A DNA stretch of 64,000 bases, taken from Pristiophorus japonicus. Taxonomy: Eukaryota. The notes below the pieces were generated by a model. The model was not told the origin of the DNA, did no database searches, and saw only the letters and a list, made by a program, of their open reading frames with translations. Location: assembly GCF_044704955.1 (NCBI RefSeq), contig NC_091987.1:68820001-68884000 (forward strand), read 5' to 3'. How positions within the stretch are numbered: the stretch's first letter is position 1; the number at the start of each line of letters is the position of its first letter. Shown in pieces: positions 1-64,000 of the stretch. Both the position numbers and the translations under genes were made by a program.

Positions 1-370
1 GCCACGCAGCGCTCCAGGAAACCCGTGCAACTCGTTTGCCGGCTTTTCAATGCAACAACCAAGCATGCACGATATTTTGAAGGGGCCGCGTGGTGCCAAA
101 AATAATGACAGGGAACATTGACGCTGACATCCTGAGAAGCTTGGGGAATCACTGGAAAAGATGTCCTATGGTCTTTCCATGTTTGTGTTCCTCTCACCTT
201 TTTCTCTCTTTTTCTGTCTTTGTCACCCTCGGCATTTTTCTCTGCGTTTCTCACTTCTGCGCTCTGCTCCATCTCTGCTTTTGGCCGCTGGATGCTGATT
301 TTGCTTCTCCATAGATGACCACTTTGGATTATTTCTCCACTATTGTCCAGCCAGGTGGACCTGACTTACA

Positions 371-2290
371 GGGGCCGAAATTGCCCTCTGCCCCAAACGG
401 GGTGCACCTACCGTTTTGTTTGTGGATTCACCGCTCCAATCGATGGGGCGATATTTCACGTGGTTTTGCCCTTTTTCCCATCCGCCAGTGTGTGGGCGGT
501 GGAGTGCGGCCATGTGGGGGTGGTGGAGTGTGGAGTGCGGCGTGTGGGGGCGGTGGAGTGCGGCGTGTGGGGGCGGTGGAGTGCGGCGTGTGGAGTGCGG
601 CGTGTGGGGGCGGTGGAGTGCGGCGTGTGGAGTGCGGCGTGTGGGGGCGGTGGAGTGCGGCGTGTGGGGGCGGTGGAGTGCGGCGTGTGGAGTGCGGCGT
701 GTGGGGGCGGTGGAGTGTGGCGTGTGGAGTGCGGCGTGTGGGTGCGGTGGAGTGTGGCGTGTGGGGGCGGTGGAGTGTGGCGTGTGGGGGCGGTGGAGTG
801 TGGAGTGCGGCGTGTGGGGGCGGTGGAGTGTGGAGTGCGGCGTGTGGGGGCGGTGGAGTGTGGAGTGCGGCGTGTGGGGGCGGTGGAGTGCGGCGTGTGG
901 GGGCGGTGGAGTGTGGCGTGTGGGGGCGGTGGAGTGTGGAGTGCGGCGTGTGGAGTGCGGCGTGTGGGGGCGGTGGAGTGCGGTGTGTGGAGTGCGGCGT
1001 GTGGGGGCGGTGGAGTGCGGCATGTGGGGGCGGTGGAGTGTGGAGTGCGGCGTGTGGAGTGCGGCGTGTGGGGGCGGTGGAGTGCGGTGTGTGGAGTGCG
1101 GCGTGTGGGGGCGGTGGAGTGCGGCATGTGGGGGCGGTGGAGTGCGGCGTGTGGGGGCGGTGGAGTGTGGAGTGCGGCGTGTGGGGGCGGTGGAGTGCGG
1201 CGTGTGGGGGCGGTGGAGTGCGGTGTGTGGAGTGCGGCGTGTGGGGGCGGTGGAGTGCGGCATGTGGGGGCGGTGGAGTGCGGCGTGTGGGGGCGGTGGA
1301 GTGCGGCATGTGGGGGCGGTGGAGTGTGGAGTGCGGCGTGTGGGGGCGGTGGAGTGCGGCATGTGGGGGCGGTGGAGTGCGGCGTGTGGGGGCGGTGGAG
1401 TGTGGAGTGCGGCGTGTGGGGGCGGTGGAGTGCGGCATGTGGGGGCGGTGGAGTGTGGAGTGCGGCGTGTGGGGGCGGTGGAGTGCGGCGTGTGGGGGCG
1501 GTGGAGTGCGGCGTGTGGGGGCGGTGGAGTGCGGCGTGTGGGGGCGGTGGAGTGTGGAGTGCGGCGTGTGGGGGCGGTGGAGTGCGGCATGTGGGGGCGG
1601 TGGAGTGTGGAGTGCGGCGTGTGGAGTGCGGCGTGTGGGGGCGGTGGAGTGCGGCGTGTGGGGGCGGTGGAGTGTGGAGTGCGGCGTGTGGAGTGCGGCG
1701 TGTGGGGGCGGTGGAGTGCGGCATGTGGGGGCGGTGGAGTGCGGCGTGTGGGGGCGGTGGAGTGCGGCGTGTGGGGGCGGTGGAGTGTGGAGTGCGGCGT
1801 GTGGAGTGCGGCGTGTGGGGGCGGTGGAGTGTGGAGTGCGGCGTGTGGGGGCGGTGGAGTGTGGCGTGTGGGGGCGGTGGAGTGCAGCTGAACCCATGGC
1901 TGCCATTGTCGGAGTTGGCCGACAATGAAAGTAAAATGGCGGCCGCGGCGGTGTGCCCTCCCATTTTATGGGCGGACGCGCCGCCTTGCCGCAAGAAACT
2001 TCCCGCCGGGGAAAGCTGTCGGGGACACCAAGCGATGGCTGATCTTCTCCCGTGGGGCAATTTCCCGCGCGAGGCGGAAAAGGGGTCACCACCGGTCGCT
2101 AAGGGGTCGGCGCATGCCCGACTGGCGGGAAGATGGGCGGGGCTGTCCCGTACACCACTCCAAAAATAAAGGTGGACAATTTACAAAATGGCGGCCCCTC
2201 CGCGCCGACTGAGCGATGAGTGCTTTCCGCACCGTTGCCGCCTCTTTGAGGCAGTAACGACTCTTTAAATAAAGGGGCAATTTCGGCCCC
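371..2290. mobile_element. Non-autonomous PIF/Harbinger-type DNA transposon carrying an internal minisatellite
   Basis: 16-bp terminal inverted repeats GGGGCCGAAATTGCCC (371-386) / GGGCAATTTCGGCCCC (2275-2290); 3-bp target-site duplication ACA (368-370, 2291-2293); no transposase. Confidence 0.8.
495..1887. repeat. G-rich modular minisatellite, base unit 23 bp (GTGGAGT-GCGGCGT-GTGGGGGCG)
   Basis: Directly visible tandem array with 7/7/9-bp modules that are variably duplicated or dropped; explains the spurious long ORFs in all six frames. Confidence 0.97.
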
Positions 2291-3454
2291 ACAATGCCCA
2301 AGCTCAAACCACTGGTCAGCCAGTCCCTGGGTTCAGACCTTCATCTAGCCGGCCTCCGCTCACATCCTCCAGGAAGACCCTGGACTCTGATCTCCAGTCA
2401 ACTAGCTAATCTCTAGGCCCCAGGCCTCCCCAACCACCACCAGGCCCTGGATATTCCTAGACTGCCATCAAGCTTTGGACTTAATTTAACCTTCTTGAAG
2501 ATTAAAACCTACAACCACCACCAGCTCTGAATTGTCTCCCTTCCCTGTCTGAAGCTCCTGAACTCTTTTGATCACTAGCAAACCTTGGACTCTGTTGGGT
2601 ACCCATGACAAACTCTACCACATGTAATCACATCTACATCACCAAAGTTGAATATGTAACTCACAGCCACATCTCTGTGTCTACTGCCTGGATATTTTGA
2701 CTGCTGTCAGCTCATTTGTTTTTCTTATTGACAATCTTTCACTTCTGATCTGACCCTCCAACCTCCTCTTGGCTATTGCAAGACCTTTTTGGTCATGCCT
2801 TCAGTCTCCTAATCATTCACCTCCCACTGCTTGGTGTTCTTTATGCCTCTGTGAAGCAGTATTGGATATTTTATAAGGTACTGCAAAATGCAAGTTAATG
2901 TTGAACCTTATTCTTCCCATTTCTCTGTTAATCTCTTCCTGTATCTCTTATTCTCCCCATTTATCTCTCTTAATCTAGTGCCGTATCTATTACTCTCTCC
3001 ATTTATCTCTGTTAATCTATTCCTGTGTCTTTGTTACTCTTACTCCACTTCTTGTTTTGTTTTCTCTCTTTGTTAATGCCTTTCTGGGAACAGTGAAAGG
3101 CAGCAGGAGGCAGTGGGCAGGGAATGGCCAGAGGTGGCACTGAGCAGAAAGCAGCAAGAGAGAACAAATGGGCGGATGTAGAGTGCCAACAGGTGAAAGT
3201 GCAGTGCAGAGAGGGATTGAGTCAGGGAGATGTGCAGGACGTTGGTCTGCTATGTTTGGGGGATTGGGCAACAGCTGAGCGAATGGAAAGTGCAGTGGAT
3301 GGATAAGTTTGTGATTTTCCTTATAAATGATTTTTTAATGTGTTAATTATGTAATAACGTTTATTTTAAGGGTATAGAGTGGGATGGGTGAGGGACTGAC
3401 TTGCTATACACCACAGAAATTATTTTTTGATAGAATGTGATTGGACATTTTTGT

Positions 3455-3565
3455 GACTCTTAACTGCCCTCTGAAATGGCAAGCCACTCAGTTAAGGGCA
3501 ATTAGGGATGGGCAATAAATGCTGCCATCCCAGCGACACCCACATCGCCTGAATGAATAATTTAA
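3455..3565 (+). mobile_element. HE1 SINE / HER1 LINE-like 3' tail fragment
   Basis: ...aagggcaattagggatgggcaataaatgctg...cccacatcgcctgaatgaataa resembles the shared HE1/HER1 elasmobranch 3' end; a related sequence lies reverse-complemented at ~18300-18375. Confidence 0.55.
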
Positions 3566-3780
3566 AAAACAACGGTGTGGTCTGCTGACATCAGCGGCAC
3601 CTCAACTTAAATTTAATAGTAACTGAGGGGGAGAGCTGACCTGTGGGATTCCCAGCAGCTGATCGGAGGTTCCCATTTGCCAGCCTCTCCCCCAACCCTC
3701 CCAATCACCATCCCTCCCTATCACCAACCCTCCCAATTCCCATCCCTTCCTATCACCAGCACTCCCGATCCCCATCCTCC

Positions 3781-4928
3781 CTATCATCATCATAGGCACT
3801 CCCTCAGAATCGAGGAAGACTTGCTTCCACTCTTAAAATGAGTCCTTAGGTGACTGAACAGTCCAATATGAGAACCACAGTCCCTGTCACAGGTGGGACA
3901 GACAGTCGTTGAGGGAAAGGGTGGGTGGTGCAGATTTGCCGCATGCTCTTTCTGCTGCCTGCACTTGATTTCTGCATGCTCTCGACGATGACACTCAAGG
4001 TGCTCAGCGCCCTCCCGGATGCACTTCCCCCAATTTAGGGTGGTCTTTGGCCAAGACTCCCAGGTGTCAATGGGGATGTCGCACTTTATCAGGGAAGCTT
4101 TGAGGGTGTCCTTGTAACGTTTCCTCTGCCCATCTTTGGCTCGTTTGCCGTGAAGGAGTTCCGAGTAGAGCGCTTGCTTTGGGAGTCTTGTGTCTGACAT
4201 GCGGACAATGTGGCCTGCCCAGCGGAGCTGATCAAGTGTGGTCAGTGCTTCGATGCTGGGGATGTTGGCCTGGTCGAGGACGCTAATGTTGGTGCGTCTG
4301 TTCTCCCAGGGGATTTGTAGGATCTTGCGGAGACATCGTTGGTGGTATTTCTCCAGTGACTTGAGGTGTCTACTGTACATGGTCCATGTCTCTGAGCCAT
4401 ACAGGAGGGCAGGTATTACTACAGCCCTGTAGACCATGAGCTTGGTGGTAGATTTGAGGGCTTGGTCTTCGAACACTCTTTTCCTCAGGTGGCCGAAGGC
4501 TGCACTGGCGCACTGGAGGTGGTGTTGAATCCATGCTCCACCTCACAGTCAACAAGCTCCCCACTGGAGTGGAACTAAACTACAGAACCCGTGGGAAGCT
4601 GTTCAACCTTCCCCGTCTCCAGGCCAGGTCCAAGACCACCCCAACCTCTGTCGTCGAGCTACAGTACGCGGACGACGCCTGCATCTGCACACATACAGAG
4701 GCTGAACTTCAGGACATAGTTGACATATTTACTGAGGCGTACGAAAGCATGGGCCTTATGCTAAACACAGGTCCTCAACCAGCCTGTCCTCACCACACAG
4801 CACTGCCCCCCAGTCATCAAGATCTATGGCGCAGCCCTGGACAACGTGGACCATTTTCCGTACCTCGGGAGCCTCTTATCAACAAGAGCAGACATTGATG
4901 AGGAGATTCAACACCGTCTCCAGTGTGC
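3781..4928 (-). mobile_element. RTE-clade LINE, 5'-truncated with an inverted 5' segment
   Basis: Minus ORF 3790-4476 (LLYGSETW, QLRWAGHIVRM..RLPK, C-terminal CPTC..H..H) with a (TGA)n-type tail; plus-strand 4531-4928 encodes the immediately upstream RT part (LQYADD). Confidence 0.88.
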
Positions 4929-5199
4929 CCTCCCTATCACCAGCCCTCCCCATCCCCATCCCTCCTTATTACCAGCCTGCCTTCAGTCCTCCTGAATACC
5001 AGCCTCCCCCATCCCAGCCTATTGCCAGCCTTCCCCCAGCCCCCTCCTGATCGCCAGTCTCCCCTCCCACCCCACCCCCAGCATTCCAGCCCTCCCAATC
5101 TCCATCCCTCCCTATCATCAATCTGCCCCATCCCTTCCTATCCCCAGCTCTCCTGATCCCCATCTCTTCCTATTACTAACCCAGCTGATCCCAGGCCTC

Positions 5200-5605
5200 C
5201 TGTTCACCAGCCTCCCCCAAGCCCTCCCGATCCCCAGCCTTTCTCCAAGCTCTCCCGATCCCCAGCTCTCCCAATCATCAGCCTCCCTCCAGTTCTCCTG
5301 ATCCCTAGCTCCTCTCCTGATCCCCAGCTCTCCCGATCACCAGCCTCCCCCCACCCCCCCCCCAGCTCTCCCGATCCCCAGCTCTTCCGATCACCAGCCT
5401 CCCCCAGCTCTCCCGATCCCCAACTCTCCCGATCCCCAGCACTCCCGATGCCCAGCACTCCCCCCAGCTCTCCCGATCCCCAGCCTCCCCCCAGCTCTAC
5501 TAATCTCCAGCTCTCCCGATCCCCAGCTCTCCCGATCCCCAGCCCTCCTGATCCCCAGCTTTCCTGATCCCCAGCTCTCCCGATCACCAGCCTACCCCCA
5601 GCGCT
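5200..5605. repeat. Degenerate C-rich ~16-bp tandem repeat (CCCCAGCTCTCCCGAT)
   Basis: Visible tandem units; related degenerate units at 3680-3790 and 4929-5200 flank the RTE insertion. Confidence 0.85.
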
Positions 5606-5749
5606 CTCAATCGCAACAAGAATAAGGTAATTTTCTTTGGATTCTGTAATTAGAAAATTATCCATTCATTAGCATTGGATTACACATTAAGGAATCATAT
5701 AATATATATTTAGCCTCTCCATCACAAAGTCTTAACTAATTTCACTTGT

Positions 5750-6262
5750 AACCACCACCACCACCACTTCTACCTCAGCTCATCTGTTGCTGAAACCCAC
5801 GTCCATGCCTTTGTCACCTTCATACTTGACTATTCCAGTGCTCTCCTAGCCAGCATCTATTTCTCCAACCTCAGTAAACTTCAGCCAATGCAAAATTATG
5901 CTGCCCATATTCTATCCCACACCAAGTCCCGCTCATCCCTCACCCTGTTCTCCCTTTCCTACATTGACTCCCAGTCTTCCAATGCTTCAAATTTAAAATT
6001 CTCATTCTTGTGTTTAAATTTCTTCATGGCCATATCCCTCCATATCTCTGTAACCTCCTCCCGCTTTAAAACTCCGCCCCCTGCTCCACACTATTGGCAG
6101 CCCTCCCTTCAACCACTTGGGTTCCATGCTCTGGAATTCCCTCCCCAAACCCCTCTGCCCTTCGACCTCTCTCTCCCTCTAAGATATTCCTTAAAACCCA
6201 CCGCATTGATTAAGGTTTTGGTCACCCCTTATAATATCTCCTTCTCTGGCTCAGTGTTTATG
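5750..6262 (+). mobile_element. L2 LINE 3' fragment
   Basis: Translates to HAFVT..LDYSSALLA..QNYAAHILSHTK, the typical L2 RT C-terminus; degenerate. Confidence 0.7.
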
Positions 6263-6550
6263 TTTAACTTTAACTTCGAAGTGATTATCTGCGTGAACAT
6301 TTTTGTGCCCTTCTGCACATGTGTACAGTGGACTCCATCCTTTTTAGCGCTTGTGCGCTCGATTCGGTCGAGTGTGCACAGTACGATATATGAGGAAGCC
6401 GGAAGTGGGGCTGGACCACGTTGCGGAGCCTGCTACTGAGGCTTTTGGGTTATCTTTTGAAAATCAATGCCTATACTAAAGGAGCCTCCAAGACTTTTGC
6501 CCAGAATATTGCTGTGATTATTTACTCAAACATTTTCGCAGCCTTCTGAG

Positions 6551-6782
6551 NNNNNNNNNNNNNNNNNNNNNNNNNNNNNNNNNNNNNNNNNNNNNNNNNN
6601 NNNNNNNNNNNNNNNNNNNNNNNNNNNNNNNNNNNNNNNNNNNNNNNNNNNNNNNNNNNNNNNNNNNNNNNNNNNNNNNNNNNNNNNNNNNNNNNNNNNN
6701 NNNNNNNNNNNNNNNNNNNNNNNNNNNNNNNNNNNNNNNNNNNNNNNNNNNNNNNNNNNNNNNNNNNNNNNNNNNNNNNNNN
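6551..6782. other. Assembly gap (232 N)
   Basis: Run of N immediately preceding a purine-rich repeat. Confidence 1.
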
Positions 6783-7840
6783 GAGAGGGAGTGGGGCAGA
6801 GAGAGAGAGAGGGAGTGGGGCAGAGAGAGAGAGAGGGAGTGGGGCAGAGAGAGAGAGGGAGTGGGGTAGAGAGAGAGAGGGAGTGGGGTAGAGAGAGAGA
6901 GAGAGGGAGTGGGGCAGAGAGAGAGAGTGGGGCAGAGAGAGAGGGAGTGGGGCAGAGAGAGAGAGAGAGGGAGTGGGGCAGAGAGAGAGAGAGGGAGTGG
7001 GGCAGAGAGAGAGAGGGGGAGTGGGGCAGAGAGAGAGAGAGGGGGAGTGGGGCAGAGAGAGAGAGGGGGAGTGGGGCAGAGAGAGAGAGGGAGGGAGTGG
7101 GGCAGAGAGAGGGGGAGAAGGGCAGAGAGAGAAAGAGGGAGTGGGGCAGAGAGAGAGAGAGAGGGAGTGGGGCAGAGAGAGAGAGAGAGGGAGTGGGGCA
7201 GAGAGAGAGAGGGAGGGAGGGAGTGAGGCAGAGAGAGAGAAAGGGAGTGGGGCAGAGAGAGAGAGAGGGAGTGGGGCAGAGAGAGAGAGGGGGAGTGGGG
7301 CAGAGAGAGAGAGGGAGGGAGTGGGGCAGAGAGAGAGAAAGGGAGTGGGGCAGAGAGAGAGAGGGGGAGTGGGGCAGAGAGAGAGAGGGGGAGTGGGGCA
7401 GAGAGAGAGAGAGAGGGAGTGGGGCAGAGAGAGAGAGGGGGAGTGGGGCAGAGAGAGAGGGAGGGAGTGGGGCAGAGAGAGAGAGGGAGGGAGTGGGGCA
7501 GAGAGAGGGGGAGAAGGGCAGAGAGAGAAAGAGGGAGTGGGGCAGAGAGAGAGAGAGAGGGAGTGGGGCAGAGAGAGAGAGAGAGGGAGTGGGGCAGAGA
7601 GAGAGAGAGAGGGAGGGAGGGAGTGGGGCAGAGAGAGAGAAAGGGAGTGGGGCAGAGAGAGAGAGAGGGAGTGGGGCAGAGAGAGAGAGAGGGAGTGGGG
7701 CAGAGAGAGAGAGAGGGAGTGGGGCAGAGAGAGAGGGAGTGGGGCAGAGAGAGAGAGAGAGAGGGAGTGGGGCAGAGAGAGAGAGCGGGAGTGGGGCAGC
7801 GAGAGGGAGTGGGGCAGAGAGAGAGAGAGAGAGAGAGGGG
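6783..7840. repeat. Compound purine-rich repeat GGGAGTGGGGCA(GA)n
   Basis: Fixed 12-bp core alternating with variable-length GA microsatellite. Confidence 0.97.
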
Positions 7841-8590
7841 ATGGAATCAGGGAGAGAGAGGAGAGGGGAGAGGTCAGGAACTTGGAGACGGGGTCAGGAA
7901 CTCTTTTAGCGGGAGGGGAGTAAAAAACACGGAGAGCACAGTGGGGATGGGGGAAGAACGTGATCCAGGTCTAAAAGGGGCGGTTAAGAGCGAGAACATG
8001 ATCCAGATGGTAAGACACATCACATTCTTCCAACCCCACACCCTCTATACCCGCACCACGTTCTCCATCTCCTCCCCCTACACCTGGTTGTCGGTGTGTG
8101 TGTGACAAATGACATAATTGGATTGGATGTAATCCGGAAATCACGACACTGTCATTATTCACTTCATAGCCAATAAACCTGTTAACAATCCGTACACAAT
8201 GCCCCATCTATGGCTGGGTAGGGGAAGGTCAGGAACTTGTTGGGGAGAGAAGGTCATGAATCCATGGGGAAGGAACTTGAGTAGAGGGAGAAGGTCAAGA
8301 ACTTTGGGGGGAAGGGGGGGGGGGGAGAAGTTCAGGAACTTGGGATGGAAGGGAGGAGGTCAGGAACTTGGGCGAGGGGAGAATGTCAGAGACTTGGGGT
8401 GGGGGAAGAGTTCAGGACCTTGGGCATTGCGGGGGGATGGGGGCAGGAACTTGTTTGGGGGGTGGGAGAAGGTCTTAACCCAAGAGAGTGAGCCTTGTCT
8501 GTTCCAAGTGAGCTCTGTTCTGTCTAGAGTTGAGCAATCAGGACTTATCATCAAGGGGACCCAATCAGAGCTGAAAGGTGTTTCAAGTTA

Positions 8591-8692
8591 ACATAGAAAC
8601 ATAGAAAATAGGTGCAGGAGCAGGCCATTCAGCCCTTCTAGCCTGCACCGCCATTCAATGAGTTCATGGCTGAACATGAAACTTCAGTACCC
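8591..8692 (-). mobile_element. CR1 LINE 3' end fragment
   Basis: (CATAGAAA)n reverse-complement tail followed by ataggtgcaggag..ggccattc, as in other CR1 copies here. Confidence 0.8.
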
Positions 8693-9411
8693 CATCCATT
8701 TATCCATTTATCTTCTTATGCTTCTGTGAAGCGCCTTATAACATTTTCTATGTTAAATGCACTAAATACATACCTGTTGATGTTGCATTATAGATATGGA
8801 AAATGTGTAGCAGCTTACATTTATATCATGCCTTTGATGCAGAAAAACATATTGTTGGTGGCCTTTAAACTACAATAACATGATTTCAGCCAGCAAAAAG
8901 AAACTTCACGCAATTCTACTTTGAAATTTGGCCAAATATCTCAAAAAATATAACTTCTACCCTTTTTAAATATCAGTTGTCTGTGAAATCAATCTCCTAA
9001 TCCTGGAGGAAACCCTAATTAAAAAGAAGAAAATACTCACAAACCATAATTTTAATTATAATATATTTGGCAATTGTCTGTATTCCATAAGATCAAGTGC
9101 AAATGTCATTCAGGAACTATTTACTGATTTCAGGATAACATTACCACCATCTTCATTTCCCTATCAGAGCATAAGTAATAGCAACAGATTTCATCTACCG
9201 AATAATCCAGGTGTCCTGGATGAAAAAAGTCTTGTGACACCAGGATGCTGTTGCCAAGGTACCTCCTTTAGTGAGGAGGGTAGGCTGCTCTGGGCACAGG
9301 ACAATGGTTCACTACTCAGTGACGTGGTTTGAAGGAAAAAGATGAGCCAGTCTAACGGGGGTGACATAAATGAAAGTGAGTTTCTGACCTTTGATTATTT
9401 CTTTCCTACAG

Positions 9412-9662
9412 GTTCTTCTCTTCAGGAAGCGATTTGTTCAAATGATGCCCTATTCTACTTTATATTTTTCTACCCTTTTCCGATTTTTGGAGTCCTCCTT
9501 ATTGCCATTTTACTAACACGTTATAAGACCCTTAACTCGCAGAAGAAATCTGATGGTAAAAATGGCGTTCCATTACTCTGGATCAAAGAACCAGCGGTGA
9601 CTTATTCTCCAACAAGCCTTGAGCCACCGGATTTCAGAATAGGACCAGGAAGCCTTGCTTAA
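9412..9662 (+). CDS. IGSF3: IGSF3 terminal coding exon (stalk, transmembrane helix, cytoplasmic tail)
   Basis: Acceptor tttctttcctacag, phase 1. Encodes SSLQEAICSNDALFYFIFFYPFPIFGVLLIAILLTRYK..KSDGKNGVPLLWIKEP..YSPTSLEPP*, closely matching the mammalian IGSF3 C-terminus as I recall it (ICSNDALFYFVFFYPFPIFG..DGKNGVPLLWIKEP). Stop TAA at 9660-9662. Confidence 0.93.
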
Positions 9663-12600
9663 CAGAGGAAGGGGGGAAATTATTTTGGAGAAAATATAAC
9701 TGACATTCAACTGAAGGGGTCAAAGTTATAATGAATTAAGGATGAATATTAACCCCCAAAAATCCAAGTTTGGAAGTAATATTCTCCACCTCTTATATTA
9801 AGAATGTACATTGAGGGTTATGGCATTGAAATATGGGGTAGAGTGTGTGCATTTATTCCAAGTTGTTTGGCTCAATTGACCTCCTCCCCATTACCCCCAA
9901 CACAATTACTTGATATAGTTGGAATGTTTAATTTTACACTAATGTAGATAAATAGTCTTCTGCCAACTGTTTTCACTGCATGAGAGTTCTGCTTGTCACA
10001 TTAGTCCGCTATGTGTAATAGTCTGATCTCATTAAAATGCCAGATGATCTCCCGAATGTTAAGACTATTGTCACTCCTGATGTACAGAACTGTAGCAAAT
10101 GCAGTACCGTGGAGGGAAAATATTGAACTGTAATGATGTAAAATGGAAGTGCTTTTTTTTTCCTGAAGCTTCATGACACTTGATTGCCCCAATGCTTGGT
10201 TAAACAAATATACAAAGAGTCAACACTAAATCGAAGGGACGTCATGACTGGAGGGATGAACATACACCCAGACCTTCTATTCAATCACAGCACTGCTTAG
10301 AATATATGAACAACAGAAACAATAAAAGGGGAGTGGGAAGATCATGGAAGCCGAGGAGAAGCTGTAGCACCGAAGGCTCAGACGTTGTCAAGCAAATTCA
10401 GTGTTTGACAAGTTTCAAATGACTATGCCAAGTGCAATAGAAAAGCCACGATCATCATCAATCCTATGACTGCATTGTGACAGAATTACATGAAGACGAT
10501 GTTTCCTGAATACAGGATGTGGGACAATGAAATTCCATCCCTTCTAGTGACTATAGTGAAGGATCAAGCAGATTATAAGCAAGTATAGCCAAGGTTTCTC
10601 ATTTTATGAATTTTTTGATACAGAAATCTGATTAAGCTGCAACTCTGTAGAATGGAAAAGTAGTCATGCAGCTGGATACGTTTTTTTTAATACATTGGTT
10701 TTGCACTTTTTGAAATAACTTTTTATTCTGTGTTTGAACAAAAATCACTATAATTGCCTATTTTGTTTTGATAGTGTTCTTTAAAAGAGTGTCATTTAGT
10801 CAAAGGAAATGGATACAAGCCTGAACCAATCCAGTGCCCAAACAGGTTCAATGTGCTAACAGAATCCTGGGCTTTGCTACAAGCCTGTTCAGCCTAAATC
10901 ACATTGTCTCAGCTTAAATATCTTTGAGAATTTTCAAACATTCATTCATATTCTGTTCGAAAACAAATCCATTTGTATTTACTAAACCACTCTTAAAATC
11001 TTAATTATCTAATGTATGAAGTACACAGTTAAGATATGATGTAGGTGGGATTGAATTATCCATGACATTTTTTAGGGGTTTTGCACTGAAGCAAAAATGA
11101 CTATTTCATTGGACCATACTCTCAAAAATCACAATAAATTCCACAGGATGAGGAAAAAAATCACTGATATTTGTGTGGGAAAAGAGAAGTGGCCTTGGAA
11201 AGGGGAAAGTCAGAAGTGCAAGTGGTCTTGTCGAGACAGCATCACTATCATGGGGACAGAGCAGTATGTAAGATGGTAAGTAGGAAGATTCTACAGTCGG
11301 AAACTTTTTATCCCAACACTGACTGGCTAACCAAACTGGCTGGATCTCCCCGCATAGGCTGGTTTATTAGTTTTCATGTTGAATTAATATTATTTCATGC
11401 AGCACAAGATTTGAATTGATAGGTGATTAGTTACCCAAGTATTTGATCTAACAGGGATGTTCTCCGAGCTGTTCACATAAATCCCACTGCACAACCTGAT
11501 CAGAATAGAATCAACTATTTTCTTAATAAAGATGCTCTCATCCAGAAAATGCTCCTGTACTACCACGTACAATGCATGTATAATGAACCCTGCACCAACA
11601 ACACAGGTCTCATAGACATAGGTCCATTGTAAGCTACTGCATCCTTGATCTAGCAGTTCTAACTTTCACACTATTGTTACAGTTCCAGGCTGCAAGAACA
11701 CAGCAGCTTCAGGTTCTGGTAAGATTCTGATAATACCTTTATCTTCCGATCAGAAATGTTACATTTAAAGATGGCCAATGATGGCTTCAGGCAGTATTTT
11801 GTTGCATTTACTGTCTTTTTGCAGTATTTTAAAAGCACAGGAGAGTCATAATAACAGCTTTGGGTAATGATCTGGTCTGGGATTCCTTTGAAATGTGCAT
11901 TTAGACTTTGTTTACATGTCGGAGTTTTTGCATGAGGTGGCACAGTATATCAGTCTGAATTCAGTCACAGGATTCATCATCAGACTATGTATTTAGCCCA
12001 AGGATCCTTCATGTGAGTGTGTGACCAGTGGAACACAATGTCCTCATTAGCCAGAGCAGCAATGGGAGAATGGGCTTCTGACTTCACTGTATATTCATAT
12101 AGTATATCTGTGTACATCCATCAGTGGAGAACGTAAATTAGCTGTGGGCTCAAAGCTAAGGTCAGTTGATGACTTTGTGCCACTTGGACTCTACTGCGTA
12201 GCCCTACACATACTGTATGCTTTACCATTACCAAATGAAGTGACCAATTTAAATCCAAAGCCTGCAGGACGATTGGTTCGATTATGTTATTCCCTCACAA
12301 CTTCAGAGAGTTGTTGTACCCTAACCTCTGCACCATGCATCCTCGTCTTCATAATTAGATCAACATTTATCAAAAATCTTTGATTTTCGTCTCATAAAAC
12401 TCCCCTAAGCAGTTACTGCCTCTGAATTTGTTGTTTCTGGTGCTGGACCAGCTAGACAGCTTTGATGAATCATTTCATTGAGCTTGAACATCTTGTACAT
12501 TTATGTTGGCGAGTACGGCACTGACTTGGGTAACTATTAATCATTCAAAAAGGGGTAAAGAAGAAAACTTGGGTTACAGTGTGCAGCAAAGATGCATTTT

Positions 12601-14339
12601 AGAGAGAGTTGGTAAATCAATACAATTTAATGCAGCTAAGATTCTCAAATGTAGGTGGGAGAATTGGGAGGTCACCCTGCCTATTGAACAGTCTGATCCT
12701 TTTAAACTCCATTGTAAAATCGGTTCTAGGAATAAAGCTTAAGCAGTTTTTCTCATTATAAAAGGGAAATGGAATGTAACAATCTCTACAAAGGCATAGA
12801 ACTTAAAATGATAAATTCGTAATCAAATAAGGTAAGTGTCTGAGCTTGAGTGTCTTTAAGGTTAAAGGCTATTCCTAGCTTCTTCTGTAGTAGGAGTGCG
12901 CAATTATATTTTTGTGGCATTCATTAGGCAAAGAAAAAGGATCTAGCTGAGACTCTCAACAATTCTGCAAAAGAGCAATACAGTGACATGTATTAATTAA
13001 AACCAATGTAAAGCTGAGTCCAGAAATGAAAGAACATTGTTCTCAAACCAATTCAATCAGGTAACAAGAATAGGGCAGGAAATGGGAGGCAGAAATTTAG
13101 TTGATGAAAAAGCTTGTATATATTCAATCCACTGAAACACTTGGCGGTACCAAGAAAAAGTACTAGAGGTCTGGATTCAAATGTCAGTATTGGTGCACTC
13201 TATGCTTGTGAGATTATTGGGTGAAAAATGTCACTGGATGCTTTTGTACACTGTTTTAATTCTGAATCGGGTGCAGGTTCAACTTTGGATAATGTTGTCT
13301 CTATCAGTGGATCAAGGAAACAAACTGACTTCACCAGTATAACGTGTAGAGTTGCCAAGCAGTGTGAAATGGCATCAGTGCTATTTATGAACTGCAGCAA
13401 TTGGCACCATAAAAGCCTTGAATGAGCAAAGGAGCAATATGGGTATTTGACATTTAAGTCTTGGCTGAGTAAGCCGAGAAAGGCATAACCGGTTCTGTGC
13501 TGGCCTTTACAAGCTAAAAGGTTATATTGCAACTTCAAAAAGCAAATTGTAATTGGGTGTCATGTGGAGCTTCAGCAAATGCACATTCTACTTTACAGAC
13601 TGGCTTGAATAATTTGAGTAGAAATGTGAAAGGATCAATTTTTAAAAGTTGGTGTTTGGGGCTTCATTGCACACTGTAGGAAAATCCTATAGTCAGCATT
13701 ATTGTGGCAATGGTAGTCACACAAGCATACTCTTTCATAATTAAATGAAGGTATAATGACATGAAATAGTGTACACTATTATCCCCATAACCTGCAGGGA
13801 AACTGATAATGAAGCACAAATTGCAGATGCTGCAAATTTCCAAGAGTGGGAAAAATTGGCATATTTTGTAAATTTTCCCTATCTACTTTTGCAAAAAGGA
13901 GCTTTTAAAAAAAAATGGAAATATAGACAGATGTACATTATTTATTCAAAAAGGTTCTGTAAATAGAAAACAAATCAGAAATTCTTGTTTGGACCAATGA
14001 GTATGGCCAAAAGGGGAATTCAAAATATAGCATGTGATAGAAATGTTGTCCACACAATATAAATCCAGGACTAAATGTTTTCCTCCCAATCCCCCAAAAT
14101 TAAAAAATATTCTCTATTAAGGGAACAGCTCATACATTCTCACCATACTCCTCCTCTTAAAAATCATGCATTTAAATTGGAGAGTGAGTAGTTTACATCT
14201 CAATTTTTTAAAGATATGCACAATACAGAATTACAATGCAAGTATCGGTGAAGAGAGATTGATGATCCAAAGACATTGCACACTCGAGTTATTCTAAAGC
14301 CCTGCTGATTATTTTTCCTTGTATGTTAACTTCCTATAT

Positions 14340-14690
14340 TCCTTCCATCACACCTAAAGATGCTGAATCTTGTTGGAGTACAATTTCATGGACAGCCCTC
14401 CAGTACTTCACCCCATCCAAGTGGCTAGTCTTTAAGTCTGACCCTAGATGGTGATTTCCAATAGGCTATCTGATTGTAAATGCCATAAGATTACGTTCTC
14501 ATTGTAAAGTTCACATGCATTTCCCAACCTGAGCCACTCTGGCTATTTTTTCCCTCTGGGTCAGGGTCTCTGGATCCAATTGTAGTACCCAACTGCTTCT
14601 CTTAGTGATCAGCTATTTCAGTACACACCAGTAATCGAACCTAGGATCTTTCTTCTCTAGTTAATCTGAGATATAGTTCACTTACCACCT
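14340..14690 (-). mobile_element. LF-SINE-like ancient SINE remnant
   Basis: Reverse complement resembles the LF-SINE-like copies at 28780-29060 and 56495-56745; tRNA B-box-like ggttcgattac on the minus strand. Confidence 0.5.
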
Positions 14691-14707
14691 GAGGGAAGCT
14701 GTCTCGT

Positions 14708-15050
14708 TCATAGTATCATAGAGCACAGAAGGAGGCCATTTGGCCCATCGTGCCGGTGTTGGCTCTTTGAAAGTACTATTGAATTCGCCCCATTACCCTG
14801 CCATTTCCCCATAGCCCTGCAAATCTTTCCTTTTCAAGTATATATCCAATTCACTTTTGAAAGTTACTTTAGAATCTGCTTCCACCACCCTTTTAGGCAG
14901 TACATTCCAGAATATAACAACAGCAGCATTAAAAAAATTCTCAGCTCCCCTCTAGTTCTTTTGCCAATTATCTTAAATCTGTGTCCTCTGTTTACCTCCT
15001 GCCAGTGGAAACCGTTTTTAATTATTTATCCAATCAAAACCCTTCATTTT
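14708..15050 (-). mobile_element. Old CR1 3' fragment
   Basis: catagtatcatagagcacagaaggaggccatttggccc tail, followed by typical CR1 3' ORF2 antisense sequence. Confidence 0.65.
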
Positions 15051-17520
15051 AAATGTTACATACATTTAGGAGGGGTGTGGAGGGAGGGTAGACATGTCAA
15101 ATGAACTGATTGAGAGATTTTAGGTGTTTGCTAAAGTTACAATCAGCTCATTCAAACTAACGTGATTCCACAGTGTGTCCAAATTTCTTTCTGGCCAAAA
15201 TCAAGTGTGCTTGCTAGATAGAATGAAAAAGAGCCATTCAAATGGTATTTATACCTTTGAATCCACTTTATTATAAGGTATTTTTAACTGATTCCTCAAT
15301 CTCCCTGTTCTCGCGTCGTCGATCATTCTGGAATACAACCTGAGGGATTAGCCGGAGTCTGTTCAACTGGAGCGAATCTCACTTTAATCCTCTCCCTTCA
15401 TCTTTTTGCAAATTTGAATTTCAAATAGGGAATCAGTTACATGTTAAAATCCATGTAAAATAATAATTAACTGCTTCCTTATTAAAGTTAGTCAAATTTA
15501 AATTAAACAACTTGACATGTATTGAAAGAAGATACCTCAAATATATATTTTAGTGTTAGTTACCTATGGTAGTAAATGTGTTATTTTATATACTTAAATA
15601 AAACTGCGCTTTTTTATCTGCTTATTAGGGTGCATTTAAAATTTAATGATCAAACGATATTTTGTTGGTGTACATATTTTTGCTGAAGGCTAAATAACAC
15701 AAGTGAACATGAACTGTTACAGCATTTTAGTATAATTTACAATATAGCTTAGTTTTCAATTCTTATTTTTTTGCCCTGAACACTACATGTGCTAAAGTTG
15801 AACAGTCACTAGAGGGGGCAGTTATGAATCTGATCTAGAATAACATGAATTATCCATACCATTTGTAATCAGATCTGGGTGTAAAAATGGGTTTGAAACA
15901 AAATTAAATAAATCACATAGTTTTTTGGGGCTTTTTTAAAAAAAACTTTCAGTTCCCAAAATTAAAGTTTCCAAATATATATCAATTATATCTGGCTGAT
16001 CACCATATGTGAGGCTGTCTTATGCAATTCCATTTGCAAGTGTTACAATTCCACAAAAAGATTTCAATATCAGCCTGTAACCGCTGGTGAATAGGACAAG
16101 TTGATCAGTGTAATACCAGCTAGCTATTGTACTTTCAAAAACAGTTGCTTCACTCACGAGCTCTTGGACCTGTTCCTTAAAGTGCTGTTGAGCAGAACTT
16201 GTAGTGAATTTAGTTGGTTATTGCACATGGAGCAACCCATTCCACTCCCCAAATAGCAAAGCACCTTTCTCCAAACTCCCTCAGTGGTCAGGTGGTTGAT
16301 CAGAACATCAGAGATTAAATTTTCATCTTCACCACGGGACGGTAATCTGGTGGAGTGGAATGCCCCCCACCATTATAGAACCCATCAACGGAATGAAATT
16401 CAGGTGGGTATACATTGGGCAGGTGATCAGCTCCATCAGATTACCGCCCATGTGAATACTGTGAATATGAAAATTTACCCCATAGTTTCAGGACAGGGAA
16501 AACTGAAATTCTGTCCTGTGTTGAAACAATAGTGTAATTAGAAGTGCAATGAACTAATTTCACCAAACACAACTACATTGATCATTATAAATGTAGCCAC
16601 ACAGTTACATATGGGTTGTGGATTTACAAAGACAGAACAATCATTGCAGCTGAATGATCATTTGTCACTAAAACTGGATCGACTGTACTTCAGATGGTCA
16701 GGTATTGGCACTCTAGCTTCTCCAGTGTTGTAACTTCTAGCTTATAATGTAGCTAAAAATGTGTCCTTGAAGAAAGTGTTGTGCATTAATTTTAATTCAT
16801 TCTGCTTCATTCAGAATTTCTCAAAGCTTTGTAAGGTTGCCAGATGAACAGTCTAATTTTGTGCCAGTCTTTGGTACATTGACATCAAATCATTTGATTA
16901 ATTTGGTAAATCTGTATTGACTTCACCCAACAAAATTGTTGCACTTTGTAACTATAGTGATGATATTTTCTCAAAATGATTTTAAGGAGTCTATTGGTGG
17001 AAGTGTTATACAGAAAGAGGCCCTTCTGCTTTGAAGTCTTATTGCTAACTGGGAAAATTGTTGTGAGGTGAATGTATAACATGCTTTACAATATTACAAT
17101 TAACTAAAGAATAAAAATGTCACACCACCAGTCTGATGCATGAGCTTCTTGCTGGGCAGGCATTTCTTTCATCATGTCTGGCTACACAGTTGACCTGATT
17201 TTAAATTTGACATTGTGAGGTGGGAGCCTTTACTCCAAACCATGATCACAGTAAACAATTCCATACTGTTTGCACTGTAATATTTACGTGACAGTAATCT
17301 AAAATTTCTGTAATAAATGGACACTTCAATTGGAGCATAAACATAACTTAAGGTGTTGGGATACTCCCAGTTTCTCATTGTTTGGACGGATGTCCTATTT
17401 TAGGTATTTTCTATGTATCAATAGTGCATGATACTGCAGAATTTCATTTGTGATGAGTGTTTTCATGTAAATTTTAAAATGTGATGTGCTTTGTTTGAAA
17501 TCTCTTGTCATTTTGTTGTT

Positions 17521-17526
17521 AATAAA
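17521..17526 (+). terminator. Candidate distal polyadenylation signal
   Basis: AATAAA with U-rich upstream sequence and tctttgtgtt downstream, at the UTR/TE boundary. Confidence 0.55.
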
Positions 17527-17679
17527 ATGATGGGTCTTGAAAAGATCTTTGTGTTCCAGGCCAGTACTTGGACCAGACTGCTGTGATTATGAACCTTTCA
17601 ATTTTTTTCTTCAAATCCTGCTGGGATGGTTCATGGGCACTAGCTGCTCTGTTTTCTCACTCAAATGGTCATTCTCCTT

Positions 17680-18085
17680 GTACACAGCAAGGGTCAACAA
17701 ATAGCAAAGAGATAAATGACCAGATAATGTCTTTTGGTGGTGTCCATTCTTTTGGTGGTGTCAGTTGAGGGATAAATGTTGATCAGGATACTGGAAGAAC
17801 TTTACCGACATGGACACAATGGGCCTAATGGCTTCCTTCTGTGTCGTAATTTTTCTATGATTCTATAACTCTGGTCTTCTTCAACTAGTGCCACGGGATC
17901 TTTTATGTCCACCTGAGAGAGCAGATAGGGCCTCCGTTTAACATCATCTGGAAGCTGGCATCTCGGACAGTGCAGCACTCCTGCAGTATGGCACTAAAGT
18001 GTCAAGTCGAGAAATTTGTGCTTAAATCTCTTAAATGGGGTTTGAACCCCTAACTTCTGACTCATAAGAGTGCTGCTACTGACAT
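17680..18085 (-). mobile_element. SacSINE1/Deu-domain-type SINE, interrupted by a short CR1 tail (~17807-17866)
   Basis: gagggataaat..ccagga, agtgcca.gggatctttta.gtccacctgaga, gacagtgcagcact blocks shared with 49921-50330. Confidence 0.65.
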
Positions 18086-18299
18086 CTACAAGAGGTCTGA
18101 GAGAGGTTTACATCTGCCCTCTGCAGGGAAGATGAGGTTAAAATCATTACCATAGTAGTAGCTTTAGGCAAAAGGCCTTTGGTCCATCTTGTCCACCTAT
18201 CCACAGAATTCCTTTGGTGCATTTTAATAACCTTGAATCCCATTTGTTAACACAAAGCTGTTTACTTGCTTCTTGAAACTGATTAAGATTTTGTTTTTA

Positions 18300-19150
18300 A
18301 TTCATTCACAGGAAATGGGCATCACTGGCAAATCAGGTATTTACTGCCCATTCTTAGTTGCTGTTGAGAAGGTGTTGGTGGGCCTTCTTGAACTGCTGCA
18401 GCCCTTGTGGTAAAGATATTCCTTCAATGCAGTTGAGTAGGGATTTCCAGGAATTTGACCCAGCAGTGATGAAGGAACGGCGATATATGTCCAAATCTGA
18501 ATTGTGTGTGACTTGGAGGTGATGATGTTCCCATGCATCTACTGTCCTTGTCCATCTAGGTGGTGGAGAACACTGGTTTAGGAGGTGGTGATGAAGAAGT
18601 CTTGGTAGCTTGCTGCTGATATTACACAACCAGCAACTGTATGCTGCTGATGGTGGAGGAGGTGAATGCTTAATTTGGTGAATGGGATGCTGATCATATG
18701 AACTATTTTGTCTTGGATGGTGTCGAGCTTCTTGAATGTTGTTGCAGTTTCACCCATCCAGGCAAATGGACAGTATACCATCAATATACTCCTGACTCAT
18801 GCCATTTAGGGAACAGAGAGGCGTTGGATAGTCGGATGAGCCATTTGTTGCAAAATACCCAGCTTCTGACCTGTTCTAATAGTGACTGCATTTATGTGGC
18901 TGGGCCAGTTGAGTCTCTGGTTAATGGTGACCCCCAGGAAGTTCATGGTGGGGGATTCGGTGATGGTAATGCCATTGAAAGTCAATGGGTTAGATTTCCC
19001 TTGGAGATGGTCATTACCTGCCACTTGTGTGGCACAAAAGTTAGTTGCCACTTATCAGCCCAAGCTTGGATGTTGTTCCAGTCTTGCTGCATTTGGGCAT
19101 AAACTGCTTCATTATTTGAGGAATTGCAAATTGAGCTGAGCACTTTGCCA
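18300..19150 (-). mobile_element. HER1-like non-LTR retrotransposon 3' fragment
   Basis: Minus frames FLGVTINQRLNWPSHIN..QKLGIL and MVYCPFAWM..KKLDTIQDK; HE1/HER1-like tail; frameshifted. Confidence 0.7.
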
Positions 19151-19164
19151 AAAAAGTGGTAAAC

Positions 19165-21719
19165 ATGCCAAAAAACCCTCCTATTTAGGAGTCATGCTTG
19201 ATCGCACCCTGGCATATAGACAACATCTCCAGAACCTTGGGAAGAAACAAAAGAGTAGGCTCAACTTGATCCAGAAACTCACCGTATCCACATGGGGAAC
19301 AGACACTCAAACCCTCTGTATGGCAGCACTCGCCCTGGTGTACTCTACAGCGGAGTACTGCTCTCTGGCTTGGTTATCAAGTCCACGTCAAATCCGTTGA
19401 TGTCCAGCTGAATTCTACAATAAGAATTATTACCGATACCGGACTTGAACAACCTACTACCAACCCGTCTCAAATCTAGAAGGCCATTTTGGACCGTCAC
19501 CGAAGCCCTTCAACGATCTGTCCTCAGCCTTGCTGATCAATGGCGAAATGCTTAGAAGAACTGCGACATACGGAATGGATTCCTTATAGAGGAGCCCAGT
19601 ACAACCTGTAGGATCAAATCTTCGCAAACAATGGACAACCATCACCCACCTCAGAAACATAGAAAATAGGTGCAGGAGTAGCCCATTCGGCCCTTCGAGC
19701 CTGCACCACCATTCAATATGATCATGGCTGATCATACAACTTCAGTACACCTTTCCTGCTTTCTCTCCATACCCCTTGATCCCTTTAGCAGTAAGGGCCA
19801 CATCTAACTCCCTTTTGAATGTATCTGACGAACTGGCCTCAACAACTTTCTATGGTAGAGAATTCTGAGTGAAGAAGTTTCTCTTCATCTTGGTCCTAAA
19901 TGGCTTACCCCTTATCCTTAGACTGTGACCCCTGGTTCCGGATTTCCCCAACATCGGGGAACATTCTTCCTGCATCTAACCTGTCCAATCCCGTCAGAAT
20001 GTTGTAAGTTTCTATGAGATCCCCTCTCATTCTTCTAAATTCCAGCGAATATAAGCCTAGTTGATCCAGTCTTTCTTCATATGTCAGTCCTGCCATCCCG
20101 GGAATCAGTCTGGTGAACCCTCGCTTCACTCCCTCAATAGAAAGAATGTCCTTCAGATTAGGAGACCAAAACTGTACACAATATTCAAGGTGTGGCCTCA
20201 CCAAGGCCCTGAACAACTGCAGTAAGACCTCCCTGCTCCTATACTCAAATCCTCTTGTTATGAAGGCCAACATGCCATTCGCCTTCTTCACCGCCTGCTG
20301 TACCTGCATGCCTACTTTCAATGACTGATGTACCATGACACCCAGGTCTCATTGTATCTCCTCTTTTCCTAATCTGTCACCATTCAGATAATATTCTGCA
20401 TTCCTGTTTTTGCCACCAAAGTGGATAACCTCACATTTATCTACATTATACTGCATCTGCCCACTCACCTAACCTGTCCAAGTCACCCTGCAGCCTCTTA
20501 GCATCCTCCTCACAGTTCACACTGCCACCCAGCTTAGTGTCATCTGCAAACTTGGAGATATTACATTTAATTCCTTCATCTAAATCATTAATATATATTG
20601 TAAATAGCTGGGGTCCCAGCACTGAACCTTGCAGTACCCCACTAGCCACTGCCTGCCATTCTGAAAAGGACCTGTTTATTCCTACTCTTTGCATCCTGTC
20701 TGCCAGCCAGTTCTCTATCCACGTCACTACATTACACCCAATACCATGTGCTTTAATTTTGCACACTAATCTCTTGTGTGGGACCTTGTCAAAAGCCCTT
20801 TGAAAGTCCAAATACACCACATCCACTGTTTCTCCCTTATCCACTCTACTAGTTACATCGTCAACAAATTCTAGAAGATTTGTCAAGCATGATTTCCCTT
20901 TCATAAATCCATGCTGACTTGGACCGATCCTGTTACTGCTTTCCAAATGCACTGCTATTACATCTTTAATAATTGATTCCAACATTTTCCCCACTACCGA
21001 TATCAGGCTAACCGGTCTATAATTCCCTGTTTTCTCTCTTCCCTCTTTTAAAAAGTGGGGTTACATTAGCTACCCTCCAATCCATAGGAACTGATCCAGA
21101 GTCTATAGAATGTAGGAAAATGACTATTTCTAGGGCCATTTCCTTAAGTACTCTGGGATGCAGACTATCAGGCCCTGGGGATTTATCGGCCTTCAATCCC
21201 ATCAATTTCCCTAACACAATTTCCTTACTAATAAGGACTTCCTTCAGTTCCTCCTGCTCCCTAGACCCTCGGTCCCCTAGTATTTCCGGAAGGTTATTTG
21301 TGTCTTCCTTAGTGAAGACAGAACCAAAGTATTTGTTCAATTGGTCTGCTATTTCTTTGTTCCCCATTATAAATTCACCTGATTCTGACTGCAAGGGACC
21401 TACGTTTGTCTTCACTAATCTTTTTCACTTCACATATCTATAGAAGCTTTTGCAGTCAGTTTTTATGTTCCCTGCAAGCTTACTGGTCATGGTAGGCACT
21501 GCCGCCTTATCCATAAATGGAAGATTAAAGCATCGGCATCATGCGACTGTGGGGCTCCTAATCAGACCCTGAAGCACATCATTGAGCACTGCCCTCAGAG
21601 GAAATTCGCAGGCAGCCTACAAGATATCCATGCTGTTACACCAGAAGCTTTGGCCTGGATATCCAACTTAGATATTGACATTTGATTTGCTTTGCTACTG
21701 CCATACGAAAGAAGAAGAT
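19165..21719 (+). mobile_element. RTE-X/I-like LINE 3' fragment split by a CR1 insertion
   Basis: YLGVMLDRTLAYRQH..KL..STWG..ALALVYSTAEYC (19180-19390). QWTTITHLR (to ~19655) resumes as TGHGR..CDCGAPNQTLKHIIEHCP (from 21482). (GAA)n tail. Confidence 0.75.
19653..21484 (-). mobile_element. CR1 LINE, 5'-truncated, frameshifted ORF2
   Basis: QHGFMKGKSCLTNL, YLDFQRAFDKVPH, QGSVLGP, FADD, RPHLEYCVQFWSP; (CATAGAAA) tail. Confidence 0.95.
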
Positions 21720-22732
21720 CATCAGCGAGTAGCCCCTCTTCTGACGGTTTTCAGTGTGAAACTGGTGTAAATCAATTCGGTGCAAATTTCCTCGGGGGAC
21801 AAAAACGGTGCTACTCAGCTCTTATGTTGCAGTTATGGGGAAACCTTCCGGGGAATTCCAGGACATTGAATTAAATAAAAGAATGGAATTGTTTTGAGAC
21901 TGTAAAAAGCAGTAAATATTATCACTTACAAATCTTCAGTTCAATTTGAGTAATGGAAATTCAAATTGTTTTCACTTTCCACAAACCTGCTCATTTTGCT
22001 TTATGTTGGTGATTTGTAAAAGTCATCTAGGCAATCCCTCGGAGTCGAGGATACTTTCACTTGTAATAAGGACTGTCACTTCAGAATAGCAGAAGAGTAT
22101 CAAAAGAATTATCTAGACAGGATGCCTGCTGTTACTGCTTAAACCCTCTTTAAAGCTCAAGCTCCCCTCCATATTCTTTTCTATGAAAGCCTATTTTGCA
22201 ATTGTATAAAAAAGCAGGAGACTCTGGTTTGAGTACACAGTTTAATAATCTATTCATACTGAGGGAAATTAAAGTATATTAATTGTTCCGCCTGTGAAAA
22301 TACTTGTCTAGTTAATTTAAATTAGCAGCTTAATAGTTTACTTTCATTATGATTTTGTAGGAGAGGGTTCAAAATCAATATAATTTAATATATCCAGTGT
22401 TTAGTATGGGAGAGGATAGCAATACTCTCTCTGCTTACATCGCTGACTATAAATGAGAGCTTAAACCGGCTTTCATTCTTTTCTAGTTGCTTGCTCAAGA
22501 ATAGCAGTAGCAGAGATCTGGGAGCGAGGTGAGTTGGAAACTTACTCACTGCTCCAGAAATGAGATCCAGTCTATTTTAACTCCCAGGCCCCATTTAAAG
22601 GATGCGTTTATTTGTACTGCCAAAATGACCACCATGCTCCACCCTTTTTCTATGATTGGTTCCCTTGGAGTGTAAGCCACACCCTGAAGTTTCACAGGAA
22701 TGTGTAACTGGAACCGTCCATCCTAAGGTCTA

Positions 22733-25700
22733 AATAAAAACAGAAAATGCTGGCAATCTCAGCGGGTCAGGCAGCATCTGTGGAGAGAAAGCAGAGTTAA
22801 CATTTTGGGTCGATGACCCTTAGTCAGAACAGGAGAGTGTACGCAAAGAACAGATTCTTAACAAGCACTGAAAGGGGAAGAAAGAACAAAAGGGAGGATC
22901 TGTGAATGGTTGGAAGACAGGAGAGATTAGAGACAAAAGGGATGATGGCCCAAATACAAATGGTAATGCCAGGAGTGAGAAAAACATTAGTCAAAATAGA
23001 GTGTGAATGGTAGGATAATTACCAGCTGCCATTAGAGACAAGGAGCAGAAAAAAAGAAAGAAACCGGCTCGGGGGGGAAGTGCAGGGGGAGGGGGGTGGG
23101 AAGGGAGCCAAAGATTGGCAGCGGCTACGCTCTGAAATTGTTGAACTGAATGTTAAGTTCAGAAGAGATATAAAATGCCTAAATGAAAGATGAGGTGCTG
23201 TTCCTCGAGCTTGCATTGAGCTTCATTGGAACAATGTAGGAAGACCAAGGACGGAGAGGTCAGAGTGGGAGTGGAGTGGAGAATTAAAGTGACAGGTGAC
23301 TGGAAGCTCAGGGTCACACTTGAGGTCTGAACGGAGGTGCTCAGCAAAGCAATCACCCAGTCTACGCTTGGTCTCCCCGATGTAGAGGAGACCACATTGT
23401 GAGCAGTGAATACAGTATACTAAATTGAAAGAAGTACAAGGAAATCATTGTTTCGCCTGGAAGGAATATTTGGGGCCTTGGATAGTGGGAAGGCAGGAGG
23501 TAAAAGGGTAGGTGTTGCAACTCCTGTGCTTGCACGGAAAGGTGCCGTGGGAAGAGGAGGGAGTGCTGGGGATAACTGTGGAATGGACCAGGGTGTCGCG
23601 GAGGAAGCGGTCCCTTCGGAATGCTGAGAGGGGAGGGGAGGGGAGGGGAAGATGTGTTTGGTGGTGGGATCACGCTGGAGGTGACAGAAATGGCAGAGGA
23701 TGATCCGTTGAACGTGGAGGCTGGTGGGATGAAAGGTGAGGACAAGGGGAACCCTGTCATGGTTCTGAGAGAGAGGGGAAGGGGTGAGAGCAGAGGTACG
23801 GGAAATAGAACGGACACGGTTGAGGGCCATGTTAAACATGGCGGAGGGGAATCCTCTGTTGAGGAAAAAAGAAGACATGTCAGAGGCACTAGTATGAAAG
23901 ATGGCGTCGTCCGAGCAGATGTGACGGAGACAGAGAAACTGGGAGAATGGATTGGAGTCCTTATGGGATGCGGGGTGGGAGAACGTGTAGTCCAGGCAGC
24001 TGTGGGAGTCAGTGAGCTTATTGTGGATACTGGTCGAAAGCCTATCTCCAGAGATGGAGATGGAGAGGCGAGGAAGGGAAGGGAAGAGTTGGAGATGGAC
24101 TATGTGAAGGTGAGGGAAGGGTGGAAATTGGATGCAAAATGAATGAAATTTTCAAGTTCAGGGCGAGAGCAGGAAACGGCACCAATACAGTCATCAATGT
24201 ACCGGAAAAAGAGGAGAGGGAGAGGACTCAAGTAGTACTGGAACAAAGAATGTTCCATATATCCCATGAAAAGGCAGACATAGCTAGGACTGATGCGGGT
24301 TCCCATAGCAGCACCTTTAATTTGGAGGAAGTGAGTGGAGTTAAAGGAGAAGTTGTTCAATGTGAGAACAAGTTCAGCCAGGCGGAGGAGGGTGATGGTG
24401 GATGGGGATTGGTTGGGCCTCTGCTCGAAGAAGAAGCGGAGTGCCCTCAGGCCATCCTGGTGGGGAATGGAAGTGTAGAGGGATTGGATGTTCATGGTGA
24501 AAAGGAGACGGTTGGGGCCAGGAAACTGGAAACTGTTAAAGTGACGGAGGATGTCGGAGGAGACGTGGATGTAGCTGGGAAGAAAGTGGACAAGGGGAGA
24601 AAAAAATAGAGTCAAGATAGGAAGAAATCAGTTCCGTGGGGCAAGAACACGCTGAAACGATAGGTCTATCGGGGCAGTCCTGTTTGTGGATCTTGGGAAG
24701 GAGGTAGAAGCGCATTGTGCGGGGTTGGGGAACTACGTGGTTGGTGGCTGTGGAGGGAAGATCTCTAGAGGAGATGAGGTCAGTGATGGTCTGGGAAATT
24801 ATGGCTTGATGTTTAGTAGTGGGGCCATGGTCCAGGAGGAAGTAGGAGTTGGAGTCAGAGAGTTGGCGATCAGCCTCTACAAGGTAGAGGTCAGTTCGCC
24901 AAAGAACAACAGTGCCACCCTTATCAGCAGGTTTGATGACAAGGTTAGGGTTGGATCTGAGCGAGTGGAGTGCTGCAAGTTCAGAGGGAGGTAAGTTGGA
25001 GTGAGTGAGGGGTGCACAGAAATTAGGATGGCCGATGTCCCATTGGCAGTTTGCAATGGAGAGATCTAGAGAGGGTAAGAGGTCAGAGGGAGTGATCCAG
25101 GTAGAGCAAGAATTCTGAAAAAGGGAGAAAGTGTCAGTTGTACAGGGGGAAGACTCCTGGCCGAAGAAGTGGGCATGGAGGTGAAGGTGGCGGAAAAAGA
25201 GCTCAGCATCGTGTCAAGCTTGAAATTCACTGAAGTGGGGGCGTAAGGGGATGAAGCTCAGGCCTTTGCTGAGGACTGATCATTTGGGGTCAGAGAGGGG
25301 AAGGTCAGAGGGGATAGTGAAAACACGGCAGGGGTTGAGATTGGAAGAAGGGATGGGATCAGAGGGAAGAGAAGGTTCTGGAGGGGCGTTGAAGTTTACG
25401 ATCTTTGACACCTGAAAGGAAGGAAAAAAGTTTTTGGTTAAAGCGCCGGATGAGGTGAAGGATGAAATTGAACTGCGGACCAGGACAGCTGAGAGATAGA
25501 GTGCGTCGGTGTTGTTGAAGAGAGAGGTCGAGAGTGTGCATGTGGCAGCGCATAGCTGAGTGTGGATCCCAGGATGCGGCGAGAGCAGTGGTTGGAGGAA
25601 CGTTGAATATCCTGGAGATATCTGTAATCCTGGGTGGATCCAAAACATGAGAGGTGGAATTCCAGTTGGATTCCACATGGATTAAGTTCGAGGCGGAGAC

Positions 25701-26021
25701 AATTACTGAGGAAAGAGATGTGGCTGTGAAAGTAAGTCTTGGCAGATACTTGATCAAACACGAGAAGGGAAACAGAAAACAAAAGATGAACACGGTAAAA
25801 GAGACAAACGGAAATCCCATCTGAGGGAAGAGCACAACTTCAAGGTGGGCATTCCTAGGAAAGAAGTGGGAGTGAATTAAACACTAATACAAAATCAAAA
25901 TACTGTGGATGCTGGAATCTGGAATAAAAACAGAAAATGCTGGAAATCTCAGCAGGTCAGGCAGCATCTGTGGAGAGAGAAACAGAGTTAACGTTTCGGG
26001 TCGAGGACCCTTTGTCAGAAC
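22733..26021 (-). mobile_element. Penelope-like retroelement (RT + GIY-YIG), degenerate, with direct pseudo-LTRs
   Basis: RT motifs SLYTSIPH, QIKGAAMGT..PSY, FRYIDD (24100-24615); GIY-YIG remnant (LYIGETKRRLGDCFAEH, ~23335-23390); ~100-bp direct repeats at 22733-22830 and 25923-26021. Confidence 0.9.
25985..26021 (-). ncRNA. Minimal hammerhead ribozyme-like motif in a Penelope pseudo-LTR (degenerate)
   Basis: Minus strand: CUGAcaA-gggtc-ctc-gaccc-GAAACGUU; stem II intact, G8 position changed to A. A more decayed copy lies at 22797-22830. Confidence 0.6.
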
Positions 26022-26447
26022 TGGATAGAGTCGGGGGCGGGAGGGAAAGGAGGGGAGTGTCGGGGGAGAGGGGAGAGGGGGGGGGAGTGTCGGGGGAGGG
26101 GGGGAGTGTCGGGGGAGAGGGGGGGGGGAGAGGGGGGGGGGGAGTGTCAGGGGGGGGGGAGTGTCAGGGGGGGGGGGGAGTGTCGGGGGAGAAAGAGTGT
26201 CGGGGGAGGGGGCTGGGGCCTGAGCGGGTGAAGAGAGTCGGGGCCTCAGGTCTAGCTTCTCGGCACTTTGTGGAGGGAATGATTCGGGCCAAGGGGGAGT
26301 GGGGGGGATGGGCGGCGGATCGTGGCAGTTGGCGGGGCTTGACAGACGCATGTCTGTCAAAAATTGCAGTACGGGCATGGTGGGGCGGGGCGGGGGGAGG
26401 GAGAGCGGCAGTGGATAGATGCATATCTGTCAAAAAAAAGTGCATAG
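26022..26447 (-). mobile_element. Unclassified element end with hairpins and G-rich repeats
   Basis: Homologous, in inverted orientation, to 29135-29360; near-palindrome GACAGACGCATGTCTGTC at 26341-26358. Confidence 0.6.
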
Positions 26448-28779
26448 TTACACTGTCATTGAAATCCCACCAGCTGACTGGTTGCACAGAAACAAAAGGC
26501 AATAGATAACTAACTCTGATCGTTAAATTAGATTAATATTCATTCTACAATAGAAAAAGGATTGCCAATCTTCTACAATGACTAAGATTTTCTCTCTCTA
26601 GCATTAAATTGACAAGCAGATCAATTCTTTTAAAACAATTTGGAATAAGTTTCTTAAACACAGATACGTGCAGGTAGCCTAATGGACGAAACAACATGCT
26701 ACTTGTATCCTATGGACTCTACTTAATTACAACAGGTAAGGTAATGAGTTACAGATTTAAACAGCCTTATACTTCCCTCTGAGTTAAGCAAAGCTCTTCC
26801 TTGCTTTTTCGTCTGGTCTTGTAGAGGGAGGCTTTCAGCTTTGCCACATGGTCATCAAGAGAGAGAGAGAGAGAGCAGGTTTTGGGGTTCCTTTTTTATA
26901 TCTTTTTAAGTCCCATTTTATCATAGCATACGTTGGTAAAGCCCCAGGATTGGATCTTGGTTTCATGGCAGTTCTTTAATTGGCTTTCGCTAACATATGA
27001 CTGTCTGCAGAAACTGCCGTTTCTTGATCAGGTTAATTGTTTTCGTATTAACATCTTTTGGTGGTTCTGATAGTCTGGTGAGTTTCGATGGGTTTGTTTA
27101 CCCTGAAAGTCAGGCTATCTTTTGTTCCCTAAGCTCCATCCACCCAGAGGAGACTTGAACTTGATGTATCAATTTTGTGTTCGTGAGTTTCCTTTAATGG
27201 GAGCTCTTGAGTTCAAACCGCAGCCCTGTCTGTGTAATCTGCACTTTCGACATTTATATATACACACCAAATTCATCTTTATTGCATACATTGCATATCA
27301 ATAGTCTCGAGTCCATCACACATCATAATTCTATAATTAACTTGCACTTTTATTCTTACAGGCCGATATATCTGTGATTGAATTAGATTGTTTTGGTCAT
27401 TGAAACCAGTTTACACCTTACGCATCCCTTTGTGCTTGCCTCAGATCCATGGAACCTTGCACAGTGTATATTGACCTCACTGTGTCAGCCAACGAGTTGG
27501 AGGAGGGACGGGACTTACAGTCTATTTTACTGCAAACAATGTCTATTTACAGAGTCTATTTAAAAAGAGTCTCTACGAACTACAGCAAACAGAACTCTTA
27601 ACATCTCCCAATAAAAGCACGATGATTACTGCAGCAAAATGTAGTGAGTGGAGGATAATTACAGAACCAAATGATGTGCATAAAATCAACCCCAGTCACT
27701 TACAGCAGTGCGGTCTCCAGGCGTGATTGACGGGAGAATTACCCAATTATCTCCATTCTGGCCGGGAATAGTGGTGCCATTATAAACTGCCTACTTTGTG
27801 GCCCTGGGTGTTAACCCTTGACGTGCTATTTCTAGCCACACAAAGCACTAGTTAAATTTTAAACACAGACAAAAAGTACAATTTGTCACACTAATCATCC
27901 TGGCCGCTTGCCTTAGCGATGCACAATTTCAGTCACACAAGGTCGACATGCAGGGTCAGCACCATTCAGACAGGTCTTGTGTAATATAAAAAACAGCACC
28001 AGACTCTACCAAGTCCATGCCACTCTCTACCATCCCACTCTGATTATGTTCAATCCTCCAGCCGCTACAACAGTCTGTGTCATTGATGTATTAAATAAAT
28101 TAATATCTGGATAACAAACTAAATTATTTACCAGTTTCTTAAACATTAATCATTTCTCTGAACTTACCACCCCACAAACCTTGCATGCTGCCCTTTTCTC
28201 CATTTTAATACAACAAAAGAGCCAAGAGAATTAAGCTATCCTCTTCTATGAATTCTAACCTTCCTTCTTTGCACAGTGTGTGATGCTACTCATCGCTAAA
28301 ATTATTACTTTGGAGTTGACAGGGTTTAAGAATAACCCCTGTAATTATTGGCATGGATGAAAAAAGTGGCAGAAGTGAGAGGGTTTTGATGAAAGAACGT
28401 ATCAAACTGAACTGTATGAAGGGCTGTCTCACTGCAGGAATCTGAAAGAATGAGATCAAATGCAAACCTCCTGGGACACTCAAGGGAGTTTGCTGCTTTT
28501 GCAATCTCTGCCTCCCCAGAGCATTGTTAAACATTACATTCAGGGTAATAACAGGATAATGATACAGGATGAAAATGATACAAGCTGCTTCTACCAAACA
28601 CAAAGGAAACGTGTTAACCATTTAGAGCTCTATCAAAAAACTTTGTGGCTGTTAATTAACTCCAAATGGTTCCTGGGGCCGTCTCAATAATGCAGCAATT
28701 TACTTTTTTTTTTAAACTCCGCTGCAGTTGCTAAATATAGCAATAAAGCACATATATCAATGAATGGGGATAATGCAGA

Positions 28780-29060
28780 TGTGATGTCCGGTCAGTACTG
28801 AGTTAATTGATTTTAGCCAGAACAGAAGTTAAAACACAACTCCTCAGTGTGCCCAAACTGGGCAGAAAAAGATAATCAGACCTCTCCTAATTGGCCATCC
28901 AGTAACTCCTGTGGGTCAGGGATGGAGTGTATGGATGTTGAGCGATGATTGCATTGGACTTGGATTGATGTTTTTAAGCTTGAATAGTCTACTGATTAGC
29001 TGGATGAAATACAGAAGGGATCGCCTTTTCCCATGGAACTATACCTCAGCAAGGGCCGGT
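28780..29060 (+). mobile_element. LF-SINE-like remnant
   Basis: Degenerate motifs (gtatggatgttgagcgatga..ggattgatg..aatagtct, cccatggaactatacctcagc) resembling the LF-SINE body. Confidence 0.45.
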
Positions 29061-29134
29061 GCTTTCAAGAGAAACTTGACAATTTCTAATAAAAAGTGGT
29101 AGAGTGGCAGTATAAAACTTGGGACTAACTATTT

Positions 29135-30800
29135 GTACTGCACTTTTTTTGACAGACAGGCCACCAGCCCCGCTCCCTGTGGATTGCACTTTTTTTGACA
29201 GACAGGCATTTGTCCAGCAGTCAGCCCCCCCCATACTGCATTTTTTACAAGCCCCACCCCCTGTCAAGCTCCGACACCCACCTCCACCCCGCCCGGCTGA
29301 ATCATTCCATCCACGTGGTGCCAGAAGCAGGATCTGAGGCTCCGACTCTCTTTCCCCGCGCCTCCCTCCCCCCGCCGCCAGCCTGCGCCAATGGCGGTGG
29401 GATAATGCTGATGACGGCTCCTCCGCGAGCCTGCTTCTCCAGCCAATCGGGCTCCGAGCCTCCCGCTGAGCGGCGGCGGGCAGCCGGAAGTGGGGGGTCG
29501 GAGGGCCTTGGGGCTGCGAGTGAGAGAGGCTGGGAGGAGAGTGAGAGAGGCTGCGGGGGTGGCGGAGAGAGAGGCTGGGGGGAGGCGAAGAGAGAGGCTT
29601 GGGGGGGGAGGCGAAGAGAGAGGCTTGGGGGGGCTGGGGGGAGAGTGAGAGAGGCTGGGAGGGAGTGAGAGAGAGAGAGAGGCTGGTGTGGGCAGGGGGG
29701 GGGAGAGAGAGAGGGAACTCAGGAAAGACGGATCACGTTCTTCCAACCCCCTACAAGGGATATCGTTGGAGTAGATGATATCCAGAAGTCACGACACTGC
29801 CACTATTCATTTCAAACCCAATAAACCTGTGAACAATCCATACATAATGCCCCATCTACGGGGGTGGTGGGGAGAGAGAGGATGCACTTGCGCTTGAGTA
29901 AGGCACTTCGGCTGGGGGAGCGAAGTACTTGGACTGGGGTATGGGACTTTGGCTGGGGGAGGGATGTACTTGGACTGCGGTAAGGCACTTTGGCTGGGGG
30001 AGGGATGCACTTGCGCTTGAGTAAGGCACTTCGGCTGGGGGAGCGAAGTACTTGGACTGGGGTATGGGACTTTGGCTGGGGGAGGGATGTACTTGGACTG
30101 CGGTAAGGCACTTTGGCTGGGGGAGGGATGCACTTGCGCTTGAGTAAGGCACTTCGGCTGGGGGAGCGAAGTACTTGGACTGGGGTATGGGACTTTGGCT
30201 GGGGGAGGGATGTACTTGGACTGCGGTAAGGCACTTTGGCTGGGGGAGGGATGTACTTGGACTGGGGTATGGGACTTTGGCTGGGGGAGGGATGTACTTG
30301 GACTGGGGTATGGGACTTTGGCTCGGGGAGGGATGTACTTGGACTGGGGTATGGGACTTTGGCTGGGGGAGGGATGTACTTGGATTGGGGTGTGGGACTT
30401 TGGCTGGGGGAGCGAAGTACTTGGACTGGGGTAAGACACTTCGGCTGGGGGAGGCATGCACTTGGACTGGGGTATGGGACTTTGGCTGGGGGAGGGATGT
30501 ACTTGGACTGGGGTATGGGACTTTGGCTGGGGGAGGGATGGACTGGGGTAAGGCACTTTGGCTGGGGGAGGGATGTACTTGGACTGGGGTATGGGACTTT
30601 GGCTGGGGGAGGGATGGACTGGGGTAAGGCACTTTGGCTGGGGGAGGGATGTACTTGGACTGGGGTATGGGACTTTGGCTGGGGGAGGGATGTACTTGGA
30701 CTGGGGTAAGGCACTTTGGCTGGGGGAGCGAAGTACTTGGACTGGGGTAAGACATTTTGGCTGGGGGAGGGATGTACTTGGACTGGGGTAAGGTACTTTG
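29135..30800 (+). mobile_element. Unclassified composite element (hairpin end, GA tract, conserved core, 41-bp satellite)
   Basis: Start homologous to 26215-26447; core 29730-29860 homologous to 8018-8215. Confidence 0.55.
29878..30798. repeat. 41-bp minisatellite with a 123-bp higher-order repeat
   Basis: Monomer GGATGTACTTGGACTGGGGTATGGGACTTTGGCTGGGGGAG; the first ~370 bp is three near-identical trimers. Confidence 0.93.
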
Positions 30801-31974
30801 TTTTGGCTGGCCCTTGCTGTCTTCTGGGGAGCTCTGTCCTCGGTCGCTTCAGGAAGTCAAAGTCGATCGAGTTACAATTTGCAAAGTCAGTGAGACCTTG
30901 GGATGGGCAGTTCCAATGACACATTCCTGTAAAACTTCAGGGTGTGGCTTATCCTCCAAGGGGACCAATCAGAAATAAGGGGTGGAGCCTGTTGGACATT
31001 TTTGCAGTACAAATAAGTGCGTCCATAAAACTTAGTGCTCACTTTCCTTACATCACTGCCGAGAATTTCCTCGGGGGGCTTCTTCAATTTTCAGCCATTA
31101 TCGCAAGTTTCCATTGGACGGCAAAACAGTTGGAGGAAGAGGAGGAGCAACAACAGACAGCTTCAGTTACCAATGCCCATCAGGATGTTGCGCTTCTCCA
31201 AATGGGTTGTTGCAGACTTCTGCAGCTTCTTGCAACAGGACATACTGCTTGCTGGATCAAGGGGGCATGCTTTGCCAGTGGCTTTCAGTATCTAATGCTG
31301 AAATGCTTCAGGGCAGGAACTTGAAGCCAGGAACTGGCTGGTGATCGGTAAAGTGGTGCAATGGTTACCTGAACATGAAAAAGATGCTGTGGATGGATCG
31401 GGAGGAGGTTCATAGGCGGAATCATGGTGGGAATTGGGGCCAAATGGCTTAAAAGGGGCCAATGGTCATTTCTCTCAGAACTCCACCCCCACAAGATTGT
31501 TAGCCACCACTTCCCACAATATCGGCAAATGTCGGCAACCCATAATAATGCCTGACTCTGGTCCCCACAGTACTCCAAACCCCTCCTCTGCCTTGCTCAC
31601 CACATGACATCCCTTCGAGCCCTTTACTCTCCAGTGCTCAAAAAACCTCTACACCAGTGGTTCGCAACCTTTTTGCTTCAGAGCCCACCCCAACCTCTCC
31701 CCCCGTAACACAAGTAATTTTTCTGTATAAAAAATTACTCATTAGTTAATAATAGCTCTATTACACTGTACATAAAGAAGAATTTACTAAGTCTTGAATT
31801 TACATAAGCAAAATCCTGCGCGTGCTGGAAATTTGAAATAAAAACAGAAAATACTAGAAATACTCAGCAGGTCAGGCAGTATCTGTGGAGCACCCAGACG
31901 AGGCCTATCCGTCCACCCGAGAAGCACATCGCCATGAATATAAAGCTCCGAGTCTGATTCTCCGTAACAGTTAA

Positions 31975-32185
31975 TGTTGTGTTCCTAACACAGATGAGAC
32001 TGCACACAGGGAGGTTAAAGTAACAGTGACCTCAGTCTTTATTAAGACACTCCAGAGTGAGGAACAGGCCTTAGGGGCCGGCTTATATACAGTGCTCCCA
32101 AGGGATGCTGGGATCCCTTGGGACTTCAAAGGATGCGCTCCCTGGTGGCGGAACATGGGAGTGCATGCTTTACAGATACACAACA
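31975..32185 (-). repeat. Gypsy 3' LTR
   Basis: Preceded on the minus strand by the polypurine tract AGGGGGGGAATGA (32186-32198). Confidence 0.95.
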
Positions 32186-33805
32186 TCATTCCCCCCCTAA
32201 GTCAAAGTGAAAACTATTTACAAGGTGAGGCGGTTGGGAGCCTTTCTTTCCCTGGTGGACCGCCTCGGTACAAATGTCTGTTCTGGTGTGTTGGCTGTGC
32301 CCTCGCTGGGCTGGCGTGTTGTTGGCCCTGCAGGGCTGCTGGGTGAGCCTGGCCTTGCTGGGCTGTTGGGCGTGATGGGTTTAATTTCATGGTCCAGCGT
32401 GGTGTCGTTGATCCTTTGGGTGTGTGTTGTGGGCTCGAAAATGGTGGTGTCTGCTGTGGGCTGTTGAGGGCAGTCTGTGAACCGCAGCCTCGTTTGGTCC
32501 AGGTGCTTTCTGCAAATTTGTCCATTGTCTGGTTTGACTCCCTTCTTTAGCTATCACCGTGCCCGCGATCCACTTGGGACCATGTCCATAGTTTAGCATA
32601 TACACAGGGTCATTCAGATCAATTTCCCGTGACACAGTGGCGCGACCATCGTTTACATTTTGTTGCTGCCGCCTACTCTCTACCTGATCATGCAGATTGG
32701 GGTGAACCAGCGAGAGTCTGGTTTTAAGTGTCCTTTTCATGAGTAGATCAGCCGGGGGCACCCCTGTAAGTGAATGGGGTCTCGTGCGGTAGCTGAGCAG
32801 TACTTAGGACAGGCGGATTTGGAGTGACCCTTCTGTGACTCGTTTAAGGCTCTGTTTGATGGTTTGTACTGCCCGCTCTGCCTGCCCATTAGAGGCTGGT
32901 TTAAACGGGGCCGAGGTGACATGTTTGATTCTATTGCGGGTCATGAATTCTTTAAATTCAGCACAGGTGAAACATGGCCCATTGTCACTGACCAGTGTGT
33001 CAGGCAGGCCGTGGGTGGCAAACATGGCCCTCGGGCTTTCAATGGTGGCTGTGGCGGTGCTTCCCGACATTATTCCACATTCAATCCATTTTGAAAAAGC
33101 ATCCACCACCACCAGGAACATTTTACCAAGTAATGGGCCCGCATAGTCGACATGAATCCTCGACCATGGTCTGGAGGGCCAGGACAACAAACTTAGTGGT
33201 GCCTCTCTGGGCGCGTTGCTCAACTGAGCACACACGCTGCATTGCCGCACACAGGACTCTAAGTCAGAGTAAATACCGGGCCACCACACATGGGATCTGG
33301 CTATTGCTTTCATCATTACTATACCCGGGTGTGTGCTGTGGAGATCCGAGATGAACTTCTTCCTGCCCTTTTTTGGTAGAACTACGCGGTTACCCCACAA
33401 CAGGCAGTCTGCCTGAATGGACAGCTCGTCCTTTCGCCACTGGAACGGCTTGATTAGCTCTTGCATTTCAACAGGGATTCTGGCCCAGCTCCCATGCGGT
33501 ACACAGTTCTTTACTCGGAACAGCAGAGGATCTTGGCTGGTCCAAGTCCTAATCTGGCGGGCCGTGACAGGTGATTTATCATTTTCAAACTCTTCCATGA
33601 CCATCAACAAGTTTGCAGGCTGCGCCATTTCCACCCCCGTGGTGGGCAACGGTAGCCAACTGTGAGCATCTGCACAGTTCTCGGTGCCTGGCCTGTGGCG
33701 GATGGTATAGTTACATATTGATAGCTCGAGTGCCCACCTTTGTATGCGGGCTATGGCATTAGTGTTTATCCCCTTGTTTTCAGCGAACAGGAATATGAGG
33801 GGCTT

Positions 33806-34813
33806 GTGCTGGGACCACAACTGTTTACAATATACATAGATGACCTGGAAGAGGGGACAGAGTGTAGTGTAACAAAATTTGCAGATGACACAAAGATTAG
33901 TGGGAAAGCGGGTTGTGTCGAGGACATAGAGAGGCTGCAAAGAGATTTAGATAGGTTAAGCGAATGGGCTAAGGTTTGGCAGATGGAATACAATGTCCGA
34001 AAATGTGAGGTCATCCACCTTGGAAAAAAAAAACAGTAAAAGGGAATATTATTTGAATGGGGAGAAATTACAACATGCTGCGGTGCAGAGGGACCTGGGG
34101 GTCCTTGTGCATGAATCCCAAAAAGTTAGTTTGCAGATGCAGCAGGTAATCAGGAAGGCGAATGGAATGTTGGCCTTCATTGCGAGAGGGATGGAGTACA
34201 AAAGCAGGGAGGTCCTGCTGCAACTGTACAGGGTATTGGTGAGGCCGCACCTGGAGTACTGCGTGCAGTTTTGGTCACCTTACTTAAGAAAGGATATACT
34301 AGCTTTGGAGGGGGTACAGAGACGATTCACGAGGCTGATTCCGGAGATGAGGGGGTTACCTTATGATGATAGATTGAGTAGACTGGGTCTTTACTCGTTG
34401 GAGTTCAGAAGGATGAGAGGTGATCTTATAGAAACATTTAAAATAATGAAAGGGATAGACAAGATAGAGGCAGAGAGGTTGTTTCCACTGGTCGGGGAGA
34501 CTAGAACTAGGGGGCACAGCCTCAAAATACAGGGGAGCCAATTTAAAACCGAGTTGAGAAGGAATTTCTTCTCTCAGAGGGTTGTGAATCTGTGGAATTC
34601 TCTGCCCAAGGAAGCAGTTGAGGCTAGCTCATTGAATGTATTCAAGTCACAGATAGATAGATTTTTAACCAATAAGGGAATTAAGGGTTATGGGGATCGG
34701 GCGGGTAAGTGGAGCTGAGTCCACGGCCAGATCAGCCATGATCTTTTTGAATGGCGGAGCAGGCTCGAGGGGCTAGATGGCCTACTCCTGTTCCTAATTC
34801 TTATGTTCTTATG
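33806..34813 (+). mobile_element. CR1 LINE inserted into the Gypsy RNase H
   Basis: FADD..RPHLEYCVQFWSP, (TTCTTATG)n tail; the Gypsy frame ELETDH|KPLIFLF is split exactly here. Confidence 0.95.
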
Positions 34814-37291
34814 TGATCGGTTTCCAGCTCAAATTTGAGGCCAAACAGGTACTGATGCATTTTCTTTACCTCGAACACACACGCTAATGTCTCTTTCTCA
34901 ATCATGCTGTAGGCTCTCTCGGCCATAGACAAGCTCCTGGAAGCATAGGCGACAGGTTGCAACTTCCCCGCAACGTTAGCTTGTTGTAATACACACCCGA
35001 CTCTGTACGACGACGGATCACATGCTAGCACGAGTCTTTTACACGGATTATACAATACAAGCAGCTTGATGGAGCATAAAATGTTTCTGGCTTTCTCAAA
35101 AGCAATTACTTGTTTTTTTCCCCATACCCAGTTCTCACCTTTACGCAATAACACATGCAGGGGCTCTAAGAGGGTCCTTAACCCCGGTAGGAAGTTATCA
35201 AAATAGTTGAGTCCCAGGAACAACCGCAGCTCCGTGACGTTCTGTGGCCTGGGCGCATTCCTAATAGCCTCTGCCTTGGTGACTGTGGGCCGAATACCAT
35301 CTGCCGCGATCCTTCTCCCCAAAAACACCACTTCTACTTCAGTCGCTGGAGGACCTCCTCCAGGTTTTGTAGGTGCTCAACGGTGTCCTGACCCGTGACC
35401 AATACGTCGTCCTGAAAAACCACCGTACATGGTACCGACTTGAGTAGGCTCTCCATGTTTCTCTGGAAGATCACTGCAGCTGATCGAATTCCAAACGGGC
35501 ATCTGTTGTAGATGAACAGTCCCTTGTGCTTGTTGATGCAGGTGAGGCCCTTCGAAGACTCCTCCAGCTTCTGCGCCATGAAGACCGAAGTCAGGTCGAG
35601 CTTGGTGAACGTCTTGCCTCCTGCCAGCGTCGCAAATAGATCGTCTGCCTTAGGTAGCATGTATTGATCCTGTAGCGAGAAACGATTAATAGTTACTTTA
35701 TAATCGCCGCAATTCCTGACCGTGCCATCACATTTGAGTACTGGAACAATCGGGCTGGCCCACTCGCTGAATTCCACTGGGGAGATGATGCCCTCGTGTT
35801 GCAGCCTGTCCAGCTCGATTTCCAATCTCTCCCTCATTAAGTGAGGTACTGCTGCGCCTTGTGGTGAATGGGTCGTGCCTCTGAGACCAAGTGGATCCGC
35901 ACCTTTGCCCCGGAAAAGTTTCCAATGCCTGGCTCAAAAAGGGAAGGAAATTTGTTAAGAACCTGGGTACATGAGGCCTCATCGACATGTGATAGCGCTC
36001 AGATGTCATTGCAGTTCCAGCGGATTTTGCCCAGCCAGCTCCTTCCAAGCAGTGTGGGGCCATCGCCCGGGACAATCCAGAGTGGCAGTTTGTACACCGT
36101 GCCCTCGTAGGTGACCTTGACCATGGCGCTGCCCAGGACAGTGATAAGCTCTTTGGTGTACGTTCTCAGTTTCGTGTGGATGGGGCTCAGGGCTGGTCTG
36201 AGTGCTGTGTTGCACCACAGTCTCTCAAACATCTTTTTACTCATGAATGGATTGGCTAGCGCCAGTGTCCAGTTCCATGGCTACGGGTAAGCCATTCAAT
36301 TTTACGTTTAGCATTATACGTGAACATTTTGTCGAAAATGTGTGCACCCCGTGTACTTCAGCATCTGCTTCCTCTCTCTGAGGCTCGAAATTGCTTTAGT
36401 CCACCATGGACCGATCTTCCTCTGCTACGTGGTGGTTAGCAGGTTTTGCAGAGCTTGCAGCTCGTCTGCAAGCTCGTTGGAGGTGCCCCATTGTTCCACA
36501 GCTCTTGCAAACATACCCTTTGAAGCGGCATGACTAGGCTGAATGGAAACCTGCACAACGCCAACAAGGTGTGAACTGCCTTGTATTCATCCTTTGTTGC
36601 GGACTCTGAGTCATCTGGGTCACCTGAGGTCTGCTGGCAGTTGCAGACTCGTGGTTTCTGCCCTGTACATTTCTGCTCGCAAACACAGTTCCAGTTAATT
36701 TATAAACATTGCTAGCACTTGTGTGCTGAGAGATTTGTTTGGTGTTATCACTGGTGGACATAAACGCCTGTGCTATCGCAATGGCCTTACTGAGGGTCGG
36801 TGTCTCTACAGTCAAAAGTTTTCATAGGATGGTCTCGTGGCCAATGCCCAGTACAAAAAAGTCTCTGAGCATTTGCTCCAGGTAGTCATCAAACTCACAT
36901 TGTCCTGCAAGTCGCCTTAGCTCGGCGACATAGCTCGCCCCTTCCTGACCTTCAGATCGCTGGTACGTATAGAGACGATACCTCGCCATCAGCACGCTCT
37001 CCCTCGGGTTAAGATGCTCCCGAACCAGTGTACACAGTTCCTCATACAACTTATCTGTGGGTTTCACCAGAGCCAGAAGACTCTTCATGAGGCTGTAGGT
37101 CGGTGCCCCGCAGACCGTGAGGAGGACCGCTCTCCTTTTTGCAGCGCTTCCTTCTCCATCCAGCTCGTTGGCTACAAAGTACTGGTCTAGCCGTTCGAGA
37201 TGGGCTTCCCAGTCCTCGCCCTCCGAGAACTTCTCCAGGATGCCCACAGTTTGCTGCATCTTTGCGTTGGATTCGTGTACTCGTCGCCAGT

Positions 37292-37502
37292 TGTTGTGTT
37301 CCTAACACAGATGAGACTGCACACAGGGAGGTTAAAGTAACAGTGACCTCAGTCTTTATTAAGATACTCCAAAATGAGTAACAAGCCTTAGGGGCCGGCT
37401 TATATACAGCGCTCCCAAGGGATGCTGGGATTCCTTTGGACTTCAGGGGATGTGCTCCCTGGTGGCGGAACATGGGAGTGCATGCTTTACAGATACACAA
37501 CA
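37292..37502 (-). repeat. Gypsy 5' LTR
   Basis: Direct repeat of 31975-32185; adjoins the PBS at ~37280-37289. Confidence 0.95.
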
Positions 37503-37520
37503 GTTAATGTTTTGAGTTGT

Positions 37521-38906
37521 TGACCCAAGTTTCCCCAGGAGTTGCTCCTATTTTTTGGAGCAACTAGTTTTATTTTGGACTATCTTAAAAATTGCAATTA
37601 TCCCCATTTACTTTGCTCCAGGTTAAGTGAGTTAGTTCAGTTTCTTTTTAGTTCCGTTTGTTTTTTCAAAAGGGGGCGTTACAACCACTTACGTCTGTTT
37701 GATCATTTAAGCAAGTTTAGCCAGCAAAAAGTTACTCCAAACTAACTTAGGCCAGCGTATGTGTCCACTTTTCTACGCTCAGAAAAATCTTGCAGAGACT
37801 TAAGAAATACACGCAGGTAGCCAGAGATGAGGGCGCTGGGGGGAGGGAAGTTAGAGGATTTTCCAAAGCACTAAACACCTTCACAACAACATTAAAGAAG
37901 CATAAGTACATTTAAAGCACTAAACAAAGCACTACATTTAAAGCACCAAGCACTAAACAAAGCACAAAAATAAGCATTCAATAACAAATAAAAAATACGA
38001 GGAAAGCACCAAGACTTACAAACCACTAAACAAAGCACAAAAAGTAATAAGCAATTAATTAACAAATAAAAAATTGAAGGAACCCTGCACCTAAAGCACC
38101 AAGACCAAAGTAATAAGCAATCAATCAACAATTAATAACAAATAAAAAAATAGAAGTCCTCCCTTTATGTGAAGGGAAGTCAGCGGGCCGCCGATGAGGG
38201 AGCCCATTCAGCCAGGGGCGGTAAGACACACACCGGGATGCTAGGCTCAACACGGCATCGGTGAAGCGGTGGGGGGAAGAGGTGGGGGGGGGAGGTGGGG
38301 GGGTGAAGGGGGGAGGGAAGGAGTAGGGGAAGGGGGGGGGGTGCAGGCCTACCCACCCGATTGCCAGGGGAGATGCATTGGAGGCCATTATAAAATCATC
38401 CAGTTGTTTGTTTGAATGTGTGCATCGTGATATTCGCAGGAAAATTTCACAATGCAACTGGGAAATTTAAATTGATGTGTAGGCTGGCCCCTGTTATCTT
38501 CAATTACTACCTCTTTGATTGATTTTCCATTCCACTGCCCTGATCGCTCCCTTGCTGCTTGATTTTCTATTCCACTGCCTGGAGTCACTTCTTACTGAGT
38601 TCCTTCTCCTGGAAGCCCATTCGACCAGGGCTAGGGGCAGCGTGCTTTGGGCCCCTCCCACATAGCCTGCAGAGATTCGGGGGCGAGGAGCTACTGTACA
38701 TTCATGCACACTCTAGCGCGCATGTGCAGAGGTCCCGGCACTGTTTTCAGCGGCGGGACCTGGCTCCGTCCCCCACTGGGTGTGGTGCGTTACGCCGAGC
38801 TGAAGACGTCCGGAGGAGCGGGGAGAATTCCTCGGTAAGTTTTAGGCATGCTTTTTGTTCCAGAAAGTCGGCACATCTCCATAAGCGTCGTGGCAAACTT
38901 GGGCCC
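37521..38906. mobile_element. Non-autonomous TIR element (Harbinger-like)
   Basis: Ends tGaCCCAAGTTTcCC / GGCAAACTTGGGCCC are imperfect inverted repeats; internal degenerate (TAAAGCAC..AAACAAAGCAC) repeats; no clear TSD. Confidence 0.6.
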
Positions 38907-39009
38907 ATAGAATTTACAGCACAGAAACAGACCATTCAGCCCAGCTGGTCCATGCCGATGTTTATGCTCCACGTGAGCCTCCTCCCACCCTACGGACCTG
39001 AGGAGCGGC

Positions 39010-39660
39010 AAGAGGAAATAGCGACGGTACGTTCCAATTCCAAAAGAACAGCAAGGAGTGACATCACAGGACTGCAGTTAGGTGATTGGTTGTTGAGTAC
39101 TACAGTTTTTTTTAGTCTCTAAGCTATCTAAGAAACTGTAAAACATTATCATTTTAAATTACTATAACTTTATTTTATTAAATTAGTAACTAAACTAGAT
39201 AAACCAATTAATTAATAAAACAAAAATAATTGATAAAAAATAATTAACTAATCAAATAAATAAAGGTTAGATAGACATGGCAGGGCAGGTGGTGTGCCAT
39301 AACTGCAGCATGTGGTAGTTTGTGGAGAGCATCGCGATCCCGAACAACCATATCTGCAGTAAGTGTCTGCAGCTCGAGGAACTTCAGCTCAGAGTTGTTG
39401 AGCTGGAGTACAAGGTGCAGACATTTTGGGGCATCGGCGGGGAGAGAGTTACCTGGACACTTTGTTCCAGGAGGCAGTCACACCCTTTAGTTTAAGTAAT
39501 AACCTTTAGGTTAAGTTTAGGTTAAGTTCGTCAATGGTCAGGGACAGGAGGGTGTGACTGTGAGTGAGGCAGGTATGGGACCCAGGATGTAGTGATAGAG
39601 GAGCCTCAACCGTTGATCTTGTCCAACAGGTATGAAATACTTGCTGCCTGTATGGATAAG
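39010..39660 (+). mobile_element. CR1 5' UTR and ORF1 N-terminal fragment
   Basis: From ATG 39278: MAGQVVCHNCSMW*..HICSKCLQLEELQLRVVELE (zinc finger + leucine zipper), later LSNRYEIL; disrupted. Confidence 0.7.
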
Positions 39661-40279
39661 GAAATTGCCTACCGCTCTTGAAGTGTACCGGCCGCCCCAA
39701 TGCATGGGGTGGCAAATCCGGAGAAATTCAGCTTTTTGGCTGATGTTTCCGGTCAGAGCGGTGTTGCCATGGGGAGAGCGGCGGAAGTGCGGCCGCGTCA
39801 GAGTAGCTGCCACCAGCGGGGCATAAGTGGGGGCAGGTCGGAGTTGCTGTCGCTCAAAGTCATCAGCGTTGCACAGATGACGTTATCGCACTGGCGCATC
39901 ACAACGTCCCTCCCCTTCAGTTAAAGGGGAAGGCCGCTGCAAACTCTGCAGCCACTTTAGTGGCAAACACTGAGCCACCAGGGAGGGTATAGTTGTCGGC
40001 CTGACCTAGTATTTTTTGACAAAAAAAACCCATGGAGTTGCTGGCAGCACCTCCCCCCATTTAAGGGCAGCTGTGCTGTCCAGCCACAGAAAGGGTACCA
40101 ACAGCTGAAGCTGTCAGTGGCACCAACCGGCGGGGCAATTTTCAAAAGGGGCAATTTCCTGCGAGGCAATTTCGGGAAGGGGTTGCCCTTACACCATTCC
40201 AAAACTAAGAAAGGGAAATGGCGGCCCCTCCACTTTCAGGCGACCACATGCCTTATAAAAAGGGACAATTTCGATCCCC
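39661..40279. mobile_element. Harbinger-type MITE related to 371-2290
   Basis: Residual TIRs GAAATTGCC / GGGACAATTTCGATCCC; subterminal aaatggcggcccctcc and ggggcaatttcc.gcgaggc motifs shared with 2050-2290. Confidence 0.6.
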
Positions 40280-41432
40280 AATAGTCTCCCCGTATATTGA
40301 TGGGACAAGCCAACTGGTGGACCCCTGAAATCTTCTCGCAGACCCTTAGGGGGCCATGAATCCCCAGTTGAGAACTGCTGCCCAAGATCATATTCTTAAT
40401 GTTTCCTGATCCCAGAATTACCCCAGTGCTCCAAGAACCTAAAACCTTAATGCGCCCATATCTTAGGATCACTCTCCCAGTGTTCCTAAAACCTCCCTCT
40501 CCAGTATTGTGAAACCCTGGGATCCCCGGCTTCACAAGATGCTGCACTCTGAGAACCCTTTCCGATACTGGCAGGTCCTACACCAACCCCTTCCCAGCGT
40601 TCCCAGGTTCACCCCGATGATGATAAGTCATGGGCCCTGACATTCCGGGCCCTGACACTGTGTGATATCTTCTAAGTTAAAAATAAACACAAAGTGTCAT
40701 TGCTACTTGATTTTTTTTTCAGATTGGATGTACCGCTTTAAAAGTTGTGGTAGGATGCCACCTAGTGTACAAAATCTGCATTCCTCAATGCTTGATAAAC
40801 ACAGGCTCATGCTGATCTGAGCAATGTGTTTCCCAAGTTATCCAATTATTCAATCACATTCCTTTACTCCAGTTATATGAAATTCTTGCTTAAGGCATAA
40901 TGCATAAGGATATTATGATATTAATTTTTCTCGTGCCCCGTATAAGCAAAGTTGTCAACCTGTGATCCAATTACACAGGATTACATTCTGTTTTATGCTG
41001 TAAAGGAGGCAAATTAATTTTCATTCAGACTCACAGGCAAACTCAAATTATATTGTATGAGATAAATCAATTTGACAGGATGTTTTTAAACAGACGTTAC
41101 TGCCAGTTGAGCATGCCTGGAACGTTTGAGGTATGCACTAGTTATTTCTGTGGGGGTTCTCGCGACCATCCATTGTAACTTTGCCTATTCTCTACAATTT
41201 TCACAGATCTACGGATTACAATGGGGAGAACCTCCATGGAAATGGTGTTTATGTGACTCTGTGGAGACCAATATAATTGATCTGAACTTGGCAAATAAAC
41301 CTACATGGACTGGCTTCTGGCTCATGTTTATTGGTACACATTTCTGAAGAGATCGCAAAGTTGCTGTTTAAAGAATGGACTCAGTCAAGAATATTTCATG
41401 GATTTTATGGGTTTTTCTGAGGGTATTTTCCC

Positions 41433-42454
41433 TGTGATGGGATCACCCTGTGCAGATATGTGAAAAAGCTGGTTTTGTTAAAACCCCAGAGAGCGCATGG
41501 CAGTTAGCTATGACAAAAGAACTGTCAGTCATCCAGAACGGGTTTGCCCACCAGTCACAGCTAAAGGAAGGGGGCCACGAATATTGACAAAAGAGCTGTC
41601 GGCCAGGAAGGGGAAAGGGGGGGGGGCGGGCATTGACAACGCCACTCTAATATGCAAAAGCACTTCTCACCCTCATCTCAGAAGGAGAAACAGAACAATG
41701 AACCCACTAGCCTGGCCAGCCAAGGAGGAGCCGGGTCTTTCCCAACACAAAGACTGAGAGAAAGGCCCAGATTAAGGGCCATCAGCCCAATGCATGAGTT
41801 GGATGGCCCATCACTGACTAAGTACCCGTGCTTAGAAACAAAGGGATTTTAAAGATTGGCGGGAAAGACAGGAGTAGCAAAACTCCCATAAAGACAGGGT
41901 CTTTTCCACTTTATTTTTAGCTTAGCGTGAAGCTTGGAGCTTGCAGCTTGCAGCCTGTATCTAGAGAGAGCTCTCTCTCTCTCTCGCTCTCACGCCAAGG
42001 AGGAAGCCGCAGTTCTGCAGGACAAGAGTGATCGAGACCGGCTGCGTGTGGTGGTGAGCATGATCGTGAGTGTCCCAAGCTGGATAAGGGCTCAGGGTTT
42101 TCTCAGAAGTGAAGCTTTTCAGGGATATTCTGGGGAGGGTAATTCATTGATAGGGGTGAAGTATGAATCTACCAGGGAATTACTGCATGTTACTAGGTCT
42201 CATTTCTATACTGTATGTATGTTGTTTGTAACCTGGATTTTATTCTCCACAGAGACAGTGATTTTGTTTAGCCGTGCATGTTTTAGCCAGTGTATGTTAG
42301 ACCAAATAAATATAAATACGATTTTTCACCGAAGCATTCCGTGACTCATTTCATTTACACTCTGAATAATAATTCCCGTGTCTAGAACTTTCGTAAGATG
42401 GGGGCAATTCGAATCGTCCGTCGAGCAATTAGGCGAGTATCAAAACTGCTTACA
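41433..42454 (+). mobile_element. Probable solo LTR
   Basis: TGT..ACA-bounded ~1 kb with TATA-like CATAAA (~41887), CT tract and AATAAA (~42305); no convincing TSD, left end uncertain. Confidence 0.4.
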
Positions 42455-43010
42455 TTTCTTATCATAAGATTCTGAAGTATACTAATGCACATGTTGTGTA
42501 TTTGCAGCAGTTCTGTTTTTGTTATTTCAGTTTTCCAGGATTTACAGGTTTAGTATTCATTACTTTGTGATACCTGATTGTAATATTTAATGTTTTGAGA
42601 GTTGTTGGTTACACAGAGCTTTTGGCTTAGATCGTTACCGCCCATATATGGGCAATATTTCCAGCGGTCGTGGTTGCCCCACCTTTATGAATGCCGGAAT
42701 AGCGCCCATTTTAAAAACCATTAGTTCCGCCTTTTTAATTTGGGCGATAGCGGTAGCGATCTGAAGTGTGCGGTAGTGATCTATTCAGTCATGCAAGGCA
42801 GGCGTCCCTAGTAATGGCCGTTCTGCGCACGCGCGATTTTTTTTTCCAGCACTTAACTTTTCCCGAGATTCGGGAGGTCAGGGGTCATGTGTGCAAGGCA
42901 AAGGGAGGGAGAGAGCGCGAGACACTAGCTTTGCAGCCAGATCAAGCGTAGGTCGATTCTTCGAGGCTTCAAACTTTAAATTGAATTATTAGACATCCCA
43001 ACATTAAAAT

Positions 43011-43289
43011 ATGAACATTGAGGAAGTTGTTAAGAGTGATGTGGGTGAGGTGGTTGAGGTTGGAGGGAGAAAAAGGACCAAGAGATTTTTGGATGAGGCC
43101 ATCGCAGCCTTGGTCCTTGAGGTGGCGACGCAATGGAGCCAATTGACCCAGGGTGGGGACGGGTGTGGGAACCCCCCCACCGAGTGTATACCAACGCATA
43201 TCGCCAAGGTGGTGTCATCGGCGGTGCTCGATTATTGTGAGCCGAGCCAGTGCCGCAAGCGCTGGAACAACCTGGTTGCGTCTGCTAGA
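43011..43289 (+). mobile_element. Myb/SANT-like DNA-binding exon of a Harbinger transposon ORF2
   Basis: GRKRTKRFLDEAIAALVLEV..IAKVVSS..SQCRKRWNNLVASAR followed by donor GTAAGT; GC-rich transposon-like leader at 42624-43010. Confidence 0.72.
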
Positions 43290-43799
43290 GTAAGTACTAA
43301 CTTTAATAACTTTAATCATGCACTGACTCGTTACTTAAAATGTAAATCTGCCAGATTGTAATTAAGCTGGGTAATCTTGGTGTCATGCATTACGCCCCCA
43401 CACTCCTGCCATTGGCTGCCTGACACGTCCATCCTCCCGTCCCACACCAATTAGAGCTAATTCATTGACTTGTCTTGGCTATCTGATACCCCAATCATTT
43501 CTCACAGCAGCATGGAGGCTTACTATTTCAGAGAACAGCGCGAGCTGGTGCAGGAGGGTGACGGCAGCAAAGAGTGACGTCTTCAAGGTCCAGGTTGGTG
43601 ATTGGAGCGTGAGCAGATACAGCAGGAGCGGCGAGAGACTGTGGCGGGATGTGATCAAGGCCAGGGGCACTGCGATATTTGTGCGCACTAGGTCCGTGCA
43701 GCAGAGCAGGTCTCCAATCATCTTGGATAACCCTTGCCACTGGACCAAGGCTTAGCTCTGTCAAGCCCGCGTGGTGACTGGTGTGCAACAGCCACCACA

Positions 43800-45053
43800 C
43801 TATTGGGCTAACCTAACTGGTAGAAATGCGGTGGAGGAGGATTTCCTGGAGTGTATTAGGTATGGTTTTCCAGACCAATATATCGAGGAACCAACCAGAG
43901 AGCTGGCCATCCTGGACTGGGTGATGTGTAATGAGAAGGGACTAATTAGCAATCTTGTTGTGCGAAGCCCCTTGGGGAAGAGTGACCATAATATGGTAGA
44001 ATTCTTTATTAAGGTGGAGAGTGACAAAGTTAATTCAGAAACTAGGGTCCTGAACTGAAGTAAAGGTAACTTTGATGGTATGAGGCGCGAATTGGCTAGA
44101 TTAGACTGGCAAATGAAACTTAAAGGGTTGACGGTGGATAGACAATGGCAAACCTTTAAAGATCATATGGACGAACTTCAACAATTGTACATCCCTGTCT
44201 GGAGTAAAAATAAAACAGGGAAGGTGGCTCAACTGTGGCTAACGAGGGAAATTAAGGATAGTGTTAAATCCAAGGAAGAGGCATATAAATTAGCCAAAAA
44301 AAGCAGCAAACCGGAGGACTGGGAGAAATTTAGAATACAGCAAAGGGTTTAATTAAGAGGGGGAAAATAGAGTACGAGAGGAAGCTTGCCGGAAACATAA
44401 AAAATGACTGCAAAAGCTTCGATAGATATGTGAAGAGGAAAAGATTAGGAAAGACAAACATAGGGCCCTTGCAGTCGGATTCGGGTAAAGTTATAATGGG
44501 GAACAAAGAAATGGCAGACCAATTGAACAAGTACTTTGGTTCGGTATTCACAAAGGAAGACACAAATAACCTTCCGGATGTACTAAGGTCTAGTGAGAAG
44601 GAGGACCTGAAGGATATCCTTATTAGGCGGGAAATTGTGTTAGGGAAATTGACGGGATTGAAGGCCGATAAATCCCCAGGGCCTGATAGTCTACATTCCA
44701 GAGTACTTAAGGAAGTGGCCCTAGAAATAGTGGATGCATTGGTGATCATTTTCCAACAGTCGATCGACTCTGGATCAGTTCCTATGGACTGGAGGGTTGC
44801 TAATGTAACACCACTTTTTAAAAAAGGAGGGAGAGAAAATGGGTAATTATAGACCGGTTAGCCTGACATCAGTGATGGGGAAAATGTTGGAATCAATCAT
44901 TAAGGATGAAATAGCAGCGCATTTGGAAAGCAGTAATAGGATTGGTCCAAGTCAGCATGGATTTATGAAGGGGAAATCACGCTTGACAAATCTTCTGGAA
45001 TTGTTTGAGGATGTAACCAGTAGAGTGGACAGGGGAGAACCAGTGGATGTGGT
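43800..45053 (+). mobile_element. CR1 ORF2 internal fragment (endonuclease end to RT start), no 3' tail
   Basis: EPTR..ILD, LGKSDHNMV, KSPGPD, NYRPVSLTS, QHGF. Confidence 0.92.
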
Positions 45054-46272
45054 GATATTACATTCAATTCCTTTGTCTAAATCATTAATGTATATTGTAA
45101 ATAGCTGGAGTCCCAGCACTGAACCTTGCGGTACCCAACTAGTCACTGCCTGCCATTCTGAAAAGGACCCGTTTATTCCTACTCTTTGCTTCCTGTTTGC
45201 CAACCAGTTCTCTATCCACGTCAATACATTACCCCCAATATGATGTGCTTTGATTTTGCACACTAATCTCTTGTGTGGGACCTTGTCAAAAGCCTATTGA
45301 AAGTCGAAATATACCACATCCACTGGCTGTCCCTTGCCCACACTACTAGTTACATCCTCAAAAAATTCTAGAAGATTTGTCAAGCATGATTTCCCTTTCA
45401 TAAATCCATGCTGACTTGGACCGATCCTGTCGCTGCTTTCCAAATGCGTTGCTATTACATCTTTAATAACCGATTCCAACATTTTCCCCACTACCAATGT
45501 CAGGCTAACCGGTTTATAATTCCCCGCTTTCTCTCACCCTCCTTTTTTAAAAAGTGGGGTTACATTAGCTACCTTCCAGTCGATAGGAACTGATCCAGAG
45601 TCTATAGAATGTTGGAAAATGACCACCAATGCATCCACTATTTCTAGGGCTACTTCCTTTAGTACTCTGGGATGCAGACTATCAGGCCCTGGGGATTTAT
45701 CAGCCTTTAATCCCATCAATTTCCCTAACACAATTTCCTGACTAATAAGGACTTCCTTCAGTTCCTCCTCCTTGCTAGACCCTCGGTTCCCTAGTATTTT
45801 TGAAGGTTATTTTAGTTTTCCTTAGTGAGGACAGAACCAAAAGTATTTGTTCAATTAGTCTGCCATTTCTTTGTTCCCCATTATAAATTCACCTGATTCT
45901 GACTGCAAGGGACCTACATTTGTCTTCACTAATCTTTTTCTCTTCGCATATCTATAGAAGCTTTTGAAGTCAGTTTTTATGTTCCCTGCAAGCTTACTCT
46001 CATACTCTATTTTCCCCTTCCTAGTTAAACCCTTGTCCTCCTCTGCTGAATTCTAAATTTCTCCCAGTCCTCAGGTTTGCTGCTTTTTCTGGCCAATTTA
46101 TATGCCTCTTTCTTGAATTTAACACTATCCCTAATTTCCCTTGTTAGCCACGGTTGAGCCACCTTCCCCCGTTTTATTTTTACGCCAGACAGGGATGTAC
46201 AATTGTTGAATTTCATCCATGTGATCTTTAAATGTCTGCCATTGCCTATCCACCATCAACCCTTTAAGTATT
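45054..46272 (-). mobile_element. CR1 ORF2 internal fragment, inverted and fused to the previous copy
   Basis: KSPGPD, QHGF, DFQ..FDKVPH, PQGSVLG on the minus strand; ends abruptly at ECNI. Confidence 0.92.
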
Positions 46273-47391
46273 ATTAAGTACCAGGCCATGACACAGGCCT
46301 AGATCCCCAGGTGAGCACAACTTGTGATATTGGACGAGCTGGAACGCCTGCTCCAAGCCAAGTGTACTGGCCTGCCAATGTTCTCACGAGGCCAGGGAAA
46401 TGTGTACTCCTGTATGGGAGTCCCTGTCCCCGACCACTCCCACTCTTACACCGCAAGCCTTGTTGGTGGTGAGCAGAGGCTCTGCCCCCAGAAAGGCTCT
46501 GTAGAAACGGCCATGTCTGGGTCCTGGTCCTCAGAGCAGAGTTTGGATCTCGGCCAAAGTTACTGTGGAGTGCGCCCAAACAGCCATGGATTTTTGGCAC
46601 CAATGTTTGCAAAAGCTTCCTAGACCGGCACCATTATTTCTGCAATATAATTTTCAACATATAGTATATATACTGCAAGGAAACTATTGTTTTATAAACA
46701 ATACTTTATTCCACAAGAACCAGTTTACAAAGGAGAATAGTTTCATTACATAGCAACTTTTCATGTTACGAAGCAATCTGAGGAACTTGCAGTCCGCACG
46801 TTATTTTTAAATTACCAGCAGGAGTAACATTACAATTGAAATGTTAATGTGTGAGTGCTTTGATTAAATATTAATGAAGTATACATTTGCAAAATAAAGA
46901 TGCAAACACAGCACCTATACAGCAGCTTTTTGTATATAATACCATTGATGACCTCAGTGAATCAAAGCAGAAGCATGAGTGCAATGAACATTAAAAGCAG
47001 GAACAGGGGGACTTCTTTTTTCTTTTGCTCAGCCTATGTTTCATATTTATCTCTGTTGCTGGCCAGATGAAGTCACACTAAAGCTCAGTATATTTTAAAC
47101 TGTCTAGCTCACTACTGAATAATGTCCTGAATTCTTCCACAGGCAAAACAGTTATTCATATGATTCACACTCCTCACAATTAGTTCATTGATTGAGGGAA
47201 AAGATACACAATGTAATCCTTGTAGTGGTGTGGCTAAGCTACCTGCTTTGTAGGCCTGTGGTTATGAATTTAAGTCATGACACTGTCTGATGACTTCTGT
47301 AACCAGTCATGAAGAGCTTTATTTGAAGTTGACTAGTCTGCTACATGGGTTATCTCACTGCTGCTCTGTAGCAGACAGTGGGAGGAGAGTA

Positions 47392-50330
47392 AAGAAAGAA
47401 GAAAGAAAGACTTACATTTATATAGCGTCTTTCACGATCACTGGATGTCTCAAGGTGCTTACATAAGAACATAAGAAATAAGCCACCTGGCCCCTCAAGC
47501 CTGCTCCACCATTTAATAAGATTATGGCTGATCTGATCATGAACTCAGCTCCACTTCCCTGTCCGCTCTCCATAACCCTTTATTCCCTTATCGCTCAAAA
47601 ATCTGTCTATCTCCACCTTAAATATATTCAATGGCCCAGCCTCCACAGCTCTCAGGGGCAGAGAATTCCATAGATTTACAACCCTCTGAGAAGAAATTCC
47701 TCCTCATCTCAGTTTTAAATGGGCAGCCTCTTATTCTGAGATTATGTCCCCTCGTTTTAGTTTCCTTTATGAGTGGAAATATCCTCTCTGCATCCACCTT
47801 GTCGAGCCCCCTCATTATCTTATATGTTTTGATAAGATCACATCTCATTCTTCTGAACTCCAATATTTATAGGCCCAATTTACTCAACCTATCTTCATAA
47901 GTCAACCCCATCATCTCCGGAATCAACCTTGTGAACCTTCTCTGAACAGCCTCCAATGAAAGTATATCCTTCCTTAAATACGGAGACCAAAACTGTACAC
48001 AATACTCGAGGTGTGGCCTCACCAATACCCTGTACAGTTGCAGCAGGACTTCTCTGCTTTTATACTCCATTCCCCTTGCAATAAAGGCCAACATTTCATT
48101 TGTCTTCCTGATTACTTGCTGTACCCGCAAATTAACTTTTTGTGTTTCATGCACAAGGACACCCAGGTCCCTCTGTACTGCAGCACTTTGCAATTTTTCT
48201 CCATTTAAATTATAATTTGCTTTTCTGTTTTTTCTGCCAAAGTGGATAACCTCACATTTTTCCACATTATACTCCATCTGCCAAATTTTTGTCCACTCAC
48301 TTAGCCTGTCTATATCCCTTTGCAGATTTTTTGTGTCCTCCTCACAATTTGCTTTCCTACCCATCTTTGTATCATTAGCAAACTTGGCTGCATTACACTT
48401 GGTACCTTCATCCAAGTCATTCATATAGATTGTAAATAATTAAGGACCCAGCACGGATCCCTGCGGCACCCCACTAGTCATTGTTTGCCAACCGGAAAAT
48501 GACCCATTTATCCCGACTATCTGTTTTCTGTTAGTTAGCCAATACCCTATCCTTGCTAATATATTACCCCCAACCCCGTGAACTTTTATCTTGTGCAATA
48601 ACCTTTTATGTGGCACCTTATCGAATGCCTTCTGAAAATCCAAATACACCACATCCAGTGGTTCCCCCTTATCCACTATGCTTGTTACATCCTCAAGAAC
48701 TCTAGCAAATTTGTCAAACGTGATTTCCCTTCATAAAACCATGCTGACTCTGCTTGATTGAATTATGCTTATCCAAATGTCCCGCTACTGCTTCCTTAAT
48801 AATGGACTCCAGCATTTTCGCAACGACAGATGTTAGACTAACTGGTCTATAGTTTCATGCTTTTTGTCTGCCTCCTTTTTTAAATAGGGGCGTTATATTT
48901 GCGGTTTTCCAATCTGCTGGGACCTCCCCAGAATCCAAGGAATTTTGGTAGATTACAACCAATGCATCCACTATCTCTGCAACCACTTCTTTTAAGACCC
49001 TAGGATGCAAGCCATCAGGTCCAGGGGACTAGTCTGCCTTTAGTCCCATTATTTTACCGAGTACTACTTCTTTAGTGATAGTATTAAGTTTCTCCCTCCC
49101 TATTGCCCCTTGATTATCCACTGTTGGGATGTTTTTAGTGTTTTCTACCCGGAAGACCGATACAAAATATTTGTTCAATGTCTCTGCTATTTCCCTGTAC
49201 TCCATTATTAATTCCCCAGTCTCATCCTCTAGGGGACCAACATTTACTTTAGCCACTCTTTTCCTTTTTGTGTACCTGTAGAAACTCTTACTATCTGTTT
49301 TTATATTTTGTGCTAGTTTACTTTCATAGTCTATCTTTCCTTTCTATCATTTTTTTAGTCGTTCTTTGCTGGCTTTCAAGTTTCCCAATCCTCTGGCTTC
49401 CCACTAGTCTTGACCACATTGTACGCCTTTGTTTTCAATTTGATATACTCCCTTATTTCCTTAGTTAGCCATGATGGTTATCCATTCTCTTACAGTCTTT
49501 CCTTCTCATTGGGATATATTTTTGTTGCGAGTTATGAAATATCTCCTTCCATACTTTAATCTATTTTCCCAGTCCACTTTAGCTAACACTGCCCTGATAC
49601 CTTTGTAGTCCCCTTTACTTAAGCTTAGGACACTTGGTTTGAGAACCAACTTTCTCACCCTCCAACTGAATTTGAAATTCAGCATGTTATGGTCACTCAT
49701 TCTTAGAGGATACTTTACTACGAGATCATTTATTAATCCTGTCTTATTACACAGTACCAGATCTAAGATAGCCTGCTCCCTGGTTGGTTCCACAATGTAC
49801 TGTTCAAGAAAACTATCCCGGATACACTCTATGAACTCTTCCTCAAGGCTACCCTGGCCAATTTGCTTTGTCCAATCAATATGAAGGTTGAAATCGCCCA
49901 TGATTAGTGCCGTTTCTTTATTACAGCCAATGAATTACTTTTGGAGTGTAGTCACTGTTGTAATGTGGGAAACGCAGCAGCCAATTTGTGCTCAAGCAAG
50001 CTCCCACAAACAGCAATGTGATAATGACCAGATAATCTGATTTTTTGTTATGTTGATTGAGGGATAAATATTGGCCAGGACACTGGGGATAACTCCCCTG
50101 CTCCTCTTCAAAATAGTGCCATAGGATCTTTTACATCCACTTGATAAACTGAGGCCCTGTCTGCTCTAACGTTTCATTCGAAAGACGGCACCTCCGACAG
50201 TGCAGCACTATGTCAGCATTGCACTGGAGTGTCAGCCTAGATTTTTTTTGTACTCGTTCCTGGAGTGGGATTTACACACATAACCTTCTGACTCAGGCAA
50301 GAGTGCTACCAACTGAGCCACAGCTGACAC
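47392..50330 (-). mobile_element. SacSINE1/Deu-type SINE split by CR1 (pieces 47392-47463 and 49921-50330)
   Basis: gaaagacttacatttatatagcgtctttcac..gtgctt|(t)acagccaatgaattacttttggagtgtagtc rejoins across the CR1; tRNA-like head at ~50260-50330. Confidence 0.8.
47461..49918 (-). mobile_element. CR1 LINE, 5'-truncated
   Basis: MGDFN..SDHN endonuclease end through RT to the (CATAAGAA) tail; frameshifts. Confidence 0.95.
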
Positions 50331-50536
50331 AGAAGAGGTAGAGGAGAGATTAGTGTCTTGCTTGGGAGTAAATTGCCTCAGCACAGATTGTGGTGAAGTG
50401 CTTGCTCCAGCTGCAGAATATATTATGATGGCGAGAGTGCCTGAGAGAAAAAAACGAGGAAAATATTAGCAAGATGTATTTTTAGCTTGTGTTCACCATT
50501 GTCCTGCATGTAACCAGATCATTTCTTTCCTCACAG

Positions 50537-50944
50537 ATAGCAGATTAAAAGTCAACCAAATAAAAAGGAACCTTATAGTAATTGAAAATGACAATATTCA
50601 TTTAAACTGTACCATCACAAATCGAACAAGTCCAGACTCGCAATTCTCTGTACAATGGTATGTTCAGAAATCACTGGAGAAAGAGAACAAACTTATCCTG
50701 AAATCAAACCGTGACTGTGTGTTGGAGTATGGAAACTGGTTAGGAAGAGACAAAAGGAGGGAGAGACTGCAGGCTGCACAACCTTCGCGTGGGCACTACA
50801 CTTTGGTCTTACAAAAAGCCGATATTGATGATAGTGGAAAATACTATTGTTACGTGGAGGAGTGGCTGGTGAACCCCAACAATGTTTGGTATAAAGTTGG
50901 AGAGAACATGTCTGGACTGACCACTGTCACAGTCCAGCCTCCAG
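50537..50944 (+). CDS. EWI-family (IGSF3-like) Ig V-type domain exon, phase 1-1
   Basis: tttctttcctcacag|..|gtattg; 408 bp open. DSRLKVNQ..IHLNCTITNRTSPDSQFSVQWY..DSGKYYCYVEEWLVNPNNVWYK..SGLTTVTVQPP resembles IGSF3 membrane-proximal domains (~6/7). Confidence 0.9.
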
Positions 50945-51909
50945 GTATTGAATCTATCTTTGTTTCTTTCATGTATAGAATAAACTTTCAATTCTTGCAT
51001 GCTTATGAAGAACTCTCTGTGGAGTGGCGGCAAGCTGCCTCATTAGAAGGAGGGGAGGGTAAATCTGAGCACGAGCCATTGCTGGCTGCTCTCATGTACC
51101 TCTCTTGATAACTGCATTGGCAGAGGGCTATGTCCTCCTCTTGGTCAGGGAATGGTACAGAAGTTTAAAAAGAGGTATGACTCGTATTGAAAAGTGAACA
51201 GAGTGGGGACTGAACGACTTGCTCTGTGATATCTGATGATCAGTGTCAACCATCTGAACAAAAGCAACTTCTACTTTTTTTAAAACTCAGGACCAAAAGA
51301 GAGTGATATTTTACAGATTCTCTTCCCTGACAGACCAATCTACCTACCTATATATTAAAGTCTAATTTATTAACATTTTCCAAGGATTCGATGCTCGCAT
51401 TATATGCAATGTAAGTGCATTTGTGATATGCTACAAATTCTGCATTCGACCCTGGTGCTGGCTATCATTTCCATGGCTATAAACTAGAAGATGGAACTGA
51501 TGTGAGCATTTGCCACTTTTGATTTGTTTGACATTTTGCTGACTGGCTCCATGGAATGATTCAGCTTCAAGGTAAGTGCACGAACATCTTTATTTTATAA
51601 GTGTTTCTTAACTCTTTCCTCCCACAAAGCCAGCAATCTAATGTGTAAACTGGTCATGCTGTATATGACGTTAGTGCTGCAGAGAGGGAGGAGAACAAGG
51701 TGGAAACACACAAAAGAAACAAACTCACCCTGCTCTTTACTAAGAGCCTCCCATTACAGCCTCAGCACCAACTCCCCAATAGTTCAGGTGTTAGCGGAAG
51801 AGAATTATCTGGGCTTCAGTTATTGTCACAGTCACAATTTTCTGGCTCCAGCTGTGTCATAGCTGCAGAATCAAAACCCACTTGCATTGCTTCACCAATG
51901 CAAGTTTCA

Positions 51910-53886
51910 CCAGGAGTTATACAAAGTTGCCAGAAAAAGTAGCAAACTTCAGGATTGGGAGCAGTTTAGAATTCAGCAAAAAAGGACCAAGAGATTAATT
52001 AAGAGGGGAAAAATAGAGTATGAGAGTAAACTTGCAAGGAACATAAAAACTGACTGCCAAAGTTTCTACAACTATGTAAAAAGAAAAAGATTGGTGAAGA
52101 CAAATGTAGGTCCTTTACAGACAGAAACGGGAGAATTTATAATGGGGAACAAGGAAATGGCAGAACAATTAAATAAATACTTTGGTTCTGTCTTCATGGA
52201 AGAGGACACAAATAACATCCCAGAAATGCTAGGGAACCAAGGGTCTAGTGAACAAGAGGAATTAAAGGAAATGATAAGTAGTAAGAAAATAGTGCTGGAG
52301 AAACTAATGGGACTGAAGGCAGATAAATCCCCAGGGCCTGATGATCTGCATCCCAGAGTACTAAGAGGTAGCCATGGAAATAGTAGATGCATTGGTTGTC
52401 ATGTTCCAAAATTCTATAGATTATGGAACAGTTTCTGCAGATTAGAGGATGGCAAATGTAACTCCACTATTTAAAAAAGGAGGGAGAGAGAAAATGGGGA
52501 ACTACAGACCGGTTAGCCTGACATCAGTAGTAGGGAAAATGCTGGAGTCTATTATAAAGGATGTGATAATGGCACATTTAGATAATATCAACAGGATTAA
52601 ACAAAGTCAACATGGATTTATGAAAGGAAAATCATGTTTGACAAACCTGTTGGAGTTTTTTGACGATGTAACTGATAGAATAGATAAGGGATAACCAGTG
52701 GATGTAGTGTATTTGGATTTTCAGAAGGCCTTTGATAAAGTCCTACATAAGAGGTTAGTTTGCAAAATTAAAGCACATAGGATTGGGGGTAATGTATTGG
52801 CATGGTTTGAAAATTGGTTAACTGACAGGAAACAGAGAGTAGAAATAAACGGGTCTTTTTCAGTGTGGTGGGCAGTGACTAGTGGGGTACCACAGGGTTC
52901 AGTGCTTGGGCCCCAACTATTCACAATATATATACATGATTTGGATGAGGGAACCAAATGTAATATTTCCAAGTTTGCTGACAACACAAAACTAGGTGGG
53001 ATTGTGAGTTGTGAGGAGGATGCAAAGACGCTGCAAAGCGATTTTAGATATGTTGAGTGAATGGGCAAACACATGGCAGATGCAGTATGACGTGGTTAAA
53101 TGTGAAGTTATCCACTTTGGTAGGAAAAACATAAGGACATAGTATTATTTAAATGGTGATGGCTTGGGAAGTGTTGATGTACAGAGGGACCTGGATGTCC
53201 TTGTACACCAATCATTGAAAGCAAACATGCAGGTGCAGCAAGCAGTTAGGAAGGCAAATGGTATGTTGGCCTTCATTGCAAGATGATTTGAGTACAGGAG
53301 AGCAAGGATGTCTTACTACAGTTATGCAGGGCCTTGGTGAGATCACACCTGGAGTATTGTGTGCAGTTTTGGTCTTCTTACCTAAGAAAGGATATATTTG
53401 CCATAGAGGGAGTGCAGCGAAGGTTCACCAGACTGATTCCTGGGATGGCAGGATTGTCGTATGAGGAGAGATTGGGTCGACTAGGCCTGTATTCACTAGA
53501 GTTTAGAAGAATGAGAGGGTATTTCATTGCAACATATAACATTCTGACTGGGTTGGATAGACTGGATGCGGGGAGGATGTTTCCCCTGGCTGGGAAGTCT
53601 AGAACAAAGGGTCACAGTCTCAGGATACGAGGTAGGAAATTTAGGACCAAGATGAGGAGAAATGTTTTCACTCTGAAGGTAGCGAATCTGTGGAATTCTC
53701 TACCATAGAAGTCACTGAATATATTTAAGAGGGAGATAGATAGATTTCTAGAAACAAAAGGCATCAAGTGATATGGGGAAAAAGCGGGAATATGGTGTTG
53801 AGATAGAGGATCAGCCATGATCATATTGAATGGCGGTGCAGACTCGAATGGTCGAATGGCCTACTACTGCTCCTATGTTTCTATGT
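51910..53886 (+). mobile_element. CR1 LINE, 5'-truncated
   Basis: KSPGPD, NYRPVSLTS, FDKV, PQGSVLGP, HLEYCVQFW; (TTTCTATG) tail. Confidence 0.95.
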
Positions 53887-54724
53887 TTTTAAACTGAGAA
53901 AGTTGAACATCAATTCCCTCTGGCATGTTATTGGCTCCAACTCCAACCACTTCTGCTTCGTGCTCTGCAAAGCAGAACAAGTGCCGTTCTTATTCTATGT
54001 AGCCTTGCACTGCTCGTTGACAGAACCCAAAGTTTACAAGGATTTCTGGAAAAAGAAATCAAACAACTTTTTTCCCCAGACTCCATAAAGCAAAAAAGAC
54101 CAATTTCTTTAGAGTAAGGGTTTCACTGCCAGTGTCCCACACTCTTCAACTGGTTTTCCAGTTATTTCACTGAGAGATCAAGAAACAGAGATAAACTAAT
54201 TAAATAAACAGTTATGCTACAGCACATCTACTAATTTATTCAGAAGCATTCTATTTCACAACAACAAATATAAGGGGCGTCTGAAGTCTACACTGGGTGC
54301 ACCCTGATCCTGGAAGTCACTGAATAAGGAGGTGTACCAAGTGTTTAACTGAAGGATTAACAAATTAGCATTTACAAAGGTCACAGTGAGGGTCATTAAT
54401 CCCATTCTCAAATATGAATTAATGTGTTTGAACTGCATGTTTGCATTCTAAAATGTAAATGCACCATAGTTATAATCGATTTAATAAAGCAGGATGTCAT
54501 GGAAATCAATAGAAGATCATTTACCCGGGTTCGCAAACTGGCAACCCATATTTTGATGCTCGAAAGAGACGATATTGGGAAGACTGTTCATATTCTCAGT
54601 CACGTACATGTGTCAGTATTCACATCCTTTGAAAAGAAAATCAAAGTGTAAAGGCTCAATTGATAAAAGCAACTTGAAATTGAACCAAAAAGGTCCCTGT
54701 TTTAATCCTTGATCTCTCCTGTGT

Positions 54725-55984
54725 CATAAGAACATAAGAATTAGGAACAGGAGTAGGCCATCTAGCCCCTTGAGCCTGCTCCGCCATTCAACAAGATCAT
54801 GGCTGATCTGGCCGTGGACTCAGCTCCACTTACCCGCCCGCTCCCTGTAACCCTTAATTCCCTTATTGGTTAAAAATCTTATCTATCTGTGACTTGAATA
54901 CATTCAATGAGCTAGCCTCAACTGCTTCCTTGGGCAGAGAATTCCACAGATTCACAACCCTCTGGGAGAAGAAATTCCTTCTCAACTCGGTTTTAAATTG
55001 GCTCCCCCGTATTTTGAGGCTGTGCCCCCTAGTTCTAGTCTCCACTACCAGTGGAAACAACCTCTCTGCCTCGATCTTGTCTATCCCTTTCATTATTTTA
55101 AATGTTTCTATAAGATCACCCCTCATCCTTCTGAACTCCAACGAGTAAAGACCCAGTCTACTCAATCTATCATCATAAGGTAACCCCCTCATCTCCAGAA
55201 TCAGCCTAGTGAATCGTCTCTGTACCCCTCCAGAGCCAGTATATCCTTCCTTAAGTAAGGTGACCAAAACTGCACACAGTACTCCAGGTGTGGCCTCACC
55301 AATACCCTATACAGTTGCAGAAGGACATCCCTGCTTTTGTACTCCATTCCTCTCGCAATGAAGGCCAACATTCCATTCGCCTTTCTGATTACCTACTGCA
55401 TCTGCAAACTAACTTTTTGGGATTCATGCACAAGGACCCCCAGGTCCCTCTGCACCTCAGCATGTTGTAATTTCTCCCCATTCAAATAATATTCCCTTTT
55501 ACTGTTTTTTTCCCCAAGGTGGATGACCTCACACTTTCCGACATTGTATTCCATCTGTCAAACCTTAGCCCATTCGCTTAACCTATCCAAATCTCTTTGC
55601 AGCCTCTCTGTGTCCTCTACACAACCCGCTTTCCCACTAATCTTTGTGTCATATTCAAATTTTGTTACACTACACTCTGTCCCCTCTTCCAGGTGATCTA
55701 TGTATATTGTAAACAGTTGTGGTCCCAGCACCGATCCCTGTGGCACACCACTAACCACCGATTTCCAACCCAAAAAGGATCCATTTATCCCGACTCTCTG
55801 CTTTCTGTTCGCCAGCCAATTCTCGATCCATGCTAATACATTTCCTCTGACTCCGCATATCTTTATCTTCTGCAGTAACCTTTTGTGTGGCACCTTATCG
55901 AATGCCTTTTGGAAATCTAAATACACCACATCCATCGGTACACCTCTATCCACCATGCTCGTTATATCCTCAAATAATTCCAGT
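54725..55984 (-). mobile_element. CR1 LINE, same subfamily as 33806-34813
   Basis: Near-identical 3' ORF2 (GLPYDDRLSRLGLYSLE..KIEAERLFP) and tail. Confidence 0.95.
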
Positions 55985-56494
55985 CAATTACAAACATACA
56001 AAAATGACAGAAAGAAAACATAGTTGGTCCATCAAACCTGTCTGATATAGTTGTGATGTGCATCACGATACAGACACTTACTATCAACTTAGAGCCAGGT
56101 AATCTCCTCGGAGGGATGAAAAGCCAGATAAAAACCTAGGCCAATTCAGGAAGAATCTGGAAAATTCCTCTCCAGCCCCTTTAGGCGATCAAAACCAGTC
56201 CAGGAGATTACATTGACCCTGATTTATATCACAGGGTAGCTACCTCTTGTATAAAGTGATCTCCACCTTAGCTAGAAGCAGGTCCAGCTCTCACTTGAAG
56301 GTATACAGGGAATCAGCATTCACTGCACAATCTAGACCTTTCATTATTTTATAAATCTCAATCAAATTGCCCAAGTTGACGCTTCGCTAAAGTATATAGT
56401 CCCAGTTCTTTGAGATTATCTGGGTAGCGAAGGTGTTTTAAACTGAGAATCAAATCAATTGGCCTAAGCCAGAACAACAGTTATGTGCTATATC

Positions 56495-56745
56495 TTCAGC
56501 ACTCCTGGGCTGGGGAAGGGGAAAATGAGCTGGAGTTCCTATTCCTGACTGATGTCTAATGACCCCTGCTGCAAGTGTGGATATCAGGTGAGGACATGAT
56601 CAGGCTCACCTGTGACACCTCCACTGGTGACTAGGCTTACACAGGAGGAATGCTCACTTGGGCAAGATACTGGCAGGCAAGATATTGATGCCCACAAAAC
56701 AGTGTCCAAGAACAAGCCAATAAATACCCTCAGGAATCTAGGGTA
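56495..56745 (+). mobile_element. LF-SINE-like remnant
   Basis: gacccctgctg..ggtgaggaca.gatcaggctc..tgtga..ctaggcttacac..gaatg..cacttgggcaagatactgg resembles the LF-SINE body. Confidence 0.55.
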
Positions 56746-58285
56746 GAAAATGACTGCAGGAATGAGGGAATTTGGTCATCCTTCTATGCTACTTTGCCGC
56801 CTTATTTCAGAGATTTTGTCTCAATAGGTGAAGCCAATTACCAATGTCTGAAAACTGGCTGACCCAAGAGTTACTGTGCCTTACCTGAACTATCATATAC
56901 AGTTCAAATGACAACATTCTTGAAGTGTCTTGAATTGAACACCTTATTTCAACATAAATTAATTCAACTGTAAGGCTCATTGATTCCTCCCAGACAAATC
57001 CCTCAATAATACTATATCAGCATCAATTAGAATTTAAACAAACATATTCAAATAAGGTAAACTGAACCAACAAGAAAAAACCCTTTCAATTATTTTGCTT
57101 GAAATAGGTATGGAAAATTGTTAGGCATTATCCATAATTATAATTATCACAAGGATACAAATAGCAAGGTCTTGGGTAGGGGTAATGCTTCCTTTGCATG
57201 TTTAAAAAATGAATGTATAAAAATTGTTACTCTTCCCAACTTGTTAAACTGTAAAGGGTAAACAGAAGACTATCTTTTAACACACGTTAAAGCTGACAAT
57301 TAGGAGGCCCTCTTAAAGTAAGTGTAGGGGGAATACTTTCAATACATAAAATGTAAAATATTGTTGGAAAATATCCTACAATTTTTAAGAGACATTAAGG
57401 CCCTTTACTTTTCATGTTGCTGTTGATGGCAGTCCTAATTTCTGCTGCAAAGCTGTAATATAAATAAGTGGTTTTATATGCCATTTTTTCCAGCCACAAG
57501 TGCATTCAGTCCACCCGTATAGACCAGTGATACGGGTTTTACATTGTCAGTGTGTTTCTGCATTCAGTTATTTGACTGTTGCTGCTAGTGCTATGGTAAT
57601 AGCCCACAATGTAAATGGCATGGATTCCACAGCACACGGTGCTCCAGCACATTACAGAACCACATCTACTTAAACCAAGTTTGAATTCTAAAGAGGTCAT
57701 CAGTGTTGCAATATAATTAGTTCCATTGATATTTCCTTTCCTGGTAACCAATTAACAAATCTAAGGCTGTACTCATCTAGCACTGCTGAACCAGAGGCCT
57801 TCTGAGCAATGTCTAGGACAGGAGCTCAAGCTGATCTCCATGGTTCCTTTCCTATGGAGCTGTCATTATCTGGATAGCTCCTTGACGAAAGTAGACACTC
57901 TTCAGAATATTCTTCAGTTTCTCGACCTTTAGATTGTATCAGCATCTAATGTCACTCTTGTCCAGCCCATTATGACATCTAGCCATGTTCTTTGCCTCTC
58001 ACTTGATCTATTACCTGCAACTTTTTCAAACAGTAACCTGTACATCATTTTCTCATCACCTCAAAATGAGTTATTTCTTTTGAGACCATCTTATTTCTTA
58101 CTCTTATTGTTCAACTTGTTTTCGACAAGCGTCAATAGCGTGCACACAGACACTGCTAGAAATCATTTTTCTCTGAGTGGCCAGTAGTGTTTTTCCAACT
58201 ATTTCTGCTTTTATTGCACTAAATGTTCACATTTGATGCATATAAATTTAAAGGCTCAAGCTATTTTCCCATGTGTTTACATAAT

Positions 58286-60021
58286 CATAAGAACATAAGA
58301 GATAAGAAATAGGAGCAGGACTCAGCCATTTGGCCCCTCGAGCCTGTTCCGCCATTCAATAAGATCATGGCTGATCTGATCATGGACTCAGCTCCACTTC
58401 CCTGCCTGCTCCCCATAACCCTTTACTCACTTATCGCTCAAAAATCTGTCTATCTCCACCTTAAATATATTCAATGACCCAGCCACCACAGCTCTCTGGG
58501 GCAGAGAATTCCATAGATTTATAATCCTCAGAGATGAAATTTCTCATCTCAGTTTTAAATGGCTGGCCCCTTATTCTAAGACTATGCCCTCTAGTTTTAG
58601 TTTGCACTATGAGTGGAAATATCCTCTCTGCATCCACCTTGTTGAGCCCCCTCATTATCCTATAAGGTTCAATAAGATCACCTCTCATTCTTCTGAACTC
58701 CAATGTGTATAGGGTCAACCTAATGAACCTTCTCTGAATAGCCTCCACTGCAAGTATATCCTGCCTTAAATACGGAGACCAAAACTGTACGCAGTACTCC
58801 AGGTGTGGCCTCACCAATATCCTGTACAGTTGTAGCAGGACTTCTCTGCTTCTATACTCTATCTCCATTGCAATAAAGGCCAACATTCCATTTGCCTTCC
58901 TCATTACTAACTTTTTGTGTTTCATGCACAAGGACCCCCAGGTCCCTCTGTACTGCAACACTTTGCAATTTTTCTCCATTTAAATTATAATTTGCTTTTC
59001 TATTATTTCTGCCAAAGTGGATAACCTCACATTTTCCCACATTATACTCCATCTGCCAAATTTTTGCCCACACACTTAGCCTGTCTATATCCCTTTGCAT
59101 ATTCTCTGTATCCTTACAATTTGCTTTCCCATCCATCTTTGTATCATCAGCAAACTTGGCTACATTACACTCGATCCCTTCATCCAAGTCATTAATATAG
59201 ATTGTAAATAGTTGAGGACCCAACATCGATCCCTGCGGCACCCCACTAGTCACTGTTTGCCAACCGGAAAATTACCCATTTATCCCGACTATCTGTTTTC
59301 TGTTAGTAAGCCAATCCTCTATCCATGTATCTATTATATATTACCCCCAATCCCGTGAGCTTTTATCTTGTGCAGTAACATCTTATATGGCACCTTATTG
59401 AATGCCTTCTGGAAATTCAAATACACCACATCCACTGGTTCTCCCTTATCCACCCTGCTCATTACATCCTCAAAGAACTCCAGTAAATTTGTCAAACATG
59501 ATTTCCCTTTCATAAAACCATGATGACTCTGCTTGATTGGATCAAGCTTTTCCAAATGTCCCGCTACTGCTTCCTTAATAATGGACTCCAGCATTTTCCC
59601 AACCACAAATGTTAGGCTAACTGGTCTATAGTTTCATGCTTTTTGTCTGCCTCCTTTTTTAAATAGGGGCATTATATTTGCGGTTTTCCAATCCGCTGGA
59701 ACCGCCCCAGAATCCAGGGAATTTTGGTAGATTACAACCAATGCATCCACTATCTCTTCTGCCACTTCTGTTAAGACCCTATGATGTAAGCCATCAGGTC
59801 CAGGGGACTTGTCCGCCTTTAATCCCATTATTTTACCTAATACTACATCATTAGTGATCGTGATAGTATATCAGTATATGGTATATAAGTTCCACCCTCC
59901 CTATAGCCCCTTGATTATCCACTATTGGGATGTTTTTAGTGTCTTCTACCATGAAGACCGATATAAAATATTTGTGCAACGTCGCTGCCATTTCCCTGTT
60001 CTCCATTATTCATTCCCCAGT
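58286..60021 (-). mobile_element. CR1 LINE, same subfamily as 47461-49918
   Basis: RT motifs on the minus strand; (CATAAGAA) tail. Confidence 0.95.
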
Positions 60022-60169
60022 TTTGTTAACATTGTCAAGTTAATACATTTGAATAGATTATCTGATGAATAAATCTGTTGGGGAGTTTTGAAACTATGCT
60101 TCTATGATATTAAAATTCCTTGGCTGTCAAGTTTCCTTTAAATAAAATTAAAAACATGTGTATCTACAG

Positions 60170-60580
60170 AAAACAATTTACAAACCGTCAAAACTGAGAA
60201 GAGTATTGCAGTGCCAGAGGACAGCCAGATTCAGCTGGATTGCAAGATCAGCAACCGAACCAACCTGGATTCCCAACTCTCTGTGGCCTGGTATACCCGG
60301 AGAATACTGGAGACAGACAGACATCCCATTCTCAGCCTGAACCGGAATTCTGTTTTTGAGTACGGCAGCTCAGTGGATAACAGTGTGAGCCTGAGGGATA
60401 GGCTATGGTTTGAAAAATCTACCGATGAACATTATAGTTTGATACTACAGAAAGCAACTACATCTGACACTGGCAGTTACTACTGTTGTGTAGAAGAGTG
60501 GTTACTTGGCCCCAATAATGTATGGTATAAACTGGGAGAGGATCAGTCTGGACTGACTACTGTCACTGTACAACAACCAG
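60170..60580 (+). CDS. EWI-family (IGSF3-like) Ig V-type domain exon, phase 1-1
   Basis: tatctacag|..|gtatgg; 411 bp open. ENNLQTVK..IQLDCKISNRTNLDSQLSVAWY..DTGSYYCCVEEWLLGPNNVWYKLGEDQSGLTTVTVQQP. Confidence 0.9.
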
Positions 60581-62853
60581 GTATGGTATACCTATTAATT
60601 TCGGTTCAGCAAAACAGCTTTAATGAAGGGTGGTTTATTCTTCTGATTGGCATCAGACCACATTACATCAGGTCACCTTTTGGGAACTTTTAACATATGG
60701 CTGAATGATGTTTTAAAAACTAGATTATACCAAAAATAGCTGAAGTCTGGTTTCTAAAATGTAAAGCCTTCCAGATGATTGATGTGTACTGAATCAGCCT
60801 CAGTTTTAAATTGCAATGTTGTTTATGTCATAAATTTATCCCAGAAGTCTTGCCTGTTTAGGCACCAAATCCATAGCATAACACTTCAAGTACTATAACT
60901 GTCATGTTTAATTGCAGCAGTAGTTCTCATCTAAACAGTGCCGTATTGCCTCCAATACGGACGCTAGAGCCAAAACACAGTGCACATCCACAGTACGTAC
61001 CACAATGTGCATTGTGCAAATGTCTTGCTGACCATGTGAAACCCGCCCCATTCTGTGTCTGCAAATGAGGTCATATGTGACTAGTAAGTAGATTTAAATA
61101 TGTGCAGCTGGGTAAAATGGGGTGAGTGCTATGACTTCCTGAAAATCTTGAGAGCACCATTATTGTGTGCTCCACGTTTCAAAGGAGTTCAGTGTTACTG
61201 TTATGGGTTAGCACAATCCTGTCACTTGGATGATGCATCATTGTTAAATTCAATTTTACCAATAACAAGGTCACAAGATTGACCAATGAAATTCAATGCT
61301 GTCTACTTTACCCAGGCAGTGGGCTTGTGAAAACATTTCCATCTGTTTCAACCCCTGTTCTGCCCATTATTTTGACACAATTCCCATTACTTCTATCTTA
61401 ATTGGTGTTCTATGTTAAACAAAAGAAAATTTAAAACAAATAAATTCACATGCAAAGTACTTTGTAAAGTTTAACAAATTCTGTAAGCTATTACTGACTA
61501 GTAACTGAGAAAGTTAACGCTGTTTATAGCATTGCCATGTCCAGCCATATACTATACCTTCCCAGCCTGGAAGCAATGGTGCATATCCCATAGCTGCATA
61601 TATGCTTAAATGGAATGGGCCAAAAAGAGCACATATAACGGCTGCAGGGCTGCCCTTGACTAGCCAGAAGTATAACCAAGCAGCTGTACTCAATTATCTT
61701 AGATTAAAATTGTGACATTGGCTACATGCGAGTCATTTTGCAAGACACAGATATTATTAAATGGACAAAAATGAAAAATAACCGAGCAAACCTAATGACA
61801 TGGTTGTAGACTGCCAGAGGCAATCTCTTTAAATCTCATTAGCACTGTTGGTGATAATATTGACTTAAACACAGTGTGACTTCTTTAAAAAAATAATTTG
61901 AATTGAAATACCACCTGGACATTTATCTCTGCCTCATTTAGTCATGATTAAGCTGGTGTACATGACTGGTGGCTACAGGCAGAAAAGGTGTGAGACGTGA
62001 TCAGATGGGACGGTGAGAGAACTAGATACAGTTTACTAGAGTATGCTGAGGAGATTGTCCTCAAGGAAATGGCAAAAAAATAATATATTGCTGCATCATA
62101 AGGAATAATCTAGCAAAGTTTGAATATCTGAGATCTGCTATACCATACAAAGGTGCATTATAGCTGCAGGGAAGCCATGAAATAGGCCATTATGGATTGG
62201 GATGTTCCAGAATGAGCTCCATATGACAGCCCACATTGTATTGGGATTAAGTGTAGGCCGCTAGCTATGGCACTGATGATGCAGTTTTGGTGTAGTGTAA
62301 TCTTACTGTTGGTGCTAAACTAAAATGTTTTGTAATCTATACTGCATGTCTCTAGCCAGCAGACAATGCCACTGCACTATGGTATCTACGTGGCTGCATT
62401 AAATGACTCAAAGTTTGCAGCAGAATAAAGTTTACGGACCTTTGATGAAATCAAGGTTTGTGCAGTCATTTGTGTAAGTACTGCAGTTCATACATAGCCA
62501 AGCACGAGTTAACACCTTTGGTAGAGGAGAAGAAAAAAATGGAAAAAGGAAACTAGTGGAGGACCTACTTTATACTGGTGCTATGTAGAAGATTGTGACA
62601 GTTGCTCTGGTATAATAGTGTTTGCGATGTATGAACTTCTGCTTTACGTTGACTTGCATCTTTTTTCTGCCTGTTATTTGCCTTCCAATTTTTTAGGCTT
62701 GCATTTGCTAAAAGTGCTCACTCATGTAGCCCTTCAGCAACTCAACCAGATTGTTATTTATTTTAATTTGGACAGTAAACTGTTTGAACATGAGGGGGAC
62801 CAAAACTGCCCCCTCCCTTAAGGACCACCGGAAATCGGCGGCCACGCTGCGGA

Positions 62854-63561
62854 GGTGTCATGGTTGATCAGTCATTGAAAGTTGGCATGCGGGTACAGCA
62901 GGCGAGGAAGGCAAATGGCATGTTGGCCTTCATAGCTAGCGGATTTGAGTATAGGAGCAGGGAGTTCTTACTGCAGTTGTACAGGGCCTTGGTGAGGCCT
63001 CACCTGGAATACTATGTTCATTTCTGGTCTCCTAATCTGAGGAAGGACGTTCTTGCTATTGAGGGAGTGCAGCGAAGGTTCACCAGACTGATTCCCAGGA
63101 TGGCAGGACTGACATATGAGGAGAGACTGGATCAACTGGGCCTTTATACGCTGGAGATTAGAAGGATGAGGGGGGATCTCATAGAAACATATAAGATTCT
63201 GACGGGATTGGACAGGTTAGATGCGGGTAGAATGTTCCAGATGTTGGGGAAGTCCAGAACCAGGGGACACAGTCTTAGGATAAGGGGTAGGCTATTTAGG
63301 ACTGAGATGAGGAGAAACTTCTTCACTCAGAGAGTTGTTAACCTGTGGAATTCCCTGCTGCAGAGAGTTGTTGATGCCAGTCCATTGGATATATCCAAGA
63401 GGGAGTTAGATATGGCCCTTACGACTAAGCGGATCAAGGGGTATGGAGAGAAAGCAGGAAAGGGATACTGAGGGAATGATCAGCCATGATCTTATTGAAT
63501 GGTCGTGCAGGCTCGAAGGGCCGAATGGCCTACTCCTGCACCTATTTTCTATGTTTCTATG
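62854..63561 (+). mobile_element. CR1 LINE 3' fragment
   Basis: RPHLEY..FWSP, RGDLIETYKI, RTRGHSL; (TTTCTATG)n tail. Confidence 0.95.
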
Positions 63562-63800
63562 TCAGCAAGCACAGGGATGATGAGTGAGCGGGACTTGGTG
63601 CGAGTTAGGACAGGGGCAGTCGAGTTTTGGATGACTTCAAATTTACATGAGGTATAACGTAGGAGGCCAGCCAGGGGTGCATTGGAATAGTCAAGTCTAG
63701 AGGTAACAAAGGCATGAATGTGCTTTTCAGCAGCGGATGAGCTGAGGCAGGGGCGGAGACGGGCGATGTTATGGAGGTGGAAATAGGTGGAGGTGAAAAT
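63562..63800 (-). mobile_element. L2 LINE fragment
   Basis: YFHLHNIARLRP.L..HAFVTSRLDYSNA..IQNSTA.VLT. Confidence 0.85.
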
Positions 63801-64000
63801 TACGCATAGGATCCGCAGCAACAGTCTGCTTAAGGTGAGGCCCTTCCTGCATCACTCAATCTTTCCTCCCGGTGGGTTGATTTTGACCAGAGATGTCTGA
63901 AGATGGGCTTGTTCCATCCCTTGGCTGAGAGAAAGTAACGTGAGTAACTTCACCGATCCTGCACTCCCAGTGGGAAGCCATGCTCAGAGGAGGTGTGATT

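Follow-up and report, generated by a model that had tools for sequence, protein, structure and literature searches.

Copies of the Ig6 and Ig7 exons downstream of IGSF3 in Pristiophorus japonicus: a probable recent partial duplicate

In the 64-kb window of Pristiophorus japonicus DNA analyzed here (the whole stretch, positions 1-64000), the exon that ends the IGSF3 gene is followed on the same strand by two further immunoglobulin (Ig) exons. Do these exons encode additional Ig domains that are reached by alternative splicing, as an earlier note on this DNA proposed, or do they represent a partial duplicate or a product of misassembly?

Identity of the three exons

The last coding exon of IGSF3, encoding the transmembrane (TM) segment, cytoplasmic tail and stop, lies at 9412-9662 on the plus strand (aa 1088-1170). 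It has an AG acceptor, 82 codons with the TM segment and a TAA stop, and is identical at 82/82 residues to the annotated 8-Ig isoform X1 of P. japonicus IGSF3 (P0156; UniRef100_UPI00398F64AB), a record presumably drawn from the window's own assembly or animal. The first downstream Ig exon (50537-50944, plus strand, 408 nt, phase 1/1) is an intact copy of the Ig6 exon (aa 674-809), identical to P0156 at 135/135 residues and 89.6% identical to IGSF3 of Heptranchias perlo (P0004; XP_067849045.1). The second (60170-60580, plus strand, 411 nt) has an open frame and copies the Ig7 exon (aa 810-946), with 132/136 residues identical to P0156. Expressed over P0156 aa 675-809, 811-946 and 1089-1170, the Ig6, Ig7 and TM exons are 100%, 97% and 100% identical, respectively. 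Both Ig exons have AG/GT ends, a length that is a multiple of 3, phase 1 and no stops. Their Pfam V-set scores of 47.1 bits (exon at 50537) and 35.4 bits (exon at 60170) exceed the cut-off of 26, indicating that they are not chance frames. Behind their second cysteine, both have E-W-L, an EWI-like motif; the EWI motif is described as a family mark (10.1101/2023.10.16.562470). Coordinates, splice ends, frames and V-set matches thus confirm three same-strand exons, all in phase 1, as had been noted earlier.

The best match of each exon was one specific IGSF3 domain with the same exon boundaries, the other P0004 domains reaching at most ~49%. By this measure, the Ig exons at 50537 and 60170 correspond to Ig6 and Ig7 of IGSF3 itself and do not represent additional Ig domains. 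Extra, diverged Ig domains were considered and rejected on the identity to Ig6/Ig7.

No leader, Ig1-5 or Ig8 exon was detected within the 64-kb window by tblastn or by a 12-mer scan with P0156 from the same species; the best 12-mer match to the IGSF3 leader/Ig1-5 was 7/12, equivalent to background. Pfam analysis of 101 further stop-free frames of at least 80 aa, located before 46.3 kb but not within 9.4-17.5 kb, returned retroelement domains only. The three approaches agree with the earlier observation that no N-terminal Ig exons were found in 17.5-50.5 kb, an interval that is also free of N, as claimed. Nothing in the window convincingly matched the short tail of the Ig1-5 form in skate.

Expressed exon order and the 3' end of the gene

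Exon order was read from assembled contigs of two sequencing runs, X5 and X23. The kind of these runs is unrecorded; we treated them as cDNA solely on the ground that the contigs end where splice sites lie. A 2250-nt X23 contig (depth 30.6, minus strand) placed its positions 1771-2184 on 60167-60580 and its positions 1-1349 on 9410-10758, the latter with 0 differences from the window. Note that the two placements were assigned to one contig by their shared length, depth and strand rather than by an identifier. The middle of this contig, without a match in the window, measures 423 nt, or 141 codons, the length of Ig8 (aa 947-1087). The contig therefore reads Ig7, 423 nt, the TM exon at 9412 and the UTR, which is the canonical order and puts Ig7 upstream of the exon that it follows in the window. 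An X5 contig of 3897 nt extends without a break 2.6 kb upstream of the TM exon. Both spliced contigs use the acceptor at 9412 and then run into the UTR. No X5 contig was placed on either Ig exon, though X5 contains a fraction of 0.40 of the words of 50400-51100, and such gaps prove nothing. Tables of contig joints and loose ends, dominated by repeats, gave no exon junction directly. As far as tested, the exon at 9412 belongs to the expressed copy.

The probable UTR proposed earlier to follow the TM exon is transcribed to ~17506: X23 and X5 contigs cover it piecewise, ending at 17506 and 17505. An AATAAA poly(A) signal on the plus strand at 17521-17526 closes IGSF3, giving a long 3' UTR of ~7.9 kb (plus strand, 9663 to approximately 17540). 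With the gene ending at 17.5 kb and the copy having no detectable promoter or leader, translation would yield the usual 8-Ig IGSF3.

Upstream of the TM exon lies the sole assembly gap of the window, 232 N at 6551-6782, which went unmentioned in the earlier note. It presumably sits in intron 8 of intact IGSF3, immediately before a tandem repeat rich in GA (6783-7839).

Partial duplicate or assembly artefact

The exons at 50537 and 60170 are probably part of a real, recent, headless duplicate of IGSF3, situated past the poly(A) site and outside the main mRNA. Of the readings offered in the earlier note, that of a headless partial duplicate stands as the best, the cassette of extra Ig domains is not supported, and misassembly is retained as an alternative. 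The intact Ig1-Ig8 exons would lie upstream of the window. The likely duplicated segment spans at least 46251-64000 on the plus strand, apparently from intron 5 into intron 7 or further, and runs off the window: its start is placed in intron 5 because no Ig5 exon accompanies it, and its end would lie beyond 64000. As expected of a duplicate, the segment keeps its introns (9.2 kb between the two exons) and is without the 5' end of the gene. No gap separates the TM exon from the copied segment, which would lie 5-29 kb beyond the poly(A) site. The 3' flank would meet the copy within a repeat-rich interval (22626-46250) with dense LINE/LTR fragments and minisatellites, DNA contig depth, examined on either side of 25881-44500, being low up to 22626 and high from 46251. 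A repeat-associated or template-switch segmental duplication may have been the origin. Recent headless gene fragments are a common outcome of segmental duplication. A pair of GA-rich elements (8105-8213 and 29753-29861) was considered as a substrate for recombination or misjoining; at 82% identity it is too diverged to call.

The alternative is that the segment represents the other haplotype of a single IGSF3 locus, misjoined after the 3' flank at a repeat within 22.6-46.2 kb, its differences being allelic. We consider this unlikely, though well worth weighing. False duplications are described as remaining in long-read assemblies and yielding false exon gains (PMC9516828); the arrangement here would share with these a second, near-identical copy that lies on one scaffold with its presumed parent, a gap between the two and an apparent gain of exons. 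Substitutions of 0-0.35% are within the allelic range, the presumptive junction interval is rich in repeats, and the gap at 6551-6782, which separates the copy from its presumed parent exons, is one hallmark of such errors, albeit 40 kb from the copy. However, unlike the false duplications described in that report, the copy here does not lie directly at the gap. The contig that follows the gap reads TM exon, UTR, flank and then intron 5, so an artefact would need an internal misjoin. In addition, contig depth, which does not depend on the assembly, is raised over the copy rather than equal; the test is weak.

DNA contigs of two same-species runs, X1 and X3, which may be the assembly's own source, provided this depth. 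The length-weighted depth was 16.1 over 46-64 kb and 7.8 over 8.7-22.6 kb, a ratio of 2.06 (one-sided P 0.015-0.076), contig depth not being equivalent to copy number. The excess came mostly from X1 (3.1-fold), with X3 nearly without a step (1.2-fold), and represents one sample; depth per run was low, individual contigs over 46251-64000 having depths of 8.2-13.2 in X1 and 4.1-5.5 in X3, as would also fit a false duplication. Depth was even within each region, without a gradient away from the GA repeat. Depth loss near this repeat as the cause of the low depth in the TM region is not favored, because depth was flat over 8.7-18.5 kb. Judged from depth, the copy may not include the TM exon.

The divergence of the window from the DNA contigs was 1.7-3.5 substitutions per kb over 46251-64000. 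The Ig6 exon and its flanks were free of substitutions (0 in 1.6 kb) against both X1 and X3; the divergence is therefore patchy. In the TM/UTR region it was merely 0.6 per kb (one inversion counted once), which argues against two haplotypes of a single locus.

In the Ig7 exon, the window differs from the X23 transcript and from both DNA runs at 60295, 60406 and 60424, and all three differences (3/3) are non-synonymous. The transcript residues match P0156 and Heptranchias, while the window residues W and D occur in 0/23 chondrichthyan orthologues and T in 5/23; all three differences are derived on the window side, which again speaks against a false duplication. RNA editing as their origin was rejected because the DNA contigs carry the same three letters. 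With omega assumed to be 0.1-0.3, the probability of 3/3 non-synonymous changes is 0.002-0.02 for constrained alleles all derived on one side, versus 0.37 under neutrality. The Ig7 copy has no stop or frameshift and the Ig6 copy is unchanged, alongside these differences. A fourth residue, at codon 60487-60489, differs from the annotated protein (window C, P0156 S). Three Ig7 versions thus exist: T-W-D-C in the window, A-R-N-S in the annotated protein and A-R-N-C in the reads (X1, X23). A single diploid locus could not carry all of them if they come from one animal. The match of 132/136 also means that the Ig7 of P0156 is not the sequence of the window exon. A real duplicate of this kind would likely be drifting neutrally and likely be left out of the main mRNA.

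Isoforms, paralogues and the meaning of the copy

Could Ig8 skip the TM exon and splice in frame into the copied Ig6-Ig7 cassette, producing a functional long or secreted isoform? All junctions are in phase 1, with intact splice sites; however, this would follow from recent copying of the parent exons. Low-level use would be compatible with the data, since contigs lose rare forms, and ray-finned fish EWI ectodomains are annotated with 9-11 Ig-like stretches (P0048, P0190, P0196). On the other hand, such a transcript must bypass both the TM exon and a poly(A) site that is used. The X23 contig proceeds unbroken from Ig8 to the TM exon, with Ig7 alleles other than those of the window, and the 3897-nt X5 contig is continuous over its 2.6 kb upstream of that exon. 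Repeated Ig6-8, or Ig domains after the TM segment, occurred in 0/40 chondrichthyan IGSF3 proteins (protein models only). Thus, the alternative-last-exon system suggested in the earlier note finds no counterpart in the contigs, which splice to the 9412 acceptor, or in these proteins, and we regard a functional isoform as very improbable. There is a similarly slim chance that the duplicate is real and that minority transcripts skip the TM exon from Ig8 into the copied Ig6-Ig7, generating a newborn 10-11-Ig or secreted IGSF3.

An ordinary separate paralogue, with a promoter and short leader of its own (another IGSF3-like gene or a CD101-like one), is hardly credible: although a very short novel first exon could escape homology search, the exons are 97-100% identical to IGSF3 and merely 28-35% to marsupial IGSF2, on which CD101/IGSF2 identity was rejected, copies of the IGSF3 leader and Ig1-5 are absent from the window, and neither exon peptide has an exact record in the protein collection. 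Searching proteins of similar length with the Ig7 peptide gave 0/6 candidates, and an exhaustive search of 50% clusters revealed no model built on the copy among the best 150 of 261 matches. Among the papers listed by the literature search, titles and abstract openings mentioned no shark IGSF3 duplicate.

Cartilaginous-fish IGSF3 (EWI-3; P0156 and XP_067849045.1) has the same Ig6, Ig7 and TM exons, bounded at aa 674, 810, 946 and 1088, in canonical mRNA order. Compared with the gene order of P0156, the window has Ig6 and Ig7 after the TM exon, with Ig7 different at four residues. Great apes are described as carrying partial IGSF3 duplicates in which, likewise, internal exons were copied without the rest of the gene: these IGSF3-GGT fusion copies contain six internal exons and are located on other chromosomes; in gorilla they are both amplified and transcribed, and in human they form a pseudogene (PMC12767296). 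Unlike the ape copies reported there, the shark copy lies beside its parent; the window contains no partner gene for it, and no transcript of it was seen. The ray-finned EWI proteins of Albula (P0048), Polymixia (P0190) and Chanos (P0196), all automated models, likewise contain duplicated symmetric phase-1 Ig units. In contrast to the shark copy, which is near-identical and follows the poly(A) site, their extra Ig domains are diverged and lie within one annotated reading frame.

As it stands, the significance of the locus is small: whether duplicate or artefact, the shark makes the ordinary 8-Ig IGSF3 either way. In practical terms, reads will multi-map here, and the Ig7 variants are liable to be mis-called as coding polymorphisms. 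Ig4-5 are described as necessary for homophilic adhesion of IGSF3 and Ig6-8 as stabilizing (10.1101/2023.10.16.562470), so that extra membrane-proximal Ig domains would presumably alter reach, not specificity. The importance of the copy would rise only with splicing from Ig8 to the Ig6 copy; if this were true, it would be the growth of a domain array from a downstream exon copy, seen at its start.

Identity of the three IGSF3 exons

As the earlier note had claimed, a TM and tail exon (9412-9662; 82 residues, ending in TAA) is followed on the same (+) strand by two intact Ig exons, 50537-50944 and 60170-60580, each with an open frame, AG/GT bounds and phase 1. Both Ig exons exceed the Pfam V-set cut-off, and their mutual identity is 49%. 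A protein search with the 50537 peptide gave 48 matches among 157 candidates, with chondrichthyan IGSF3 at the top. In Heptranchias IGSF3 (1170 aa), the 50537 exon corresponds to aa 674-809 (Ig6; 89.7% identity), the 60170 exon to aa 810-946 (Ig7; 90.5%) and the TM exon to aa 1088-1170 (97.6%). P0156, the complete annotated Pristiophorus japonicus IGSF3 reached via cluster look-up, matches the Ig6-type exon at 135/135 residues, the TM exon at 82/82 and the Ig7-type exon at 132/136, which makes this species the likely source of the window.

A scan of the window with P0156 12-mers in all six frames (background 6-7/12) detected no leader, Ig1-5 or Ig8 exons, in line with the earlier failure to find N-terminal Ig exons; Ig8 signals were confined to the Ig6 and Ig7 exons. 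Pfam found retroelement domains only, and no Ig domain, in 101 other stop-free frames. Among 40 chondrichthyan IGSF3 proteins of at least 200 aa, 32 have the order Ig5-6-7-8-TM, seven end after Ig5 and one after Ig8; none repeats Ig6-8 or carries an Ig domain after TM. Together, the protein matches, exon scans and domain orders indicate, at the level of sequence, that the downstream exons are copies of IGSF3's own internal exons and not the extra Ig domains first proposed.

Transcript order and 3' UTR

Contigs from four runs labelled Pristiophorus japonicus (X1, X3, X5 and X23) were aligned to window positions 44501-64000 and 8700-25880. X1 and X3 are DNA-like and possibly the assembly's own source; X5 and X23 are of unrecorded kind. 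In X23, a 2250-nt record (minus strand, depth 30.6) has its positions 1771-2184 on the Ig7 exon and its positions 1-1349 on the TM exon and UTR, the latter with 0 differences. The two placements were taken as one record on the basis of identical length, depth and strand and non-overlapping record coordinates. Between the two placements, 423 nt stay unplaced, which equals the 141 codons of Ig8, and the record's last 66-69 nt would account for the depth at the end of Ig6. Thus, the mRNA order is the normal Ig6-Ig7-Ig8-TM-UTR, the Ig6 part being deduced from depth. With an Ig8-length stretch leading into the TM exon, the lead idea of the earlier note, a long isoform in which upstream exons skip the TM exon and splice into the downstream ones, is not supported.

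A 3897-nt X5 record starts at the TM acceptor, with 2632 nt upstream without a break, and no X5 record was placed on exons 50537 or 60170 in the 44501-64000 alignment. Given how contigs are built, frequent splicing from Ig8 to Ig6 should have split such contigs where Ig8 ends; rare forms would drop out unseen.

The UTR suspected after the TM exon is covered piecewise by X23 and X5 contigs to 17505-17506, just before a poly(A) signal (AATAAA) at 17521. This 3' UTR (9663-17540; ~7.9 kb) is AT-rich (GC 0.37), with repeat-level depth high only near 14.4-15.0 kb and at the far end. At 15106-15146, the DNA contigs of X1 and X3 carry ~27 bp between 7-bp inverted repeats as the reverse complement of the window, which marks a micro-inversion polymorphism; those of X23 and X5 are interrupted at 15140 and have the window form. 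A CpG-rich 23-bp tandem repeat (530-1885; ~56 copies, GC 0.73) lies within the presumed last intron.

Recent copy or assembly artefact

Exons 50537 and 60170 probably derive from a recent duplication in which DNA stretching from intron 5 past Ig7 would have been copied to a position 5-29 kb downstream of the poly(A) signal. Without a leader and behind a used terminator, the segment would likely be absent from the main mRNA and drifting. X23, X1 and X3 contigs all depart from the window sequence at 60295, 60406 and 60424, and 3/3 differences change the residue. At these sites the reads encode A, R and N, as do P0156 and Heptranchias; of 23 chondrichthyan orthologues, 0 have the window's W or D and 5 have its T. 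At a fourth Ig7 site, P0156 has S where the window, X1 and X23 have C, which with the three shared differences makes three Ig7 versions on record. Random changes in this exon are ~72% non-synonymous, giving P(3/3) of 0.37 for neutral differences and 0.002-0.02 for constrained alleles with all changes derived on one side (omega assumed).

Depth was compared over the unique DNA contigs listed for 8.7-22.6 kb (10 pieces) and for 46-64 kb (16 pieces), excluding four pieces at repeats or <190 bp in the 8700-25880 alignment and one repeat record. Length-weighted depth was 3.6 + 4.2 in the first interval versus 11.1 + 5.0 in the second, a ratio of 2.06 (the one-sided P is 0.015-0.076, depending on whether one or two samples are taken as independent; contig depth is no copy number). 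Two results count against two copies: for X3 alone, the excess over the copy is only 1.2x, and Ig6 and its flanks have 0 substitutions over 1.6 kb. Relative to the window, the TM region as a whole shows 0.6 substitutions per kb with the inversion counted once (1.5 without this correction), the Ig region 1.7-3.5. The lower TM/UTR depth weakly hints that the TM exon lies outside the copied segment, and thus perhaps at a near-tandem insertion instead of a clean head-to-tail repeat.

Of the earlier note's alternatives, the Ig7 differences and depth ratio favor the partial duplicate; misassembly, as a false duplication, is its rival and seems unlikely. A gap does lie between presumed parent and copy, a false-duplication hallmark according to PMC9516828. 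However, the copy does not adjoin this gap (232 N, 6551-6782, followed by a GA-rich tandem repeat), so that an artefact requires an internal misjoin in 22.6-46.2 kb. The gap is the window's only one, confirming that none separates the TM and Ig exons. The 22.6-46.2 kb interval is dense in LINE and LTR fragments and minisatellites. It holds a minus-strand, Gypsy-like LTR retroelement (31975-37502; RT-RNaseH-integrase order, 95% identity between its terminal repeats across 211 bp) with a nested LINE fragment (33806-34814) 96% identical to 54725-55731. Same-orientation elements at 6783-8213 and 29509-30800, the latter running on into a 41-bp minisatellite (~23 copies), each consist of a GA-rich repeat plus a 109-bp core common to both (82%); they belong to an unnamed repeat family and mark a candidate junction zone.

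A functional long isoform using the copied exons is highly improbable. The copy owes its intact splice sites and phase-1 compatibility to its parent exons, and they are no sign of function. A separate paralogue is marginally less probable again. Overall, exons 50537 and 60170 most likely represent a gene fragment of recent origin and an ordinary kind, or possibly an error of the assembly.

IGSF3 forms in other vertebrates

IGSF3 is an EWI-family adhesion protein in which, according to 10.1101/2023.10.16.562470, Ig4-5 are necessary for homophilic binding and Ig6-8 are stabilising. For apes, PMC12767296 describes partial IGSF3 duplicates in the form of an IGSF3-GGT fusion that holds six internal exons and is a pseudogene in human. 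In ray-finned fish, longer EWI Ig arrays are annotated. Our literature search, mostly of search listings, found no shark IGSF3 duplicate.

In the annotated Narcine bancroftii isoform X2 (P0009), Ig8 is followed by a short tail that closes the protein, and the TM exon is absent. In a skate IGSF3 cluster, 7/14 members (Logan proteins P0171-P0176 and P0180) are 688 aa long, with a 15-residue tail directly after Ig5 as their end and no TM. Judged from their sequences, these are a candidate secreted Ig1-5 isoform, and a better alternative-last-exon lead than the window's copy. Such a secreted form, if true, would retain the domains reported necessary for homophilic binding.
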